Shown: in pieces, positions 1 through 64,000 of the stretch | How the letters are laid out: each line of letters starts with the position of its first letter | How positions within the stretch are numbered: the first letter of the stretch is position 1 | NCBI GenBank assembly: GCA_963816185.1 | Contig: CAWFJJ010000028.1 | Location: forward strand, 579,791 to 643,790 | Length of the DNA: 64,000 bases | Source of the DNA: Thermoanaerobaculia bacterium | GTDB taxonomy: Bacteria > Acidobacteriota > Thermoanaerobaculia > UBA5066 | Direction: 5' to 3' | Translations under genes and position numbers: made by a program | The notes under the pieces: generated by a model | The model's database searches: none | What the model was told of the DNA's origin: nothing | What the model saw: the letters and a program-made list of their open reading frames with translations, nothing else

Positions 1-1959
1 CCGCTCGCGCCCGTGCGCCGGGACCGCTCGGAGAGGTCCGGAGCGTTCCGCCTCCGCACGAAGGCCGGCGACGCGACGGCCGACGAAGTCGTGTGCGCCA
101 ACGCGACCGACGTCGCGAGCTTCGTCCGACGGGCGGTCGATCACAAATGGCCCGTCGCGTCCGACGGTCCCGAGCGCGCCGCGCGATTCGGCGACTTCCT
201 CGTCCTGACGCGCACGCGCGACCACCTCGACGCCTACGCGCGCGCCTTCGAGGCGCTCGGCATTCCCGTGGACGTTTCGGGGAGCAGGGCGCTCCCGATC
301 TCGAAGGGCCTCGCCGAGCTGCGGCCCTTTCTCGCGGCCGTCCAGGATCCGGACGACGACGTCTCGGTCGTCGCGTTTCTTTCCGGCCCTCTCTCGGGAG
401 TCGACGACGACGCGCTCTACCGGTTCCACCGGGCGGGTGGACGTTTCTCCTACCTCGTCGATCCACCGCCGGGAACGGACCCGCGGATCGAACGTGGTCT
501 GGACCTCCTCGCGAAGGCCCGGAGGGACGTGAACGCGCATCCGGCGGGTGCGGCCCTCGGCCTCATCTGCGACAGGCTCGGCCTCGTTGCACGCCTCGCC
601 GCCGGGCCCGAGGGCCGGACTGCCAGCGGAAACCTCCTGAAAGTCCTGGCGCTCGCGAGGCGCCTCACGAGCGAAGGGCTTTCCTTCCGGGACGTCGTCG
701 AGCGGCTCGCGGAGGATGCGCCTTCGCTCGATCTCGAGGAGATGAGCGTCGAGCCAGTCGATGCCGACGCGGTCCGGCTGATGAACCTTCACCGGGCCAA
801 GGGTCTCGAGGCTCCCATCGTCGTTCTCGCCGAGCTCGGCTCCTGGAGGAAGGCGGAGCCGAAGCGTCACGTCGCGCGCGGGGCGGCGGGCTCTCGCGGC
901 TGGTTCACCGCGGGCTTCTGGATGCGACCCGAGGGCCGTGCGAATCAATGGGTCGTGACGGCGACGCCGCCCGACTGGGAGAACCGGCGGGCGGAAGAGG
1001 CGGCATTCGAGGAGGCCGAGAAGATACGTCTCCTCTACGTCGCCGCCACCCGGGCACGCGACACGCTCGTCGTGAGCCTTCGGGAGGACAAGCCGGAAGT
1101 CGGAACCTGGGCGCCGCTGAGGTCCGGCCTGAAGGAGCTTCCGGTCGCGGTCGCGGAGCCTCGGCGTCTCGCCCCGACGAAGACACCGTCGCTCGCGGCG
1201 GAGCTCGCCGGGGCGCGGAAGTCGATCGCGGAAGCGCGCCTCCGGGCAGCGGCCCCTTCGTACTCGGTCACCCCCGTCACGGCGCTCGCGAAAAGAGAAG
1301 GGCCTCGCGCGCCGGCGGCGGCCGAGAACGCTCGCGGCACCGCTTGGGGACGCGTCCTGCACCAGCTCCTCGAGACGGCGATGCGAACGCCCGGCATCGA
1401 GCTTCGTCCTGTTGCGGAGAACCTCCTCCGCGAGGAAGAGCTCGGGCCGGCGCTTCTCGACGAGGCGCTCCGCGTCGCCGAGTCGGTGACGTCTTCGCCG
1501 CTCTGGAAGCGCGCGCGAAACGCAAAGCGCCGCTTCGTCGAGGCGCCTTTCGCGATGATGGTCCCGTCGGCCGACCTCGGCGTCCCGGGCGGACCGGAGG
1601 AGACCCTCCTCAGGGGAGCGATCGACCTCGTCTTCGAAGAGGACGGCGTATGGCACATCGTGGACTGGAAGTCCGACGCCGTCGGCGACAACCTTCCCGC
1701 GCTCGTCGCGCACTACGCGCCGCAGATCGCGCACTATCGCAAGGCGTGGGAAGCGCTCACGAAACAGCGGGCGGTCGCTGGGCTCTATTTCATGGACAAC
1801 GGACACCTGGAATGGCTGGAAGACGAGGAAAGGAAGAACGAGGAGAAGGGAGAAGATTCTTTGAAAGGGGTTAGGGACACGCCGCCGCCTGAAACGAAGC
1901 CTCCCCAGGCGCCGAGCGGTCGGTTCAAACAAGGCTCTTTACCATTCGAAGAAGATTGA
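1..1959 (+). CDS. addA: AddA/UvrD-like helicase-nuclease, C-terminal part (5' end outside window)
   Basis: SF1 helicase motifs MNLHRAKGLE and RLLYVAATRARD, followed by a RecB-type nuclease domain (RGAIDLVF...IVDWKSD...Q..HY). Confidence 0.85.
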   Translation, partial: PLAPVRRDRSERSGAFRLRTKAGDATADEVVCANATDVASFVRRAVDHKWPVASDGPERAARFGDFLVLTRTRDHLDAYARAFEALGIPVDVSGSRALPISKGLAELRPFLAAVQDPDDDVSVVAFLSGPLSGVDDDALYRFHRAGGRFSYLVDPPPGTDPRIERGLDLLAKARRDVNAHPAGAALGLICDRLGLVARLAAGPEGRTASGNLLKVLALARRLTSEGLSFRDVVERLAEDAPSLDLEEMSVEPVDADAVRLMNLHRAKGLEAPIVVLAELGSWRKAEPKRHVARGAAGSRGWFTAGFWMRPEGRANQWVVTATPPDWENRRAEEAAFEEAEKIRLLYVAATRARDTLVVSLREDKPEVGTWAPLRSGLKELPVAVAEPRRLAPTKTPSLAAELAGARKSIAEARLRAAAPSYSVTPVTALAKREGPRAPAAAENARGTAWGRVLHQLLETAMRTPGIELRPVAENLLREEELGPALLDEALRVAESVTSSPLWKRARNAKRRFVEAPFAMMVPSADLGVPGGPEETLLRGAIDLVFEEDGVWHIVDWKSDAVGDNLPALVAHYAPQIAHYRKAWEALTKQRAVAGLYFMDNGHLEWLEDEERKNEEKGEDSLKGVRDTPPPETKPPQAPSGRFKQGSLPFEED

Positions 1960-2741
1960 AGAACGTCGCCCTCGCCCGCCGCTCACTCGACGCGCTTCTC
2001 GTCGCGCTCATGGCCTCGGGCCTCGCGGGCTGCGCGTCTTCGATGTGGGAAAGGACCGAGAAGATCTCTTCGAGTGGCTTCGAGGCGCGCCTGTACGTCC
2101 CCAAGGTCTGGGCGCCGCTCCTGCCCGGCTCGGCGTATCCGAACAAGCGCGTGCCCGTTCCGGCGAGGGGCCGCCCCTCCGTCGTCGTCGTCTGTCCGGT
2201 GTCGGGGAAGTGCCCGAAGAAGGAGCTCCTCGGGCCTCTCGCGGAGCGAGGGTTCGTCGTCCTGCTCTTCGAGAAGTCGCCGAAAGAGCCGCCGAGGGCG
2301 GATTTGCTTCGAACCCGCGCAGAGAGCAAGGACGCAGCAGTAGGCTGGCTCTTGATCTCGCCCACCGAGGATTTTCTTAGAAAGGGTATGGGGCCGGCAG
2401 GGGCGGCTCCCGCTGCCGTGGCGATTTTGCAGAGCCGCAGGTCCGATGCAGACGCGCTTCCCTCCCTTCCCTCCCCTTCTAAGAAAGTCTTCAGCGACGT
2501 TTCCCGCGGCGCCGACGTGGCCGCCCTGCCCGGGTCCCCCTCCCCCTCTTCCCGTTCTCAGAAACTCCTCGGCGGCGCCACCCGAAGAGTGCTGCTGGAG
2601 GCGCTGCTCGGGTCCGAAGCAAATGTTTCTTCCGACGGCGTGATCGTAAAGCTCTACGCCCCCGACGCCGCCGGACGCCTTCCCCGCGAGGCTTACCGCG
2701 ACGCCGCTGAGTGGCTGGCGGGCGAACTCGGGGCGCGTTGA
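1956..2741 (+). CDS. Hypothetical lipoprotein, possibly a degenerate alpha/beta-hydrolase fold
   Basis: Lipobox-like LAGC; RPSVVVV and LAERGFVVLLFE resemble dienelactone-hydrolase segments; no GxSxG; overlaps the addA stop. Confidence 0.55.
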   Translation: MKNVALARRSLDALLVALMASGLAGCASSMWERTEKISSSGFEARLYVPKVWAPLLPGSAYPNKRVPVPARGRPSVVVVCPVSGKCPKKELLGPLAERGFVVLLFEKSPKEPPRADLLRTRAESKDAAVGWLLISPTEDFLRKGMGPAGAAPAAVAILQSRRSDADALPSLPSPSKKVFSDVSRGADVAALPGSPSPSSRSQKLLGGATRRVLLEALLGSEANVSSDGVIVKLYAPDAAGRLPREAYRDAAEWLAGELGAR

Positions 2742-2775
2742 CTTCCGGAATCCCGAGCGATTTAGAATCCGTCGC

Positions 2776-5578
2776 ATGAGCATGAAAAACGAAGGCGCCG
2801 TCCGGGCAAAAGGGGTTCTTCACCCATGGCAGAGGAAGCTCTACGGGCTGCTCCTCCTTCCGCTCGGGCTCATGGCCGCGAACTCGATCTACCTCGTGTC
2901 GTTCACGAAGATCTCGTCGTTCTACATGGGGATGCTCCTCATGCACCTCGTTCTCGGGGTGCTCATCGCGATCCCGTTCCTCGTCTTCGCCTGCACGCAC
3001 GGCCCGCGAATGCTCGCGAACATCCGCAACCGGAAGGCGAAAGCGGCCGGCATCACGATCGTCGCCCTCGCGCTCATGTGCATCTCGACGGGCGTCTACA
3101 TGGCTCTCAAGGGCGCGACGCTCACGCACCGCCCCGTCTATATCGCGCACGTCTGCGCGATTCCGCTCGCCCTGACGGCCTTCATCCTTCACCGCCGCGC
3201 GGCCGTTCACAAGCTGCACTTCAAGCGTCTCTTCCAGTGGGGCGGGGCCGTGGCGGCGTTCCTCGCGGGAATGGCGGTTCTCCACAAGATGGAGAAGCCG
3301 CCACAGCGCATCGTGAACAAGAACGGCGACACGCAGTTCTTCCTCTCCTCGGCGGAGACGTTCGACCAGGGCCTGCTCGACGGAAAGAAGCTGGCCGCGA
3401 ACCAGTACTGCCAGGAATGTCACCCGGATTCCTACAAGCGCTGGGAGAAGTCCGCGCACCACTTCTCGTCCTTCAACAACCCCTTCTACCGCCGTGCTGT
3501 CGAGCTGGTGGCCGACCGCGTCGGCCGCGAGAAGACGAAGTGGTGCGCCGGCTGCCACGACCCCGTCGTTCTCTTCACGGGTCAGATGGGCAAGGCCACG
3601 ATGGCGTCCTTCTCGTACGACCAGTTCGAGGCGCAGCAGGGGCTCACCTGCATGTCGTGCCATTCGATCGCCGAGGTGAAGGACGTCCGCGGCAACGGCG
3701 GCTACGTCGTCGAGGAGAGCAAGCAGTACCCCTTCGCGTTCACGAAGAGCAAGGCTCTCAAGGAGGTCAACAAGCTCCTCATCCGGATGGAGCCCTCCCT
3801 CCACCGCCAGACTTTCATGAAGCCGTTCATGCGGACGCCGGAGTTCTGCGCGACGTGCCACAAGGTGGCCCTCCTCCCGCCGCTCAACGATTACCACTGG
3901 CTGCGCGGCCAGAACCACTACGACGCCTGGTTCGACTCCGGCGTCTCGGGCGTCGCCGTCCGCTCCTTCTACGACCCGCCGCAGACGAAGGCCTGCCGCG
4001 ACTGCCATCTGCCGCCGATCGAGTCGACGGAGTTCGGCAACCGCGACGGAAAGATCCACGACCACCTCTTCCCCGCCGCGAACACGGCGCTCCCGGCCAT
4101 CCGGAACGACCAGCAGACGATCGACGACATCCGGAAGAAGATCCTCGTCGGCTCGCTCTCGATCGACATCTTCGGCATCCGCCGCGGCAACGACCGTCGT
4201 CCCGCTCGGCCCCACGCTGCCCGCGCTGAGGCCGGGCGAGACCGTGGACGTCGAGGTCGTCGTCCGCACGCGCACGCTCGGCCACCCGTACACGAACGGC
4301 ACCGCGGACTAGAACGAGACGTGGGTGGAGTTCCACGCCGACGACGGCCCGCGCCGCGCTCTGATGGCGTCCGGCACGCTCGACGCGAACGGGCGCCTCG
4401 ACCCCGCGGCCGACAAGATCTCGCAGCTCGTCATCGCCCACGACGGCTCGGCCATGGACCGTCGCCAGCCGCAGGACATCCACGTCCCGCTCTTCAACAA
4501 CTTCATTCCGCCGGGCGCGGCCCGCGCCGTGCACTACCGCTTCACGGTCCCGAAGGACGCGAAGGGATCCGTGACCCTTTCGGCCGCTCTCGACTACCGG
4601 AAGTTCTCGCGCGACTATTCGATCTTCGTGGGCGGTCCGAACGCGCCCGAGCTCCCCGTCACGAAGATCTCGAGCGACAGCGTGACGCTCCCGGTCGCGC
4701 CGGCCCCCGAGGGGACGCTCGCGAAAGACGTCAAGCGCGGCAACCCCGACTGGCCCGAGAGGCAGTGGATCCGCTGGAACGACTACGGCATCGGCCTCTT
4801 CCTCCAGGGCGACCTGACGGGCGCCTCGTACGCCTTCGCGAAGGTGGCCGAGATCGCCACGGACAAGCCGGACGGCCCGCTCAACCTCGCGCGTGCGAAG
4901 CTGCAGGAGGGCGATCTCCCGGCCGCCAAGGCCGCGCTCGCGGAATCCGAGAAGCGACGGCCGAACTGGGGGAAGACGCAGATCTTCCGTGCGCTCGTCT
5001 CGAAGGAGGAGGGACGCCTCGACGACGCCCTCGCGGACCTTGGCCGCGTCCTCGCGAAGTTCCCGAAGGACCGGTTCGTCCTCAACCAGGAAGCGCGCGT
5101 CCTCTACCTCGCGGGCCGATACGCAGAGGCGCTGCCGTACATCGACCGCGTCCTCGCGATCGACGGCGAGGACCTCGCGGCGCACTACAACGCGATGCTG
5201 TGCCTGAAGGCGCTCGGCCGCGCCGAGGAAGCCGCCGCCGAGGAGAAGTGGTACCTCTATTTCAAGGATGACGAGGCGTCGCGCGCCGTGCTTGCCGATT
5301 ACCGAAGGGCGCATCCGTACGACAACCGCGAATCGCTTCCGGTTCACGTCCACGACGAGCCAACCCCGCCGAAGGCCGAGGAGCCGCCTTGGATCGCCGA
5401 AATCGGACCGAAGGGCTACGCATACAAGGGAGCCGTTCCGCCGAACGAGATGGTCCTGCGCGACGACCGGCCGCCGGGCGCCCCGCGCCCCTTCGCGAGG
5501 CCCGAGACGCCGAAGACGGCCAAGGGACGAGACGCGACCAAGGCCGTGCCGGTCGCCGCGATCCAGATTCCCGAGTGA
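2776..5578 (+). CDS. Membrane-anchored pentaheme cytochrome c with C-terminal TPR repeats (frameshift near 4195, in-frame TAG at 4310)
   Basis: About 5 N-terminal TM helices; CxxCH x5 (CQECH, CAGCH, CMSCH, CATCH, CRDCH); reading continues in the 4325..5578 frame with TPR-like helices. Confidence 0.8.
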
Positions 5579-5612
5579 ACGCGTCCGGAGGGCGCCGGAG
5601 TATCGTCGCAGC

Positions 5613-6110
5613 ATGCGCCGGACGCGCTTTTTCCTGCTGGGCCTCGTCCTCGTGTCTCTCGTCGAAGCGGCCCGCCAGTGGAATTCAGCTCCGGCGCGTG
5701 TCCCGTCCCATTTCGACTTTGCCGGGCACGCGAACGCCTGGGCCTCCCGTGACGAATTCTTCATGCTCCAGGTCGGCGTGACGCTTCTGATCGCGGCGCT
5801 CTTCATCGGGATCCCCGCGGTCCTGAAGTCCACTCCCGCGACTCTCATCAACCTTCCGAACAAGAGCTTCTGGCTCGCGCCTGAGCGACGCGAGGAGACG
5901 ATGGAGCGGCTCGCGTCGTCGTTCGACGTTTTCGCGTCCGCGACGGTGCTGCTCCTCATCGTCGTCTTCGAGCTGACGTCCCTGGCGAGCCGCGGCGGAG
6001 AACTCGCCACGAGCTACTTCCTGCCGGTGCTCGTGGCTTATCTCGTGTTCACGGCCGGCTGGACCATCGCGCTCATCCGGACGTTCGCGAGGGTCCCCGG
6101 CGGAGGGTAA
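5613..6110 (+). CDS. DUF1648/SdpI-like membrane protein
   Basis: PARVPSHFDFAGHANAW motif, INLPNK, 4 TM segments; ATG at 5613. Confidence 0.7.
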   Translation: MRRTRFFLLGLVLVSLVEAARQWNSAPARVPSHFDFAGHANAWASRDEFFMLQVGVTLLIAALFIGIPAVLKSTPATLINLPNKSFWLAPERREETMERLASSFDVFASATVLLLIVVFELTSLASRGGELATSYFLPVLVAYLVFTAGWTIALIRTFARVPGGG

Positions 6111-6122
6111 CCCGGCCGACTG

Positions 6123-8834
6123 CTAAATCCCGGCCTGCGGCTTGAGGTCGATCGTGCGCCGCGGCGAATAGTTCTTGAGGAAGCCGGCCACGCTCTCCTC
6201 CTGGGCGGCACGGAGAGCCGCCTTGAGCTGAATCTGCTCGAGCGTCTGCGCGAGGCGGCGCGGGCCGCCCGTGTAGCTCGGGGCCTTGTCCTTGAAGAAC
6301 GCCGCGACGTCCGCGCGGTGCGCCTCGTCGGAGAAGCCGGCCGCGAGCTGCGGGAAGCCGGCGGGCGACTCGCGCGGAAGCCGTGCGGCGAGCACGCTGA
6401 AGTTCGCCTTCAGGAAGGCCCAGACTCCCTCGCGCGTCGCGCGGTCGGAAGCCGCCTCGCGGAGCACGATGAGCGACTCACGCGCGTCGAAATCGGGCGA
6501 CAGAGTCAGGTTCAATGCGAGCCTCTGGACGGACGGGTCGCGGAAAGAGCCGAGGGCCGCGAGGAGGCGCCAGCGCTCGCGTCGGTCTTTCGAGGATTTC
6601 GCCGCGGCGAGGAAAGCCGTGAACAGCTCCGCGTCGCCGTGCCGGGCCGCCACCGTCAGCACCGTGGGGAGCATCTCCGGCTCGATCGCGGAGCGATCCG
6701 TGAGCCACTTTCTCGCGAGCGACGTCGCCTCGGAGACGAGAGCGGGATCGTCCGCGTCCTCCGCCACGAGACCGATCACGGCCGACCGCAGGAGCTTCGT
6801 GTCCTCGTTCTCCCCGGGCTTGGACCTGAACCCGAGGGTGTGCGCCCGCGCACCGAACGTATCGGCCACGAAGCGCCGGTAGTTCGGGCGCAGGTCGTCC
6901 GTCACGAAGAGATCCCGCGGCGACGCCGCGATGCGGACCACCGCCTCCACGACCTGCCGGTCCGGGTCGCCGGCGAGAGCGGGCACGAGAGCCAGCGCCG
7001 TCGCCATCGGCACGTCGCCCGTGCGCGCGAGAGCCGCCACGTCCGTGAGAACGCCGACGCGCTCGGCGGTCGAGAGGTGCTTGCCGGAATCGGCGAGGAC
7101 TTTTCCGAGCATGCTCCCCTTGTAGAGGACGCGGTAGTACCCCGTGGAAGCGGCATTCGCGACGACCCGCTCGGGGCAGGGTCCGGCAAGCGGGAGAGCT
7201 CCCTTCTCTCCCGTGAGCAGCGTGCAAGCGGGAGTCGCCCCGGCCTCGCCGGTCCGCGCGCAGACGGGAATCCGCCATGTCTCTTTGGCCGAGCCTGACG
7301 AACCGGTCGGCAGAAAGCGCTTCTGCGAAAGCAGAACGCGCGGCGGGTCTCCGGTGCAGGCCAGCTCGGCCGTCACGAGCGGGACGCCCGGCTGGTCGAG
7401 GAACGAGAAGAAAGCGGCATTGACCGCCGGGTCCTTGGCCGCCGAGGCGATCGATCCGACGAAGTCGGCCGCCGTCGCGTTGCCGTATGCGTGGGCCTTC
7501 AGGTAATCGTGTACGCCCCTCCGGAAAGTCTCCTCGCCGACCCACGCCTCGAACATGTCGAGGACCGCGCTGCCTTTCTGGTACGTGATGCCGTCGAACG
7601 CGTTCTCGATGTCGTCGTTCGATTCGATGGGCTGGCGGATGCGCCGGGCCGCCACGAGCGAATCCAGGTCCATCGCCAACGAGCGCGATCCCACGCGCGC
7701 CACGCGCGAGCCCCAATCGGGCTTCCAGGCGTCGATGATCTTGCTTCCCATCCACGTTGCGAACGATTCGTTCAGCCACACGTCGTTCCACCAGGCCATC
7801 GTCACGAGGTCGCCGAACCACTGATGTGCGGTCTCGTGGGCGCAGACGGACGCGTATTGCCGGCGGAAGCGGATCGTTTCGTCGGCCGGCTTGGAGAGGA
7901 TGTAATTCGAGGCGTACGTGACGAGGCCGGGGTTCTCCATCGCGCCGAACCCGACCGTCTGGGGAATCACGAGATGATCGAGCTTCTCGTACGGGTACGG
8001 GGTGTCGAAGTAGTTTTCGAGCAGCTCGAGGATTCGTCCCGTGGACGCGGCGGCCCAGCGCGCGTCGGCTCCCCGGCCCCTCGGGACGATCATCCGGATG
8101 GGCACGCGCTTCCGGCCGGCGGTGCCCGCGGGCACGATGTCGAACGGGCCGACCCCCAGGGCGATCAGATAGCTCGGAAGCGGCTTCGTCGGCTCGAAGA
8201 CCACCTTCTTCATGCCGCCGGCCTCGTTCGTCTCGGAGAGGACCGGCGTGTTCGACACGGCGACGAGGCTCTTCGGAACATGCAGCGTGAGCTGCCACGG
8301 GACCTTGAACCCCGGCTCGTCGAAGCACGGGAACGCCTGCCGCGCGAAGATCGATTCGAACTGGCTGAAGACGTACCAGTCGTCTCCCTCCCGCTGCCGG
8401 AAGAGGCCATGGGTGTCTTTGAGCTCGACGCGGCCCTTGTAGGCAAGCGTCACGACATATTCGCCCGGTGGAAGAATTCTTTGGAAATGAATACGGACGA
8501 AGTCCATTCCCGCGGCCGACGCCTCCGCCGGGACCCTGTCTCTCGGTCCGCCCACCGCGACCGCCGACGCCGACTCGACCGTGAGCTCCTTCCCGTTCAG
8601 CCACAGCGTGTCGGATTCCCCTTTCAAGGAAATCCGAATCTCCGTCCTTCCCCGGAACGTGTCCTTCGACGGATCGATCCAGAGCTCCGCCGCGTAGCCG
8701 AGCGGCGCGGCCCCCGCGGGCAGGCGCAGCTTCGGCGCCTCTGGCGGCGCGGGCGATTCAGCCGCGGAAACGGACGCCGTGAAGACGGATAGAAGGACTG
8801 CAGCGAAAGAAAGGGTGTGGACCGCTCGCTTCAT
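6123..8834 (-). CDS. M1 family zinc aminopeptidase with signal peptide
   Basis: GAMEN and HETAHQWFG...WLNE (HExxH-x18-E) motifs; ERAP1-like C-terminal region. Confidence 0.93.
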   Translation of the reverse strand: MKRAVHTLSFAAVLLSVFTASVSAAESPAPPEAPKLRLPAGAAPLGYAAELWIDPSKDTFRGRTEIRISLKGESDTLWLNGKELTVESASAVAVGGPRDRVPAEASAAGMDFVRIHFQRILPPGEYVVTLAYKGRVELKDTHGLFRQREGDDWYVFSQFESIFARQAFPCFDEPGFKVPWQLTLHVPKSLVAVSNTPVLSETNEAGGMKKVVFEPTKPLPSYLIALGVGPFDIVPAGTAGRKRVPIRMIVPRGRGADARWAAASTGRILELLENYFDTPYPYEKLDHLVIPQTVGFGAMENPGLVTYASNYILSKPADETIRFRRQYASVCAHETAHQWFGDLVTMAWWNDVWLNESFATWMGSKIIDAWKPDWGSRVARVGSRSLAMDLDSLVAARRIRQPIESNDDIENAFDGITYQKGSAVLDMFEAWVGEETFRRGVHDYLKAHAYGNATAADFVGSIASAAKDPAVNAAFFSFLDQPGVPLVTAELACTGDPPRVLLSQKRFLPTGSSGSAKETWRIPVCARTGEAGATPACTLLTGEKGALPLAGPCPERVVANAASTGYYRVLYKGSMLGKVLADSGKHLSTAERVGVLTDVAALARTGDVPMATALALVPALAGDPDRQVVEAVVRIAASPRDLFVTDDLRPNYRRFVADTFGARAHTLGFRSKPGENEDTKLLRSAVIGLVAEDADDPALVSEATSLARKWLTDRSAIEPEMLPTVLTVAARHGDAELFTAFLAAAKSSKDRRERWRLLAALGSFRDPSVQRLALNLTLSPDFDARESLIVLREAASDRATREGVWAFLKANFSVLAARLPRESPAGFPQLAAGFSDEAHRADVAAFFKDKAPSYTGGPRRLAQTLEQIQLKAALRAAQEESVAGFLKNYSPRRTIDLKPQAGI

Positions 8835-8891
8835 GTTACGGACTTTACGATGGTTTCCCGCCGCGCCCGCTGCGATAACATTTCCCCCCTC

Positions 8892-10643
8892 ATGACCATT
8901 CTAAGAAATCTCTCTCTTCTTCTCGCATTCGCGTTCGCCACCGCGGCCTGCCGGAAACCCGAGACGAAACCCGTCTCCCCCACTCCGGCTCCCGAGCCCA
9001 CGCGCGTCTCCTCTTCGATCCGGTTCGAGGACGTGACCAAAGCCTCGGGCGTGGCGTTCACGCACGTGAACGGCGCCGCCGGAAAGAAGTGGATGCCCGA
9101 GACGATGGGCTCGGGCGTGGCCGCATTCGACGCCGACGGCGACGGCCGCATCGACCTTCTCTTCGTGAACGGCCGCTACTGGCCGGGCGATCCCCGCGGC
9201 GCCGCGGGACAGCCAACGCTCGCGTTCTACCGCAACGTCACGGAGAGAGGCGGTGCGATCCGCTTCGAGGACCGCACGAAGGAGAGCGGGCTCGCGGTCT
9301 CTCTCTTCGGCATGGGCGTCGCCGTCGGCGACGTGAACGACGACGGGTTTCCCGACGTCGTGATCACCGGTCTCGACGACATCCGCCTGTTCCTGAACGA
9401 CGGAAAAGGCCGCTTCCGCGACGCGACGAAAGGCTCCGGCCTCGTCGGCTCGGGCTGGGGCACGTCGGCGGCGTTCGCGGACTTCGACGGCGACGGCGTC
9501 CTCGACCTTTTCGTCGGCCAGTACGTCAACTGGACGCCGAAGACGGACATGTACTGCTCGCTGGACGGGAAGACGAAGTCCTACTGCACGCCCGAGCGCT
9601 ATCCCGGCACGCCCTCGCGGCTCTACAAGGGCCTCGGCGGCGGGAAGTTCAAGGAGATTACGAAGGAGGCCGGCCTCGTGAACCCGCTCGGCAAGGCGCT
9701 CGGCGTCGCGGTGCGCGACGTCGACGGCGACGGCCGCATCGACATCGTCGTCGCGAACGACACCTCTCCGAATAATCTCTGCCGGAACGAGAAGACCGTG
9801 AACGGCATCCCGGTGTTCCGGGACATCGCCGTCGAGGCCGGCATCGCCGTCGGAGAGGACGGCCGCGCGCGCGGGGCGATGGGCGCCGCGTTCGGCGACA
9901 CGAAGAACGACGGCGGAGTCTCGCTCGTGATCGGCAACTTTTCGAACGAGATGTGGTCCGTCTGGAGCGCCGGGCCGAAAGGCGACTTCTTCGTGGACGA
10001 GTCCGTGCAAAGCGGCATCGGCCGGACCTCCCTTCTGCCGCTCACATTCGGCGTCGCGTTCGCCGACTTCGACCTCGACGGCGTGCTCGATCTCGTGGGG
10101 GTTAACGGACACGTGGAGACCTCCGTCCAGGACGTCCAGCCGACCGTGACGTATCGGCAGCCTCCGCTCCTCTTCCGTGGGCTCGGCGCCGGCCGGTTCG
10201 CCGACGTGTCGTCTCAGGTCGGCGCGAGCTTTCTCGTCCCGATCGTCGGGCGCGGCCTGGCCGTGGCCGACCTCGACGGCGACGGACGGCCCGACCTCGT
10301 CGTGACCGAGAACGGAGGCCCCGCGCACATCTTCCGAAACGTCACCGAGACGCCCGCGCACTCCGTGAGGCTCCAGCTCGCGACGAAGACGAAGAATCGC
10401 GGCGCCCTCGGAGCCCGCGTGACGTGCTCGATCGGCGGCAAGACGCGCGTGGACGAGGTGTCGGGCGGCGACGGCTATCTCTCCGTCAACGACCGGACAA
10501 TAACGCTCGGCCTCGGCTCGGCTGCGACGCTCGACGCGGTCGACGTCCGATGGCCGGACGGCACGACGGCCTCCGAAAAGGGCCTCGCGCCGGGCCTCTA
10601 CCGGTGGGTCGAAGGGGAATCCCCGGCGGCGGTGAAACGCTAG
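8892..10643 (+). CDS. CRTAC1/ASPIC-UnbV family FG-GAP repeat lipoprotein
   Basis: Repeated DxDGDGxxD motifs; C-terminal GARV...GLG...VRWPDG; lipobox TAAC. Confidence 0.88.
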   Translation: MTILRNLSLLLAFAFATAACRKPETKPVSPTPAPEPTRVSSSIRFEDVTKASGVAFTHVNGAAGKKWMPETMGSGVAAFDADGDGRIDLLFVNGRYWPGDPRGAAGQPTLAFYRNVTERGGAIRFEDRTKESGLAVSLFGMGVAVGDVNDDGFPDVVITGLDDIRLFLNDGKGRFRDATKGSGLVGSGWGTSAAFADFDGDGVLDLFVGQYVNWTPKTDMYCSLDGKTKSYCTPERYPGTPSRLYKGLGGGKFKEITKEAGLVNPLGKALGVAVRDVDGDGRIDIVVANDTSPNNLCRNEKTVNGIPVFRDIAVEAGIAVGEDGRARGAMGAAFGDTKNDGGVSLVIGNFSNEMWSVWSAGPKGDFFVDESVQSGIGRTSLLPLTFGVAFADFDLDGVLDLVGVNGHVETSVQDVQPTVTYRQPPLLFRGLGAGRFADVSSQVGASFLVPIVGRGLAVADLDGDGRPDLVVTENGGPAHIFRNVTETPAHSVRLQLATKTKNRGALGARVTCSIGGKTRVDEVSGGDGYLSVNDRTITLGLGSAATLDAVDVRWPDGTTASEKGLAPGLYRWVEGESPAAVKR

Positions 10644-10646
10644 CCG

Positions 10647-12215
10647 TCACCTCAGCCCCATCTCCTCGAGGTCCAGCTCGTACTGGATCCGGTTCAGCAC
10701 GTCGTCGCCGATGACTTCTTCCTTCCTCAGGCGCAGAAGCTGATCGCGCTGCACGTCGAGAGCCTCGCGGCGCAGCGCCTTCGTCGTGCCGACCGTCGCG
10801 AGCCCGGCCGGCGCCTCACCCTCGAGCCCCCTCAGCGCCCGCACCCTCTGCACGTACTCCTGCCTCACGGGATGAACCTGGTGCGCGTGTATCGCGCCCG
10901 CATCCAGCTTCCCGTCGAGATGTCCGATCGCGGCCTCGGCGAGCTTGAGTCGGGCGTGGCGCTCCTCGCGCTCGGCGGTTCGGTCCTCGGCGACCTGAAG
11001 CCAGCGGATGAGGGGCGGCAGCGTGAGGCCCTGGATCAGGAGCGAGCACAGGATGACCGCGAACGTGAGGAAGACGAGAAAGTTGCGCGCCGGGAACGGG
11101 CTTCCGTCCGCGAGGGTGAACGGGAGGGAGAGCGCAGCCGCGAGCGAGACGACGCCGCGCATCCCGGCCCAGCCCACGATCGTCACGCCCTGCCAGGGCG
11201 GGTACGGATGCGTCTTCCGGAAGCTCTCCGAGAGGAATCGCGGCAGATACGCGCCCGGAAACATCCAAACGAGACGGACGAGCACCATGGCGCCGAACGC
11301 CGCGAACACGCCGTCCACGACGGTCGGCCAGGGGCGGTCGAGGCCGCGCAGGATCATGGGAAGCTGAAGCCCGATCAGGACGAAGACGAGCGCGTTGAGC
11401 AGGAACACCAGCGTCTGCCAGACCGCGGCGCCCTCGAGCCGTGTCGCGGACGACCAGATGTGCGGCACGTAACGCCCCTGCAGCAGACCGCCCACGACCA
11501 CGGCGAGGACGCCCGAGACGTGCAGGCGTTCCGCCACGATGTAAATGAGAAAGGAGAAGAGAATCGACGCCGTCGTGGCGAGGATCGGCTCGTCGAGAAA
11601 GCGCTGGACCCAGACGAAGAGGAATCCCATTGCGAGCCCCACCGCAATGCCCCCCGCGACGAGGAGCGCGAACTCGAGCACGCCCGACGCGATCGAGAAC
11701 GAGCCCGTCACGACGGCGGCCGTCGCGAACTTGAGGAGCACGAGGCCCGTGGCGTCGTTCACGAGGCTCTCGCCTTCGAGGATGGTCACGATCTGTCGCG
11801 GAAGATGCAGCCGCTGCGCGATCGCCGTGGCGGCGACGGCGTCCGGCGGGGAGACGATCGCGCCGAGCACGAGGGCGACGGGCCATGCGATTCCCGGGAC
11901 GAGCGCGTGAACGGCCGCCGCGACGGCCGTCGTCGTGGCGATGACGAGGCCCACGGCCAGGAGCGTGATCGAGAACAGATTCGTCCTGAAGTCGCGCCAC
12001 GAAGTGAAGTACCCGGCGGCGTACAGGATCGGCGGCAGAAAGAGCAGGAAGACGAGCTGCGGATCGAGCGTCACGACCGGAAGGGAGGGGATGAATCCCA
12101 GGCCCATCCCCGCGACGACGAGCACGATCGGATACGGCACGTTCACCTTGCGCGCGAGAAAAGCGAGCGCCGTCGTGAGGACGAGAAGGGTCAGGATCGT
12201 TTCGACCGTGCGCAC
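10647..12215 (-). CDS. Na+/H+ antiporter, CPA1 family
   Basis: FLPPILY, SPPDAVA, ILEGESLVNDA and GMRGVVSLAAAL motifs; about 12 TM; GTG start near 12215. Confidence 0.92.
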   Translation of the reverse strand: MRTVETILTLLVLTTALAFLARKVNVPYPIVLVVAGMGLGFIPSLPVVTLDPQLVFLLFLPPILYAAGYFTSWRDFRTNLFSITLLAVGLVIATTTAVAAAVHALVPGIAWPVALVLGAIVSPPDAVAATAIAQRLHLPRQIVTILEGESLVNDATGLVLLKFATAAVVTGSFSIASGVLEFALLVAGGIAVGLAMGFLFVWVQRFLDEPILATTASILFSFLIYIVAERLHVSGVLAVVVGGLLQGRYVPHIWSSATRLEGAAVWQTLVFLLNALVFVLIGLQLPMILRGLDRPWPTVVDGVFAAFGAMVLVRLVWMFPGAYLPRFLSESFRKTHPYPPWQGVTIVGWAGMRGVVSLAAALSLPFTLADGSPFPARNFLVFLTFAVILCSLLIQGLTLPPLIRWLQVAEDRTAEREERHARLKLAEAAIGHLDGKLDAGAIHAHQVHPVRQEYVQRVRALRGLEGEAPAGLATVGTTKALRREALDVQRDQLLRLRKEEVIGDDVLNRIQYELDLEEMGLR

Positions 12216-12249
12216 ACCCGATTCTCGCTTACAATCGGAGTTCAACATC

Positions 12250-12946
12250 ATGTCGGGACGCACGGCCATCGTGGCGGGCGCCAGCGGTCTCGTAGGCGGG
12301 CAATGCCTGCGCCGCCTTCTGGCGAGCGGCCTCCACGAGCACGTCGTCGCGTTCGTCCGCGGCCCGCTCAGCGTGACTCACAAGCGGCTGGAGCAGCGGA
12401 CGGTCGACTTCGAGAGGCTCGGCCGGATGTCGGCTTTCCCCCGCGTTCAGGATGTCTTCTGCTGCCTCGGCACGACGATGAAGAAGGCGGGTTCCGAGGC
12501 TGGCGTTCCGGAAGGTCGACTACGAGTATGTGGTGCGCCTCGCGGAAACTTCCCTCCGCACGGGCGCGGACCATTTCTATCTCGTGAGCGCCATCGGCGC
12601 CGACCCGAAGTCACGAATCTTCTACAGCCGCGTGAAAGGCGAGGCCGAAGACTCCGTCGCGAAGCTCGGCTTCCAGGGGCTGCACATCTTCCGGCCGTCG
12701 TTCCTGATCGGCCACAGGACCGAAAAGCGCCCGGGAGAGGCGGCCGGGATCGTGGCCGCGCGCCTCTTTTCCTTCGTGCTCGTCGGGCCGGCCCGGAAGT
12801 ACCGGCCGATCAAGGTCGACACGGTCGCGCGCGCGATGGTCGCGGTCGCGCACGAGCGCCCCGCCGGCACGCACATTTACACGGCCGACGAGATGGAGGG
12901 GCTCGCGACCCTTACGAACCCGCTGCCTTTTGGACGGCCGCCTTGA
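12250..12946 (+). CDS. NAD(P)-binding oxidoreductase, TIP30/YraR-like (frameshift near 12502)
   Basis: GASGLVG Rossmann motif, FCCLGTTMKKAGS, then FRKVDY..VSAIGAD..FYSRVKGE..RPS in the next frame. Confidence 0.82.
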
Positions 12947-13529
12947 GATCTCCGTACGCCACGCTTCCCGCCGAAAGGTCGTCGAGCGTGGGAACGGTGA
13001 GCGCGTGCTGCCCCGTCACGAGCGCCTCGAGCTTCGACGTCGGAGGGACGAAGAAGCGCCATTGGCTGAGGTCGAGCGGGTCGACCGTGGCCCGTTCGAC
13101 GTAATCGAGGAGCGCGAAGACGTAGACCTGCGCGCGGTGCGCGGTGTGCTGAGGGCCCACCGCCCGGCCGTGCGAGGGGTGAACCTGCGGTACGAAGATG
13201 ACCTTTGACAAATCCCGCTGGTGAAACGTCTTGAGAAACGAAGCGGATTTGACCCGAACCTCGACGCCGTCCGGCGTCACGAGGTCGAGCGACGAGTGCT
13301 CATCGCGCGGCCCCTCCGCGTGTGCGCCGAGGGCAGTCGCCACGATGAACTCGGCGAGCCGCGCCCGCGTCAGGCTGTTGAGGAGATCGGACTCGCTCCA
13401 CCGCCAGAAGTCCAGCAGTGTCACGCCGAGCGGCCCCCAGGAGCACCGGAAAGGCTCGGAGCCGGTCAGGGCTCCCGAAAGGCCGACCGGTCCGGCCACA
13501 GGCTGCTCGAGGACTTTTTCGGTAGCCAT
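12912..13529 (-). CDS. Conserved hypothetical protein, possible PD-(D/E)XK nuclease-like fold
   Basis: DFWRWS.SDL...R..LAEFIVA and DLVTPDG...VKS pattern. Confidence 0.55.
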   Translation of the reverse strand: MATEKVLEQPVAGPVGLSGALTGSEPFRCSWGPLGVTLLDFWRWSESDLLNSLTRARLAEFIVATALGAHAEGPRDEHSSLDLVTPDGVEVRVKSASFLKTFHQRDLSKVIFVPQVHPSHGRAVGPQHTAHRAQVYVFALLDYVERATVDPLDLSQWRFFVPPTSKLEALVTGQHALTVPTLDDLSAGSVAYGDLKAAVQKAAGS

Positions 13530-13607
13530 GTAAGTACCAACAGGCTACAAGCTCGGCGCAGAATGAGAATGATCAAGGTGCTCTAGATCTCGGCTTTGAG
13601 GTCGCCT

Positions 13608-13943
13608 TCAACGACCGTCAGCCGGAGGCAAGAGCGGGGGTTCCGCCGGAGGGCCCTGCGTCGGAGCACCGGTTCGACCCGTTCGCCGGGTGACGAAAAG
13701 CACCGCGAGCGTCCACGTCGGGGCGAGGTCGATCCCTGGGACGAGCTCGGCAAGGAAGGCCGGAAAGAAGGCCCAATGCCATCCGAGAAGAGCGACCATC
13801 GCGGCCCCGACCGCGAGGTCGAGCGCCGCGTCGACGACCTCGAGGGCGCCTCCGGCGAAGAGCGGCAGCAGCCCGATTTGAACGGCATCGGCCGCGACCG
13901 CGATGATTCGCGCGGCGAGGACGCGGCGTTGCGCTTCTTGCAC
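13608..13943 (-). CDS. Small membrane protein
   Basis: Hydrophobic helices, LLGWHWAFFPAFLAELVPGIDLAPTWT; TAACGT just upstream. Confidence 0.6.
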   Translation of the reverse strand: MQEAQRRVLAARIIAVAADAVQIGLLPLFAGGALEVVDAALDLAVGAAMVALLGWHWAFFPAFLAELVPGIDLAPTWTLAVLFVTRRTGRTGAPTQGPPAEPPLLPPADGR

Positions 13944-14007
13944 GCGAGCACGTTAGGCTCGGCGGGCGGCGGCGGTCAACGAGCGCGACCCCGAAGCGGT
14001 ATCCGGC

Positions 14008-15054
14008 CTACTTCAGCCTCGCGAGGATTCCCGTGATGCGCTTTTTCTGGTCCTCCGGGGCCATGGCCAACGCCTTCTGGTAGCTCTCGCGCGCGCCCTT
14101 CACGTCGCCGGCCTTCTCGAGCCCTTCCCCGAGGCTGTCCCAGACGTTCCAGGACTGCGGGTGGTCTTTCGTGTTCTTGCGGAACATTTCGAGGGCTTCG
14201 GCGGTCTTGTTGTCCCCGAGGAGCTGGTACCCGAGGGAGTTCACGTCCACCTCGGTCGCGAGCGGCATCGCCTCGGCCCGTAGCTGGGCGGCGTCCTTCG
14301 CGTCGCCCTTCTTCTCGAGGAGCGCGCCTTCGTGCGCAGGTTCGCGAACGTCTTCTGCATCTTGATCGACCGGTCCACCCACGCCATCGCCTCGTCCGTC
14401 GTGACGTCGTTGCGGGCGCACCAGGCGGCAGCCTGATTCCAGCCCTGCCAGGAGAAGCGCGGCAGTCCGCGAAGCTGCTCGCGAAGATTCGCAAGCGTGA
14501 CCTGTTTCGCGTCGATCGCGATCGGGACCGCGACGCGGAGCTTTTCCCAACGCAGCGCGAGGGCCGTGGCGTCGTTCGTGGGCTCGTCGAAGGTGAAGAC
14601 GAGCCGCTCGACGAACTCCGCCGGCTCCGGCCTGACGCTCACGCGGACGACGTCCTCCTTCTGGTCGTAGCTGAAGCTGCCCCAGGCTTTCGACTCCGAG
14701 CTCAGGATGACCGTCCAGTCGCTTTCCTGAGGCAGCATGTGGAGTCCGTACGTGCCCGCCGGCACCGCCTTCCCGCCGAACGTGAACGGCGTCGAGGCGG
14801 TGAGCGTCGTGTTCTCGTTCGCGCCGGCGCGCCAGACGTCGCCGTACGGCACGAGCGCGCCCCAGATCTTCCGCTTGTTCACGGCGGGGCGGTGATACGT
14901 GACTTTGAATTCCGCCAGTCCGATCGTCCTGGGTGACGGACGCCTCCGGGCTTGCCTGCGGCAGCACGATCGGCTGCGGCTGGGCGGAGGCGGCAGGGGC
15001 AAAAGCGAGAAAAACGGGGACGAAAGCGATCAGGGCGGTTCGGACGCGTTTCAT
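14008..15054 (-). CDS. DUF2911 domain protein with C-terminal TPR (two frameshifts)
   Basis: Signal peptide, PQASP, YHRPAV..R.IWGALVPYG..WRAGANENT, then TPR INSLGY-like segment and NVWDSLGE. Confidence 0.8.
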   Translation of the reverse strand: MKRVRTALIAFVPVFLAFAPAASAQPQPIVLPQASPEASVTQDDRTGGIQSHVSPPRREQAEDLGRARAVRRRLARRREREHDAHRLDAVHVRREGGAGGHVRTPHAASGKRLDGHPELGVESLGQLQLRPEGGRRPRERQAGAGGVRRAARLHLRRAHERRHGPRAALGKAPRRGPDRDRRETGHACESSRAASRTAALLLAGLESGCRLVRPQRRHDGRGDGVGGPVDQDAEDVREPAHEGALLEKKGDAKDAAQLRAEAMPLATEVDVNSLGYQLLGDNKTAEALEMFRKNTKDHPQSWNVWDSLGEGLEKAGDVKGARESYQKALAMAPEDQKKRITGILARLK

Positions 15055-15205
15055 GGAATGCCTCCCTTCGGGCAATGCCGTTTTTCTTAGAGGGTGAATA
15101 CGGAATGCTCTCCGCAGGGTTTCGGCGCAGCGCATGCGGGGCGTGGCGCCTTGGCTCCCTTCCTCGCGGCAGCCATTCACCGACACAGGTCTTATCATCG
15201 CGGGC

Positions 15206-15619
15206 ATGGCTCCTTCCGCGAAGCGCAGATCCGCCTCGCCGGGCAAGCGGACCGCCGGGGCGGCCCCGAAACGGCCCGGGTTGTCGTCGTCCAAGCCGTT
15301 CCTTCGTTTCTATGTCCCGGCGGACCTGAGCAAGAAGACGCTTTCGGTCCTCAACACGCTCGAGGAGGCTCCGGACGCCACCTTGTACCGTGACGCCCTG
15401 GCGGACGTCGTCGTGGAGCTGACGAACAGCGGCATGGACTACTACTTCATGAAGCCGCTGAAGCTCGCGAAGGCCGGCTTCATCGTGCAGCAAACGGCGG
15501 ACCTCGGCCTGGCAGGCGCGCTGCGGGTGATGGGATCCGTTATCCGTAACATCATCACCCGCATGGATGGGCCTCAACTGCTGTCGGTCTGCGCCTCCAT
15601 CCGGCAGTTCATGCTTTGA
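15206..15619 (+). CDS. Hypothetical protein
   Basis: ORF with typical GC3 bias and non-shadow amino acid composition. Confidence 0.55.
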   Translation: MAPSAKRRSASPGKRTAGAAPKRPGLSSSKPFLRFYVPADLSKKTLSVLNTLEEAPDATLYRDALADVVVELTNSGMDYYFMKPLKLAKAGFIVQQTADLGLAGALRVMGSVIRNIITRMDGPQLLSVCASIRQFML

Positions 15620-15634
15620 AGCTCCCGCCGCGCC

Positions 15635-17389
15635 TTACCTTCCGACGAACGTCCTCTTTTCCTCGAGCTTCCCGTCGCGCAGGGTGTAGAGGCGGTCGGC
15701 GGCGACGGCCTCGAAGCGCGCCGCGGGCTCGGTCTTTCCCGGCGGGATGACATCGATCGTCGCCACCGTCGCGTCGCCCAGCCCGAAGTGCAAGGGCACC
15801 CATGACCCCGAGGCGTACGAGGGCCGGAGAATGAACTCCTGCACTTGCCGGACGCCGCCCGCCGTCACGACGACCTTCGTCCCGAGGACGGTCCGGCGGT
15901 CGGCCCCCGCGACCGGCAGGATCTCGAGCGCATGGGTATGCGACGCCGTGGAGTTCCTCATGAGGCGGATGCCGCCCACGATCGCCCCGATCGCGACGTC
16001 GAGCCGCCCGTCGCCGTCCACGTCGCCGGCCGCGAGCCCCCGGGCCGAGAGGCGCAGGGCCGCCCAGTCGCCCGATCCGGCCGTGACATCCGCGAGGCGG
16101 CCGCCCCCTTCGTTGCGCCAGACGAGCGGCGGCTGCTTGTAGTGGTGGTCGCCGAGGCCGTAGACGCCCAGGCCGTTCTTGCGGAAGAACTTCGCGAACG
16201 TGAGGAGGATGCGTGGTACGAGGTGGCCGGACGCCGCCACGAGATCCACGCGGCCGTCGTCGTCGAAGTCCGCGAAGTCGGCTCCCCATTGGACATACGG
16301 GAAAGAGGCGCGGTCCACCCCGGAAGCCTCCGTCGCATCGTCGAAGAGAACGCCGTCCACGTTTCGATACAGCGTGTCCGGCTCTCCGGCGAAATTCGTC
16401 ACGAGAATATCCGGCCGCTCGTCGCCGTCCACGTCGCCGATCGCGATCCCCATGCCGGCGCGCGCGATCTTCTGCTCGCGCGCGCCCGCGCCAGCTTCCA
16501 CCGTCACATCCTCGAAAGTGCCATCTCCGCGGTTGTGGTAGAGAACGTTCGGCACGCGGTCGTTCGTGACGTAGAGATCGGGCCGGCCGTCGCCGTCGTA
16601 GTCGAAGAAGACCGCGCCGAGACCACGGCCGCCCGCGTTCGTGACGCCCGCGGACTTCGAGCTCTCGTGGAAACGCCCCTCCGAATCCTGCACGAGGAGG
16701 GTTGCCGGCTGGCCGTCGTAGTCTTCCGGCATGCGCACCTGGAGCGACGGAAACGACTGCTCTTTCTTGTAGTCCGTATCGAGATACCCGACGACGTAGA
16801 GGTCGACGCGACCGTCCCCGTCGATATCACCCGCCGCGAGGCCCACGGCATAGCCCGGCGCAACGAGCCCGCGCGCGGCGCTCTCCTCGCGAAACGTCCC
16901 ATCCCCGAGGTTCTTCCACAGCGACGTCCTGCCCACTCCCGTGACGATGAGATCGAGGCGTCCCGAGCCGTCGAGGTCCACCCACGACGCGCCCATCGTC
17001 CAGCCGCACGATCGGATTCCGGAGTGCGCCGTGACGTCCTCGAACGTCCCGTCGCCGCGGTTGCGGTAGAGGACGCCGCAAGGCCCCGCATCCGGCTTCT
17101 TGCCGTTCGAAACGGAGCCCGTGAAGAAGAGGTCCAGGAATCCGTCGCCGTCGAAATCCCCCATCGCTACGGCCGCGCCCATGGTCCCGAGGTTCCGCCC
17201 CCGGCGGAGGTCGGTGTGGTATTTGAACTTCAGCCCGGCGCGCTTCGTCACGTCGGTGAAGCGGATTGGGGGAAGAGGAGGAGAAGAGGAAGATTCTGTG
17301 AATGGGTAAGAGGGACTGGGCGACAAGAGAAGCGCGGCGAGTGCGGCTGTTGTGAGGGAATTCACCCTTCTAAGAAAAAACATCCTCAC
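15635..17389 (-). CDS. CRTAC1/ASPIC-UnbV family FG-GAP repeat protein
   Basis: Multiple DxDGDGxxD repeats, LYRNRGDGTFEDVT, C-terminal LHFGLG. Confidence 0.88.
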   Translation of the reverse strand: MRMFFLRRVNSLTTAALAALLLSPSPSYPFTESSSSPPLPPIRFTDVTKRAGLKFKYHTDLRRGRNLGTMGAAVAMGDFDGDGFLDLFFTGSVSNGKKPDAGPCGVLYRNRGDGTFEDVTAHSGIRSCGWTMGASWVDLDGSGRLDLIVTGVGRTSLWKNLGDGTFREESAARGLVAPGYAVGLAAGDIDGDGRVDLYVVGYLDTDYKKEQSFPSLQVRMPEDYDGQPATLLVQDSEGRFHESSKSAGVTNAGGRGLGAVFFDYDGDGRPDLYVTNDRVPNVLYHNRGDGTFEDVTVEAGAGAREQKIARAGMGIAIGDVDGDERPDILVTNFAGEPDTLYRNVDGVLFDDATEASGVDRASFPYVQWGADFADFDDDGRVDLVAASGHLVPRILLTFAKFFRKNGLGVYGLGDHHYKQPPLVWRNEGGGRLADVTAGSGDWAALRLSARGLAAGDVDGDGRLDVAIGAIVGGIRLMRNSTASHTHALEILPVAGADRRTVLGTKVVVTAGGVRQVQEFILRPSYASGSWVPLHFGLGDATVATIDVIPPGKTEPAARFEAVAADRLYTLRDGKLEEKRTFVGR

Positions 17390-17441
17390 CCGCGCCCCAC
17401 TGTAGGTCGTCGCAGTCGGCCCGGTTCACGAGCGAGCAAGA

Positions 17442-20400
17442 TTATCTTTCCCCCAGAGCCTCTCTGAAGCGTTCCGGCCCGACCTTTCGCGTGAGCGTCT
17501 CCTCGAGGAACTTCGGATCGGGATGGTGCTCGGAGGGGGGATAGGGGTATGCCGACATCGCATGGAAAGGCCAGGGCTCGTACGACTGGCCCGTGACGGT
17601 GTTCTTGTCGAAGTCCTTGTCCCAGCCGTCGGACACGAGGATCCAGTCGCGGCGCCAGCCGGGCGCGAGCGGCGGCAGGTTGGAGGCGTCGTACGCGATG
17701 TGAATCGCGTCTCCGCCCTTGAACGCGACCCAGCGGTCGTCGGTTTTCGCGAGGAGCTCCGTGACGTCGCCGAGGCGCGTGACGCGGCCGGCCAAGTCCT
17801 CCCAGCGCGGAGCGGTCGAGACGTCGCCGTGGTCGAACACTTCAGGGCCGTCGGGCGTCTCGCGATATCCGCGCGGGAAGCCGCGCTCGGTGAGGACGGC
17901 CGAGGACGGCGCGAGCGCAGTCGTGACGACCTCGACCGCGGGATCGTTCACCGTGACGAACGCCTCGTCCCAGAAAATCGCCATCGTCGTTCGAATGCGC
18001 ACGCGCGGGTCTTTCGGGTCGATGAGGCCGGTGAGGTCGACGGGCATCGTCTTGGTCTTGCCCGCCGGGAACCCGAACGACTCCATCGCGACCTTCCAGC
18101 CGCCCGCGCCATCCGGAACCTCGAGGATCGGGGGAAAATGCTCGAGGTCTTTCCGCTGCGAGAGGGAGACGTTGATGGATGTATCCGTGTAGAAGATCCA
18201 GCCGGTGAGGAAGAGGACGATGCGATCCCCTGCCTTCACGTCGCCGAGGTCGAGCACCAGGGAGTGCTCCTGCCTCACGCCCTGATAGAACATCTCGGGC
18301 CCGGGGCCGACGTAGACGTGATCGCGGTGCGCGAGGCGAGAGGTCACATCCTCGAGGCGGCCGGAGGCGTCCGAGAAGGCGGCGCGCAAGGGCCTCGGGT
18401 GCGCTACCGTGAAGAGCTTCTTCTCCGGGACGCCTGGAATCGTCCGCTCGTTCGGGACGACGCCCGTGCCCTCGGGATGGTCCACGGCCACGAGCGTCGC
18501 CTCGTCGAGGTACGCGACCTCCCACAGCTCCTCGGTGTAGTCGAGGAGAAGGCGGCGATTCGCGTCCGGCTTCAAGGTCTCGCCGTCGATGAAGAGCCAC
18601 TCGCGCGTGTCCGCACCTGCGAGGTGGACCCCGTCGTAGAGGAGACCGATCGGAGAACGCCCGAGCGCGTCCGAGACGAAGGTCCACACTCCGGTCTCGC
18701 CGTTGCGAGCGTAAACGAACGGGCACGAGCCCTTGAGCTGCTGAACCTCCTTCACGACGGATTTCGATCTCTGGTCGAAGATGTTTTGCGGCACGCCGTT
18801 CGTCCAGGTGGCTCGCACGACGTCGGCTTTCGTGCGCGTGCCGAGGCCGAAATGCGTGGGCGGAATTGCCACCGTACGCGCGACGTACAGATTTCCCGCC
18901 TTCACCTCGACGAGGCTGCCGATGCCGCGCTTGTTCACCTTGCCGGATCCCGTTTGCAGCCCCTCGAGAACGACGTCCAGCCAGCCGTTCGCGTTGCCGC
19001 CGTCGTTGATGAGGACGCTGGTTCTGCCGCCGGCCGAGACGAGGAGGTCGAGATCCCCGTCCTTATCGACGTCGTATGCGAGGAGAGCCTCGATGTTCGT
19101 AAGGCTCGAAGAGAACGAAGAAGAGGATTTCTTAGAAGGGGAAGAGAAGATGGGCCACGCCGGAAATTCGACCGCCGCCCTCGTTGCGGAAGGCGTGGAG
19201 CTCGCCGCCCGCGGTCGCGGCGATGACGTCCGGGAATCCGTCGTTGTCGAAGTCGGCCAGCACCACCGCGTGCATTGCGACCTGTGCGGGCGCCCCGGTC
19301 GCGGCACCCCGGCCAGCCCGTGCGAATTCCTGCCCCGTGCCTTCTAAGAAACTCCCATCCCCTTTTCCCAACAGCAGCCGTAACCCTTTCGACGTGGCGA
19401 CGACCATGTCCGGGATGCCGTCCGCGTTCACGTCCTCGACCGCGAGATCAACCGCGCCTGCCACCCCGAGCGGGACGCTCCGGAAGACGCCCTGGCGGAG
19501 ATTCAGCCGCAGGACGAGATCGCCCTTCGTGTCGATCGTGACGAGGTCCGGGTCGCCGTCGCGGTCCACGTCGGAGACGACGACTTTCCTCGAGGTGAAC
19601 CTCGCGTCGCCCGTCTTCGCGGTCACGTCCGTGAACGTGCCGTCGAGGTTGTTGCGGAGGAGCTGGTCGGGTTTGCCGCCGCCCAAGAGGTAGACGTCGA
19701 GGTCGCCGTCGAGATCGAAGTCGAAGAAGGCGGCGGCCGTGTACGGCGCGGGAATCGGATAGAGAACGGCCGTGCCGGAGTTCGCCAGATCCACCTTTCT
19801 AAGCAATCTCCCGAGGTCCTCCTCGGACGCAGCCGGCGCACGGAAGGAGACCGGAATAGCCGCACCCGCGCCCGCGCGCAGCCCCTCCTCCACCTTCGGA
19901 GAAAACCTCTCGACGGGCAGGCCCATGACCTGCGTGAAGACCTCTCCGAGCGACTGCTGGTAGCGCGGCGTGACGCGCAGGACGTTCTCGAGGACACGGA
20001 CCTTGACGCTAGCGCCTTTGACGTCGCCGCCGCCGACGAGCGCCCTGGCCTGCGCGAGAAACTGGCGCGCTCGGGCGTCGCCGTCCGAGACGAGGGGGTC
20101 GAGCTCCGCGAGACCCTTCGACAGCGCGGCCGCGTCTCCCGCTTCCCCCTCGAGGACGAGCAGCTTCAGGCGCGCGGGCAGGTTCGAGGGCGAGCGGGCG
20201 ACGATCTCGGCGAGGCGCGTGCGCCGGGCCGCCTTGTCGGCCGGCGACGCCGCCGGGTCTGTCTCCACGCTTCGCGCGAATCGCCAGCGCGACTCGAGGT
20301 CGTGAGGGTCGAGGGACGCCGCCTTGTCGAACGCGGCGCGGGTGCCCGCGGGCCGGTTTCGCTCGTTCTCGATGACCGCGCGAATCGCGTAGAGGTCCGC

Positions 20401-20769
20401 CCGCTCTCCCAGCGCGAGCGCCTTGCCGAGGAGAGCTTCCGCGCCCGGAAGATCCTTCTCGCGCAGGGCGGCGATCGCGCCGTTCGCGAGCGGCAGCGCT
20501 TCGCCCGGCACCGCGTCCGCCAGTTTCGCGAACGTCGAGCGGGCCTCCTTCGGCTTGTCCTCCTCGAGCTGAGCGAGCCCCACGTTGCGCAGCGTCAGGA
20601 TGCGCGACGCCTGCTCGGGGGAGAAACGGGGAGAAGAGGGATTTTCTGCTGAAGAGGAAGACGACATTCCCACGGCGGCGGCTACGAGGCTCGCGGCGAG
20701 CATCGGGAGACGTCCGAGGAGAGACCGGTTCTGAGAAGGGGGACCGACGAAGGAGCGAATCCGACTCAT
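17442..20769 (-). CDS. Large TPR + FG-GAP + ASPIC/UnbV protein with extended C-terminal domain (frameshift near 19270)
   Basis: ORF 19132..20769 (TPR, FG-GAP) joins ORF 17442..19307 (HFGLG, KGSCP, GFPAGK, GWDKD). Confidence 0.8.
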
Positions 20770-20786
20770 CGAGACGCATTATTGCC

Positions 20787-20882
20787 GGAGATGCTCCTCG
20801 GCCGCCGGGAGTCAAGGGTCATCGACCGCTACGCGGCGCGCGGAGCGCGCCCTTGACACCCGCCGGCCGAGGAACACATTCC
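20787..20882. repeat. Imperfect inverted repeat of about 32 bp, each arm containing TTGAC
   Basis: 20787-20818 reverse complement CCCTTGACTCCCGGCGGCCGAGGAGCATCTCC vs 20850-20882 CCCTTGACACCCGCCGGCCGAGGAACACATTCC. Confidence 0.7.
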
Positions 20883-20888
20883 AACTAT

Positions 20889-20912
20889 CGGCGGCTGCAT
20901 TCGCAGCCGCCG
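20889..20912. terminator. Perfect 10-bp GC hairpin; possible terminator or RNA-stabilising stem
   Basis: CGGCGGCTGC-ATTC-GCAGCCGCCG, intergenic; no immediately adjacent U-tract. Confidence 0.45.
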
Positions 20913-20958
20913 CATATAAGAAGAGTTTCCTCTTCCGTTCTCCCTTCGGCTTCTTTCT

Positions 20959-23247
20959 TCATCTTCTAAGCAGATCTCTCTTCGGCTCTTTCCCCTGAAC
21001 CCACCTCACGAGCGAACCCGCCGGAACGTCTTTGAGCTCTTCCTTGGTGCCGTCCGGCCAGCGGACCTCGATGACGTCCGCCGCTTTCGCGCCGCCGAGA
21101 CCGAAGAGGAGGTCGTGCGACGACTGCGAGAGGTACGACGAGCCCGCGCGCACCTCGCGAAGCTGCACCTTCCCGCTCACCCGCAGGCGGACCACGGCGC
21201 CGAGGGCGTCGCGGTTCATGCCGTGATCGGCCGAAAGCCGGACGACGACGCGCCCGGCGCCGCTCCCCCACCCGTTGCGATAGACGAGAAGCGGCCCGCG
21301 GAAGCACGAGACGACGACTTCCGGCGCGCCGTCGCCGTCGAGGTCCGCATACGCGAGGCCGCGCGTGTCCTCGAGCGTGTCGAACCCTTCCACGAACGCC
21401 CGCTCCTCGAACGTGCCGTCCCCGCGGTTCCAGAAGAGCTTCTTCGGCGTCCGCGAGGCCATGCCGTTGACGCCGAAGTCGATGCCTCCCCACACGCCGT
21501 CGTGGAAGTTCACGCCTTCGCGCCCCATCGCGTTCCAGAACGAGATTTCGTCGTCGACGCCGGTCGTCGCCCGGAACATGCCGTTCACGACGAGAAGGTC
21601 CTCGCGGCCCTTGCCGTCGAGGTCCACGAACTCCGTGCCCCAGGCCCAGCCGCCGTCTGCGACCCCGGCCGCCTCGGACGTGCGTTCGAACTTGAGGCCG
21701 CCGAGATTGCGGAAGAGGCCGTCCCCGTCGGAGCGCCGCTGCATGATCTTCGCCATGTGAGAGCGCACCAGGCTCGCGCCCGGAAGAGGCGGCATGGGCC
21801 AACGCGAGTCGTTCAGGATCCAGCGATAGGGCGTCCAGTAGTCCGAAACATGCAGGTCCCAACGGCCGTCGCCGTCGTAGTCCCCCCACGCGACGCCCAT
21901 TCCGTAGCCCTCGTCCTGCGTGCCGTTCGTCCGGGCGATGTTCACGAAGAACGGGTGGCCGGGTGTGGACCGGTTCTCGAAGAATCCGTTCTTGCCGAAG
22001 TCGTTCGCGACGTAGAGGTCGTCGTCGCCGTCGTCATCCGCGTCGCAAGCTTCGGCGGCCAGGGCCCAGCCCACGTCGCCGAGGCCGGAGGCCGCTGTTT
22101 CGTCCACGAAGAAGGGATGCCCGTCACGCTCCACGTTCCGAAAGAAACGGTCACCCGGGCCGTTGACGCCGTTGTACGCGGGACCCGTGGCGCGTGCATC
22201 TCCGTAGCTCGCGACGAAGAGGTCGACGCGGCCGTCCCGGTCGGCGTCGAAGAGCACCGCGGACGTGAACGGCCCCGAAAGGCCGACGAGCCCCCACTCC
22301 TCGGTGACGTCGCGGAACTTTCCGTGCCCGAGGTTCTTCAGGAGGCGGCACGGGGAAATGTGATTCGAGAGAAACAGGTCCGGCAGCCCGTCCCCGTCCA
22401 CGTCGGCCGCGACGCCGCCGGAGGCCTCCATCTCCGGCAGGAGATCGAGTCCGGAGCCCGACGTCGCGTCCCGGAAATGACCGGTTCCGTCGTTCAGGAA
22501 GAGCCGCGGGTGGAGGCCCGGGACGACGACGTCCACGGCGCCGTCCCCGTCCACGTCCACGAGGAGGACTCCCGGGCGGTGGTGCGTCGCGGGGAGGCAG
22601 AGATTCGTCGACTCCACGGGGTCGAGGGGCTGGTGGGTCACCGCGAGGCCGCGCGAGGCGGCTTCTTCGAAGAGATGCGGCACGCCGCGCTGGATTTCGG
22701 CGGGGCCGCCGACGGCGATCGCCGATCGCAACTGCCAACGCGCCCTCGGAGAAAGATCATCGAATTTGCCTCGAAAAAGAGAGAGATCGAAGAGGGCCAA
22801 AGCCGCAACGCGCTCCAGATCATCCGCGCGCGCGAAACCCTGCAGGCGAACTTCGACGCGCACCGTCACGTTCGAAGAGGATTTCCTCTGAAGGTCGACG
22901 ATGCGGATCGCCGAAGCGCAGCGGAGATGACACGCCGAACGCCAGCGTTCCTCCAGGTCTCGCATAGGAAACGCCGCGGCCGACTCCATTGCGCCAGATC
23001 TTTCCGTATCACCGTCTAAGAAATCCTCTCTTTCTTTCTTACTTTCTAAGAAATCTTCTCTTCTCTCCTTCCCCCGAACCTTCTCTCCCGATCCATCTGC
23101 CTGAAAATCCCTCCTCAACTCGTCGACGAGGGCCGACGTCCCGAACGAGTAGTCCTCCAGCGTCGGCATGGGCCGGGTGCCGCCGCAAGCCGGCGCAAGG
23201 ATCGCCAGGCCGAGGAGCCCGAACAACGCGATGGGACGCCTCACCAC
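20959..23247 (-). CDS. CRTAC1/ASPIC-UnbV family lipoprotein with N-terminal extension
   Basis: Lipobox APAC after GTG at 23247; FG-GAP repeats; GSSYLSQS..LLFGLG..VRWPDG. Confidence 0.85.
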   Translation of the reverse strand: MVRRPIALFGLLGLAILAPACGGTRPMPTLEDYSFGTSALVDELRRDFQADGSGEKVRGKERREDFLESKKEREDFLDGDTERSGAMESAAAFPMRDLEERWRSACHLRCASAIRIVDLQRKSSSNVTVRVEVRLQGFARADDLERVAALALFDLSLFRGKFDDLSPRARWQLRSAIAVGGPAEIQRGVPHLFEEAASRGLAVTHQPLDPVESTNLCLPATHHRPGVLLVDVDGDGAVDVVVPGLHPRLFLNDGTGHFRDATSGSGLDLLPEMEASGGVAADVDGDGLPDLFLSNHISPCRLLKNLGHGKFRDVTEEWGLVGLSGPFTSAVLFDADRDGRVDLFVASYGDARATGPAYNGVNGPGDRFFRNVERDGHPFFVDETAASGLGDVGWALAAEACDADDDGDDDLYVANDFGKNGFFENRSTPGHPFFVNIARTNGTQDEGYGMGVAWGDYDGDGRWDLHVSDYWTPYRWILNDSRWPMPPLPGASLVRSHMAKIMQRRSDGDGLFRNLGGLKFERTSEAAGVADGGWAWGTEFVDLDGKGREDLLVVNGMFRATTGVDDEISFWNAMGREGVNFHDGVWGGIDFGVNGMASRTPKKLFWNRGDGTFEERAFVEGFDTLEDTRGLAYADLDGDGAPEVVVSCFRGPLLVYRNGWGSGAGRVVVRLSADHGMNRDALGAVVRLRVSGKVQLREVRAGSSYLSQSSHDLLFGLGGAKAADVIEVRWPDGTKEELKDVPAGSLVRWVQGKEPKRDLLRR

Positions 23248-23269
23248 GCGGCAATGGTAAAACGGGATC

Positions 23270-24715
23270 GTGACCAGACCCACCCTTTGTGCCTTCGCCG
23301 CCGCCAGCTTCGTGGTCCTCCTTCCCGGGTGCGCCTCTTGGAGCGCCGACGCGCCCGACACGCCCGCGACACGATGGACGCCGCCCGCCGGGGCAGTCCC
23401 GCCCGCGCCGACGCCCGTGCCACCCCCGCCTGAGCTCGCGCCCGAGAAGCTCAAAGGGCGGACGGTCTCGCTCGCCGAGGCGATCGACGTCGCGCTCCGG
23501 AACAGCCCGGTCACGAGGCAGAGCTGGCTCCTCGCGCGGTTCGCGGCGGCCGGCCTCGGGAGCAAGCGGTCGGCGCTCTTCCCGTCCGTCGAACTCGACG
23601 CGCAGGCCGGGAGGCAGAAACAGACTTCCTCCGGCGGGACGATCACGACGCTCCTGACGACGTACGGCCCGACCGCGTCGCTGAGCTTTCTCGTCCTCGA
23701 CCTGGGCGGCCGATCGGCGGACATCGCGGAGGCGCGGGAATCCCTCTACGCGGCCGACTACACGCACAACGCCACGATGAACGACCTGATCCTCCTCGTC
23801 GCCCAGAGCTACTACACCTACCAGGGCGTGCGGGCTCTCCTCGTGGCGCAGGAGGCGAGCCTCAAACAGGCCGACGAGAATTACGCGGCGGCAAACGAGC
23901 GGCACCGGGCCGGCGTCGCGACGATCGCCGACGTCCTCCAGGCAAGGACGTCCCTCTCGCAGCAGCGCCTCGCGTACGAGACCGTCAAAGGGCAGATCGA
24001 GACGGAGCGCGGCCAGCTCACGACGGCTCTTGGGGTGCCGATCGACCTGCCCGTGGACGCGGCGCCGCTGCCCGAGGACCAGAACGTCGACGAGGTCGTC
24101 CGATCCGTCGACGTCCTCATCGCGGACGCCGGCCGCCTTCGGCCCGACCTGGCGGCCGCCCGCTCCCGCGCCCTCGCCGCGCAGAGCCACGTCCGCTCCG
24201 TGCGATCGGGCGGCCTGCCGACGCTCTCGCTGGGTGCCTCCGCCAACCGCACTTGGTTCGAAGGATCGGATGCCTTGCGCACCTATGGGGACAACTATTC
24301 CCTGAGCCTCTTTTTCCGCTGGCCCGTCTTCAACGGGTTCAAGACGACTTACGACACGCGGCAGGCGGAAGCCCTCGCCGAGGCCTCCGGCGCCCAGGCG
24401 GAAACCGCCGCCCAGCAGGTCATCTACCAGGTCTGGACCAGCTACTACAATCTCCAGACGGCCGTGCAGCAGGTACGGGCCTCGCGCGATCTCCTCGAGA
24501 GCTCGAAGGAGTCGGCCGAGGTGGCACGGGGCCGCTACAAGGAGGGCGTCGGAAGCATCCTCGACCTGTTGACGGCCGAAAGCGCTCTTGCGACCGCGCT
24601 CGCGGAGGACGTGCGGAGCCGAGCCGGCTTCCTCCTCGCCGTCGCACAGCTCGCGCATGACACCGGAACCGTCGATCTCGTGCCCGCCGCGGCCGAAAAG
24701 AAGGGAACTCCATGA
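23270..24715 (+). CDS. TolC family outer-membrane efflux lipoprotein
   Basis: Lipobox LPGC, SLAEAIDVAL.NSP, RPDL, RYKEGVGSILDLL.AE. Confidence 0.9.
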   Translation: MTRPTLCAFAAASFVVLLPGCASWSADAPDTPATRWTPPAGAVPPAPTPVPPPPELAPEKLKGRTVSLAEAIDVALRNSPVTRQSWLLARFAAAGLGSKRSALFPSVELDAQAGRQKQTSSGGTITTLLTTYGPTASLSFLVLDLGGRSADIAEARESLYAADYTHNATMNDLILLVAQSYYTYQGVRALLVAQEASLKQADENYAAANERHRAGVATIADVLQARTSLSQQRLAYETVKGQIETERGQLTTALGVPIDLPVDAAPLPEDQNVDEVVRSVDVLIADAGRLRPDLAAARSRALAAQSHVRSVRSGGLPTLSLGASANRTWFEGSDALRTYGDNYSLSLFFRWPVFNGFKTTYDTRQAEALAEASGAQAETAAQQVIYQVWTSYYNLQTAVQQVRASRDLLESSKESAEVARGRYKEGVGSILDLLTAESALATALAEDVRSRAGFLLAVAQLAHDTGTVDLVPAAAEKKGTP

Positions 24716-25845
24716 ACCTCCGGCGTCTCGCCGCACTCGTTTCGATCGTCTTTCTCGCGGACTCCTGCGGCGCGAAGGACAAGAAGGCAGCGGCGCCTCC
24801 GAGCGTTCCCGTCACCGCCGGTGTCGTCGAGAACAAGGATGTGCCGCTCGAGGCGGTCGCGGTCGGACACGTGGATCCCTTCTCCACGGTCGCGGTGCGG
24901 ACGCGGGTCGGCGGCGAGGTCACCAAAGTCGCCTTCCGCGAAGGGCAGGACGTCAAGGGCGGCGACCTCTTGTTCGAGATCGATCGCCGGCCCTACCAGT
25001 CCGCGCTCGCCGAGGCCGAGGCGAACCTCGAGCGGGATCGCGCCCGCGCCCGCGAAGCGGACGAGAACCTGAAGCGTTACGCCGAGCTCGTCAAGAAGGA
25101 CTACGTCACACAAGAGCAGTTCTCCCAGGCCACGGCGAACGCGGACGCCCTGAAGGCGACCGTGAAGGCCGACGACGCCGCCGTCGAGACGGCGCGCCTG
25201 AACGTCTCGTACTGCCTGATCAACGCGCCGATCTCGGGCCGGACGGGCGGCCTCCTCGTGCACTCCGGCAACATGATCAAGGCGAACGACGACCGCGCCC
25301 TCGTCGTCATCAACCAGATCGAGCCGATCTACGTCACATTCGCCCTGCCCGAGGCGGTCCTCGCGGACGTCAAGAAGCGTGCGGCCGCCGGCGCCCTGAA
25401 AGTGAGCGCGCTGCCGAACGGACCCGGCCTGACGCCCTCCGAAGGCACGCTCTCCTTCATCGACAACACCGTGGACACGACCACCGGCACGATCAACCTG
25501 AAGGCCACGTTCCCGAACCACGACCGCGCGCTCTGGCCGGGACAGTTCACGAACGTCTCGCTCACGCTCGCGACGGACGCGAACGCCGTCGTTGCGCCGA
25601 CGCCCGCGGTCCAGGCGGGGCAACAGGGCACGTACGTGTACGTCATCAAGCCGGACGACACGGTCGAGGCCCGCACCGTCGTCGTGCGCCGCACCTGGCA
25701 GCAGTGGTCCGTGATCGACAAGGGGCTCGCGCCGGGCGAGCGAGTCGTGACCGACGGGCAGCTCCGCCTCGCGCCCGGGACGAAGGTCGCGATCAAGACC
25801 GACCTGGTGCCCGCTTCCACGCCTCCCGCGGAGAAGAAATCGTGA
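24712..25845 (+). CDS. RND efflux periplasmic adaptor (MdtA-like)
   Basis: V..RVGGE...V.F.EGQ.V, I.APISGRTG, DN.VD.TTGTI, LWPGQF. Confidence 0.92.
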   Translation: MNLRRLAALVSIVFLADSCGAKDKKAAAPPSVPVTAGVVENKDVPLEAVAVGHVDPFSTVAVRTRVGGEVTKVAFREGQDVKGGDLLFEIDRRPYQSALAEAEANLERDRARAREADENLKRYAELVKKDYVTQEQFSQATANADALKATVKADDAAVETARLNVSYCLINAPISGRTGGLLVHSGNMIKANDDRALVVINQIEPIYVTFALPEAVLADVKKRAAAGALKVSALPNGPGLTPSEGTLSFIDNTVDTTTGTINLKATFPNHDRALWPGQFTNVSLTLATDANAVVAPTPAVQAGQQGTYVYVIKPDDTVEARTVVVRRTWQQWSVIDKGLAPGERVVTDGQLRLAPGTKVAIKTDLVPASTPPAEKKS

Positions 25846-25915
25846 ACCGAAGAGCCGAGCCGCAGGCGAGGATCGCAGGTCCGTGCCGCGCCCGAGGCGG
25901 AAGGCGAGGGCGTGG

Positions 25916-28900
25916 ATGAATATCTCCGAGCTCTTCATCCGGCGCCCGGTCGCCACCACGCTCGTGATGCTGGGGATCCTCTTCTTCGGCATCGTTGGCT
26001 ACCGGCTCCTCCCGGTCTCGGACCTGCCGAACGTGGACTTTCCGACGATCCAGGTGACGGCCGCCCTCCCGGGAGCGAGCCCCGAGACGATGGCCTCCGC
26101 GGTCGCGACGCCTCTCGAGCGCCAGTTCACGACGATCGCCGGCCTCGACAGCATGAACTCGACGAGCATCCTCGGCGTCACGCAGGTGACTCTCCAGTTC
26201 AACCTCAGCCGCAACCTCGACGCGGCCGCCCAGGACGTGCAGGCCGCGATCGGCGGGGCCTCGCGCCAGCTTCCTCCGGGGATGCCGAGCCCTCCCACGT
26301 ATCAGAAGGTCAATCCGGCCGACCAGCCCATCGTCTACATCGCCCTCACCTCGCCGACGCTCGCCCTCTCGACGCTCGACGAGTACGCCGAGACGATCAT
26401 GGCGCAGCGCATCTCGACGGTCTCCGGCGTCGCGCAGGTGCTGGTGTACGGCGCGCAGAAATACGCCGTACGCGTGCAGGTCGACCCGCGCGCGCTCGCC
26501 TACCGGGGCATCGGGATAGACGAGGCTTCCGCCGCCGTCGCCGCCGCGAACGTGAACATCCCGACGGGGACGCTCTGGGGCGCGAACACCGCGTACACGG
26601 TGGAGGCCACCGGCCAGCTCACGAAGGCCGCCGAATACGGTCCGCTCATCGTGGCCTACCGGAACGGGTCGCCGGTGAGGGTGAACGACATCGGCCGCGC
26701 GCTCGACAGCGTCGAGAACGACAAGACGGCTTCGTGGTACGTCGACAAGGACGGTCCGACGCGCAGCATCGTCCTCGCGATCCAGAAGCAGCCCGGCGAG
26801 AACACGGTCGAGGTCGTCTCGAACATCAGGAAGCTGATCCCGGTGTTCCAGGCCATGCTCCCGGGCTCGGCGAAGCTCAACATCCTCTTCGACCGCTCCA
26901 AGTCCATCCGGGAATCCGTCTCCGACGTGAAATTCACGCTCTGGCTGACGCTCGCGCTCGTCGTCCTCGTGATCTTCCTGTTCCTGAGAAACCTCTCGGC
27001 GACCGTCATCCCGTCGTTGGCCCTTCCGCTCTCGATCGCCGGGACGTTCGCCGCGATGTACGCGCTCGGCTACAGCATGGACAACCTGTCGCTCATGGCG
27101 CTCACGCTCTCGGTGGGGTTCGTCGTGGACGATGCGATCGTGGTCCTCGAGAACATCGTCCGGCACATCGAGTCGGGCGAGAAAGTCTTCGACGCCGCCC
27201 TGAACGGCACGAAGGAGATCGGATTCACGATTCTCTCCATGACGCTGTCCCTCGCCGCCGTGTTCATTCCGCTGCTCTTCATGGGCGGGATCATCGGACG
27301 GCTGTTCCGCGAGTTCGCCGTCACGATCGCGGTCGCGATCCTCGTGTCGGGCTTCGTCTCGCTGACGCTGACGCCCATGCTCTGCGCCCGATACCTGAAG
27401 GCGCACGACGAGGCGAAGCCGCACGGCCACTTCTACCTGGCCTCCGAGCGCGTCTTCGACTCGACGCTCGCCTTTTACGAGCGCGGCCTGAAGTGGGCTC
27501 TGAGGCGGAAACGGCTGATGCTGGGCTTTTCGGCTCTCGTCCTCCTCGCCACGGTCTTTCTCTTCCGGATCGTTCCGAAGGGCTTCATTCCGACCGACGA
27601 CACCGGACAGATCTTCGCCCCCACCGAGGCGGCGCAGGGCATCTCGTTCGAGGCCATGGTCGAGCATCAGAAGGCGGCCGCAGAGGTCGTGAGGGGCGAC
27701 CCGAACGTCGAGGGCTTCATGTCGAGCTGCGGCAACCGCGGCAACAGCGTCCTGAGCGGGAACACCGGCACGATGTTCATGCGCCTGAAACCCCGCAACG
27801 AGCGCAAGCTCTCGGCCGACCAGATCATCCAGCAGCTCCGCCCGAGGCTCGCGCAGATCCCCGGAATCCGGGTCTATCCCCAGAACCTGCCGCCGATCCG
27901 GCTGGGAGGAGTGCTCACGCGGGCGCAATACCAGTTCACGCTGCAGGCGTCCGACACGAAGGATCTCTACCAGGCCGCGCCGCTTCTCGAAGAGAAGATG
28001 CACGGGATCAAGGCCCTCCAGGACGTCAACAGCGACCTTCAGCTCCGCAACCCGACGGCCTATCTCACGATCGACCGCGACCGGACGGCCGCGCTCGGCG
28101 TCACGCCGGAATCCATCGAGAACGCGCTCTACACGGCATACGGCTCCCGCCAGATCTCGACGATCTACTCTCCCAACAACGAGTACCAGGTGATCATGGA
28201 GCTCCTGCCGCAGTTCCAGCGCGACCCGTCGGCGTTCCAGCTCCTGTACGTGAGGTCCCGGAAGGGTGATCTCATCCCGCTCTCGGCGCTCACGAAGCTC
28301 GAGAAGACCGTGGGGCCTCTCGCCGTCAATCACGCGGGCCAGCTTCCGGCCGTCACGATCTCCTTCAACCTGCCGCCCGGCGTCTCGCTGGGCGAGGCCG
28401 TTGCGGAGATCACCAAGGTGGCGCGCGCGACGCTGCCGGCCACGATTCAGACTACCTTCCAGGGGACGGCGCAGGCGTTCGAAGCTTCGCAGAAGGGTCT
28501 CGGGCTCCTCCTCCTCGTCGCGATCCTCGTGATCTACATGGTGCTCGGCATCCTGTACGAGGACTTCCTGCACCCGCTCACGATCCTGTCGGCTCTTCCC
28601 TTCGCCGGCTTCGGAGCGCTGCTCACGCTCCTCATCTTCAAGGTGGAGCTCTCGATCTACGCTTTCGTGGGCGTCATCCTGCTCGTCGGCCTCGTGAAGA
28701 AGAACGGCATCATGATGGTCGACTTCGCCGTCGAAGGGCGCCGCGCGGGCAAGAGCGCCGAGGACGCGATCTACGAGGCCTGTGTCGTGCGCTTCCGCCC
28801 GATCATGATGACGACGATGGCCGCGCTCATGGGGACTCTGCCGATTGCCCTCGGCTTCGGAGCGGGCGCCGAGTCGCGCCGGCCCCTCGGCCTCGCCGTC

Positions 28901-29062
28901 GTCGGCGGCCTTCTCTTCTCCCAGATGATCACGCTCTACGTCACGCCGGTCTTCTACGTCTACATGGAGAGCGTCGCCGAGCGGCTCAAGCGCCGGCGCG
29001 GAGAGAAGGCCGAAGTCCACCCCGTGCGCAAGGAGAGTCCGGCCGCGGCCGCCGGGAGCTGA
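25916..29062 (+). CDS. RND efflux permease (MdtB/MdtC-like)
   Basis: FIRRPVATTL, GFVVDDAIVVLENI, GLVKKNGIMMVDFA, RFRPIMMTT. Confidence 0.95.
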   Translation: MNISELFIRRPVATTLVMLGILFFGIVGYRLLPVSDLPNVDFPTIQVTAALPGASPETMASAVATPLERQFTTIAGLDSMNSTSILGVTQVTLQFNLSRNLDAAAQDVQAAIGGASRQLPPGMPSPPTYQKVNPADQPIVYIALTSPTLALSTLDEYAETIMAQRISTVSGVAQVLVYGAQKYAVRVQVDPRALAYRGIGIDEASAAVAAANVNIPTGTLWGANTAYTVEATGQLTKAAEYGPLIVAYRNGSPVRVNDIGRALDSVENDKTASWYVDKDGPTRSIVLAIQKQPGENTVEVVSNIRKLIPVFQAMLPGSAKLNILFDRSKSIRESVSDVKFTLWLTLALVVLVIFLFLRNLSATVIPSLALPLSIAGTFAAMYALGYSMDNLSLMALTLSVGFVVDDAIVVLENIVRHIESGEKVFDAALNGTKEIGFTILSMTLSLAAVFIPLLFMGGIIGRLFREFAVTIAVAILVSGFVSLTLTPMLCARYLKAHDEAKPHGHFYLASERVFDSTLAFYERGLKWALRRKRLMLGFSALVLLATVFLFRIVPKGFIPTDDTGQIFAPTEAAQGISFEAMVEHQKAAAEVVRGDPNVEGFMSSCGNRGNSVLSGNTGTMFMRLKPRNERKLSADQIIQQLRPRLAQIPGIRVYPQNLPPIRLGGVLTRAQYQFTLQASDTKDLYQAAPLLEEKMHGIKALQDVNSDLQLRNPTAYLTIDRDRTAALGVTPESIENALYTAYGSRQISTIYSPNNEYQVIMELLPQFQRDPSAFQLLYVRSRKGDLIPLSALTKLEKTVGPLAVNHAGQLPAVTISFNLPPGVSLGEAVAEITKVARATLPATIQTTFQGTAQAFEASQKGLGLLLLVAILVIYMVLGILYEDFLHPLTILSALPFAGFGALLTLLIFKVELSIYAFVGVILLVGLVKKNGIMMVDFAVEGRRAGKSAEDAIYEACVVRFRPIMMTTMAALMGTLPIALGFGAGAESRRPLGLAVVGGLLFSQMITLYVTPVFYVYMESVAERLKRRRGEKAEVHPVRKESPAAAAGS

Positions 29063-29085
29063 GCGGTCGGCACGCTTCCCCGCAT

Positions 29086-29114
29086 TTGACGCAGCGCGTA
29101 ATAATCCGTATATT
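29086..29114 (+). promoter_or_regulatory. Sigma70-type promoter
   Basis: TTGACG-N17-TATATT; GGAGGT RBS before the ATG at 29147. Confidence 0.65.
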
Positions 29115-29146
29115 GTCTCCGGGAGCCCTGCTCACGGAGGTGCAAG

Positions 29147-29362
29147 ATGAGCGCAAAACGAAAGCCGGCCCAGAGCCCCCGAAGAGCGAGGCGGAAAGTC
29201 TTCTCGGTGCCGACCATGCATACCTGCCTCGAATGCCCTGTCTGTGGGGCTGAGACTTGTAAGACATTGCAGGACCTTGGGATGTACTGCGATACCGAGA
29301 TCGCCGCCACCGAGGCTTGGCGCATGGAGCCCCGCGGTAAGCGCACGTTTGCCGTCGCCTGA
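29147..29362 (+). CDS. Small basic Cys-rich protein
   Basis: Good promoter and RBS; CLECPVCGAETC...C. Confidence 0.55.
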   Translation: MSAKRKPAQSPRRARRKVFSVPTMHTCLECPVCGAETCKTLQDLGMYCDTEIAATEAWRMEPRGKRTFAVA

Positions 29363-29413
29363 CGGCGTCCCGAAATCCGGGATGGAGCGCGGCGTCCCGG
29401 CGCCTGACGTCTT

Positions 29414-31306
29414 TCAGCCCAGAAGCAGCGTCACGACCCGGTTCGCGACGTACGCGCCGGAGTAGGCGAGAAGGCCCATGTACGCGAACTGGATCGCAGG
29501 CCACCTCCACCCACCCGTCTCGCGCCGCACGACGGCGACCGTCGAGAGACACTGCATCGCGAACGCGAAGAAGACGAGAAGCGCGACCGCGCCGCCGGCC
29601 GTGAGGTCGTGCCGGAGCGCGGCCTGCAGGCCTTCGCTTCCCGCCTTCGGGTCCATGCCGTAGAGCGTGCCGAGCGTTCCGACGATGACCTCGCGCGCCG
29701 CGAGCGACATCACGATGCCGATGCCGATGCGCCAGTCGAAGCCGAGCGGCCTCACGAACGGCTCGATCGCTCTGCCGATCGTGCCCGCGATGCTGCTCCC
29801 GATCTCGGGGATCTTTCCGCCCGAGAGCGGCAGGTGCGCGAGGATCCAGAGGACGACCGCGACGCCCAGGATCACCGTGCCGGCGCGATGGAGGAAGATC
29901 TTCGCCCGGTCGTACATCCTCAGGCCGATCTGGCGGAGCGTGGGGCGCCGGTAAGGCGGCATCTCGAGAAGGAACGGCGCCCCGTCGCTCTTCAGGACCG
30001 ACGACTTCAGGAGCCGCGCGGTCCCGAAGGCCGCGAGGAAGCCCAGGAGATAGAGCCCGAGCATCGCGGCCGCGCGCGTGCCGAGGAACGGACCGAGCAG
30101 CGGACGCTCGGGCAGGAAGGCCGCGATGATGAGCGTGTAGACGGGCAGCCGCGCCGAGCACGTCATGAACGGCGCGATGAGGATCGTCGCGATGCGGTCG
30201 CGCTTGTTCTCGATCGTCCGCGACGCCAGGACGGCCGGCACGGCGCACGCATACGCCGAGAGGAGCGGCAGGAACGACTTTCCTTGAAGGCCCGCCTTCC
30301 GCATCGTGCGGTCCGCGATGAGTGCGGCGCGCGCCAGGTAGCCGGAGTCCTCGAGGAGGCCGATGAAGAGGAAGAGGAGCAGGATCTGCGGCAGGAAGAT
30401 CACGACCGAGCCGACGCCGCCCCAAACGCCCTCGAGGAGGAGCGACTTGAGGAGGGACGGCGCGAGGAGCCCCGACAGCCAGGCGCCCGACGCCTGCACG
30501 GCGTGGTCGACGGCATCCATGAGCGGGCGCGCCGCCGAGAAGATCGTCTGGAACACCGTGACGACGACCGCGAGGAACACGAGCGGCCCCGCGACGGGAT
30601 GCAGGAACACGGCATCGAGGCGGCGCGTCCAGACCGGCGGTGCGGGCGCGGCGTAGCGCGCCTTGTCCCCGATCGCGACAGCCCACTGCCGGCACTTCGG
30701 AATGTCGGCAAGGACCGGCAGGTCGCGGGCCGCGGGGACGCCCACGGCCCCGCTCAGGAATTCGCGCACCATCTCGATGCCCTCGCCTTTGGACGCGCTC
30801 ACGAGCGCGACCGGTACTCCGAGGCGTGTCGCGAGCGCCTCCGCGTCCACGGCGCCTCCGCGGCTCGATAGCTCGTCGGCCATGTTCAGGACGACGAGGG
30901 TCGGAAGCCCGAGAGCAAGAATGGGCGCGGCGAGAACGAGATGGCGGTTCAGGTTCGTCGAGTCGAGGATGAGGAGCACGGCGTCGGGCCTGGCCATTCC
31001 CTCCATCTCACCGACGAGAACGTCACGCGTGACCCGCTCGTCCTCCGAGTGCGGCACGAGGCTGTAGACCCCCGGCAGGTCCACGAGCACGACTTCGCGG
31101 TCGCCCTCGAGCCGGGCCCGGCCGCGGCGCTCCTCCACGGTGACGCCGGGAAAGTTCGCGACCCGCTGCCGGAGGCCGGTGAGACGATTGAACAACGTCG
31201 ACTTTCCGGAGTTCGGCGGCCCGACGAGCGCGACGAGACGGGGAGGGACGCCATGGATCGGAAGCGCCGCCGCCGGGCATCCCTCGCAGCTGTGGAGCAT
31301 GCTCAC
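29414..31306 (-). CDS. feoB: Ferrous iron transporter FeoB
   Basis: GPPNSGKST, VANFPGVTVE, DLPGVYSL, NMAD, LEDSGYLAR, CSARLP. Confidence 0.95.
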   Translation of the reverse strand: MSMLHSCEGCPAAALPIHGVPPRLVALVGPPNSGKSTLFNRLTGLRQRVANFPGVTVEERRGRARLEGDREVVLVDLPGVYSLVPHSEDERVTRDVLVGEMEGMARPDAVLLILDSTNLNRHLVLAAPILALGLPTLVVLNMADELSSRGGAVDAEALATRLGVPVALVSASKGEGIEMVREFLSGAVGVPAARDLPVLADIPKCRQWAVAIGDKARYAAPAPPVWTRRLDAVFLHPVAGPLVFLAVVVTVFQTIFSAARPLMDAVDHAVQASGAWLSGLLAPSLLKSLLLEGVWGGVGSVVIFLPQILLLFLFIGLLEDSGYLARAALIADRTMRKAGLQGKSFLPLLSAYACAVPAVLASRTIENKRDRIATILIAPFMTCSARLPVYTLIIAAFLPERPLLGPFLGTRAAAMLGLYLLGFLAAFGTARLLKSSVLKSDGAPFLLEMPPYRRPTLRQIGLRMYDRAKIFLHRAGTVILGVAVVLWILAHLPLSGGKIPEIGSSIAGTIGRAIEPFVRPLGFDWRIGIGIVMSLAAREVIVGTLGTLYGMDPKAGSEGLQAALRHDLTAGGAVALLVFFAFAMQCLSTVAVVRRETGGWRWPAIQFAYMGLLAYSGAYVANRVVTLLLG

Positions 31307-31542
31307 GCAGGCCCCTCTTTCGCGGCCTCGACGAGGAGGTGCCGCGCCGTGTCGCGCCGCAGGGCGAACTCGGTACCGTCCACGCGGAAGACGCGCGGGT
31401 CGCCCCCCGGTGCGCTTCGGGCCGCCACGATGCGCGCTCCCGGCAGAAAACCGATCTCCATGAGGCGCGTGGCGTCGGCCTCCGGCAGATCGATTCGCGC
31501 GAGGACGCCCGATGCGCCGGGGATAAGGTCGTCGAGGCTCAC
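31303..31542 (-). CDS. feoA: FeoA
   Basis: RLMEIGFLPG...P.GDP..F.VDG..FALR; GTGA overlap with feoB; GTG start at 31542 gives a typical 79-aa protein. Confidence 0.88.
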   Translation of the reverse strand: MSLDDLIPGASGVLARIDLPEADATRLMEIGFLPGARIVAARSAPGGDPRVFRVDGTEFALRRDTARHLLVEAAKEGPA

Positions 31543-31571
31543 GGGCTTCCGGCGCCTGGCCCTGCCTTTCT

Positions 31572-31600
31572 TGAGACTGAGTCGCATCTTCGACATTATG
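31572..31600 (-). promoter_or_regulatory. feoAB -10 element with 7-1-7 inverted repeat (Fur-type operator candidate)
   Basis: CATAAT at 31600-31595 on the minus strand; TGAGACT-G-AGTCGCA at 31572-31586. Confidence 0.55.
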
Positions 31601-34178
31601 CCCCAACCCGCCCCGGTCCTGTCGATGATGCGGATGCGTCAGACCTTCGGCCGGCAAGCTTCAACAGCTCGAAACCGGCGAAACCGCCGAGAGCCGCCCC
31701 GGCGGCCAGAGCGACGTCCGCGGCCGAGAGCGGCCCGAACCTCAGAAGCTCACGCATCGGCGCGAGGCAGAGGCAGAGGCCAAGAACGGAGATCGCGCCG
31801 CCGAAGACCCACCAGACAGCCGGATTCGGCGTCCTGAGCGATGCGGCCAGGGTCGGGCGGGTCGAGCGGTGCGTGAGGATGAGCGCCAGGTTCAGGAGAA
31901 GGAGCGTCGAGAAGGCGATCGCGCGCGTCCTTTCCTCGACGTCGCCTCGCGCCACCGAGAACGCGGCGGCCGAGAGCACGAGGATCAGCGCGAGGACGCC
32001 GTCGAGCAGCGCGCGGACCACGATCCGCGCCGGAAGAAGCGGCTCCCGCGGGTCCCGCGGCGGTCGGCACATGAGGTCGGGGTCTTCCGGCTCGGCCTCG
32101 AACGCGATCGAGCACGCCGGATCGATGACGAGCTCGAGGAGGACGATGTGCACCGGCAGGAGGACCAGCGGCCATCCCACGAGCGCCGGCACGAGAGCGG
32201 CACCCGCGATCGGGACGTGAACCGAGAGGACGTAGGCCATCGCCTTGCGGATGTTCTCGAAGATGCGCCGCCCCAGCCGGATCGCCGCGACGATCGACGA
32301 GTAGTCGTCGTCGAGAAGGACGAGAGACGACGCCTCCCGGGCGACGTCCGTTCCCCGTCCGCCCATCGCGATCCCGATGTGCGCGGCCTTGAGGGCCGGC
32401 GCGTCGTTCACGCCGTCCCCTGTCATCGCGACGACTTCGCCGTTCGCCTTGAACGCCTGGACGAGTCGGAGCTTTTGCTCGGGCACGACCCGAGCGAAGA
32501 CCCGCGTGCCCTTCACGCGCGACGAGAGAGCTGCATCGTCGAAAGCATCCAGCTCGGTCCCCGTCAGAACGTCCCCGGACGGCAATCCGGCCCCCGCCGC
32601 GATCGCCCGGGCCGTCCCCGGGTAATCCCCGGTGATCATCACCGTCCGCACGCCGGCTCTCTCGCACTCGGCAACGGCGTCCGCGACGCCCGGGCGCAGC
32701 GGGTCCGCCAGGCAGACGAGGCCGAGACACTCGTACGTGAGATCGTGTGCGGAAGGCGGCAGGTCGCCGGGCGGCGCCGTTGCTCGGGCGACGGCGAGTA
32801 CGCGCAGACCGCGCTCGGCGAACTGCGCCACGGTATTGAGAAGCGCCTTTGCCGGAGCCGCGGGGAGATGACAGAGGTCGGCGACGGCTTCGGGAGCGCC
32901 TTTGGCCGCCACCACCCGCGGTCCTCCCATTTTCGGCTCCCAGACGTGGGTGACGGCGAGAAGCTCCTGGCCGAGCGGGTACTCGTGAACGAGCGCCCAG
33001 CCGCCGTGTAGATGCTCTGTGCCTGCCAGAGCGTCCTTCGCGAGCGCTTCCACGGCCCGCTCCATCGGATCGAAGGGCTTCTGGCGGCTCGCGAGGAGCG
33101 CGAACTCGACGAGCGAGTGAAACGTCTCGGGTAGCGGCTCGCCCCGGCGGCTCGCAACATCCCAGGTCCGCCCGCCGGCCTCGAGCGCGGCCACGGCCAT
33201 CCGGTTCTCCGTGAGCGTTCCCGTCTTGTCGACGCAGAGAACCGTCGCCGAGCCGAGCGCCTCGATCGCTGCCGCGCGCCGCGTGAGGACGTGCCGCCGG
33301 GAGATGCGCCATGCGCCCAGGGCGAGGAAGACCGTGAGGATCACCGGAAACTCCTCGGGCACGAGCGCCATCGCAAGGGCGAGCCCGGCAAGGAGGCCTT
33401 CGAGCCACCCGCCCCGTAAGAACCCGAAGGAGAGCGCGAGGAGGGCGCACAGAGCGAGCCCCGCGGCGGCGAGGGCCCGCACCCACCGTGCCGTCTGCGC
33501 CTGAAGCGGCGTTGAGTCCGTGTCGAGCGTCTGCAGCGCCTTGCCGATTTTTCCCAGCTCGGTCTTGGGGCCCGTGGCGCTCACGCGGGCGACGCCCTGC
33601 CCTCGCACGATGAGAGTACCGGACCAGACGTGCGGCAGCCCGTCGCCTCCCGGCCGCCCGGCCTCCGCCGCGCTCTCGTCCGCAAGCTTCGTCACCGGGA
33701 CCGATTCTCCGGTCAGCAGGGACTCGTCGGCCGAGAGGCTCATCGCCTGGAGGAGGAGGCCGTCAGCCGGCACGCGGTCGCCCTCCGAGAGGATGACGAG
33801 GTCGCCCGCCACCACCTCGCGGCCGGAGATCCGGCGCTCCTGCCCGTCGCGCACGACGAGCGCCCGCGGGCTCGAAAGATCGCGCAGAGCGTCCAGAGCG
33901 CGCTCCGTCTTGCGCGTCTGGTACAGGGACAGCCCCACGACCCCGAAGACGGATGCGAGGAGGACGAACGCTTCCTCGCGATCGCCCAGAAGCACATAGA
34001 CCCCGCCGCACGCGACGAGGAGCAGGATCATCGGCTCTTTCAGGATCTCGGCGGCGAGAGCCGCGAGACTGCGACGCCGCGTGGACGGCAGCTCGTTGGG
34101 ACCTTCGGAGGCGAGACGCGCCACCGCCTCGGCCTCGGAGAGCCCCCCGAAGTGCCGCGGATCGGAATCGGCGGCCAT
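31596..34178 (-). CDS. Cation-transporting P-type ATPase (type II-like)
   Basis: LTGES, VPEEFP, DKTGT, KGAPE, MTGDGVNDAPALK. Confidence 0.93.
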   Translation of the reverse strand: MAADSDPRHFGGLSEAEAVARLASEGPNELPSTRRRSLAALAAEILKEPMILLLVACGGVYVLLGDREEAFVLLASVFGVVGLSLYQTRKTERALDALRDLSSPRALVVRDGQERRISGREVVAGDLVILSEGDRVPADGLLLQAMSLSADESLLTGESVPVTKLADESAAEAGRPGGDGLPHVWSGTLIVRGQGVARVSATGPKTELGKIGKALQTLDTDSTPLQAQTARWVRALAAAGLALCALLALSFGFLRGGWLEGLLAGLALAMALVPEEFPVILTVFLALGAWRISRRHVLTRRAAAIEALGSATVLCVDKTGTLTENRMAVAALEAGGRTWDVASRRGEPLPETFHSLVEFALLASRQKPFDPMERAVEALAKDALAGTEHLHGGWALVHEYPLGQELLAVTHVWEPKMGGPRVVAAKGAPEAVADLCHLPAAPAKALLNTVAQFAERGLRVLAVARATAPPGDLPPSAHDLTYECLGLVCLADPLRPGVADAVAECERAGVRTVMITGDYPGTARAIAAGAGLPSGDVLTGTELDAFDDAALSSRVKGTRVFARVVPEQKLRLVQAFKANGEVVAMTGDGVNDAPALKAAHIGIAMGGRGTDVAREASSLVLLDDDYSSIVAAIRLGRRIFENIRKAMAYVLSVHVPIAGAALVPALVGWPLVLLPVHIVLLELVIDPACSIAFEAEPEDPDLMCRPPRDPREPLLPARIVVRALLDGVLALILVLSAAAFSVARGDVEERTRAIAFSTLLLLNLALILTHRSTRPTLAASLRTPNPAVWWVFGGAISVLGLCLCLAPMRELLRFGPLSAADVALAAGAALGGFAGFELLKLAGRRSDASASSTGPGRVGA

Positions 34179-34243
34179 CAGGCGATTCTCGCCGCGAGTC
34201 GAGCCGGGACCGATGATGCATCGGCTCCGGGGATTAGGATTCA

Positions 34244-36910
34244 TTGATGGCCCGAGACACCGTGGTCCCCGCATGGCACGCGCGGGGCATCGAGGACGTC
34301 GCCCGGGAGCTTCGGACGAATCTCGAGACAGGCCTGTGTCCGGACGCTCTGCCCAAAACGCCGTCCGACGACTCTCTCGACACCGACTCGCGCGGCCCCT
34401 GGCGAATCATCTGGAACCAGCTCAAGGGCGGAGTGATCCTCGTCCTGATTGCCGCCGCCGCCGTCATGCTGGCGCTCGGCCACATCGGAGACTCGCTGGC
34501 GATCGCGGCATCCGTGGTCTTCTCGGTCGTCTTCGGGTTCATCACCGATTTCCGCGCCGAGCGAGCCCTCGATGCGCTCCGGACTCTTTCTGCCCCGACG
34601 GCGCGCGTCGTGCGCGGAGGCCTCGAACGGGAGGTCCCCGCGGACGACCTCCGGCCCGGGGATCTCCTCGTCCTGACGGGCGGCCAGATCGTTGCCGCGG
34701 ACGGAAGGATCGCCGCCGTGCACGATTTGCAGGCCGACGAGTCCGCGCTCACCGGCGAGAGCGTCCCCGTCACGAAATCGCCGGACCCCGTCAATGCGGC
34801 CGCGCCCCTGCCCGACCGGATCTCGATGGGCTACGCCGGCACGACCATCGTGAGCGGATGGGGGCGTATGGTCGTGACCGGCATCCGGGGAGGCACGGAG
34901 CTCGGCCGCATCGGAAAGCTCGTTGCCGGCCAGGACCGCGAGGAGACGCCTCTCGAGAAGCAGGCTGAGCAACTCGGCCGCCGGCTCGCGCTCCTGGCCA
35001 TCGGCCTCTCGGCCCTCGTGACGATTCTCGGCCTCCTGCGCGACCGCCCCTTCTGGCTCATGCTCGAAACGGGCGTCATCCTCGCGATCGCGGCGATCCC
35101 CGAAGGCCTTCCGGCCGTCACAACGATCGCGCTCGCGGCCGGCGTCAGGCGGATGGCGAAGGCCGACAGCCTCGTGCGCCGGCTCTCGTCGGTCGAGACG
35201 CTCGGCTGCACCTCGGTCATCTGCACCGACAAGACGGGCACGCTTACGGAGAACGTCATGCGCGTGACGCGAGTCGTCCTCCCCGGCCGCGAGCTCGAGG
35301 TCACGGGCGCGCGCTACGAGCCGATCGGGGAGTTTCTCGAGGGCGCCCGACCGGTGGCGCCGGGGGATGACCCGCCTCTTGGACGGCTGCTCGAGATCGC
35401 CGCCGTCTGCAACGACGCGCGGCTCGAATCCCACGACGAAGGCTGGCACGTTCACGGCTCGTCCACCGAGGGCGCTCTCCTCGCGCTCGCGGGGAAGGGA
35501 AAGGTCGACGGCAGAGGCTTCCATCGCGTGAGCGCCCTCGGGTTCTCGTCCGCCCGCAAGCGCATGGCGGTCGTCGCGCGTGACGCCGAAGGCCGCCTGT
35601 GGTCCTTCGTGAAAGGCTCTCCCGAGGTCGTGGCGGCCCGCGCTACCAGTGCGCTCGTGCGTGGGGCCGAAGAGCCGCTCGACGCCGAGGGCCGCGAGCG
35701 TCTCCTCGCGAGCGCGCACGCGCTCGGGGAATCGGGATACCGTGTTCTCGCGCTCGCGTACCGGCGGCTCGACCCGAAAGGCGCGCCCGAAGCGGCCGAG
35801 GAAGCCCTCACGTGGTCAGGCCTCGTCGGCCTCATCGACCCGCCGCGTGCGAACGTCCGTGGCGCCATCGAAGCGCTGCGTGACGCCGGAATCCGCACCG
35901 TCATGGTCACCGGGGATCAGAAAGGCACCGCGATGGCCGTGGCGAACACGCTCGCGATCGCCGGCCCGGGGGACCTCTGTCTCGACTCGGCGGAGCTCGC
36001 GCGGTACGTCGAGGAGCACCGGTGGGAGGACCTGAGGAACACGGCCGTCTTCGCGCGCGTCACGCCTGAGGACAAGCTCTCGATCGTTCACGCGCTCCGC
36101 GAGGCCGGCCGCATCGTCGCGATGACCGGAGACGGCATCAACGACGCGCCCGCGCTGAAAGCAGCGAATATCGGAATCGCGATCGGGCTCGGGTCGGCGG
36201 ACGTCGCGCGCGCGGCCTCCGACCTCGTCGTGACGAGCGGCGACTACGCGACACTTCCAGAGGCGGTCGCGGAGGGACGGCAGATCTACGCGAACATCCG
36301 TCGCGCCGTGCACTTCCTGCTTCTTTGCAGCCTCGCGACGATCGTCGTCATGCTGGTTTCCGTGGTCACGAACCTTCCGCTGCCCATGAGTCCCCTTCAG
36401 CTCCTATGGCTGAACCTCGTCGTCCACATCTTCCCTGCGGTCGCGCTCGTCCTCGTTCCCGGCGAGCAGGACGTGATGAAGCGCCCCCCGCGCGACCCGA
36501 AAGAGCCCCTCTTGACCTGGAGTGCGGCCGGCCGCACCGCCTTGAAGAGCGCCGTCGTGGCCGCTGTCGTCCTGTGGAGCTACACCGCCGGCGGCGGACG
36601 CCACGACGGGGCGCGCGGCCAGACGCTCGTGATGGCGACGCTCGCACTCACTCTCCTCGCCCAGTCGTTCGCGACGCTCTCGGACACGCAGCCGTTCTGG
36701 CGGATGCGATCGAGCCTCGCGCTCCCGTTCTGGCTCGCGCTCGCGGGCGGGCTTCTTCTGCAGGCCATCGCGGTCGCGTGGCCGCCTCTCTCGGCCGTCC
36801 TCGAGACTGTGCCCCTCGCCGCAGCGGACTGGCTGCGCGCGGCAGGGATGGCGGCCGTGGCGCTCCTCGCCACCGAGGCCCTCAAGCGGCTGGAGGCGTC
36901 GCCGGCCTGA
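34244..36910 (+). CDS. Cation-transporting P-type ATPase (Ca2+-type IIA-like)
   Basis: LTGES, AIPEGLP, DKTGT, MTGDGINDAPALK, QLLWLNL. Confidence 0.93.
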   Translation: MMARDTVVPAWHARGIEDVARELRTNLETGLCPDALPKTPSDDSLDTDSRGPWRIIWNQLKGGVILVLIAAAAVMLALGHIGDSLAIAASVVFSVVFGFITDFRAERALDALRTLSAPTARVVRGGLEREVPADDLRPGDLLVLTGGQIVAADGRIAAVHDLQADESALTGESVPVTKSPDPVNAAAPLPDRISMGYAGTTIVSGWGRMVVTGIRGGTELGRIGKLVAGQDREETPLEKQAEQLGRRLALLAIGLSALVTILGLLRDRPFWLMLETGVILAIAAIPEGLPAVTTIALAAGVRRMAKADSLVRRLSSVETLGCTSVICTDKTGTLTENVMRVTRVVLPGRELEVTGARYEPIGEFLEGARPVAPGDDPPLGRLLEIAAVCNDARLESHDEGWHVHGSSTEGALLALAGKGKVDGRGFHRVSALGFSSARKRMAVVARDAEGRLWSFVKGSPEVVAARATSALVRGAEEPLDAEGRERLLASAHALGESGYRVLALAYRRLDPKGAPEAAEEALTWSGLVGLIDPPRANVRGAIEALRDAGIRTVMVTGDQKGTAMAVANTLAIAGPGDLCLDSAELARYVEEHRWEDLRNTAVFARVTPEDKLSIVHALREAGRIVAMTGDGINDAPALKAANIGIAIGLGSADVARAASDLVVTSGDYATLPEAVAEGRQIYANIRRAVHFLLLCSLATIVVMLVSVVTNLPLPMSPLQLLWLNLVVHIFPAVALVLVPGEQDVMKRPPRDPKEPLLTWSAAGRTALKSAVVAAVVLWSYTAGGGRHDGARGQTLVMATLALTLLAQSFATLSDTQPFWRMRSSLALPFWLALAGGLLLQAIAVAWPPLSAVLETVPLAAADWLRAAGMAAVALLATEALKRLEASPA

Positions 36911-36914
36911 CCGG

Positions 36915-38087
36915 TCAATTCCGCGCCCGCACGCGGCCACCGTCCGCGACGCGGTCGCTCGGAAGGAGGACGACGGAGTCGCCGTCGGCGAGACCGCTGC
37001 GGATCTCGGCGTGCGTCCGGTTCACGAGTCCCGTCTCGACGGGTTTCAGTCGCGCGCGTCCCTCGACGACCATGAACACGGCCCACGCATCGCCCTTGCG
37101 GAACAGGGCGCTCGCCGGCGCGCGCACGACGTCCTTCGCCTCTGCGACGACGATGCGCGCCTCCACGCGAAAACCGTCCCCGACCGAGGGCGGCGCCTCG
37201 GCCAGGTCTCCGACGACGTGCACGCGCTGTTCCTCGACGCCGAGCGCCGAGAGCTTCGTGAACGCCGACGGCTCGACGAGGCGCACCGTTCCGGGAAGCG
37301 GCCGCGGCCCGCCCCACTCCTCGATCCACATCCGCGCGCCGGGCCGGACGCGGACCGCCTCGCGCGAGAGGACGTCGAGCACGACCTCCAGGCCCGACGG
37401 CTCCCCGACCTCGAGAAGCGGCGCGCCCGCGGGGACGGCCCGCTCGCTCTCCTCGACGATCCGGAGCACGCGCCCTGCCACGGGACAGCGCACGAGCGTG
37501 AGGGCCTCCCCGTGTCCCGACTCGGCCGCGAGGAGCGCGGCTCTCACGGCCGCCGCCTCGAACGATGCGGCCCGGGCCGCGAGCCGCGCGGCCTCGTGCT
37601 CCCGGACCCGAACGGTCTCGGCGAGCTCGGCCTGCTCTCGCTCTTCCGGCGCCATCACGCCTTTCCGGGCGAGCTGGTCGATCCGCGCCCGGTTCCGCTT
37701 GGCCTGCTCCGCGGCGGCCGCCGCCTGCTGCTCCTTCGCCCCGGCCGCCCGCTCGGCGGCACGCGCCGAGGACAGGCGTGCGGACAGCTCCGCCTGCGTG
37801 CGCGCGTCGAGCGGGAGAGGATCGAGACGCGCGACGACCGCGCCGCGGGCGACGGCGTCTCCTTCGTGGACCTCGAGCCGAAGGAGTCGACCCGCCACGG
37901 GAGCGCTCACTACGAAGCGGTCTTTCACGCGCGTCTTCCCTTCCTCGTCGACCGTCACGACGACGGGCCCGCGCTCGGCCCGCCCCAGTTCGACCGGCAC
38001 GGGCTCGGGCCGCAGGCGAAGCGCCACGGCCACGGCCGCGAGGAGGACCACGGCGGCGGCGATCACGGCGGTGCGCTTCTTCTTCAT
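36915..38087 (-). CDS. HlyD-family periplasmic adaptor of ABC exporter
   Basis: VDEEGKTR, SAPVAG, AFTK.SALGVEEQRV. Confidence 0.88.
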   Translation of the reverse strand: MKKKRTAVIAAAVVLLAAVAVALRLRPEPVPVELGRAERGPVVVTVDEEGKTRVKDRFVVSAPVAGRLLRLEVHEGDAVARGAVVARLDPLPLDARTQAELSARLSSARAAERAAGAKEQQAAAAAEQAKRNRARIDQLARKGVMAPEEREQAELAETVRVREHEAARLAARAASFEAAAVRAALLAAESGHGEALTLVRCPVAGRVLRIVEESERAVPAGAPLLEVGEPSGLEVVLDVLSREAVRVRPGARMWIEEWGGPRPLPGTVRLVEPSAFTKLSALGVEEQRVHVVGDLAEAPPSVGDGFRVEARIVVAEAKDVVRAPASALFRKGDAWAVFMVVEGRARLKPVETGLVNRTHAEIRSGLADGDSVVLLPSDRVADGGRVRARN

Positions 38088-38093
38088 GGGTGT

Positions 38094-40457
38094 TCACTCT
38101 CTCGATTTCAGGACCTCGATGAGGTCGAGCCGGCGGATGCGTCCCCAGACGGCGAGCGCGGACACCCCCGCGGCGGCGGCGATCACGAGCGCGGCGAACG
38201 CGAACGACCTGGGTGTCAGGACGAGCGGGAGGCGGAACGTCTCCCGCTGATAGAGCGGCAGGATCGCGCGGCAGATCCACTTCCCCGTGAGGGCGCCGAG
38301 CGGGACCGCGGCTAGGGTCAGGATCGCCTGCTCCCCGAGCAGCATCCGGGAGACTTCCCCGGACGTGAAGCCGAGAACGCGCAGGCTCGCGAGCTCGCGC
38401 GCGCGCTGCGCGAGAGAGATGCGGGCCGAGTTGAAAACGACCGCGAAGGCGATCGCGCACGCAAAGAACACGATGATCCCCGTCATGACGCCGAAGCTCT
38501 TCGCGAACGTCTCCTCGAAGGAGGCGAGCGATACGGTGCGGAACGACGCGCCGGCGACGGCCGGCGTTCGCTTAAGGCGCGCGTAGAGGTCGGTCGCCGC
38601 GGCCGGATCTACCTGGAGGAACGCCCCCGAGACGACTCCCTCGTCCCCGAGGAGTCGGTCCAGCGCGCCGCGCTCCATGTACGCCGAGAACCCGACGGGC
38701 TCGTCGACGACTCCCGCGAGCACGACGTCCCGGACGGGCCGAGCCCCTTCGAGGACCTCCGCCGTGAGGACGTCGCCGGGGCGCGCGCCGAGAACGTCGG
38801 CGAGTCCGGCCGTCAGGAGAAGGCCATCGGGCGGCAGCGGCACGGGCCTCAGGTCGCGATCCAGCAGGCGGTGCATCTCGGCGTCCCGGTCGAGGCCGAA
38901 GAGAGCGACGCGCCGACTGCGGTGCTCGAAGCGAAGGCGGGCGGGAACGGCACGAAACGGCTCGGCGCGCCGGACGCCCGGCAGCCGCCCGATCTCGAAG
39001 CGGGTCTCGCGCGGGCGCGGCTGCTGAAAGAGGATCGTCATGTCCTCGCGCTGGATCTCCCGGAACTGCACGTCGACGAGCCAGTCCACCGCATCCCTCA
39101 GGAATCCCCCGAGAACGAGGATGGCGAACGCGAGAGCGATGCCGAAGGCCGAAAGCACGGCGCGTCCCGGGCGGCGCTCGAGATTGCGCAGGATGATGCG
39201 GCCCGGCGTGGCGAGATGGCGCGCGAGACCGAGGCGGTCGAGCGGCGCCGGCGTAAAGCGCGGCGGCGCCTCCGGGCGCATCGCCTCGGCCGGCGGCAGG
39301 CGCACGGCGCGCTGGACGGCGCCGATCGAGCCGACTGCGGCCGCGGCGAGCGTGAGCCCCACGGCCACGCCGATCACGGTGGCGTTCGCCTCGTAACGCA
39401 TGACGGGGAACCGGAAGTACTGCCCGTAGAGCTCGTTCACGGCGACACCGAGGCGCACCCCGGCCGCGACCCCGAGCGCCGAGCCGACGAGCACGGCGGC
39501 GAGGGCCAGCTTGAGGTAGTGGCCGCCGAGCGTCGCGTTCGAGTACCCGAACGCCTTGAGGACGCCGATCTGCTCGCGTTGAGTCGAGACGAGGCGCGAG
39601 AGCACGAGGTTCAGCAGGAACGCCGAGACCCCGAGGAAGATGAACGGGATGACAGTGCCGGTGGCCTGGTTCTCGGCGATCTCGTCCGTCAGGAAGCGGT
39701 TCGACACCTGGTCCGCGGCCGCCACCGCGCCGAGGCCGCCCCAGGGCGCGAGGACGCGGTCCACTTCCGCCATCACGCCTCCAACGCGTGATCCCTTTCC
39801 GAGGCTGAGCACGACGTCGTTGAACGCCCCGTCCATGTCGAAAGCCGGCGCCATCACTTCGCGGCTCATCCAGACGACTCCGAACCGGCGGTTGTCGGGC
39901 AGGATGTCACCCCCCCGCACCTCGTAGACGTATTCGGGCGAAAGACCGACTCCGACGATCCGCAGCCTCTCCCACCGGCCGTTCAGGATGACGCCGACCG
40001 TGTCGCCGGGCGAGAGTCCGTTCGCGTTCGCGAAGGCCTCGCTCACGACGGCCTCGTTCGGCCGGCCGGGTTCCGGGAGGCGCCCGCTCCGCACGTGCAG
40101 GGCGTTCAGCCGGGGAGCCGTGCGATCCGGAATCGACACGAGGCGCAGGGTCGCCGGCTCCGCGAGCCCCGCGACGTCGGCCGTCACCTCGAAGACCAGC
40201 CGCGTCTCGACGGCCTCGACGCCCGGGATCCGTTCGACCGACCGCGCGACCGCTTCCGGCGCGCGCTTGAGCGACGCGAAGACGTCCGCGAAACGGTACT
40301 GCTCGTAGTACGCCTCCCGGGAGAGGACGAGGGACTCGTACGCGGTGAACGTCGTCACGACCGTCGCGACGCCGCATGCGACGACGACCGTGATGGCCGC
40401 GAGCGGTCCCCGCATGTGCCAGAGGTCCCGGACGAGCATGCGGTCGAGCGTCTTCAC
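38094..40457 (-). CDS. FtsX/MacB-like ABC permease
   Basis: Two FtsX-like repeats (QREQIGVLKAFGY; RELASLRVLGF). Confidence 0.9.
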   Translation of the reverse strand: MKTLDRMLVRDLWHMRGPLAAITVVVACGVATVVTTFTAYESLVLSREAYYEQYRFADVFASLKRAPEAVARSVERIPGVEAVETRLVFEVTADVAGLAEPATLRLVSIPDRTAPRLNALHVRSGRLPEPGRPNEAVVSEAFANANGLSPGDTVGVILNGRWERLRIVGVGLSPEYVYEVRGGDILPDNRRFGVVWMSREVMAPAFDMDGAFNDVVLSLGKGSRVGGVMAEVDRVLAPWGGLGAVAAADQVSNRFLTDEIAENQATGTVIPFIFLGVSAFLLNLVLSRLVSTQREQIGVLKAFGYSNATLGGHYLKLALAAVLVGSALGVAAGVRLGVAVNELYGQYFRFPVMRYEANATVIGVAVGLTLAAAAVGSIGAVQRAVRLPPAEAMRPEAPPRFTPAPLDRLGLARHLATPGRIILRNLERRPGRAVLSAFGIALAFAILVLGGFLRDAVDWLVDVQFREIQREDMTILFQQPRPRETRFEIGRLPGVRRAEPFRAVPARLRFEHRSRRVALFGLDRDAEMHRLLDRDLRPVPLPPDGLLLTAGLADVLGARPGDVLTAEVLEGARPVRDVVLAGVVDEPVGFSAYMERGALDRLLGDEGVVSGAFLQVDPAAATDLYARLKRTPAVAGASFRTVSLASFEETFAKSFGVMTGIIVFFACAIAFAVVFNSARISLAQRARELASLRVLGFTSGEVSRMLLGEQAILTLAAVPLGALTGKWICRAILPLYQRETFRLPLVLTPRSFAFAALVIAAAAGVSALAVWGRIRRLDLIEVLKSRE

Positions 40458-40458
40458 G

Positions 40459-41178
40459 TCACCACTCCAGCTCGGCGGGAGTGATCTTCTTCTCGTTCCG
40501 CGTCTCGGAAGCGATGCGGCCGCTCTGCATCCTCAGAACGCGGTCCGCGATCCCCGCGACGGCCGCGTTGTGCGTGATGACTGCCGTGGTCGTGCCGAGC
40601 GTCCTGTTCACCTCCACGAGGGCCTCGAGGACGATCTTTCCCGTCGCCGCGTCGAGGGCACCGGTCGGCTCGTCGCAGAGGAGCACGTCCGGCCTCTTCG
40701 CGATCGCGCGGGCGATCGCGACGCGCTGCTGCTCGCCGCCCGAAAGCTGCGCGGGGAAGTGGTCGAGCCGGGCCCCGAGGCCTACGAGGCGCAGACAATC
40801 GGCGGGGTCAAGCGGGTTCGAGGCGATCTCCGTCACGAGCGCGACGTTTTCCCGCGCAGTGAGGCTGGGGATCAGGTTGTAGAACTGGAACACGAATCCC
40901 ACATGCTCGCGGCGAAAGCGGGTCCTCTCCTTGTCGTCCGCGGTCGTGAGGTCGTGGTCGAAGAAAAGAACCGTCCCGCTCGTCGGGACGTCGAGGCCGC
41001 CAAGGATGTTGAGGAGCGTCGACTTGCCGCCGCCGGAGGGGCCGAGGAGGACGAGGAACTCCCCACGGTGGATCTCGAGGTCGGTGGAGCGAAGCGCGTG
41101 CACCTCCACTTCGCCGGTCTTGTAGACCTTGGTGAGGGCCCGCGCGCGCAGAACCGGCGCCTCGACCACCTGAACCAA
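40459..41178 (-). CDS. ABC transporter ATP-binding protein (LolD/MacB-like)
   Basis: [29 protein letters not shown]. Confidence 0.95.
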
Positions 41179-41258
41179 GGGTGCCGCCCGCCCTGAGAGC
41201 GTGTCTCTAGTGCCGGCGCATCAGGCGCGCAAACCCAACTCGCGCTAGCATCTTCTCG

Positions 41259-41696
41259 ATGGTGCCTTCGGCCTTCTCCATCCTCGTCCCCGTGGACTTC
41301 TCGCCCGTTTCCATCAAGGTGTTGCGCGAGGCGGGCAGGCTTGCGGACCCGATGGGCGCGTCGCTCACGCTGCTCCACGTCCGGCCGATCTCGGACGTCC
41401 GCGCGGCCATCGCGGAAGGGCGGGAAGACCTCCTGAAAGGGCCGCCCCGGGCGCTCTCCTCCGCGATGAAACGCCACTATGCCGAGCGGCTCGCCGCCCT
41501 CGCGGCGCGTTCGGGCGCCGCCGAAAAGCGCCTCGTCTCGGGGCGGGCAAGCCGCGAGATCATCCGGGCCGCAAAGGGCTTCGACCTCGTCGTCATGGGC
41601 CGGACCGGCCGCGGCGGGCTACGCGGTTTCCTCGGAGGCACGACCCAGAAGGTCCTCGCCGCCTGCCCGATCCCGGTGGCCGTGGCCCCGATGTGA
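41259..41696 (+). CDS. Universal stress protein
   Basis: ILVPVDFS, LLHV, DLVVMGRTGRG..FLGGT..V...CP.PV. Confidence 0.88.
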   Translation: MVPSAFSILVPVDFSPVSIKVLREAGRLADPMGASLTLLHVRPISDVRAAIAEGREDLLKGPPRALSSAMKRHYAERLAALAARSGAAEKRLVSGRASREIIRAAKGFDLVVMGRTGRGGLRGFLGGTTQKVLAACPIPVAVAPM

Positions 41697-41754
41697 GTCT
41701 CGCCAAGCTCCCGTTGAGAACCCGTCGCGCCGAGAGGCGTAAAATACGTTCCCT

Positions 41755-42666
41755 ATGGCACAGCGACCGACAGGCACCGCGACGATCTCCTTCGGCCTCG
41801 TGTCGATCCCGGTGAACCTCTTCTCGGCGAGCGAGTCGAAGGCCGCGATCTCCTTCAACATGCTGCACGACGAGGACCACGCCCGCGTGAAGCAGCAGCT
41901 CGTCTGCAGCAAGGACGGCGCGACGGTGGAGCGCGACCACATCGTCAAGGGCTACGAGTTCGAGAAGGGCCAGTATGTCGTCTTCACACCCGAGGAGCTC
42001 AAGGCCCTCGAGGAGCAGTCGAACCAGATCATGGAGATCACCGAGTTCGTCCCACTCGCGAAGATCGACCCCGTCTATTTCGACAAAGGCTATTACCTGT
42101 CGCCCGGCAAGGGCGGCGACAAGGCCTACCGCCTCCTCGCGAAGGCGATGACGGAGACCGGGCGCTGCGGCCTCGCGAAATACGCGGCGCGCGGCAAGCA
42201 GTACCTCGTCGTCGTGCGTCCCGTCACAGGCCACGAGGGCGGACTCATGATGCAGCAGCTCAACTACGCCGACGAGATCCGCTCCTTCACGGAGGTGGAA
42301 GTCCCCGACGTCGAGGTGAAGGATGCCGAGCTGAAGCTCGCGATCATGCTCACGGACCAGATCGCATCCGACGAGTTCCATCCCGAGAACTACAAGGACG
42401 AGGTCAAGGAGCGCGTCGAGGGCCTCATCCAGAAGAAGATCGCCGGCCAGGAGATTTCCGAGTCGAAGCCGGAAGCGCCCAAGAGGCAGGTCATCGATCT
42501 CATGGAAGCTCTCAAGGCGAGCCTCGCGGCGCGCGGCGGACGCCGTAAGGAAGCCGCCTCGACGCCGGCGAAGCCGGAGCGCAAGCCCGCCGTGCGGGCG
42601 GCCCGGGAGGAAACCGGCGAGAAGCCCAGGCTCAGGGCGGTCGGAAACGGGAAAAAGAGCCGCTGA
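41755..42666 (+). CDS. ku: Ku DNA end-binding protein (NHEJ)
   Basis: ISFGLVSIPV, IVKGYE, IDPVYFDKGYYL, VIDLMEALKASL, basic tail. Confidence 0.93.
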   Translation: MAQRPTGTATISFGLVSIPVNLFSASESKAAISFNMLHDEDHARVKQQLVCSKDGATVERDHIVKGYEFEKGQYVVFTPEELKALEEQSNQIMEITEFVPLAKIDPVYFDKGYYLSPGKGGDKAYRLLAKAMTETGRCGLAKYAARGKQYLVVVRPVTGHEGGLMMQQLNYADEIRSFTEVEVPDVEVKDAELKLAIMLTDQIASDEFHPENYKDEVKERVEGLIQKKIAGQEISESKPEAPKRQVIDLMEALKASLAARGGRRKEAASTPAKPERKPAVRAAREETGEKPRLRAVGNGKKSR

Positions 42667-43490
42667 AGGGCTATTCCGCTTCCAACGTCGCGTCGTTGCT
42701 GGGCGTTTCCGTCGCGCAGGTGCGGGCCTGGGCTGACGTGCTGGAGATCGAGCGCGAGGCCGACGGTTCGCACCGCTTTCGCTTTCGCGATCTCGTCCTC
42801 CTGCGCACCGCCAAGGGGCTCGCCGACGCGAAGGTCCCAGCGGCCACGGTGAAACGCGCGCTGAGGAAGTTGCGCAGCCAGCTACCCGAGGGCCGGCCCC
42901 TGACGGCCGTGCGGATCGCGGCTGACGGCAAACGCGTCGTCGTGCGTGACGGCACCGCGGCGTGGAATCCGGAGTCCGGGCAGACGCTCTTCGACTTCGC
43001 GGTGGCCGACCTCGCCACCGCCGCCGCCCCGCACGCCAGGCGCGCAGCCGAGGAGGCTCGCCAGGAGGGCGGGAAGCTGACAGCGGACGACTGGTACCGT
43101 CTGGGCTGCGAGGTGGAAGCGGTCTCCCCCGCCGACGCACGCGATGCTTATCGGCGCGCCGTCGAGCTGGAGCCGCACCATGCCGACGCGCACGTGAACC
43201 TCGGGCGCCTCCTCCACGAGGAGGGCAAGACCGGGGCCGCCGAGGTCCATTACCGCATCGCGCTCACGTCGAAGCCGAAGCACGCGGCCGCCGCGTTCAA
43301 CCTCGGCGTCGCGCTCGAGGACCGCGGCCGTCTCCCCGAGGCCGCGCAGGCCTACGAGCGCGCGCTCGCGTCGGACCCCGACATGGCCGACGCGCACTAC
43401 AACCTCGGCCTCCTCTACGAGAAGCTCGGCAAGGGCCCTGCGGCCATCCGGCACTTGTCGGCTTACAAGAAGGCGCTCGAAGGACGTTGA
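42663..43490 (+). CDS. MerR-like HTH + TPR protein
   Basis: GYS...VA.LLGVS..QVR.W, F.FRDL, then 4 TPR repeats; frame is open from a CTG overlapping the Ku stop, so the start is uncertain. Confidence 0.75.
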   Translation: MKGYSASNVASLLGVSVAQVRAWADVLEIEREADGSHRFRFRDLVLLRTAKGLADAKVPAATVKRALRKLRSQLPEGRPLTAVRIAADGKRVVVRDGTAAWNPESGQTLFDFAVADLATAAAPHARRAAEEARQEGGKLTADDWYRLGCEVEAVSPADARDAYRRAVELEPHHADAHVNLGRLLHEEGKTGAAEVHYRIALTSKPKHAAAAFNLGVALEDRGRLPEAAQAYERALASDPDMADAHYNLGLLYEKLGKGPAAIRHLSAYKKALEGR

Positions 43491-43527
43491 GCCCAGGCCC
43501 CGCGGCCTCGACCGTGGAGCCGGCTCG

Positions 43528-43908
43528 CTATCCCTGTTGAGCTTTCTTCAATGCCAGAAACGCCTCAGCCTTCTTGATGTCCTTGAGCTTGGCCAGATAC
43601 GTCAGCACCGAATTCCACAGGCCGGACCCGCCACTCGCGAGGAGGCCCAACCCAAGAATGGACCAGAAATCCGCCCGCTTCGCGACCTCGGGCGGAATGT
43701 AGCTGCTGGCCAGGAACGCGGTGAACACGCCTGCAGCAACCGCGAGGACCTGGACCAAGGAACGCCGCAGGCTCTCCTTCTTCGGGTCAACGGTGTTCGA
43801 TTTGTCCAGCCAGGGGATGAATCCCTTGATGATGTCTGTCAGACGTTCTGACGCGATGCTCAGCGTCAGAATTACGCTGACGATCGACGTGAGCTTCACG
43901 GCATCCAT
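43528..43908 (-). CDS. Small membrane protein
   Basis: 3 hydrophobic segments; GLLASGGSGLWN; GGAG RBS. Confidence 0.65.
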   Translation of the reverse strand: MDAVKLTSIVSVILTLSIASERLTDIIKGFIPWLDKSNTVDPKKESLRRSLVQVLAVAAGVFTAFLASSYIPPEVAKRADFWSILGLGLLASGGSGLWNSVLTYLAKLKDIKKAEAFLALKKAQQG

Positions 43909-43966
43909 GTTCGCTCTCCTTTGTTGAGGCGGCTGTCACCGCGAGAGCGTCCGCAGAACCCTCTCG

Positions 43967-45175
43967 TCACAGCTTCAGCCAGTCCCCGAGCTTGTCGAGA
44001 TTGAAGCTGACCCCGGCCCGCAACGCCGGCTTGTATGAGGAGCCGGGAGCCTGATCCCCCGAGGCCGCGACTCGGTCCTGCCTCGTCCACACATACGCTC
44101 CAAACGCCTGGAACAGATCGAGCTTGATCCCACCCAGGTCCAACGCCGGCGGCCGGAAGCCGAGCCCGAATCCCCATGCGTCCGACGGGCGGCTGCTGAG
44201 CTTGATGAATCCCTTCAGCACGACGCTCGACAGGCCGACCGATCGCGGCTTTGTCAGAACGTCGCCGAACGGGACGTAGTCAAGCCCCAGGAACACCACC
44301 GTCGGCGTCGTCTTCGGCTGCAGCGTCCTCGAGGCGCTGTCGTATACGACGTCGGACACCTTCGTCACCGGCAGATCCAGAGACAAGAACAGCGACTCAA
44401 CGGGGCCCGTGCTAACAGTCAGCGACCGCTGAATGCAGTCATCGTTCTTACAGCTGTCGTCCGCAATTGTCGTGGAGCCGTTCTTCGTGCGAACGCTACG
44501 AGCACCGATCGCCACGGTTGCACGTCGCTCCGCAAGAGTGATCCTTTGCGCGACTACCCGGACGGTAGGCTGTACCGGCGGTACCGCTCCCTGTTGCTGG
44601 CGTTCCACCCCTTTCGTCACGGTCGTGATGAGCTTTTCAAGATCTTGCGCAAGTTGCGTCAGCCGCTTCGTTTCCTTCACCACCGAAACGGGCTCGTGGT
44701 CGTCCAAATAGTCGGCTAAAAGCAGCAGAAGGATCTCATCGCCTGCCTTCGACACGATCCGTGTCGGATCCGTTGCCGGCGGCAGAGAGGTCAAGTTCTC
44801 CAAGAACTCTTTCTCAGCCTTCAATGTATTGGCGTCTGAAAACGCCTTCAGGGAGACGGTCAGCTTGGATAGCGCCGCGTGTTCCGGGGTGGCTGTAACC
44901 CAGGTAGGAGACTTCGGCCATGTCAGTCGGTCCTTTCCCTGGGCACCCGCTTTCGTAACATCGATGACCACGACGGCTCTCACGCGTGCTTCGTCGGCGG
45001 CGGAAGGCACTGCGACCCCGACTGCGAGCGCCATGGCAAAGGCGAGCAGACAAGATGACCTGAAGAATCCTTTCGCAAGGGCCGGAGGCATGGATTGAGC
45101 TCCTTTTGAGGCCACTCGTCGCTTGAGGCGCCGAGAGTCCACACGAGAATCGCTGGACGACGTCACACAGTTCAT
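43967..45175 (-). CDS. Hypothetical exported protein, beta-strand-rich C-terminus
   Basis: Signal-peptide-like segment after the internal Met (MPPALAK...VPSAA); amphipathic C-terminal strands. Confidence 0.6.
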   Translation of the reverse strand: MNCVTSSSDSRVDSRRLKRRVASKGAQSMPPALAKGFFRSSCLLAFAMALAVGVAVPSAADEARVRAVVVIDVTKAGAQGKDRLTWPKSPTWVTATPEHAALSKLTVSLKAFSDANTLKAEKEFLENLTSLPPATDPTRIVSKAGDEILLLLLADYLDDHEPVSVVKETKRLTQLAQDLEKLITTVTKGVERQQQGAVPPVQPTVRVVAQRITLAERRATVAIGARSVRTKNGSTTIADDSCKNDDCIQRSLTVSTGPVESLFLSLDLPVTKVSDVVYDSASRTLQPKTTPTVVFLGLDYVPFGDVLTKPRSVGLSSVVLKGFIKLSSRPSDAWGFGLGFRPPALDLGGIKLDLFQAFGAYVWTRQDRVAASGDQAPGSSYKPALRAGVSFNLDKLGDWLKL

Positions 45176-45612
45176 TTGCGGCTGCGTGGCCTGCTTTTCG
45201 ATGAGCGGCCGCCGGCGCGCTGCTTCTTGCCGCCGCCTTTCACGGGCTTGGGATGGTCAATAGGGTAGGGCTGGACGTGCACTTCGGGATCAAGTGAGAT
45301 TTGCTTCCCATCTGGGGTCGTGACGACGACCGTGTACTTGAATATGTGGCCTCCGTGGTGTCCGTCTTTGACCACGTCTGACAGGACATCCCGGCGCAAG
45401 ACCGGGCCGTTGTGATCTGAACAGAACGGTGCGGGATGATTTTTCTTGAAGGTAATTGAGACAATGGAACCTTCGCCAGAGAGAAACCAGTGAACGCGTT
45501 CTTGTTTTTGGATTGAGATGGGCACCCTGTTGGGCAGAACCGTGAGAGAGTCTCCAGTATTGTGGATAATGACTGGTTGCTGAGCGGTGAGGCTGTGAGG
45601 GGGGCGGGCCAT
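45172..45612 (-). CDS. Small beta-sandwich protein, DP-EP/AidA-like C-terminal pattern
   Basis: FKYTVVV...ISLDPEVHVQP; ATG at 45612 with GGAGG RBS. Confidence 0.5.
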   Translation of the reverse strand: MARPPHSLTAQQPVIIHNTGDSLTVLPNRVPISIQKQERVHWFLSGEGSIVSITFKKNHPAPFCSDHNGPVLRRDVLSDVVKDGHHGGHIFKYTVVVTTPDGKQISLDPEVHVQPYPIDHPKPVKGGGKKQRAGGRSSKSRPRSRK

Positions 45613-45632
45613 GCGAAACCTCCTGACGTCGG

Positions 45633-48224
<2,592 letters not shown>

Positions 48225-48334
48225 TTATGCGTCTCCTTACTACAGGGATAGGGCTTTTCATTCGCGCCGGCAAGGGTTCTGCCGACTTGGCCGAGGCGGC
48301 CGAGAGGCGCGAGAATCCGTACGGAGGAGGACGC

Positions 48335-48832
48335 ATGAACCACGAGGAGTTCCGCTCGCTCGTCGAGGATCTGCGGCGCACACCGGCGCGCCTCCGGGAG
48401 CTCATGGCGGGTCTCCCGCTCGAGAAAGAGGCCCACAAGCCCGGCCCCGACGCTTTCTCCGCGCGCGAGAACGTCCATCATCTCCGGGACATCGAGGCGG
48501 AAGGCTACGGCGTTCGGCTCCTCCACATGCTCGGGGAGCAGGATCCCGTCCTGAAGGACATCGACGGCAGCGCCCTCGCGCGCGAGCGGAATTACAACGC
48601 GATTCCTTCAGGGCCCGCGCTCGAGGAATTCGCCCTTCTCCGAGCGGCGAACGTCGAACGCCTCCAGCGCCTCGCGCAGGAGGACCTGGAGCGAAAGGGG
48701 TCGTGGGAAAAGGTTGGTCCCGTCACCCTCGGGAAGGTCCTCGAGATGTGGCGGAACCATGACCGCGGCCACCTCGACGAGATCGCCTGGCTCGCGGGCC
48801 GGCTTCCGGCCGAGCCGAAGCACAACGGCTGA
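48335..48832 (+). CDS. DinB family protein
   Basis: FSARENVHHL..E, F..LR, HD.GHL; GGAGG RBS. Confidence 0.8.
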   Translation: MNHEEFRSLVEDLRRTPARLRELMAGLPLEKEAHKPGPDAFSARENVHHLRDIEAEGYGVRLLHMLGEQDPVLKDIDGSALARERNYNAIPSGPALEEFALLRAANVERLQRLAQEDLERKGSWEKVGPVTLGKVLEMWRNHDRGHLDEIAWLAGRLPAEPKHNG

Positions 48833-48856
48833 CGCCGGGATGCGCCTCGAGGCGGC

Positions 48857-50217
48857 CCATACGGCGTGATCGTGATCGTTCCGGTCATCCCGCCGTGCTC
48901 GGTCACCGTTCCGCAAGCGCTATTCGTGCAGGCGTACGAGTACGATCCGATCTGGCCGGCGCCGGGCATGAAATTCCGCACGCAGGGAAGAGCTGCCGTG
49001 ATCAGGGCGCATGGCGCGATTCCGAGCACCTCCAGCCCGCCCATCCCGTGGGCCGTCGCCTCGGCGGCAGGCGTCGTCCACGTGATCACGTACGCCTGGC
49101 CCACCTTGAGATTCACGTTGTTGGACGTGTACGTCCAGTGCGTGCCCCCGGTCGTCGTGGCGCTGATGCCGATCGCGACCGGCGCCGAGCTCGTCACGAT
49201 GACGTCGCGGAAGGCGCTGCTCGAGCCGCCGGCGTTGTCGACGAACAGCGCGGATTTGTAAGTGCCGGGGGCGGCGTACGTGTGCTGGACCACGCCGGAT
49301 CCCGCGGCGCTGAACGCCCCGTCCCCGAAGGCCCAGAACCGATTGACGGGCGCGCCCGACGACGTATCGGTGAGCGTCACCGGCTGCCCGGTCGCCGGGC
49401 TGGCTGACACGGTGTACGACGCCGACGGCTCGGCCGTCATGACGATCGCGAACGGGTCACCCGAGGCGTTGTTGATGACGGAGGCGAACGCGAGGACCGG
49501 CTGGTCGCTCGTGAACTCCAACCAGAGGTTCGTGTCCGTCGTGCCGAGGACGCCGGGGAACGCGCCCCTGTCGTCGATTGCCTTCTGGACGAGAGAGTTC
49601 GAGCCGACGGAGATCGTCGCGCTCGAGAGCTGCGTCCCGTCACCCTTTCGGATCGTCGCCGTCACGTTCGCCGGCGCCGCTCCCGGGTTCACGAAGTCGA
49701 CGTTGCTGCGATAGCCCGGCGCTGCGTCCGCGCTCGCCGCGAGCTGCACGAGCGTGCCGGCCTTGAGGGCCTGACTCATCTCGATGCCGGGAAGCCACTG
49801 GCCGGACGTGGAGCCGTTGGAGCAGGCATTCACGTTGTTCACGCCCGACGAGACGATGAGGGTCCCGGCCGACTGGAAGCGGATGGGCCCGAACACGCCG
49901 ATCGACTGGGCGAAGAGACTCTGCAACACGTTGTCGTACGCGAGCTGCTGGCGCGGGCCGATCGTGACGACCGGCATCTGCACCGTGCTCACGACGTTCC
50001 CGGCACCGTCAGAGCGGTAGAAAACGGGTGTGAAGTCCACCGGGGAGCTCGTCGGATTGAACACGCGCACGTCGGAATGAAATTCCGCGCTGTTTCTCCC
50101 GGACGAGAACGCCGACGAAGGAATCACGACGTCGGCGGAAGCGGTTCCCGAAATCACAACCGCGAGAGAGACGACCAAGACCTGAACGGCGGGACGAACG
50201 TTTCGAGTTGATCGCAT
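48857..50217 (-). CDS. Exported PKD-domain protein with C-terminal cupredoxin-like motif (3' end uncertain)
   Basis: Signal peptide; PKD WAFGDG..HTY..PG.Y; C-terminal H...CTNSACG....H..M. Confidence 0.65.
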
Positions 50218-50411
50218 CGATGCCTCTCTTGCATCGGACGAAAGCAACGTCCGTTCCGCCCCTCCGCGCCCTCCCGGGATGGCGGAATTGTGATTTGCGA
50301 CATGCCGGCGTCCCGGAGTTCATACCAACTCCTGGGCAAACTTGTGTGATGCCGCTCATCTCGAAAACGGCCCGGGGACGCCTACGCTTCGCTGCCGGGA
50401 GGACACATTCC

Positions 50412-51924
50412 ATGAAATCGTCAAGGCCGCCTTCGTGCGTCTTCGCCCTGGCTCTGCTGGCCGTCACACCTCTCGGCGCCTTCGCACAGACTTTCGGGAC
50501 CGTGATGACGGGGGCTGCCGAGTTCCCCGCGGGCTCCGGCTCGCCCGACGGAAGCGGCCTTGCTGCCATCACCATCAACGGCACGAGCGTCACGTTCTCG
50601 ATCCTCGTCAAGGGGATCAGTACGCCCACGTTGGCGCACATCCACAAGGCGGCAGCCGGATCTTCGGGCTCGGTCGTCATCGACTTCCACGCGCCGACGT
50701 TCACGAACGGCTTTGCAACGGGTACGGTCACGGCGGCGCAGAGCGACGTGACGGACCTGCTCGAGAACCCGTCGCTCTACTACGTCAACGTCCACACGGC
50801 CGAGTTTCCGGCCGGCGCCTTGCGCGGCCAGCTCGGCCCGGCCCCGCAGCCGACAGCCTCCTTCGTGACGGCACTTTCCGGCTCCGGCGAAGCGCCCGCC
50901 GCCGGCGCCCCGATGCCGGAGGCGTCGCACAGGTGACGATCAGCGGGACCACCGTCACGTACACGCTCGTCGTTCAGGGCCTCGCGTCGACGCCGACGGC
51001 GGCCCACATCCACCGTGGCCTCCTGGGGTCTTCCGGTCCCGTCGTCGTGCCTTTCACCGCGCCCTTCGTCTCCGGCATCTCGAGCGGAACGACCACGATC
51101 ACACCTGCCCTGGCGGCGGAAATCCTTTCGAACCCCGCGGGCTTCTACGTCAACGCGCACACCGTCGAGTTTCCCGGTGGCGCCGTTCGCGGCGTCTTGA
51201 ACGCGGCGAATCCGGCCACGACGTACTTTCCAACCGCCGTCAAGACGGCGGGATTGAACGGCACGTCCTTCGTTTCCGATCTTCGGATCGTCAACCCGAC
51301 GGCGACGGCGGCCGACGTCGTGGTCGATTACTTCGCGGCTTCGGGCTCCGCAACGGGCCCTGCGGCCACGACGACGGTGCATGTCGCAGCGGGGCCCAGG
51401 CCGTGTCCAACGACGTTTTGGGTGGGCTGTTCCACACCAGCGGCCTTGGGAGCCTGCGGGTGACGTCCAACGTTCCCGTGGTCGCCACGTCCCGCGTCCT
51501 CAACGACCAGCGTTCGGCCGGCGGCGGGACCAACGGCCTTCTCGTGCCCGGCGCCGTCCTCACGGAGGCCCCGATCAATGGAACGCTTCCGCTCCTCTCG
51601 AACGCGTCGCCGAGCGACGTGGCCGCGAAGCTCGGATTCAGGACGAACATCGGCTACTTCAACCCCACGGCAAACACGGTCAAGGCCACCTTCAAGGCGC
51701 TCGGGAACGATGGAACGGTCATCGGCACGGCCACCGTCACGGTCGCGGGCTTTTCCCGGGTTCAACAAGCCGCCTTCGACCTGATTCCCGCCCCGCCGGG
51801 GGACCTGGCCGAAACGGACTTCTACGTCACGTATACGACCGACGGCCCGCTGTTCGTTTACGCAGCGGTCGTCGACAACAAGACGGGCGACGGGATCTAC
51901 GTGAGCGGGGCGAACGCCCGGTAG
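50412..51924 (+). CDS. Exported tandem CHRD-domain protein (two frameshifts)
   Basis: Two copies of AHIH.....G.VV and YYVNVHT.EFP.GA.RG. Confidence 0.8.
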
Positions 51925-52015
51925 CGCGCGGAACGGGGGGTGCGCCTGTCGACGCCGCCCGGAAATCCGGCCCTCTTGCCTCCGGGCGCCGCGTGCCGCG
52001 GTACTCTCATGCACC

Positions 52016-52231
52016 GTGCGCCAATTTCTCGACCAGATCCCGTGGCCCATCGCCATCATCCTGGCACTGACGCTGGGTCTCGCGCCGTTCCGTCCGCCGC
52101 ACGTCGTCGAGAAGCTCCAGATGCTGTTCCGCGGGACGCTCGTCAGGCCGGTCGACTGGTTCGACCTCGCCCTCCACGGCGTCCCGTGGCTGATCGTGAT
52201 CCTGAAGGGGGCCTTCGCGCTGAAGCGCTGA
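52016..52231 (+). CDS. Small membrane protein
   Basis: LGLAPF.PPH..EKL.ML..G.L..P.D.FDL..HG pattern. Confidence 0.65.
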   Translation: MRQFLDQIPWPIAIILALTLGLAPFRPPHVVEKLQMLFRGTLVRPVDWFDLALHGVPWLIVILKGAFALKR

Positions 52232-52238
52232 GGTCGCC

Positions 52239-53435
52239 ATGCGCACGACGAGAGCTGCCCGAGCCGTCTCTTCCCCTCGCGTCGTCAGCGTCGAGGACCT
52301 GCGGCCGCTTGCGCGCCGCCGGCTGCCGCGGGCCGTCTTCGACTATCTGGACGGCGGAGCGGAGGGCGAGGTCACGCTCCGGGAGAACGATCGCGCCTTC
52401 CAGGAGGTGACCTTCCGGCCTCGCCAGGCGGTCTCGGTGCGAGAGTGCGACCTTCGCGTCCGGGTGCTCGGCATAGACCTCTCCTTCCCGGCGCTCCTCG
52501 CTCCCGTCGGCTTCAGCCGCCTCATGCATCCCGAAGGCGAAGTCGGCGCGGCCCGGGCGGCCGGAGCGGCGGGCACGACCTACATCCTCTCGACGATCTC
52601 CGGGCACAGGTTGGAAGACGTGCGAGCTGCCTCCCGCGGATCCGTTTGGTATCAGCTGTATCTCCTGGGCGGGCGCAGCGCCGCTGAGAACGCCCTCGAA
52701 CGGGCGCGGGCCGCGGGATTCTCCGCGCTCGTCGTCACCGTCGACACGCCCGTGGTCGGGATGCGCGAGCGCGATCTTCACAACGGGCTGAAGGAGCTCC
52801 TCTCGGGCAGCCTTCAGGAGAGGCTCCCGTTCCTGCCGCAGTTCCTCGCACGGCCTCGATGGCTCGCGGGGTTCCTGCGCGATCGAAGGCTCCCGCGCTT
52901 TCCGAACATCGTCGTCCCGGGAGGGGGACCGATCAAGCTCCTCGACGTCTCCGCAGCCCTCGCTCAGACGGCCATCGTGTGGGAAGACCTGCGCTGGATC
53001 CGCGACGCCTGGCGGGGCCCGATCGTGATCAAGGGGCTCTTGACCGGCGAAGATGCCCGGCGGGCGGCGGACGAAGGCGCCCAGGCGATCGTCGTTTCCA
53101 ATCACGGCGGGCGACAGCTCGACGGCGTCTCGGCTTCGCTGCGCGCGCTGCCCGAGGTCGTAAAGGCCGTCGGCGGACGGGTCGAGGTGCTGATGGATGG
53201 AGGCGTGCGCCGCGGTAGCGACATCCTGAAGGCCATCTGCCTCGGAGCGCGCGCGGTTCTCGTGGGGCGCGCGTATGCCTACGGTCTGGCGGCTGCCGGC
53301 GAGGTCGGCGTCGCTCGCGCTCTGGAAATCCTCCGGGACGACGTCGAGCGCACGCTCAAGCTCCTGGGCTGCCGCACTCCGGCGGACCTCGACCGCTCCT
53401 GCGTGAACATTCCGGAGAGCTGGCGAACGATCTGA
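52239..53435 (+). CDS. lldD: FMN-dependent alpha-hydroxy acid dehydrogenase (L-lactate dehydrogenase-like)
   Basis: FDYLDGGAEGE.T, VVSNHGGRQLD, DGGVRRG.D..KA. Confidence 0.88.
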   Translation: MRTTRAARAVSSPRVVSVEDLRPLARRRLPRAVFDYLDGGAEGEVTLRENDRAFQEVTFRPRQAVSVRECDLRVRVLGIDLSFPALLAPVGFSRLMHPEGEVGAARAAGAAGTTYILSTISGHRLEDVRAASRGSVWYQLYLLGGRSAAENALERARAAGFSALVVTVDTPVVGMRERDLHNGLKELLSGSLQERLPFLPQFLARPRWLAGFLRDRRLPRFPNIVVPGGGPIKLLDVSAALAQTAIVWEDLRWIRDAWRGPIVIKGLLTGEDARRAADEGAQAIVVSNHGGRQLDGVSASLRALPEVVKAVGGRVEVLMDGGVRRGSDILKAICLGARAVLVGRAYAYGLAAAGEVGVARALEILRDDVERTLKLLGCRTPADLDRSCVNIPESWRTI

Positions 53436-53696
53436 TCCGCCTTCACGTCCGCCGACACGAGCCGCGTCGTCCAGGGCGTCGTCGCCGGAATCGGCTTTCT
53501 CGGCGCCGGGACGATCCTGAAGCTCGCGGACAAGGGCGAGGTCCACGGCCTCACGACCGCGGCCACGATCTGGGTCACGGCGGCCGTCGGCTCCGCCGCG
53601 GCCCTCTCGCAGCTCTGGCTCGCCGCGATCGCGGCGGTGGCGACGTGGGCCGTCCTCGCCCTCGCGGTCCGGCTCGAGAACCGCCGCCGCGTCTGA
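53436..53696 (+). pseudogene. mgtC: MgtC/SapB family C-terminal remnant with no start codon
   Basis: SRVVQGVVAGIGFLGAGTIL...VHGLTTAATIWVTAAVG, in frame immediately after the lldD TGA. Confidence 0.75.
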
Positions 53697-53697
53697 C

Positions 53698-55425
53698 TCA
53701 GCCCAGCTTTCCGAGCCAGAAGTCCAGCTCCTTCTTCTTGTCGCCCGAGAGAAATTCGTCCTGCCAGCTCTCGTCGTCCCGCAGGCCCTTCCACATCGTA
53801 GACGTCGAGGCGGCGCGGAGACCGCCGCTCGACTTCCTTGCGAGAGCCGCGTTGTGCCGCGACTTGTAGTGGCCGTAGATGCCGAGGACGTTCACGGCGT
53901 ACTCCGCCGCGAGGCCGGGCGCGTTCTCGACGAGAATGAGGTTGTCGTCGTTCTTCCCGCTCGCCTTCGGCCCGAGGTTGTGCGATCCCGTCATCACGAC
54001 CGGGTGCGGCCCGAACGGGTCGACGAGAACGACCTTGCTGTGGATCATGACCATGTTGAAGCGGAACTCGTCCCGGAACCAGGCCGTCATCTGTGTCTTG
54101 GCCTCCGCCGGCAGAACGACTTCCGGATCGGGATGCACGGGCGTTCCGCGGTCGAAAAGGGTGAGGATGGGGGTCTTTCCGCCCGGATCTTCGTTCACGA
54201 CGCCGTGGATGAAGAGCTTGTCGGCCTTGAGCGCGAGGACGTCGTTCAGAAGCGAGCCCGACGGACCGGGGTTGAAGAACAGGAAGAGCACGCCCTGCCG
54301 CGCGCCCTGGATCAGCTTGCGAGCGTCGGCGAGGTCCACGAGCCCGTTGCACGGCGCGTTCCACGCGGTGACGCCGGCGGAGCCGAGGCGCACGTGGGCC
54401 GGAATGGAGCCCTGCTGCGCGAGCGAGGGGGGATAGCCGCCGCCCGCGGCCGCGAGCGAGTCCCAACGCGCCTTGTAAGCCGCCGCGAGCCCCGCATCGT
54501 CGACGAGGATTCCGTTGTTCACCTGCGTGCAAAGACCCGTCACTGTCCAGTTCGTGCTGCCGGTCCACACGCTCTTCGGAGCGCCGTCCGTCCCGCCGAA
54601 GACGACGAACTTGTTATGGGCGAAGTGCGGGCTCCCGACGAGGCGGTCGCGGAGGTCGATCTTCTTCGCAGCCTTCAACTGCACGCGGATGCCCGCGTTC
54701 TCGTCGGGGACCGCTGGTTTTCCTTTCGAGGCAGGCTTGTACGCTCCCGAGCCGAGGAGGAGATGGCACTTCTTTCCGAGCGCCGTGAGGGCCGGGATCA
54801 GCTCCGGGTCGTTCAGCTCGTACAGCGCGGCCCAGATTTCGACGCCTGAGGTTTTCGCCCGCGCGAGGAGTGCGAGCATCTCGTCGCGGAGACGGCCGCC
54901 CAGGAACTTCCGGTCCTTCGCGCTCGGATCCTGGATGTCCCGCCGAAGCTGAGCGACGGGGCCGCCCGGCGCGCCGGAAAGGAGGCGGGCGAGCCACTGC
55001 GAAGCGACGATGCCGCGGTTGAAGAACGCCGAAAAACCGGGCGTCTGTCCCGTCTTCACCTCGGCCCAGGCGCTCCAGTCGCTGCACTGCGAGTCCGGCG
55101 CGCGCTTCAGGCTGCCGGCCTTCCCGAGCATCGGGACGACGCGGTACTGAACGGACGCCGCGTCGCGGGCGGAGTAATCCGTCCAGAGGAAGCGTTGCAC
55201 GGGCCATTCCGTGCTCGGCCGCTGCTGGCCGCTCTGGGCCGCGGCGTCGCCCGCGAACCCGACCCACGTCGGCAGGACGGACGGCGTGATCTTCCCCTGC
55301 GCGTCCCGCGCGCGGCGGTCGAGCGCAAAACCCCGGCAGCCGGGGATGCGGGCCGCCGCCTGCCACACGATGGTGGCGTCGTCGCTGTTCGTGTAGACGC
55401 GCAGGTCGATGGCCGTTTTCGGCAT
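53698..55425 (-). CDS. Phospholipase D-like domain protein
   Basis: HNKFVV...WTGSTN and HSKVVLVD...TGSHN motifs. Confidence 0.85.
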   Translation of the reverse strand: MPKTAIDLRVYTNSDDATIVWQAAARIPGCRGFALDRRARDAQGKITPSVLPTWVGFAGDAAAQSGQQRPSTEWPVQRFLWTDYSARDAASVQYRVVPMLGKAGSLKRAPDSQCSDWSAWAEVKTGQTPGFSAFFNRGIVASQWLARLLSGAPGGPVAQLRRDIQDPSAKDRKFLGGRLRDEMLALLARAKTSGVEIWAALYELNDPELIPALTALGKKCHLLLGSGAYKPASKGKPAVPDENAGIRVQLKAAKKIDLRDRLVGSPHFAHNKFVVFGGTDGAPKSVWTGSTNWTVTGLCTQVNNGILVDDAGLAAAYKARWDSLAAAGGGYPPSLAQQGSIPAHVRLGSAGVTAWNAPCNGLVDLADARKLIQGARQGVLFLFFNPGPSGSLLNDVLALKADKLFIHGVVNEDPGGKTPILTLFDRGTPVHPDPEVVLPAEAKTQMTAWFRDEFRFNMVMIHSKVVLVDPFGPHPVVMTGSHNLGPKASGKNDDNLILVENAPGLAAEYAVNVLGIYGHYKSRHNAALARKSSGGLRAASTSTMWKGLRDDESWQDEFLSGDKKKELDFWLGKLG

Positions 55426-55540
55426 GCGTCCTCCTCACGGATGTAATCCGCTCTGATGAAAGAGACAGTCGGAAAGGCTCCGATGACCCGGGGAAAGCGC
55501 GTAAAGGTTCAACGCACCCCTCGTCCGGCTGGAATCGACC

Positions 55541-55570
55541 TTGACGCATCGGACCGCGCCGCGCTACAAC
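55541..55570 (+). promoter_or_regulatory. Promoter of tRNA-Gly
   Basis: TTGACG-N18-TACAAC, ending 15 nt upstream of the tRNA. Confidence 0.55.
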
Positions 55571-55585
55571 CTCCTCGGCCGTCGA

Positions 55586-55660
55586 GCGGGTGTAGTTCAG
55601 CGGTAGAACGTCAGCTTCCCAAGCTGGATGTCGTGGGTTCGAGCCCCATCACCCGCTCCA
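55586..55660 (+). tRNA. tRNA-Gly (anticodon CCC)
   Basis: GCGGGTG/CACCCGC acceptor stem, loop TTCCCAA, GGTTCGAG T-loop, encoded CCA. Confidence 0.95.
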
Positions 55661-56949
55661 TTCATTCCACGCGAGTTAGCGGCACCCTCGACCCCCGCGG
55701 ATGCGACCGACTGTTCGCGTAACTGTTCCGATTGGTCCGCGTCGAGAGCCTCACGCACCGCGCGGAACGCTGCTTCGTCGGGTCTCGCGTACCTCTCCGA
55801 CATCCGCGCCGTCGTATGTCCCAAGGAGCGGGCAATGAGTTGGAGGGAGACACCTCTCGACGCCAGGCGCGAGGCGAATGAGTGCCTCAAGTCGTGCACG
55901 CGACAACGGCGCGAGATTCCGGCCAGGCGCTTCGCCGTCCCGAAGTACCTCAAGAACGTCGAGAGCGAGTACGGCGTCTTCTCCGGCGTCCTGAACACCA
56001 GAGTCGAGAACGGGAACTTCTTGCGCGTGTCCTCGAGGGCTGCTTTGCAGGCCGACGACAGGGGGACGACCGACTCGACACCCGTCTTCTTTCTCGGCAG
56101 ACGGACCCAGCCGCCCTTCAGATCGACGGAGGGCCACTCCAAGGCGAGGAGGTCACTCCGGCTGAGCCCTGTCTCGAGGGCGACCACGAAGAGGATCTTG
56201 GCGGCCCGGAAGTGCTCGAAGTGAAAACGCGCCGATTCCCCATCCGGCCGACGCCCGCCCCCGAATGAGCGCGGCGCTCCGAAATGAGGGCTCGCGGCTA
56301 CCGTGCCTTTCGAGCGCCTCGCCTCGAGGTCCCGCCGAAAAGCCTCCTCGTCATCGAACGCAGCCAGAAAAGCGTGACGCTCCTCGGTCGAGAGCTCCAG
56401 CTCCAGGCGATCCTCACGCTCAATCGGAAGTCGTCCGCGAATCGGGTACGCGGACAGCTCACCGCGGTCAACCGCGTCTCGCAGATACTTCCTGAGGATC
56501 GCGAGGGCCTGGTTGATCGCTGCGGCGGAGTAGGGACGGCGCTCGCCGCTGCCTGCGACCTTGTAGCCGTTGAGCTTCAGGTTCCCGACAAGATCCCGAA
56601 CCATGGCCGCGTTGAGCTTCGAGAGCGGAACATGGCCGAGAAACGGAAGGATGCGGATTCTGAGGACGTCGGCCTCCATTTGTCGGGTGCGCTCCGAGAC
56701 CCGCGCGCCCATCGTTGAGGCGTAGCGCTCGACATACTGCGCGAGGGTAAGGTTCTGGCGGTCCCACCCGCCTGAGAGCACCGAGTCCCGGAACGCTTTC
56801 CACTTCGCGAGGGCGTCTGCGCGCGATGAAGCGAAAGTCCAGCGCCGCCGACGCCGCCGGGACTTCGTACCTGGGACGACCACCTCGAAGACAGCTCGAC
56901 CGCTCTTCGGATTCCACTTGAATCCCGGGACGACCTGTTGCGCTTTCAT
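55597..56949 (-). CDS. Tyrosine recombinase/integrase
   Basis: ETGLSRSDLLALEW, HDLRHSFAS, LGHT....ERYA; stop codon lies inside the tRNA. Confidence 0.9.
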   Translation of the reverse strand: MKAQQVVPGFKWNPKSGRAVFEVVVPGTKSRRRRRRWTFASSRADALAKWKAFRDSVLSGGWDRQNLTLAQYVERYASTMGARVSERTRQMEADVLRIRILPFLGHVPLSKLNAAMVRDLVGNLKLNGYKVAGSGERRPYSAAAINQALAILRKYLRDAVDRGELSAYPIRGRLPIEREDRLELELSTEERHAFLAAFDDEEAFRRDLEARRSKGTVAASPHFGAPRSFGGGRRPDGESARFHFEHFRAAKILFVVALETGLSRSDLLALEWPSVDLKGGWVRLPRKKTGVESVVPLSSACKAALEDTRKKFPFSTLVFRTPEKTPYSLSTFLRYFGTAKRLAGISRRCRVHDLRHSFASRLASRGVSLQLIARSLGHTTARMSERYARPDEAAFRAVREALDADQSEQLREQSVASAGVEGAANSRGMNGAGDGARTHDIQLGKLTFYR

Positions 56950-57188
56950 TCCATCACCCTGGCCGTCGCCGCAATCTTAGTCGCGTTCGCCTTCCGGAAG
57001 TTGAAGACAGGTCGCCGGTCAGCCAGCGTCCGAATGTACACGTCGACCTCCTCCTCGGGGTACGCCACGCGAGTCGCCGAGATGTGAATCCACCCCTTCG
57101 GCCCCTTCCCCTTGCACCGCCACACCGCCAGCGTCTGGGTCTTGATGCCCAGCCGACGAGCGACGACGGAGGAGGGGATGTAGTTCAC
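56946..57188 (-). CDS. HTH excisionase/AlpA-like protein
   Basis: VARRLGIKTQTLAVWRCKGKGP...RVAY; coupled to both int and rep. Confidence 0.75.
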   Translation of the reverse strand: MNYIPSSVVARRLGIKTQTLAVWRCKGKGPKGWIHISATRVAYPEEEVDVYIRTLADRRPVFNFRKANATKIAATARVME

Positions 57189-58357
57189 GCGGTGGCTCCC
57201 CCCCGTCTTGAAGGCCGTTGGGCCGGTCGTGGCGCCGGACGCACGGCGCGACGCCCGTTTTTTTCCTCCGCCGCCCACCGAACGGGCCAGTGCCGGACGC
57301 GGTCCTCCGCCGAAACGCCAGCGAGGAGCATCTCGACGCGGTTGGCCGTCTTCACGGAGGTGCCTCCGGCACCCCGAGAGCGGGCGGCCCGGCATTTCCC
57401 TCGATGCCACGCGAACGCGGTGAGGTAGTTGTCCGCCGTCAATGCCTTCCCGCGGTGCTTCCATCCCTGCGCCCCGAAGTACTCCAGAAACTCCGCGAAC
57501 TCTTCCTTAGTCGCCGTGCTTCCGTTTTTTTCGGCCGCGCGGATGAGCTGCTCGCAGGTCGGTGGGACGAAGGGCGGCTCCTCGCTCTCGTCGGTCCCCC
57601 CTCTCAAGGAATCTCCCGCGCCGCCGCCGCCGGAGCCCGAAGCGAAGGCGGCGAGCGGCGGCGCGGTTCCCTCCCCTCCCCCCGGTCCCCTCTCCTCTCC
57701 CGGTGTCTGTGTAGGAGTCGGAGTCGGAATCGGAGTCGGAGTCGGAGACGCGCGCGCGTCGCGCACGCGCGAGGGACTGTTACCCGAACCATTCTCGAAA
57801 CCGTTACCCGAACCGTTCGGCAGACCGCTTGCGTCGCTCGATGCGTTGGGTGTGCCGGAGGGCGCCTGAGGGCTGGGGCCGAGGAGCTCGGCCCATCGCC
57901 CACCGAACCACCCGAGCCACTCCTTCCCGTCCTTCTTTGCCTGCTCCTGGGCACGCCTCTCCGCGAGTGCACAGGCCGCGGCCGTCGCGTCGCGAAGCGC
58001 CTTGTGGGCGGTTGTCTTCACCTCGCACGGGGGAATCTCATCCAGCACCTTGCTCCAGGAGCGAATGGTGTTCGGGTTCGCTGGCGGGTCGTCCTCAACC
58101 GCGGACGGCAGGAACACGACCCGGCGCTCGAAGTCCGCCGCAACCAGACCCCTGGCCTCGAGCTCCGCGACGCACCCCCTGAACGTTTCCGGTGTCGTCT
58201 CTGACGCTTCGGCAAGCGCGGCAGGACCGCCACGAAAGAGCCCTGGTGCGGTCGTGCGGTGCGGCCCGAGGAGCAGGGAAAAGTAGACGACCTTCGCTTC
58301 GGCGGAGAGCCTCATGAGCCGGTCGAGGATCGTCACCGCGACGCGCGCGTGCCTCAT
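57185..58357 (-). CDS. Phage-type replication initiator (replisome organiser-like)
   Basis: N-terminal wHTH-like region (LLLGPH...G...ELE.RGL, PPANPN..W), low-complexity repeat linker, C-terminal F.EYF..GWK. Confidence 0.65.
   Translation of the reverse strand: MRHARVAVTILDRLMRLSAEAKVVYFSLLLGPHRTTAPGLFRGGPAALAEASETTPETFRGCVAELEARGLVAADFERRVVFLPSAVEDDPPANPNTIRSWSKVLDEIPPCEVKTTAHKALRDATAAACALAERRAQEQAKKDGKEWLGWFGGRWAELLGPSPQAPSGTPNASSDASGLPNGSGNGFENGSGNSPSRVRDARASPTPTPIPTPTPTQTPGEERGPGGGEGTAPPLAAFASGSGGGGAGDSLRGGTDESEEPPFVPPTCEQLIRAAEKNGSTATKEEFAEFLEYFGAQGWKHRGKALTADNYLTAFAWHRGKCRAARSRGAGGTSVKTANRVEMLLAGVSAEDRVRHWPVRWAAEEKNGRRAVRPAPRPAQRPSRRGGATA
57779..57826. repeat. Four tandem 12-bp iteron-like units inside the rep gene
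   Basis: GTTACCCGAACC ATTCTCGAAACC GTTACCCGAACC GTTCGGCAGACC. Confidence 0.55.
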
Positions 58358-58574
58358 GGCGCCAGCTCCCGTTGCGTCCTACGGCGCGACTTGGAGGGCG
58401 ATGAAAGGAACTCAGCCATCGGCGCAGTTCGGCGACTTCGTAGAGAACACGCCGACCCACACGAACAACGTTTGGTCCCCCACCGCTGCGCCGGAGCTTC
58501 CGATACGTGTGCCGAGAGACGTCGGTCAGAAGCTCAGCGCCTACTTCATCGACTGTGATCGGCTCCCGCTCCAT
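58354..58574 (-). CDS. HTH (AlpA/excisionase-like) protein; 3' end probably frameshifted
   Basis: VSRHTYRKLRRSGGGP..VRVGRRVLY...L..WL; GGAGG RBS. Confidence 0.6.
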
Positions 58575-58663
58575 CGCGCCTCCAGGTCGCCGTATATCCG
58601 GCGGTCGCTGGAAGAATCGCGGTGGAGCGCCCAGGCTTCAAGGGAGGGTGAGGAGTAATTCGG

Positions 58664-59560
58664 TCAATTACTCCGCGGAGGCCGAGCCTCCCATCGCGCA
58701 CGGTCTTTGATTCTCTTGAGCCAAGCGACCGCGGCGCCGACCTTCACCTTTTCCTCTCCAGTCTCGTACTTGAACATCCACGCGGCCGCCAGTTGCGCGG
58801 GCGTGCCCTTCTCTCCCCGCAGCGCGCGTTCCGTCAACGCTGCCAGCGTCTCGTGGAAGAGAGGAACCTTCGTCGCGTACCAATTCATGCCGTCCCTGAA
58901 GAACTCATCTCCCTCCGCGAGGGGAAGTGACGGCCTATTGACGCTGATCACATCCAAAGGCTTCCCTTCACGCCCCTGCATACGCCCCAGCTTCAACGCC
59001 TCTTGAATCGCCGCTTCGTACTGCTCGGCGAGGGATATGAGGATCCGGTCGTGGAACGCCATGGCTGTCGTTCTGGGCGCCCTTCTTCCTCTCGGCCGCG
59101 CCGGCGGCCGCAGCGCGTCCAGAAACGCGTTCAACTGCCGTCCGAGAATCCAGAATCCGCGCGGAGGGTCATCGGCAATCGCGCGTCTCCACCTCTCTAT
59201 GATCGTCTGCACCGAGGGAGATCGCCACGCAGTACCGTTCTCGCCCTTGATGAGGGCAACAGGATCCTCGGTCAGAAGCCGCGGATTCAGAAAGTAGTAC
59301 TCCTCGGCGCGTGCACTCAGCTCAAGAACTTCTTCAGGTCCGCGAAAGGCGCCCGTCGGCTGTTTGGCAAGCCATATCAAGTGCTCCGCGAGCGAGAGCA
59401 CCTTCATCTGTCGTGCGAGGTCGAAGCCGAAACCAGCGGCACGGAGGTCGCGGGAGAGGGCCAGTAGTCTCTTCTCGTCTGATGACTCCCGATCTGCGTA
59501 GGCTGCCCCCGCCGTCCGTCTCCGGGCTCCTGATCGTCGAGTGTTTCGTTCTCGCTTCAT
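58664..59560 (-). CDS. Hypothetical protein
   Basis: 298-aa ORF with non-shadow composition inside the island. Confidence 0.55.
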   Translation of the reverse strand: MKRERNTRRSGARRRTAGAAYADRESSDEKRLLALSRDLRAAGFGFDLARQMKVLSLAEHLIWLAKQPTGAFRGPEEVLELSARAEEYYFLNPRLLTEDPVALIKGENGTAWRSPSVQTIIERWRRAIADDPPRGFWILGRQLNAFLDALRPPARPRGRRAPRTTAMAFHDRILISLAEQYEAAIQEALKLGRMQGREGKPLDVISVNRPSLPLAEGDEFFRDGMNWYATKVPLFHETLAALTERALRGEKGTPAQLAAAWMFKYETGEEKVKVGAAVAWLKRIKDRARWEARPPRSN

Positions 59561-59717
59561 TCGACCTTGCGGGCCCTCACAACCAGAGTCTGGGCGGAAG
59601 GGCGAATCGGGAGGCCCTTCTCGAGCCGGTAGCTACTCCGGTTCTATCCGCCGACGTCAGATGTTACCGGCGTCGCTCCTCGCCGGGTGGTAGGGAAATC
59701 CACATGGATATTTCGGC

Positions 59718-61127
59718 TCAGATCACGCGACGGTGCTTCTCGATGTAGCTGTGGGCCTGTTTCGCATCGAGCAGGCGCGTGCTGTTTCCGTCACGTATGA
59801 AGAACTGATGTCCTCTATCGCCCTTGACGAAAGCCGGCTCGCGGGACGGATCTACGTCGATCATCAGGACGACCTTTGATTCCAGCGTCTCGGTCGTGAT
59901 TCGCCAGAGCGACGCGAACGAGGGGTCGATTTGACCCTCGAGAAAGTTCTCGACCTGAACCTTCATCTGGTCCAGCGAGTCTCCGGCCTCTCGAACGTCG
60001 TCGGCCAGGCCTCGAATCGTTCCATCGTCTGCGACACCGATGAAGACCTGGCCGCCTTTCCGCGAGTTGAGGAAGGCTGCGACCGCACCGACCACTTCTT
60101 TTCGCAGAGGCTTTCCGGGGGCGTTGGCCACGACATCCCATTGAAAGCTCGACTTGAACTCGACGACTTCAGACTCTCCAGTTCGGATTGCTTCCGCCAC
60201 GGACAGCCGCGGCCGCCGCACAGTTATTTCCCTGCGCATTACGAGGGCCAGGCTCCCGAGCCAAGCCAGAGCGGCCAGGCCCACGCTGAACAGGATGTGC
60301 TGGCGGAGCGTTGACTCCAGCACGGAGACATCCTTGTGCAGAATGACCAGCCCCTCCGCCTTCCCGGCACTCGACAGGATGGGGAAGCGGTATATGCGAA
60401 ACCGTTTTCGATCAGCAGATACTGTCTCAAACCGTGGCCGCATCTGGGCTTCAGTTGGCGGGCTCACTTGCAGCGGAACGCCTCCTGAGGCGCTCAGAAG
60501 TTCGCCCGAATCGTTGACGACGGCCCATTGGACCGCGAAATCCACGTCTCTGGCTTGGAGGTGTCTCGCATCTTTCACCGTGTCCCCGAATTTGAGGGCG
60601 GCAGTAGTCAGCCGTTGATTTGCGTCGGCCACTTTTTCCGGCTGCAAGATGCCGCACACAGCTGAGCCGTGATCCAGGTGTCGGGCGAACAGCAGCCACT
60701 TTTCTCCCAAGCTGCTGACGGCCGCAGTTGGATGCTGGTAGACGTCATCAGAGAGCGGCCGTGCCGTGCCGATGAGGCCTGGTAGGAGCCCGTCTATGTC
60801 GATCAGCGTTCCACTCCTGTCGATGATGATCCAGCCCGGAACGTCGAGATAGGCCTGGCGGAAAGGTTCGATCTGCCACGTCTCAGCAAACTTCAACTCT
60901 GATTTGAGCTGACCAGAATCCGCCCTCAATTCGTCATCGATGGAACGAGAAATCTGATAGCGAACGAAGGCGTACTGCAGGACGAAGACAACGGAGAATA
61001 GAAGCGCGAACCAGGGAAGTGCCCAGGCGAGAGATCGGAGTAGGAAAAGAGTTTTCCGACGCCTCTTGACGGGTACTGTCCGAGCGAGCCCCCCCTCAGC
61101 CGGCCCCTGTCGGTCGGAAGTGCTCAT
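59718..61127 (-). CDS. Two-TM extracytoplasmic sensor fused to a Schlafen/AlbA_2 domain
   Basis: TM1, about 220-aa loop, TM2, then GESEVVEFKSS...VAAFLNS..GG.VFIGVADDG...FFIR.G.ST. Confidence 0.8.
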   Translation of the reverse strand: MSTSDRQGPAEGGLARTVPVKRRRKTLFLLRSLAWALPWFALLFSVVFVLQYAFVRYQISRSIDDELRADSGQLKSELKFAETWQIEPFRQAYLDVPGWIIIDRSGTLIDIDGLLPGLIGTARPLSDDVYQHPTAAVSSLGEKWLLFARHLDHGSAVCGILQPEKVADANQRLTTAALKFGDTVKDARHLQARDVDFAVQWAVVNDSGELLSASGGVPLQVSPPTEAQMRPRFETVSADRKRFRIYRFPILSSAGKAEGLVILHKDVSVLESTLRQHILFSVGLAALAWLGSLALVMRREITVRRPRLSVAEAIRTGESEVVEFKSSFQWDVVANAPGKPLRKEVVGAVAAFLNSRKGGQVFIGVADDGTIRGLADDVREAGDSLDQMKVQVENFLEGQIDPSFASLWRITTETLESKVVLMIDVDPSREPAFVKGDRGHQFFIRDGNSTRLLDAKQAHSYIEKHRRVI

Positions 61128-61266
61128 GGAACTGGCTTCGCCCATCTGAGTGGCCGCCAGCCTATACCCGCCGCCGACCTTTCGTCCCCAGTCACGGGTA
61201 GCTCGCTGTCCGACCTCGCCGCGTCGCTCTATGATTGAAGCGCGTACATTGAGAAAGGGCGGAATC

Positions 61267-61418
61267 GTGTCACCTGACGCTACGGTCGAATCCCGTCGAT
61301 TCAGCAGCTTCTCAGAGATCATCTCGTTCCTATGGTCCATCGCAGACCTTCTGCGTGGGGACTACAAGCAGGCCGACTACGGAAAGGTCATCCTCCCGTT
61401 CACCGTTCTCCGCCGGCT
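61267..61418 (+). pseudogene. hsdM: Type I R-M HsdM N-terminal fragment
   Basis: [32 protein letters not shown]. Confidence 0.85.
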
Positions 61419-61823
61419 CCGAAATGGCGAGGCATCGTCGATCTCAGGGGCGGTTGACATAGGGAGCCGGAAGGGGAAGGGATGACGAGGCCCCGCTCTC
61501 CGAGATCATCGAGATCCTGAACGACCGCTTCGGGACGAACTTCACGAAGGCCGACCAACTCTTCTTCGATCAGGTCATCGAGAAAGCCGCGACCGACGAG
61601 GAGGTTCAACAGAAAGCCGGCGCGAACGTCTTCGACAATTTCGCGCTATCGATCAAGGACCGCGTGCTCGACCTGATGATCGACAGAATGGACGAGAACA
61701 AGGAGCTCCTGTCTGGTCATGAACGAGCCAGAGTTCCAGCAGGTCGTCTTCAAGGAGCTGGCGAAGAAAATCTATGAGGGGGCCGGCGGAGCATCAGCGA
61801 GCGCCAAGGGGACGGGGTCGTAG
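61419..61823 (+). pseudogene. hsdR: Type I R-M HsdR C-terminal fragment (frameshifted)
   Basis: APLSEIIEILNDRFGTNFTKADQLFFDQ...AN..DNF...RMDENKE...EFQ....K.IYE. Confidence 0.75.
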
Positions 61824-62612
61824 CTGTTCGTCGCCTGTCTAGATCTCTCGATTCGAGTCATGCGTTCTTGGTGACTACAACCGGCCCTTCTGGAAAACTA
61901 CGAGCCATCGGTATGGACACCCCACATTACGGCTCTTGCTCCAAGAGCGAGAAGATCTCCTCACCCTTGCCTCGAAAGCACCTCGGCGCCGACGCGGGCG
62001 GAAACTTCTGCTCAATGGAGGGGCAGCAATGATGAACCACCCAAACACAGCCGCCCTCCCTCCATCTCGAACGAACCGACAGGCTTTGTTTGCATGGACT
62101 GGCGACCGGGCGAAGAGTTCGGATCGATGCTCAGCTCCGACAGAAACACAGCAACCTTGACCGATTGCCCTGAGGGGGCTGGGTTGAGCCAAGACTACGC
62201 CCGGATCGAGCGCCTGCTCCTCGATGGTCGTCGCGTACCACGGCGTGTGGATCTGGCAGGCGAGTGTAAGGCCTTCAACAATGGGGGCGGGGCGACCCAG
62301 CTGCAAGAAGCGATTTGCAGGCGTCGAGGCAGGGTCAACATGGCCGGAAACGTATGGAATCGAAGGCGACGTGCCAGAGTCCGCTCATGCAGGCTCAGTT
62401 TCACGGCCCCAGCAAGGCCTCGACACGCGACGTAAACGTCCTCTCTACCTGTACCAACGGAGGTAAAGCACTTCCAGGATGCGGCGCGCCGCTTTAGGGA
62501 AGGTGGGACTCCGAAGCGAATCGCTCGTTCTGGCATCTGAAGACACCTACGATACTGCTTCAGCGCCGAGCGCATCGAGTCCGCTAACCTGCCCGATCTG
62601 GCAGCAGAGGCT

Positions 62613-62677
62613 CTACGCGGCGGCGAGGATCCGATAGACGGTCGGCCGCGAGAGGCCCACGGCGCGGGCGACCCGCG
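62613..62677 (-). pseudogene. Orphan 3' fragment of a serine resolvase (HTH tail)
   Basis: Translates as RVARAVGLSRPTVYRILAAA*, paralogous to 63362-63420. Confidence 0.6.
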
Positions 62678-62691
62678 TTACGCTCTTCCCT

Positions 62692-63277
62692 TCACGAATG
62701 GGCCGGAACGCGCGACTCGAGGAGCTTGGTGAACTGCGACAGCCAGACCGGATGCGCCGGCCAGGCGGGCGCCGTGACAAGATTGCCTTCCGTCACGGCC
62801 TGATCCACGGCGATCTCGGCGTAATGACCCCCGGCCCGCGTCACCTCCGGGCCGACCGCCGGATAGGCCGAGCACTTCCTCCCTTCGAGCACTCCGGCAG
62901 CCGCGAGAATCTGCGCGCCGTGGCAGATGGCCGCGATCGGCTTTCCGCTCGGTCATGAAGTGGCGCACGATCTCGAGGACGCGCGGATTCAGCCGGAGGT
63001 ACTCCGGCGCGCGCCCTCCCGGGATGACGAGCGCATCGTAGCCGCCCTCCTTCACCTCGTCGAAGGAGAAGTTCAGGGCGAAGTTGTGGCCCGGCTTCTC
63101 GCTGTAGGTCTGGTCCCCCTCGAAGTCGTGAACGGCCGTCCGCACCTTCTCGCCCGCCTTCTTCCCCGGGCAGACGGCGTGGACGGCGTGCCCGAGCATC
63201 TGGAGCGCCTGGAAAGGCACCATCACCTCGTAGTCCTCGACGAAGTCGCCGACGAGCATCAGGATCTTCTTCGACAT
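62692..63277 (-). CDS. pfpI: DJ-1/PfpI family protein (frameshift near 62940)
   Basis: [34 protein letters not shown], then ICHG and [11 protein letters not shown]; strong RBS. Confidence 0.85.
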
Positions 63278-63361
63278 GGTGGTCCTCCTCCTCGTTTCCA
63301 CTTCAGTATGTACCGGCCGGTTTACATTCAGCCTGCGTACGGTCAGCGATCGCCGAAGGCG

Positions 63362-63958
63362 CTACGCAGCGAGGACGCGGTAGACGGTCGGGCGCGAGAG
63401 CCCGACGGCGCGGGCGATCTGCGTCACGCCCTTCCCTTCGCCCCTGAGGCGCCTCACCTGGGCGGCCTGTTCCGGCTTGACCTTGACGGCCGTATGAACG
63501 CCCGTGGGTCGGCCAAGGCGAACTCCACGCTCCCTGGCCGCTTCAATGCCCGGCGAGGACTCGCTCAGCGCGGACCTCAGTTTCGTACTCGGCGACGCCC
63601 GCGAGAACGTGTGCCATGAGCTTTCCGGCTGGCGTGCCGAGATCGAGTCCGTCGCGTAGGCTGACGAGGTTGACCTTCCGGGCGGCCAGCCTCAGCGAAC
63701 AATGTCGAAAGGCCGGCACATGTGCGTCCGAGGCGGTCCAGACGCCACACGATGACCGTCTTGACCTCACCGGCTCGGATCGCAGCTTCGAGCTTCTGCC
63801 AACCAGGACGAACCATCGTGCGGCCGGTGAACCTGTCGCGGAAGACCTTCGCCTCCTCGAGGCCGTTGGCGGCGAGGTAACGCTTGATGTCGGGCTCCTG
63901 GGAGGCGGTGTCCTGGCGCTTCGGAGGAAACTCGGATGTAAACGGCGGTGGTGCTCAT
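63362..63958 (-). CDS. Serine recombinase/resolvase (multiple frameshifts; may be a pseudogene)
   Basis: YIRVSS, VWRLDRLGR, GKLMAHVLAGVAEYE, C-terminal HTH GLSRPTVYR. Confidence 0.8.
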
Positions 63959-64000
63959 GCCCCATAGGTAGGCCCCAGCCCTTGTCCTGTCAAGTGAAAT

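Follow-up and report, generated by a model that had tools for sequence, protein, structure and literature searches.

The apparent cluster of palindromic TTCTWAGAA motifs in the window (the whole stretch of 64 kb which was analysed) is a moderately dense stretch, with about a dozen copies, of a short repeat found throughout the genome of this soil bacterium. The repeat is REPIN-like in its architecture and RPE-like (after the Rickettsia palindromic elements) in its behaviour, and it is a member of neither family. We give about an even chance to the reading in which it is selfish or domesticated DNA, specific to its lineage and recognised by a putative protein of that lineage.

We counted 337 exact cores in the source genome (165 on the forward strand and 172 on the reverse strand), where about 3.7 are expected from base composition and 12.7 from an order-3 Markov background; this is a genome-wide over-representation of 27- to 90-fold. 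A flank-scored scan of the same genome gave 611 half-sites. The motif had been taken for a regionally clustered one, and this did not hold: 17 of the 69 bins of 64 kb contain at least seven exact cores, and spans of 21.2 kb with at least seven of them open at 22 of the 337 start points. The site density of the window is ordinary for its contig. Exact cores occur on average once per 15 kb, with up to 7-fold differences between large contigs. The low-GC bins of 10 kb (n=32) carry 3 sites, where the genome-wide average of about 1.2 sites a bin predicts about 38; these bins, nearly devoid of sites, are probably foreign DNA. Between a third and a half of the copies lie within genes and others between genes, as counted on calls from a crude codon-score caller which trims N-termini. 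Within the window, the seven exact cores originally reported are all present (Table 1), the scan bore out that the 64 kb hold no other, and their number is beyond chance, dinucleotide shuffles having a mean of 0.07 and none of 100 shuffles reaching 7. When up to one mismatch is allowed, 16 sites are found against 2.37 expected, all of them within 1857-23052.

The half-site is an oriented unit of about 25-35 nt, composed of a length-variable purine run, (A/T)T, the 9-bp core TTCTTAGAA and GG(K)GAA. As had been claimed, the site has a direction and both orientations occur: over the 337 copies, orientation is set by the central base of the core, a purine-rich flank lying 5' of TTCTTAGAA and GG(K)GAA lying 3' of it. 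In these copies the core is much better conserved than the remainder of the half-site. About half of the half-sites belong to inward-facing doublets and about half are solo; among neighbours at most 400 nt apart in the flank-scored scan, 157 pairs face inward, 7 face outward and 51 are in tandem. The spacing of inward doublets is mostly 45-230 nt, with extremes of 40 and more than 300 nt and a mode of 74-76 nt, where 16 of the 63 inward pairs of exact cores fall. Because they face inward, the two cores of a doublet are able to pair as a hairpin; they do so in 8 of 10 doublet folds, and the fold z-score is at or below -2 in only 3 of 10. The repetition is confined to the ends, 130 of 149 doublet interiors being without any other match in the genome, and the DNA between the ends is unique, whether it is filler that was inserted or sequence native to the gene. 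As every element has an interior of its own, nothing suggests that whole elements were recently copied and pasted. The two arms of one element are not more complementary to each other than are arms taken from different elements (z from -1.8 to +0.7). With no co-variation between arms, the half-sites behave as sites independent of one another.

Doublets are read in frame in a GltD-like gene, RNase R, UvrA, UvrD, RecG, an AddA-like gene, HisA, MurC and MiaB. In-gene doublets lie mostly between or after Pfam domains, and the window copies encode signal peptides, linkers and C-terminal tails. Aligning host proteins, a check which had been suggested for lineage-specific insertions, gave a divided answer. 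The linker segment of UvrA is such an insertion: it is missing altogether (0 nt) from 9 of 11 outgroup loci, and 19 genomes of the genus have 111-405 nt of it, a multiple of 3 in 18 of these 19. Other cores replace native codons, namely both cores of HisA, the right one of RecG and the FLE core of an FG-GAP gene of the window; simple transposition therefore fails to explain these ends, which are rewritten native codons. The view that the constraint bears on the DNA rather than on the protein is directly supported by the HisA codons, by the frame filter and by a rare codon. Among 12 relatives, the A/T-ending codons of the HisA cores are kept in 83 of 90 cases, against 126 of 328 elsewhere in the gene and 0 of 20 in the interior of the doublet. 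The canonical core stands in its stop frame in none of 98 in-gene copies; of the 83 in-gene copies of the stop-free variant TTCTTCGAA, 63 occupy exactly those stop frames. Of the Leu codons, 0.18% are TTA. The core is held by a force acting at the DNA level, and in-gene copies are filtered by the need for an open frame.

Relatives had also been named as a place to look, and all 18 other genomes of this Thermoanaerobaculia genus indeed carry a 13-mer of the motif, with 23-123 copies each; none of the 12 genomes of two sister families has it, and the reversed 13-mer used as a control gave 0 in the same comparison. Further sequence matches carry Thermoanaerobaculia names. Species differ by gains and losses of the repeat: over 122 orthologous comparisons, the relative lacks about 40% of the half-sites, and 17 of 30 half-sites have a clean gap in at least one relative. 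No target-site duplication was seen when filled and empty loci were compared.

In the reading that we favour, the core would be the recognition site of the putative lineage protein (a nuclease, a recombinase or a binding protein), which would spread or maintain half-sites; the family might then work like REP/REPIN doublets and, within genes, like RPEs, with the hairpin as a probable by-product. The in-frame selfish insertion put forward in the original prediction comes closest to this, except that only short ends are repeated and that some of them are native codons. A Y1/RAYT transposase has no match in the source genome, which is 94.9% complete, and is found in 4 of 29 genomes of the genus; at the three of these four loci which were examined, cores do not consistently flank the Y1 gene, and one locus has none. 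Of the 13 inward pairs 400-4000 nt apart, 4 have at least one whole called gene between them. No transposase is among the four such genes scanned, which come from three of these 4 pairs (a ferredoxin, two ABC transporter components and a BirA-like ligase), nor is the gene enclosed by the fourth, the window's own FG-GAP gene, a transposase. The conservation of cores at orthologous sites is not what one expects of neutral selfish remnants and counts against this reading. The conservation profile drawn from the orthologous comparisons may be too high, since alignment programs tend to match identical cores.

Such conservation could also come from a chromosome-wide network of binding sites, in which the 9-bp palindrome is the site of a putative abundant, lineage-specific nucleoid or chromosome-organisation protein and selection keeps the sites, even in genes, and excludes them from the origin region. 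We hold this to be unlikely. It agrees with core codons retained against a strong codon bias, with cores set in native codons, with half-sites which are independent and whose arms are not specially complementary within elements, and with a 4-7-fold depletion of the contig which carries dnaA. The density is 0.28 sites per 10 kb on this contig (C29) and 1.96 on C28, for non-coding fractions of 0.174 and 0.181, and dnaA is located at the GC-skew switch; in the relative G003 an 11-mer of the motif has no match between C4:23,817 and C4:376,704, dnaA being at C4:346 kb. However, the depletions in the two genomes concern one syntenic region and are not independent, and the assemblies are fragmented. 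The absence of about 40% of sites at orthologous positions is a fast turnover for functional sites, which moreover bear length-variable purine/pyrimidine runs and inserted filler, and for the strong inward pairing (157 to 7) we know of no parallel in parS, matS, NBS or SBS. The regional array first imagined does not suit a motif which is genome- and genus-wide; the trend at the scale of the chromosome is real, the dnaA contig being depleted, and therefore a weaker form of the chromosome-organisation idea stands as a rival. An uptake or recombination signal, also raised at the outset, seems to us improbable, as it fits poorly with the density, the clumping and the doublet structure. Here the core would accumulate by biased uptake of own-species DNA and recombination (molecular drive). 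The known signals of this type, DUS in Neisseria and USS in Pasteurellaceae, have a sharp core of 9-12 nt with weaker flanks, are equally frequent in both orientations and clade-specific, lie in native coding sequence in permitted frames and can form inverted pairs, and our repeat resembles them in all these respects, with its 27- to 90-fold excess, its near absence from low-GC, probably foreign DNA and its core embedded by substitution in native coding sequence. Repair genes are among the hosts, a bias which rests on hand-picked cases, and ComEC is present, although bacteria which are not competent have it too (10 of 14 control genomes). The uptake signals already known have a frequency of about one per kb; the repeat is about ten-fold sparser, with one exact core per 15 kb, and is unevenly spread (up to 7-fold between contigs). 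Unlike them, half of its sites form polar, widely spaced inward doublets with a preferred 74-76 nt and low-complexity purine/pyrimidine runs, and whole units appear as indels.

The inverted ends, and a presence and copy number which differ between species, recall a classical MITE family, whose doublets would be the TIRs of non-autonomous transposons with a transposase lost, unassembled or unrecognised; the genome is incomplete, and repeats are often left out of assemblies. We nevertheless assign this little probability, given that interiors are unique in 130 of 149 cases, that spacing ranges from 40 to more than 300 nt, that no target-site duplication was seen in the loci compared, that none of the four genes scanned from 3 of the 4 gene-enclosing long inward pairs is a transposase, that some ends are native codons and that conservation is much stronger in the core than in the remainder of the supposed TIR. 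An element acting in RNA, with a transcript hairpin as terminator, stabiliser, processing site or translation pause at domain boundaries, appears very improbable. A doublet is identical on both strands and would therefore give the same RNA from either direction of transcription, its cores mostly pair in folds, at the position of one copy G003 has a GC hairpin and then T's, and in-gene copies lie in linkers, with rare codons. Against this, the fold z-scores are weak, with no complementarity beyond the consensus, the flanks adjoin 3' ends (70) no more readily than 5' ends (81), there is no orientation bias relative to genes, and about half of the half-sites are solo. No Rfam family matched the repeat.

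The REP doublets, or REPINs, of Proteobacteria (Bertels and Rainey 2011, PMC3116915) are likewise short over-represented units, mainly in inverted doublets, in hundreds of copies, with vertical inheritance, singlets beside doublets, spacers less conserved than the ends and a preferred distance between next neighbours, which is 71 and 110 bp in REPINs and 74-76 nt in our repeat. Our unit differs in having no 20-40-bp stem-loop, no GTAG or CGTC tag and no accompanying RAYT (0 in the genome, 4/29 in the genus), in its entirely unique spacers, sometimes of native gene sequence, in the third to a half of its copies which are in genes, and in arms which do not co-vary. Intragenic REPs are known, notably in replication and repair genes, and CGTC REPs are without a dedicated transposase (Di Nocera et al. 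2013, PMC3733652); our repeat is also without one and, like RPEs and intragenic REPs, is a palindromic repeat set in frame in housekeeping genes, including repair genes, to which it adds loops, linkers and tails. Unlike in RPEs, a stop-free core variant here fills the stop frames, about 25-35 nt are shared at each end and some ends are rewritten native codons. RPEs are conserved over their whole 100-150 bp.

Table 1. Copies of the repeat in the window.
Feature	Position	Strand	Score (bits)
Doublet E1: TTCTTTGAA (1857) and TTCGAAGAA (1945), 88 nt apart	1837..1973	.	
Doublet E2: exact cores 2374 (T-form) and 2477 (A-form), 103 nt apart	2354..2505	.	
Extra right-hand half-site TTCTCAGAA at 2555	2545..2575	-	8.5 (flank)
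Solo half-site, exact core 8899, with pyrimidine run	8892..8935	-	14.6
Solo half-site TTCTTAGAG at 15084, between ORFs	15070..15110	+	12.0
Doublet: TTCTGTGAA (17294, 2 mismatches) and exact core 17368, 74 nt apart	17274..17396	.	
Wide doublet: exact cores 19129 and 19342, 213 nt apart	19105..19375	.	
Weak half-site TTCTAAGCA, TPR/FG-GAP gene 17442-20769	19797..19805	-	3.0 (flank)
Half-site TGCTTAGAA, minus strand, 20964-20972	20955..21000	-	13.9
Two same-orientation half-sites, 30 nt apart: GTCTAAGAA (23014) and exact core 23044	23000..23085	-	17.0, 19.1

We compared the window copies of the source genome (G000) with those of the relatives G003, G008, G011, G012 and G017. Most copies lie in real reading frames, as had been stated, the exceptions being those at 15084, 23014 and 23044, upstream of genes, between them or unassigned; the peptide REDFLESKKEREDFLD, also cited, comes from a long ORF extension which is probably not coding. 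Doublet E1 forms the C-terminal tail (...EDEERKNEEKGEDSLKG...LPFEED*) of an AddA-like helicase-nuclease gene which ends at 1959 and whose PDDEXK_1 domain stops upstream of this tail; it overlaps the TTG start of ORF 1956-2741 (+) and is at the same place in G011, G012 and G017. That ORF, a probable lipoprotein, reads E2 in frame (EDFLRKG...SPSKK); E2 has orthologues in G003, G011, G012 and G017, with length differences in multiples of 3, and its cores pair in the DNA fold (z -1.0). The half-site at 2555 is part of an 81-nt unit present in G000 and G012 and absent from G003, G011 and G017. The one at 8899, with its run, encodes the first residues and the hydrophobic core (MTILRNLSLLLAFAF) of the signal peptide of the FG-GAP/ASPIC gene 8892-10643 (+); its orthologues are exact in G011, TTCGAAGAA in G017 and degraded in G003. 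The site at 15084 reads TGCTTGGAG in G003.

The doublet 17294/17368, whose cores are unpaired in the MFE fold, encodes on the minus strand the signal peptide and the linker (MFFLRRVNSLTTAALAALLLSPSPSYPFTESSSSPPLPP) at the N-terminus of the FG-GAP/ASPIC gene 15635-17383, and is at the same place in G003, G008, G011 and G017. The wide doublet is contained in the minus-strand TPR/FG-GAP gene, where its cores are translated as FLE and SKK, on either side of a native FG-GAP repeat; the counterpart in G003 is a single ORF of 1098 aa (...GNFLEGAG...VFSSPSKKSPSS...), and the gene of G000 has a +1 frameshift near 19162-19166. At 19797 relatives have TTCGAAGAA or a degraded form. The half-site at 20964 makes the last codons (DLLRR*) of an FG-GAP/ASPIC gene ending at 20959, with its purine run outside the gene, and the pair 23014/23044 is in the 5' region of a minus-strand FG-GAP/ASPIC gene, in the divergent gap before an OEP gene. 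Eight of the nine near-matches originally reported do have one mismatch (seven in Table 1, and 20729), the ninth, at 17294, having two. At 22663 and 20729 the flanks of the one-mismatch sites do not resemble the motif (-11.4 and -6.0 bits), and these two sites are probably chance matches. The site at 22663 was missing from the original list.

The seven exact TTCTWAGAA cores of the original prediction (at 2374, 2477, 8899, 17368, 19129, 19342 and 23044) are indeed found at these positions and nowhere else in the 64 kb; the mean of shuffled sequences is 0.07, and none of 100 shuffles reaches seven. When one mismatch at most is allowed, the window holds 16 sites for an expectation of 2.37, every one of them within 1857-23052. 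Among the near-matches that had been listed along with the exact copies, the one at 17294 differs by two mismatches and the one at 20729 has non-motif flanks and is probably due to chance, as is probably an unlisted site at 22663 (one mismatch, non-motif flanks). One of the readings proposed for the cluster was a regional array, which is not supported: the source genome G000 (5.09 Mb in 30 contigs, 67% GC, where the window is C28:579791-643790) contains 337 exact cores, against 3.7 expected from base composition or 12.7 from an order-3 Markov model, and at least seven cores are met per 21.2-kb span from 22 of the 337 start points and in 17 of the 69 bins of 64 kb.

The repeat is specific to a clade. 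The 13-mer ATTTCTTAGAARG is present in all 18 other genus genomes (23-123 copies each) and in none of 12 genomes of two sister families in the same order, the unpublished G019 and G024 being included among these; the reversed 13-mer, taken as a control, has no copy in any genome searched. Public records with several motif matches have titles that name Thermoanaerobaculia, and no published description of the repeat was found in PMC open-access papers or bioRxiv. Copies of the window are found at orthologous places in five relatives (G003, G008, G011, G012 and G017), and since such places are shared across independent assemblies, an assembly artefact is ruled out. As for known elements, the sole Rfam match in the window is a tRNA, and the letters TTCNNNGAA that the core has in common with STAT5 GAS sites are irrelevant.

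The consensus of the 337 copies reads, from one end to the other, a purine run, WT, TTCTTAGAA and GGKGAA. More precisely, once the copies are aligned by orientation, they carry about 20 nt rich in purines, followed by (A/T)T, the core, G/A, G (frequency 0.92), K, G, A and A, and the orientation of such a half-site is set by the central base of the core. One-mismatch variants of the core are rare apart from TTCTTCGAA (287 copies in G000, for a Markov expectation of 145), TTCTSAGAA (64), TTCTTTGAA (60) and TGCTTAGAA (48). An nhmmer profile of the half-site gave 104 matches with E<=0.001, or 397 when E<=10 was allowed, to be compared with the 337 exact cores; its sensitivity did not suffice for such a short motif, and it was therefore replaced by a core-plus-flank score, which retains cores with at most one mismatch and a flank score of at least 4 bits and yields 611 half-sites in G000. 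The reversed genome, used as a control of this score, gave 58 "exact" matches, a figure contaminated by the symmetry of the repeat itself, and the order-3 Markov control is the cleaner one.

Neighbouring half-sites mostly face each other: among those at most 400 nt apart, 157 pairs are inward, 7 outward and 51 tandem. The resulting doublets read the same from either strand. The spacing of inward pairs ranges from 40 to more than 300 nt, with a core-to-core distance of 74-76 nt in 16 of the 63 exact pairs. In predicted folds the cores are paired in 8 cases out of 10, with z <= -2 in only 3 of 10, and beyond the core the complementarity between the two arms of an element does not exceed that between arms of different elements (z from -1.8 to +0.7, 156 pairs). 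Hence, we concluded that the unit of the repeat is the half-site and not the doublet, and there is no sign of selection on hairpin pairing as such. What doublets have in common is their ends only: 130 of 149 interiors have no other match in the genome, while the others lie in paralogous genes, are part of one large duplication or come from a second, nested repeat. Recent transposition was considered for two pairs of interiors and rejected: the near-identical pair on contigs C14 and C24 is part of a larger duplication, and the pair on C25 and C28 has only a third small repeat in common. The C14/C24 copies (C14:3897-4305 and C24:178856-179264) lie in inverted orientation and share about 98% identity across 400 nt or more, which reflects a duplication or an assembly redundancy.

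With a crude codon-score gene caller (3948 genes, 82% coding), 200 of the 337 exact cores fall outside called genes, a three-fold enrichment, and the half-sites well inside called genes amount to 98 of the 287 canonical ones and 83 of the 142 variant ones. By the same caller, half-sites of G000 are not biased towards the starts or the ends of genes, nor towards one strand. As the orientation is unbiased relative to gene starts, reading the purine run and GGTGA as a promoter or a Shine-Dalgarno sequence was rejected, and so was a terminator, 3' gene ends not being preferred; apparent strand runs among the matches listed for G011 are an artefact of the listing. Genes that carry copies in frame include those of a GltD-like oxidoreductase, RNase R, UvrA, UvrD/PcrA, RecG, an AddA-like helicase-nuclease, HisA, MurC and MiaB, the copies lying mostly between Pfam domains or after them. 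In the window it had been claimed that nearly all copies lie in open reading frames; this holds for about 12 of the 16 sites. At 23014/23044, the peptide that had been read stems from a long, probably non-coding extension of an open reading frame.

Genes of the window and the part that copies of the repeat take in them
Gene	Position in window	Strand	Contribution of the copies
AddA-like protein			copies form the C-terminal tail
Probable lipoprotein ORF	1956-2741		copies in frame
FG-GAP/ASPIC paralogue	8892...		copy encodes the signal peptide
FG-GAP/ASPIC paralogue	17383...	minus	copies encode the signal peptide
TPR/FG-GAP gene			cores bracket a native FG-GAP repeat
Fourth window gene			copy supplies the last codons

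Four paralogous FG-GAP genes are gathered within 15 kb of the window (8817-23724); three have an ASPIC/UnbV domain at the C-terminus, and every one of the four has half-sites at its N-terminus, its C-terminus or its linkers. The ORFs 19162-20769 and 17442-19166 (minus strand) correspond in G003 to a single TPR/FG-GAP gene of 1098 aa (L046:4944-8240, minus). In the G000 gene (17442-20769), which is broken near 19162-19166, there is one extra base about 30 nt before a core, and therefore the upstream frame stops at the TAA of this core; the break reflects a frameshift of recent origin or else an error of the assembly. Elsewhere in the window, at 4150-4325, the third-position GC signal changes frame at a point about 170 nt short of where a TPR ORF (4325-5578) has its first start codon, while a multihaem cytochrome-like ORF (2776-5271) remains open across this interval; overlapping genes or a frameshift could account for the switch.

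The force on the core acts at the DNA level, as had been predicted from the odd peptides that it encodes. In HisA, compared among 12 relatives, A/T-ending codons in and beside the cores were kept in 83 cases out of 90, against 126 out of 328 for the other A/T-ending codons and 0 out of 20 for the interior ones. This conservation occurs despite the rarity in G000 of the codons concerned (TTA and CTA make up 0.18% and 0.49% of Leu codons, AGA 2.5% of Arg codons). The reading frame acts as a filter: in-gene copies of the canonical core translate as FLE (29 copies), LR (23 + 12) or SK (34), and none of the 98 lies in the core's own stop frame. The single change of the variant TTCTTCGAA abolishes the stop on both strands, and 63 of its 83 in-gene copies lie in exactly those two stop frames, against codon usage, which favours another frame. 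The 29 cores in the FLE frame represent more than a tenth of the TTA codons of confident genes (210).

Both insertion and rewriting of native sequence occur. In UvrA, the linker segment holding the element measures 0 nt in nine of 11 outgroup loci (one from the unpublished G019) and 111-405 nt in 19 genus genomes, where its cores are full, left only, right only or absent and its length is divisible by three in 18 cases. In HisA, the 76-nt doublet is present and kept in frame in all 18 genus sequences recovered (left core exact in 13, right core in 16), and what separates the cores is native DNA, namely the beta-strand 4 region according to an alignment with solved HisA/PriA structures; the extra residues number only about 10 and are mostly a poly-Ser tract from the pyrimidine run. 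PDB homologues were used here because five nearly complete sister-family genomes (G021, G022, G023, G027 and G029) lack a clear hisA/hisF: a search for PF00977 gave no clear match in them and one marginal match above cut-off, while hisA was found in all genus genomes searched. Beside the right core, the poly-Ser tract varies widely in length between species, in the manner of a microsatellite (18 genus genomes, L071-L089), and G012 has the unit duplicated in tandem; in two MAGs, G006 and G007, hisA stops at this tract in the naive reading frame. The right core of RecG likewise lies within sequence of native length, RNase R has about 20 extra residues, and in an FG-GAP gene of the window a core read as FLE bears the conserved Phe of the FG-GAP repeat.

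Turnover between species was followed in three 20-kb regions with five relatives each (31 half-sites and 122 comparisons, one cluster being without an orthologue). The relative lacks the half-site in about 40% of cases; where it is present, identity is about 85% in the core, a figure which may be flattered by alignment bias, compared with about 64% in the interior and 67% in the flank. A clean gap is seen in at least one relative for 17 of 30 half-sites. Among filled and empty sites, one element is placed after a stop codon, another occupies a position where a GC hairpin stands in G003, an in-frame element of a DapB-like gene leaves its purine run at the empty site, and elsewhere a purine and a pyrimidine run remain, the hairpin part being deleted. 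No target-site duplication, as would flank each copy of a MITE, was seen in these comparisons, in which the ends are low-complexity runs with blurred boundaries. In G011, an apparently CTAG-flanked IS5-like insertion sequence (L158:213-1349, with DUF772 and DDE_Tnp_1; orthologous to G000 C28:478032-478148) occupies the position of a doublet found between convergent genes in other species; its ends are unrelated to half-sites, which does not designate it as the parent of the repeat.

Compared with what PMC3116915 and PMC3733652 describe, the architecture matches REPIN doublets and the in-gene behaviour matches Rickettsia palindromic elements (RPEs) and intragenic REPs. The repeat shares with REPINs an excess of inverted doublets, a preferred spacing and hairpin potential. 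However, a REP unit, as defined in PMC3733652, is an imperfect palindrome of 20-40 bp with a GTAG or CGTC tag at one end, whereas the only palindrome of our half-site is the 4-1-4 core and it has no such tag. REPs flank a single-copy RAYT and are extragenic, while our repeat also lies well inside genes and has no RAYT: the Y1 transposase domain (PF01797) has no match in G000 (94.9% complete) and is present in 4 of 29 genus genomes, and at three of these four loci, those examined, cores do not consistently flank the Y1 gene. RPEs in reading frames, like our repeat as judged from its sequence, keep the frame, but they are conserved over their full length. Similarly, copies of a MITE have length and internal sequence in common and a parent insertion sequence with matching terminal repeats, of which none was found for our repeat in the pairs and insertion sequences examined. 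Of the 13 long inward pairs, four enclose whole called genes, and none of the four enclosed genes scanned, from three of these pairs, is a transposase. With no stem-loop unit or tag, no RAYT, no extragenic confinement and no conserved interior, the repeat is therefore a variant of the REP-like kind, outside the REP/REPIN and RPE definitions.

The most likely reading, to which we give about half of our belief, is that the repeat is spread or kept by a putative protein recognising the core. Two bolder and less likely readings, a network of binding sites and an uptake or repair drive, draw on the rewriting of native codons, the conservation of the core and the depletion of the origin region. Like DUS/USS, the core is over-represented, strand-symmetric and clade-specific. 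DUS/USS are dense and fairly uniform in distribution, with about one site per kb; our repeat has one exact core per 15 kb, large contigs of similar non-coding fractions have between 0.28 and 2.05 sites per 10 kb, and low-GC bins are nearly devoid of it (3 sites in 32 bins). ComEC is present, but its presence is not specific. A macrodomain pattern of the parS, matS, NBS or SBS type may be reflected in the poorest contig, C29, which carries dnaA at the GC-skew switch and is depleted 4-7-fold, in fragmented assemblies and two syntenic genomes: G003 has a 353-kb stretch without matches which includes dnaA, and since this is the same syntenic region it is not an independent replicate.

We regard as rather unlikely the possibility that half-sites were written by a sequence-specific drive or selection and not transposed, the agent being a putative lineage-specific protein, binding factor or nuclease/repair system. 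The 9-bp palindrome and a few flanking bases would then be written into any local DNA, even into native codons of essential genes, and preferably opposite an existing half-site, with fixed polarity; the agent might bind throughout the chromosome while being kept away from the origin region; alternatively, it might be a nuclease or repair system turning near-sites into sites. If this is true, a repeat would not need transposition to spread across a bacterial genome.

Although short palindromic repeats are common in dispersed form, the way in which they spread and the reasons for their persistence are not settled, least of all in families that lack a RAYT transposase. The present one offers several handles: a 9-bp core that can be traced codon by codon in conserved genes, a stop-free variant that flags sites of past reading-frame selection, arms that do not covary, and a genus with 29 or more sequenced species, in which gains and losses can be dated. 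On the practical side, these repeats give proteins extra loops, tails and even signal-peptide segments, and are bound to cause errors when genes of Thermoanaerobaculia genomes are called or aligned.

Finally we must note a second family of palindromic repeats, with arms GATGTCAAGGG ... CCCTTGACATC, which has tens of BLAST matches in G000 (for instance C25:104917-105126, C30:539967-540175 and C24:129879-130198) and is often nested within TTCTTAGAA doublets. It is found in frame in the UvrA of three species (G006, G007 and G012), and also in the G008 orthologue of window positions 17250-17420.

Follow-up and report, generated by a model that had tools for sequence, protein, structure and literature searches.

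A transmembrane protein joining a tandem PDC-type sensor to a Schlafen/AlbA_2 domain, a candidate signal-gated membrane tRNase

Introduction

Work published in 2025-26 established prokaryotic Schlafens as sensor-gated antiphage tRNases, and all those characterized reportedly cleave tRNA (PMC13056530, PMC13462974). The catalytic motif of the antiphage pSlfn tRNases is Ex4(E/D)xK (PMC13056530). For CbCash, the report describes catalysis by E17/D22/K24 with Mg2+ and activation through re-alignment of the Schlafen domains (PMC13462974). All prokaryotic Schlafens examined to date detect infection inside the cytoplasm, via a phage protein or cA4. More than half of the Schlafens with a defence association reportedly have a link to R-M or other nucleases. 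On the other hand, 30.4% of pSlfn genes are without defence neighbours and, according to the authors, may be non-immune (PMC13056530).

The supplementary tables of the same study (Perez Taboada et al., Nat Microbiol 2026, PMC13056530) list a pSlfn12 "Cache.pSlfn" class of 25 proteins. It scores 0.36 for defence, compared with 0.71 for pSlfn1 and 0.69 for pSlfn5; its members come from Desulfovibrionales, Brachyspirales, Puniceicoccales and other groups. The words membrane, transmembrane and Cache have 0 occurrences in the main text, where the class is not discussed, and we found no experiment on any membrane-anchored Schlafen in the literature.

Here, we describe P0001, a membrane protein of this kind. 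A first-pass annotation, made from the DNA letters, had proposed a one-component system in which a periplasmic cue (phage adsorption or injection, or a small ligand) triggers RNA cleavage or dormancy. The general part of this idea, sensor-gated antiphage RNase action by bacterial Schlafen domains, has now appeared in print (PMC13056530, PMC13462974), and the architecture class of P0001 is already catalogued, so the idea is no longer new. The pSlfn12 proteins (~490-535 aa) resemble P0001 in having one or more N-terminal Cache/PDC-type sensors and a C-terminal Schlafen domain; P0001 has the Cache/PDC-fold domains N-terminal to Schlafen by which pSlfn12 is recognized (AF2, VIA-align) and would be labelled Cache.Cache.pSlfn under the published domain-composition scheme, a placement made by domain make-up.

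Results

Within the window (the whole 64,000-nucleotide stretch of DNA analyzed), P0001 occupies a stop-free frame of 469 aa (Table 1). The longest possible ORF reaches 61340 and would encode 540 aa; the added part runs into the HsdM_N remnant of the opposite strand and is absent from the homologues, so the start chosen in the first-pass annotation is reasonable. Kyte-Doolittle analysis found two hydrophobic segments, and exactly two, at positions matching those of P0001, were present in 41 of the 46 family members. Seven K/R residues lie within residues 1-26 and six within 298-320, and because the TM flanks are K/R-rich, we take the protein to be N-in/C-in. No HAMP or other recognized transducer was found in P0001 between TM2 and the nuclease domain, which begins ~10-20 residues from the membrane on its cytoplasmic face. 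P0001 has two TM segments, a sensor outside and a nuclease domain inside. A homodimer prediction for residues 25-469 (score 0.23, mark 0.42) was neutral on pairing either way.

Table 1 Features of P0001 and of the surrounding island, in window coordinates
Feature	Position	Strand	Evidence or description
Receptor-nuclease gene P0001 (putative)	59718..61127	(-)	469 aa, TM / tandem-PDC / TM / Schlafen(AlbA_2)
TM1 (residues 26-57)	60957..61052	(-)	Hydropathy; helix 21-78 in AF2 model; K/R-rich cytoplasmic N-terminus before TM1
Extracytoplasmic sensor (residues 58-276, ~220 aa)	60300..60956	(-)	Long helix and two five-stranded PDC/Cache-like modules; AF2, VIA-align
TM2 (residues 277-298)	60234..60299	(-)	Hydropathy; continuous with helix into output domain (AF2 model)
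Schlafen/AlbA_2 nuclease domain (residues 308-469)	59721..60206	(-)	Pfam PF04326, Foldseek, family profile vs PDB
Catalytic motif E318-x4-E323-F-K325 (predicted)	60153..60176	(-)	Alignment of 46; matches ESQLVEFK of human SLFN11
D367, third acidic residue, in GVADDG	60027..60029	(-)	Alignment with second D of SLFN11 GVDDK
tRNA-Gly(CCC), island integration site	55586..55660	(+)	Next to tyrosine integrase
Tyrosine integrase of island	55597..56949	(-)	Phage_integrase 5.6e-26
HsdM_N remnant, ~34 aa, divergent from P0001	61324..61425	(+)	Pfam 7.9e-10; PADLOC MTase_I 1.1e-14
Decayed small serine recombinase	63366..63965	(-)	Resolvase pieces in three frames

The AF2 model of residues 52-280 (pLDDT 96.6) consists of a long helix followed by two consecutive five-stranded alpha/beta modules, a two-module reading that is based on the secondary structure of the model. 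Two similar subdomains had been suggested from the segments WIIIDRSGTLI (99-109) and WAVVNDSGELL (200-210), and these are the first beta-hairpins of modules 1 and 2, respectively. The likeness holds in fold but not in sequence: BLASTP of module 1 against module 2 found no similarity and no sequence repeat, so the modules are alike in fold only. The best fold match of the sensor by VIA-align was WalK (Z 11.3, rmsd 2.8, 127 aligned), and other matches included CusS (Z 9.3), CitA (8.4), Mlp24 (8.4) and PhoQ (7.8); extracytoplasmic PDC/Cache sensors made up most of the top rows, and cytoplasmic PAS/LOV and unrelated domains followed lower in the list. Solved dCache entries gave Z values of 6.5-8.4 with just 102-131 of 229 residues aligned. 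None of the Pfam Cache families (dCache_1/2/3, sCache) matched P0001, AlbA_2 being its sole Pfam family at E <= 0.01, and Pfam found no HisKA/HATPase_c transmitter in it; an NCBIfam histidine-kinase sensor match was sub-threshold (22.3 bits vs a cut-off of 194). The polar and aromatic sensor residues conserved in the family alignment are W84, R90, D110, E142 and W144.

When the sensor by itself (residues 30-300) served as the query, a word-indexed search returned 3 matches, all family members. Exhaustive search yielded two relatives, P0150 and P0173, in which a P0001-type sensor with its TM segments is joined to Guanylate_cyc (28% identity over 261 aa, E 2e-31). Judged by these fusions, the sensor is used modularly and would drive class III cyclases also, in line with the earlier proposal that sensors of this type feed other outputs.

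Residues 318-453 of P0001 match SLFN_AlbA_2 (PF04326) with E 5.3e-16 (59.7 bits, gathering cut-off 25.3), covering profile positions 1-117 of 118. The E-x4-E-x-K residues (E318, E323, K325) are invariant in 46/46 aligned family members, and position 367 is D in 34, E in 9, N in 2 and K in 1 of them (D/E in 43/46). The family profile aligns these catalytic residues with E209/E214/K216/D252 of human SLFN11 (7zel; 28-residue tag offset); a further SLFN11 entry, 7zep, is the E209A mutant. Searched with Foldseek, the AlbA_2 model matched 3lmm (DIP2311) best (4.6e-6), followed by the SAMD9 tRNase (9.5e-5), the DNA-bound SAMD9 domain 7ksp (2.6e-4) and SLFN11 (8.5e-4). The family profile searched against the PDB matched SLFN11 (7.4e-15), SLFN14 (5.9e-13) and CbCash (7.7e-5). 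P0001 has the pSlfn motif Ex4(E/D)xK in its Schlafen domain, and the intact, family-invariant Ex4ExK(+D/E) set is predicted to form a metal-dependent RNase site.

Hydropathy, the AF2 model and the Pfam match bear out the TM / tandem PDC / TM / AlbA_2 order proposed in the first-pass annotation, and the Schlafen acidic/Lys set that it had read as intact (E-x4-EFK and GVADDG) is present. The fold comparison that it had called for in both domains led from the sensor to a WalK-type PDC (VIA-align) and from the output domain to an SLFN11/SAMD9-type Schlafen (Foldseek, family profile). An assembly chimera, which it had named as a possible flaw, is ruled out because the fusion of sensor and Schlafen domain is kept in 45 of the 46 candidate relatives scanned, all 45 having the C-terminal AlbA_2 domain.

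The P0001 ORF is uninterrupted over its full length and aligns to its homologues without gaps or frameshifts, with all conserved residues kept. Family members diverge down to 23% identity, and the catalytic set is still invariant or nearly so. The full-length proteins fall into roughly 60 clusters at 50% identity. The full-length form was found in 0/400 other genomes of the same phylum, and the 3 genomes of the same genus had no match at all; among Verrucomicrobiota, it was present in one genome (G401) and in 0/400 other sampled genomes. The distribution is patchy, that of an accessory, horizontally moved gene. On viral contigs, 55 pattern matches were obtained with alignment A1, none encoding a relative. 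No RNA-seq run was listed as containing the gene, and two DNA runs of a single soil-metagenome study contain a small share of it (0.06). Close AlbA_2 relatives are joined to REC, DUF262/GmrSD, type ISP and MmeI R-M enzymes, a STAND-like ATPase and Roc-COR, and the DUF262 fusions are the nearest outside the family (24/30 matches, 28-43% identity over the C-terminal third). In an AlbA_2 FastTree of 163 rows, in which 68 of 160 inner branches were unresolved and the label "other" includes same-family fragments, the PDC family did not form one clade, a result that is neutral on one or several origins of membrane anchoring.

GC content is 0.59-0.61 over 58.5-62.5 kb vs 0.68-0.70 upstream. Together with the tRNA-Gly/integrase pair and the HsdM_N fragment (Table 1), this confirms that the gene lies in an AT-richer island beside a type I R-M scar. 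tblastn with an intact HsdM over the remnant matched residues 131-161 only. The HTH segment of the decayed serine recombinase is repeated at 62620-62693. A frameshifted DJ-1/PfpI gene is among the island neighbours of P0001, and frameshifts near P0001 may also be assembly errors. No further att copy matching the 3' end of the tRNA was found in 55661-64000, a search that could not reach the far island border, the window end being the contig end. No PADLOC model matches the P0001 protein, and the island within the window holds scars only, with no intact defence system; a Ser/Thr kinase matching PD-T4-6 models starts 11.5 kb from P0001, outside the island. Next to other family members, the island proteins of 298, 390, 159 and 172 aa lack homologues, bar a weak HTH_17 match in locus L006, and no partner gene is conserved across the family loci. 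A link between a PLD-like gene of the window (53698-55425) and the PLD neighbours of the Verrucomicrobiota dCache-Slfn genes was rejected, as the two show no significant similarity.

The published pSlfn defence score counts a known defence gene within +/-10 kb (PMC13056530); the housekeeping controls in the literature have 0.13-0.19 defence genes per locus. Within that distance, the window has only the 34-aa MTase_I remnant, and locus L006 has known defence genes. There, the homologue (48% identical) closes an hsdM-hsdS-hsdR-ygjP operon in which stop and start codons overlap, and the operon is flanked by the PADLOC candidates PDC-S14 and PDC-S54 inside a defence island. L005 has an HNH fragment upstream of the homologue. 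L001 (DUF4410, SUKH-1 and pheA nearby) and L008 (scpB upstream) had no qualifying gene and are not clearly defence contexts. R-M and defence-island neighbours are found in the best-resolved family loci. In the sister class of dCache-Schlafen genes from Verrucomicrobiota, 4/6 loci have a conserved PLD-Slfn-TatD synteny, the PLD being a periplasmic lipoprotein, and the other 2/6 adjoin surA/mfd or other housekeeping genes; this housekeeping-like synteny counts against a defence reading of P0001. The defence-island context that the first-pass annotation had proposed to survey is found in L006 (R-M operon, defence island) but not in L001, L008 or the sister class.

Discussion

We judge the chances to be evenly balanced that P0001 is a membrane tRNase that is gated by a signal and serves defence. 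It would act as a one-component transmembrane receptor-nuclease, with a tandem PDC ligand-binding domain outside and a Schlafen nuclease tethered inside, and would work as a dimer or oligomer, as do PDC sensors, class III cyclases and all characterized Schlafens. Binding of an extracytoplasmic cue, for which a small molecule, an envelope-damage product and a phage component are candidates, would shift TM2 and turn two Schlafen domains so that they bind RNA and expose their catalytic sites. Activated P0001 may then cut tRNA or other RNA, which would halt translation and abort or slow phage replication. The pSlfn12 score of 0.36, the PLD-Slfn-TatD synteny, the contexts in L001 and L008 and the lack of a relative in viral contigs speak against this reading, as do the lack of a PADLOC model for P0001, an island with scars in place of an intact defence system and the missing HAMP-type transducer.

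The main competing explanation, which we hold to be possible but somewhat unlikely, is non-immune signalling, in which an environmental or envelope chemical is sensed and regulated RNA cleavage slows growth or reshapes the RNA pool (stress, dormancy). The sensor has an ordinary chemosensory PDC fold, common to cyclases, and this explanation would fit the scpB neighbour in L008, the sister-class synteny, the pSlfn12 score and the 30.4% of pSlfn genes without defence neighbours. Against it, P0001 is island cargo here with no match in the 3 same-genus genomes, the L006 copy forms part of a type I R-M operon within a defence island, and the nearest AlbA_2 relatives are joined to restriction enzymes. 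Should it be true, P0001 would represent a non-immune branch of bacterial Schlafens, hinted at by the low published defence score.

The defence reading has a bolder form, which we consider unlikely as it stands: an outside-in immune receptor, wired directly to the Schlafen tRNase, whose tandem PDC would detect a phage attacking the envelope, either ahead of genome entry or while it is under way. A tail or ejection protein, a change in a receptor complex, or a periplasmic danger or kin-lysis signal may be the trigger, and the signal would cross the membrane without a second messenger or partner. If so, bacteria could arm a translation-arresting RNase from the periplasm through an extracytoplasmic receptor, the sensor-effector logic of a Schlafen immune family that spans humans to bacteria would reach transmembrane signalling, and P0001 would correspond, in bacteria, to a transmembrane pattern-recognition receptor wired to a translation-arresting nuclease.

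Very unlikely, in our view, is a SNIPE-like scheme in which the PDC domain recognizes the phage ejection machinery or receptor complex and the Schlafen domain cuts entering phage DNA or RNA, not host tRNA. The closeness of the nuclease domain to the inner membrane face (~10-20 residues) and the match to DNA-bound SAMD9 (7ksp, 2.6e-4) would suit it, and the literature reports a nuclease bound to the membrane that cuts phage DNA upon injection (PMC13190303). Nonetheless, every characterized prokaryotic Schlafen reportedly cleaves tRNA, P0001 shows no homology to SNIPE domains, AlbA_2 being its sole Pfam match, and no neighbour is conserved across loci as a partner. Still more improbable is a non-catalytic output, in which AlbA_2 binds nucleic acid only and P0001 acts as a membrane-tethered ToxR/CadC-type regulator or sequestering factor. 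AlbA_2 does occur in DNA-binding proteins, the best Foldseek match being DIP2311 (3lmm) and the DNA-bound SAMD9 domain matching too, and some mammalian Schlafens are reported to be without catalytic residues (PMC13462974); yet a complete catalytic set that is invariant or nearly so despite 23% identity is hard to explain without catalysis. A silent leftover of the degraded island, as the scarred neighbours (the 34-aa HsdM remnant, the frameshifted DJ-1/PfpI gene, the three-frame serine recombinase) might suggest, is scarcely credible given an intact ORF with its conserved residues kept and nearby frameshifts that may be assembly errors.

A signal-gated membrane tRNase of this kind would be practical to study, as P0001 is a single gene with clear catalytic residues and has cyclase-output sensor relatives that may serve as ligand reporters. 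Its sensor shares fold and membrane topology with those of WalK, CusS, CitA, PhoQ, Mlp24 and KinD, but P0001 differs from histidine kinases, chemoreceptors and cyclases in having no kinase, HAMP, MCP or cyclase output. The Verrucomicrobiota dCache-Slfn proteins (492-529 aa) have the AlbA_2 part alone in common with it (33% identity over 162 aa) and carry another, larger sensor that matches MCP-like_PDC_1/dCache_1.

Among systems compared by context or location, PrrC/RloC are described as latent tRNases in or beside a type I R-M operon that form a second defence line, an arrangement like that of the L006 homologue. The likeness is one of context only: PrrC has an ABC-ATPase domain, a different nuclease domain and a cytoplasmic location, with no homology to P0001, in which neither Pfam nor PADLOC matched an ABC-ATPase N-domain or a PrrC-type nuclease. 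SNIPE reportedly likewise holds a nuclease at the inner membrane, in its case for defence, but has unrelated domains and a DNA target (PMC13190303).

Closer in their effector are the tRNase domains of human SLFN11/13/14 and SAMD9, which have the fold and catalytic residues of P0001. These eukaryotic enzymes have two AlbA_2-like lobes per chain plus helicase and other domains, whereas P0001 has a single lobe and would therefore have to pair with another copy. CbCash (Csx15-Schlafen, a type III CRISPR effector, PDB 9ylu) is reported to be a Schlafen tRNase with an E-D-K triad and Mg2+ that is switched on by ligand-driven rearrangement of its Schlafen domains; unlike P0001, it is soluble and cA4-activated, forms dodecamers and filaments and has no membrane part. 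RorSlfn5 (Ig-like sensor-Schlafen), a phage-activated tRNase, and EcoSlfn7 (DUF262-Schlafen), both validated as antiphage, combine, as P0001 does, a single Ex4(E/D)xK Schlafen domain with a sensor or partner. Both reside in the cytoplasm, where they sense a phage protein or DNA, whereas the sensor of P0001 lies outside the membrane.

A membrane-anchored sensor joined to a Schlafen nuclease

P0001 is the translation of a 469-codon open frame in the window. The longest open reading frame at this gene extends to 61340 (540 aa), and its extra N-terminal part overlaps an opposite-strand HsdM_N remnant and is absent from homologues. By hydropathy, residues 26-57 and 277-298 are the hydrophobic stretches of the protein, and the K/R-rich sequence before the first and after the second (7 K/R in residues 1-26 and 6 in 298-320) indicates that both termini lie inside (N-in/C-in). 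Of the 46 aligned relatives, 41 share this pattern, with exactly two hydrophobic segments at matching positions. Pfam detected a single family, SLFN_AlbA_2, over residues 318-453 (E 5.3e-16), with a score of 59.7 bits where 25.3 is the cut-off. A PADLOC search gave no match, and an NCBIfam search returned nothing above threshold, only a histidine-kinase sensor model far below it. The build described in the first-pass annotation, a transmembrane (TM) helix, an extracytoplasmic region, a second TM helix and an AlbA_2 domain, was upheld by hydropathy, the AF2 model and Pfam. That observation is confirmed, and its interpretation as an envelope-triggered defence receptor is partly supported.

Foldseek comparison of the whole P0001 model retrieved DIP2311 (3lmm, E 4.6e-6), the SAMD9 tRNase domain (9.5e-5), the SAMD9 DNA-binding domain with DNA (2.6e-4) and SLFN11 (8.5e-4). 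A profile of the 46 family members, run against PDB sequences, matched SLFN11 (7.4e-15 and 4.2e-12), SLFN14 (5.9e-13), SLFN5, SLFN12 and SLFN13, as well as the CRISPR-associated Schlafen CbCash (7.7e-5). In the profile alignment, the family gE-x4-EFK falls over ESQLVEFK of human SLFN11, and GV-x-D over GVDDK. The SLFN11 chain 7zel_A has 929 aa, 28 more N-terminal residues than the 901 aa that we take to be the native human length; with this offset, the equivalents of the family catalytic set are E209, E214, K216 and D252, the last presumably a catalytic residue. The E209A mutant entry 7zep, together with the Ex4ExK motif published in PMC13056530, backs the assignment of E209, E214 and K216.

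E318, E323 and K325 are unchanged in all 46 members. At position 367, 43 members carry an acidic residue (D in 34, E in 9), two carry N and one carries K. As this set is kept, or nearly so, down to 23% identity to P0001, the lowest within the family, catalysis is very probably retained, judging from conservation. Family conservation and the SLFN11 alignment thus agree with the earlier reading of E-x4-EFK and GVADDG as the Schlafen acidic/Lys set.

The extracytoplasmic region has a PDC fold

An AF2 model of whole P0001 from 5 input sequences reached a pLDDT of 73.8; residues 52-280, modelled with a 51-row alignment, reached 96.6 (pTM 0.91). In the sensor model, a long N-terminal helix leads into two consecutive five-stranded alpha/beta modules and then a helix that becomes TM2. 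The two similar subdomains proposed at first pass hold in part: the motifs singled out form the first hairpin of each modelled module, but BLASTP detected no sequence similarity between the modules.

The Foldseek comparison suggested at first pass gave the nuclease-domain matches listed above, from the full-length model, and nothing in the PDB at E <= 0.001 for the sensor. When 48,161 chains were compared exhaustively by VIA-align, the 50 rows listed were headed by extracytoplasmic PDC/Cache sensors, with cytoplasmic PAS/LOV and other domains ranking lower. The best match was WalK (Z 11.3, rmsd 2.8, 127 aligned), and others were CusS (9.3), a PAS sensor kinase domain (9.1), CitA and Mlp24 (both 8.4), PhoQ (7.8), KinD and LuxQ (both 7.5). 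Among the matches listed, alignments span at most 131 of the 229 residues, so the modelled fold is PDC, and the packing of its two modules may differ from that of canonical dCache. Polar and aromatic conservation is concentrated in module 1 (W84 in 44, R90 in 39, D110 in 41, E142 in 45 and W144 in 41 of 46 members), and this cluster is a candidate ligand pocket.

The fusion is genuine, rare and modular

A word-indexed search of 5.8 billion clusters with P0001 returned 30 proteins. One was the gene call from the window itself, and four were full-length relatives at 79, 48, 46 and 31% identity; the rest comprised 24 DUF262(GmrSD)-AlbA_2 fusions of ~700 aa matching over the C-terminal third only (28-43% identity) and one AlbA_2-only protein. 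When 1.84 billion representatives were searched exhaustively, 4,344 matched at E <= 1e-3, of which 62 reached E <= 1e-30. The C-terminal AlbA_2 domain was present in 45 of the 46 candidate relatives scanned, the exception, P0089, having a scrambled C-terminus. Since the build is kept across independent sources, the objection that it might be an assembly chimera fails.

Few genomes carry this build. Of 185,579 species representatives scanned by pattern, just one, a Verrucomicrobiia MAG (G401), yielded a full-length relative. No sensor-covering match occurred in 400 other genomes sampled from the same phylum as P0001 or in 400 other Verrucomicrobiota genomes sampled around G401, which alone in that set gave one. 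The three same-genus genomes had no match of any extent, and the viral contigs searched contained no relative.

Both halves of P0001 recur with other partners. In P0150 and P0173, the P0001-type TM-sensor-TM unit is fused to a class III cyclase (Guanylate_cyc 5.9e-32 and 2.2e-20; 28% identity to P0001 over 261 aa, E 2e-31), bearing out the expectation that such a sensor topology feeds cyclases. Close AlbA_2 relatives are attached to a Roc-COR-LRR protein (P0123), type ISP and MmeI-type restriction-methylases (P0134, P0179), a STAND-like ATPase (P0114), DUF262 or a response-regulator receiver (P0096, REC-DUF5678-AlbA_2, 362 aa). Because the sensor swaps outputs and AlbA_2 swaps partners, the former is a genuine input for signals and the latter an exchangeable output or effector. 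P0096 would be a phosphorylation-gated Schlafen output, which fits the CheY.pSlfn class (pSlfn18) as catalogued in PMC13056530.

Seven loci (L077, L078, L082, L102, L103, L048 and L064) encode proteins of ~270-340 aa with two TM helices and AlbA_2. These have a short inter-TM loop and the AlbA_2 subtype of P0001, and are minimal membrane-anchored Schlafens without a large sensor; they may be the PsaK.pSlfn class (pSlfn10, defence score 0.16) listed in PMC13056530.

Genomic contexts point in two directions

Coordinates of features in the window and at loci of relatives
Feature	Location	Strand	Remark
239-aa ORF	40459-41178	-	PADLOC mad3 (1.2e-29) and mad8 (5.8e-9), MADS candidate system components
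863-aa protein	45633-48224	-	N-terminal Ser/Thr kinase domain; its two ends lie ~7.4 and ~10 kb from tRNA-Gly, towards the chromosome and outside the island
575-aa PLDc_2 protein	53698-55425	-	directly on the chromosomal side of tRNA-Gly
tRNA-Gly(CCC)	55586-55660		adjoins tyrosine integrase
P0001 gene	59718-61127	-	469 codons
74-nt direct repeat, 85% identity	62620-62693 and 63366-63439		encodes resolvase HTH of serine recombinase; flanks DJ-1/PfpI gene
DJ-1/PfpI gene	62678-63301		frameshifted
Small serine recombinase	63543-63965		three reading frames
YgjP-like (DUF45) metallopeptidase	L006:7337-8092		between hsdR and Schlafen homologue
PLD / TM-dCache-TM-Schlafen / TatD DNase trio	L104:6906-11209, L106:8809-13304, L107:5094-10321, L108:868-4958

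In the window island, the integrase is followed by HTH_17 proteins, unknowns of 390 and 298 aa and the P0001 gene. Past it lie the divergent 34-aa HsdM_N remnant, ~1.2 kb without recognisable genes, and then the DJ-1/PfpI and recombinase genes; the frameshifts at 62613-64000 are either real decay or assembly frameshifts. GC drops from ~0.68-0.70 to 0.59-0.61 across the cargo, which with the adjacent remnant agrees with the AT-richer cargo beside a type I R-M scar noted at first pass. An intact type I methylase is present elsewhere in the genome. No second att copy was found within the window, which stops at the contig end. Outside the island, the 863-aa protein matches many PADLOC PD-T4-6 models (best 4.3e-94), which alone does not demonstrate defence because kinase domains match these models readily.

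Among the homologue loci, the one resolved best is L006 (48% identity), where the setting is clearly a defence island: a PDC-S14 candidate (DUF4357), hsdM, hsdS, hsdR, the ygjP-like peptidase gene and the P0001 homologue, with overlapping stop and start codons throughout from hsdM onwards, followed by one unknown gene and PDC-S54 (E 5e-129). The ygjP-like gene overlaps both neighbours in this way and so belongs to the same transcription unit. Elsewhere, an HNH fragment (L005, 76% identity) or scpB (L008) lies upstream, or the neighbours are DUF4410, a SUKH-1 protein and pheA (L001); with the window and L006, three of these five informative loci are mobile or defence. No neighbour was conserved across the family's loci, which marks P0001 as a single-gene system.

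A sister class looks housekeeping-like in its neighbours. Six Verrucomicrobiota genomes encode proteins of 492-529 aa with a TM, a ~290-aa dCache-like domain (matching MCP-like_PDC_1 or dCache_1), a second TM and AlbA_2. Four of the six loci share the order PLD-like lipoprotein, dCache-Schlafen, TatD, with ftsK 3-5 kb away in three of the four and 67% identity between the PLD proteins of two; the remaining two adjoin surA/mfd or other housekeeping genes. Such neighbourhoods suggest vertical inheritance and not carriage on islands, and this synteny counts against a defence reading. Speculatively, the periplasmic PLD might make a ligand for the dCache domain. The window PLDc_2 gene, compared as possible kin of these PLD genes, proved unrelated.

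A proposed mechanism and its standing

PDC sensors and class III cyclases work as dimers, as P0001 may too, and single-lobe Schlafens would have to pair or polymerise to form the RNA-binding groove that two-lobed human enzymes make within one chain. A ligand bound outside would thus move TM2 and turn the two tethered Schlafen domains towards each other as an active pair; this pair would cleave tRNA and arrest translation.

With the topology, folds, intact catalytic set and modular sensor of P0001 established, along with the accessory and R-M-linked contexts of its family, we give an even chance to a signal-gated tRNase used in defence. A non-immune signalling role is a good deal less probable; the sister-class synteny leans its way, and the L006 island away from it. 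An entry-site nuclease, a non-catalytic binder (set against the conserved catalytic residues) and a silent remnant together hold the remaining weight.

PMC13056530 catalogues 5,930 Schlafens of prokaryotes that carry Ex4(E/D)xK, in 55 domain compositions, and finds a defence gene no more than 10 kb away for 69.6% of them; it also reports phage protection by a DUF262-Slfn and by an Ig-like-Slfn, the latter a phage-activated tRNase. Its defence score for Cache.pSlfn is 0.36, versus 0.71, 0.69 and 0.76 for pSlfn1, pSlfn5 and pSlfn7, which counts against the defence reading. According to PMC13462974, CbCash cuts tRNA through E17/D22/K24 and Mg2+, a cA4-driven rearrangement that exposes the Schlafen sites turns it on, and R-M or other nucleases are linked to more than half of defence-associated Schlafens; PMC13552941 uses small serine recombinases as defence-locus markers and validates one Schlafen. 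The terms membrane, transmembrane, periplasm and Cache do not occur in the main text of PMC13056530, and the portions of the literature available on Schlafen/AlbA_2 with membrane, periplasmic or Cache parts held no description of a membrane-sensor Schlafen. Within the Cache-Schlafen architecture, catalogued but unstudied, the P0001 family stands apart as a compact variant with tandem PDC modules.
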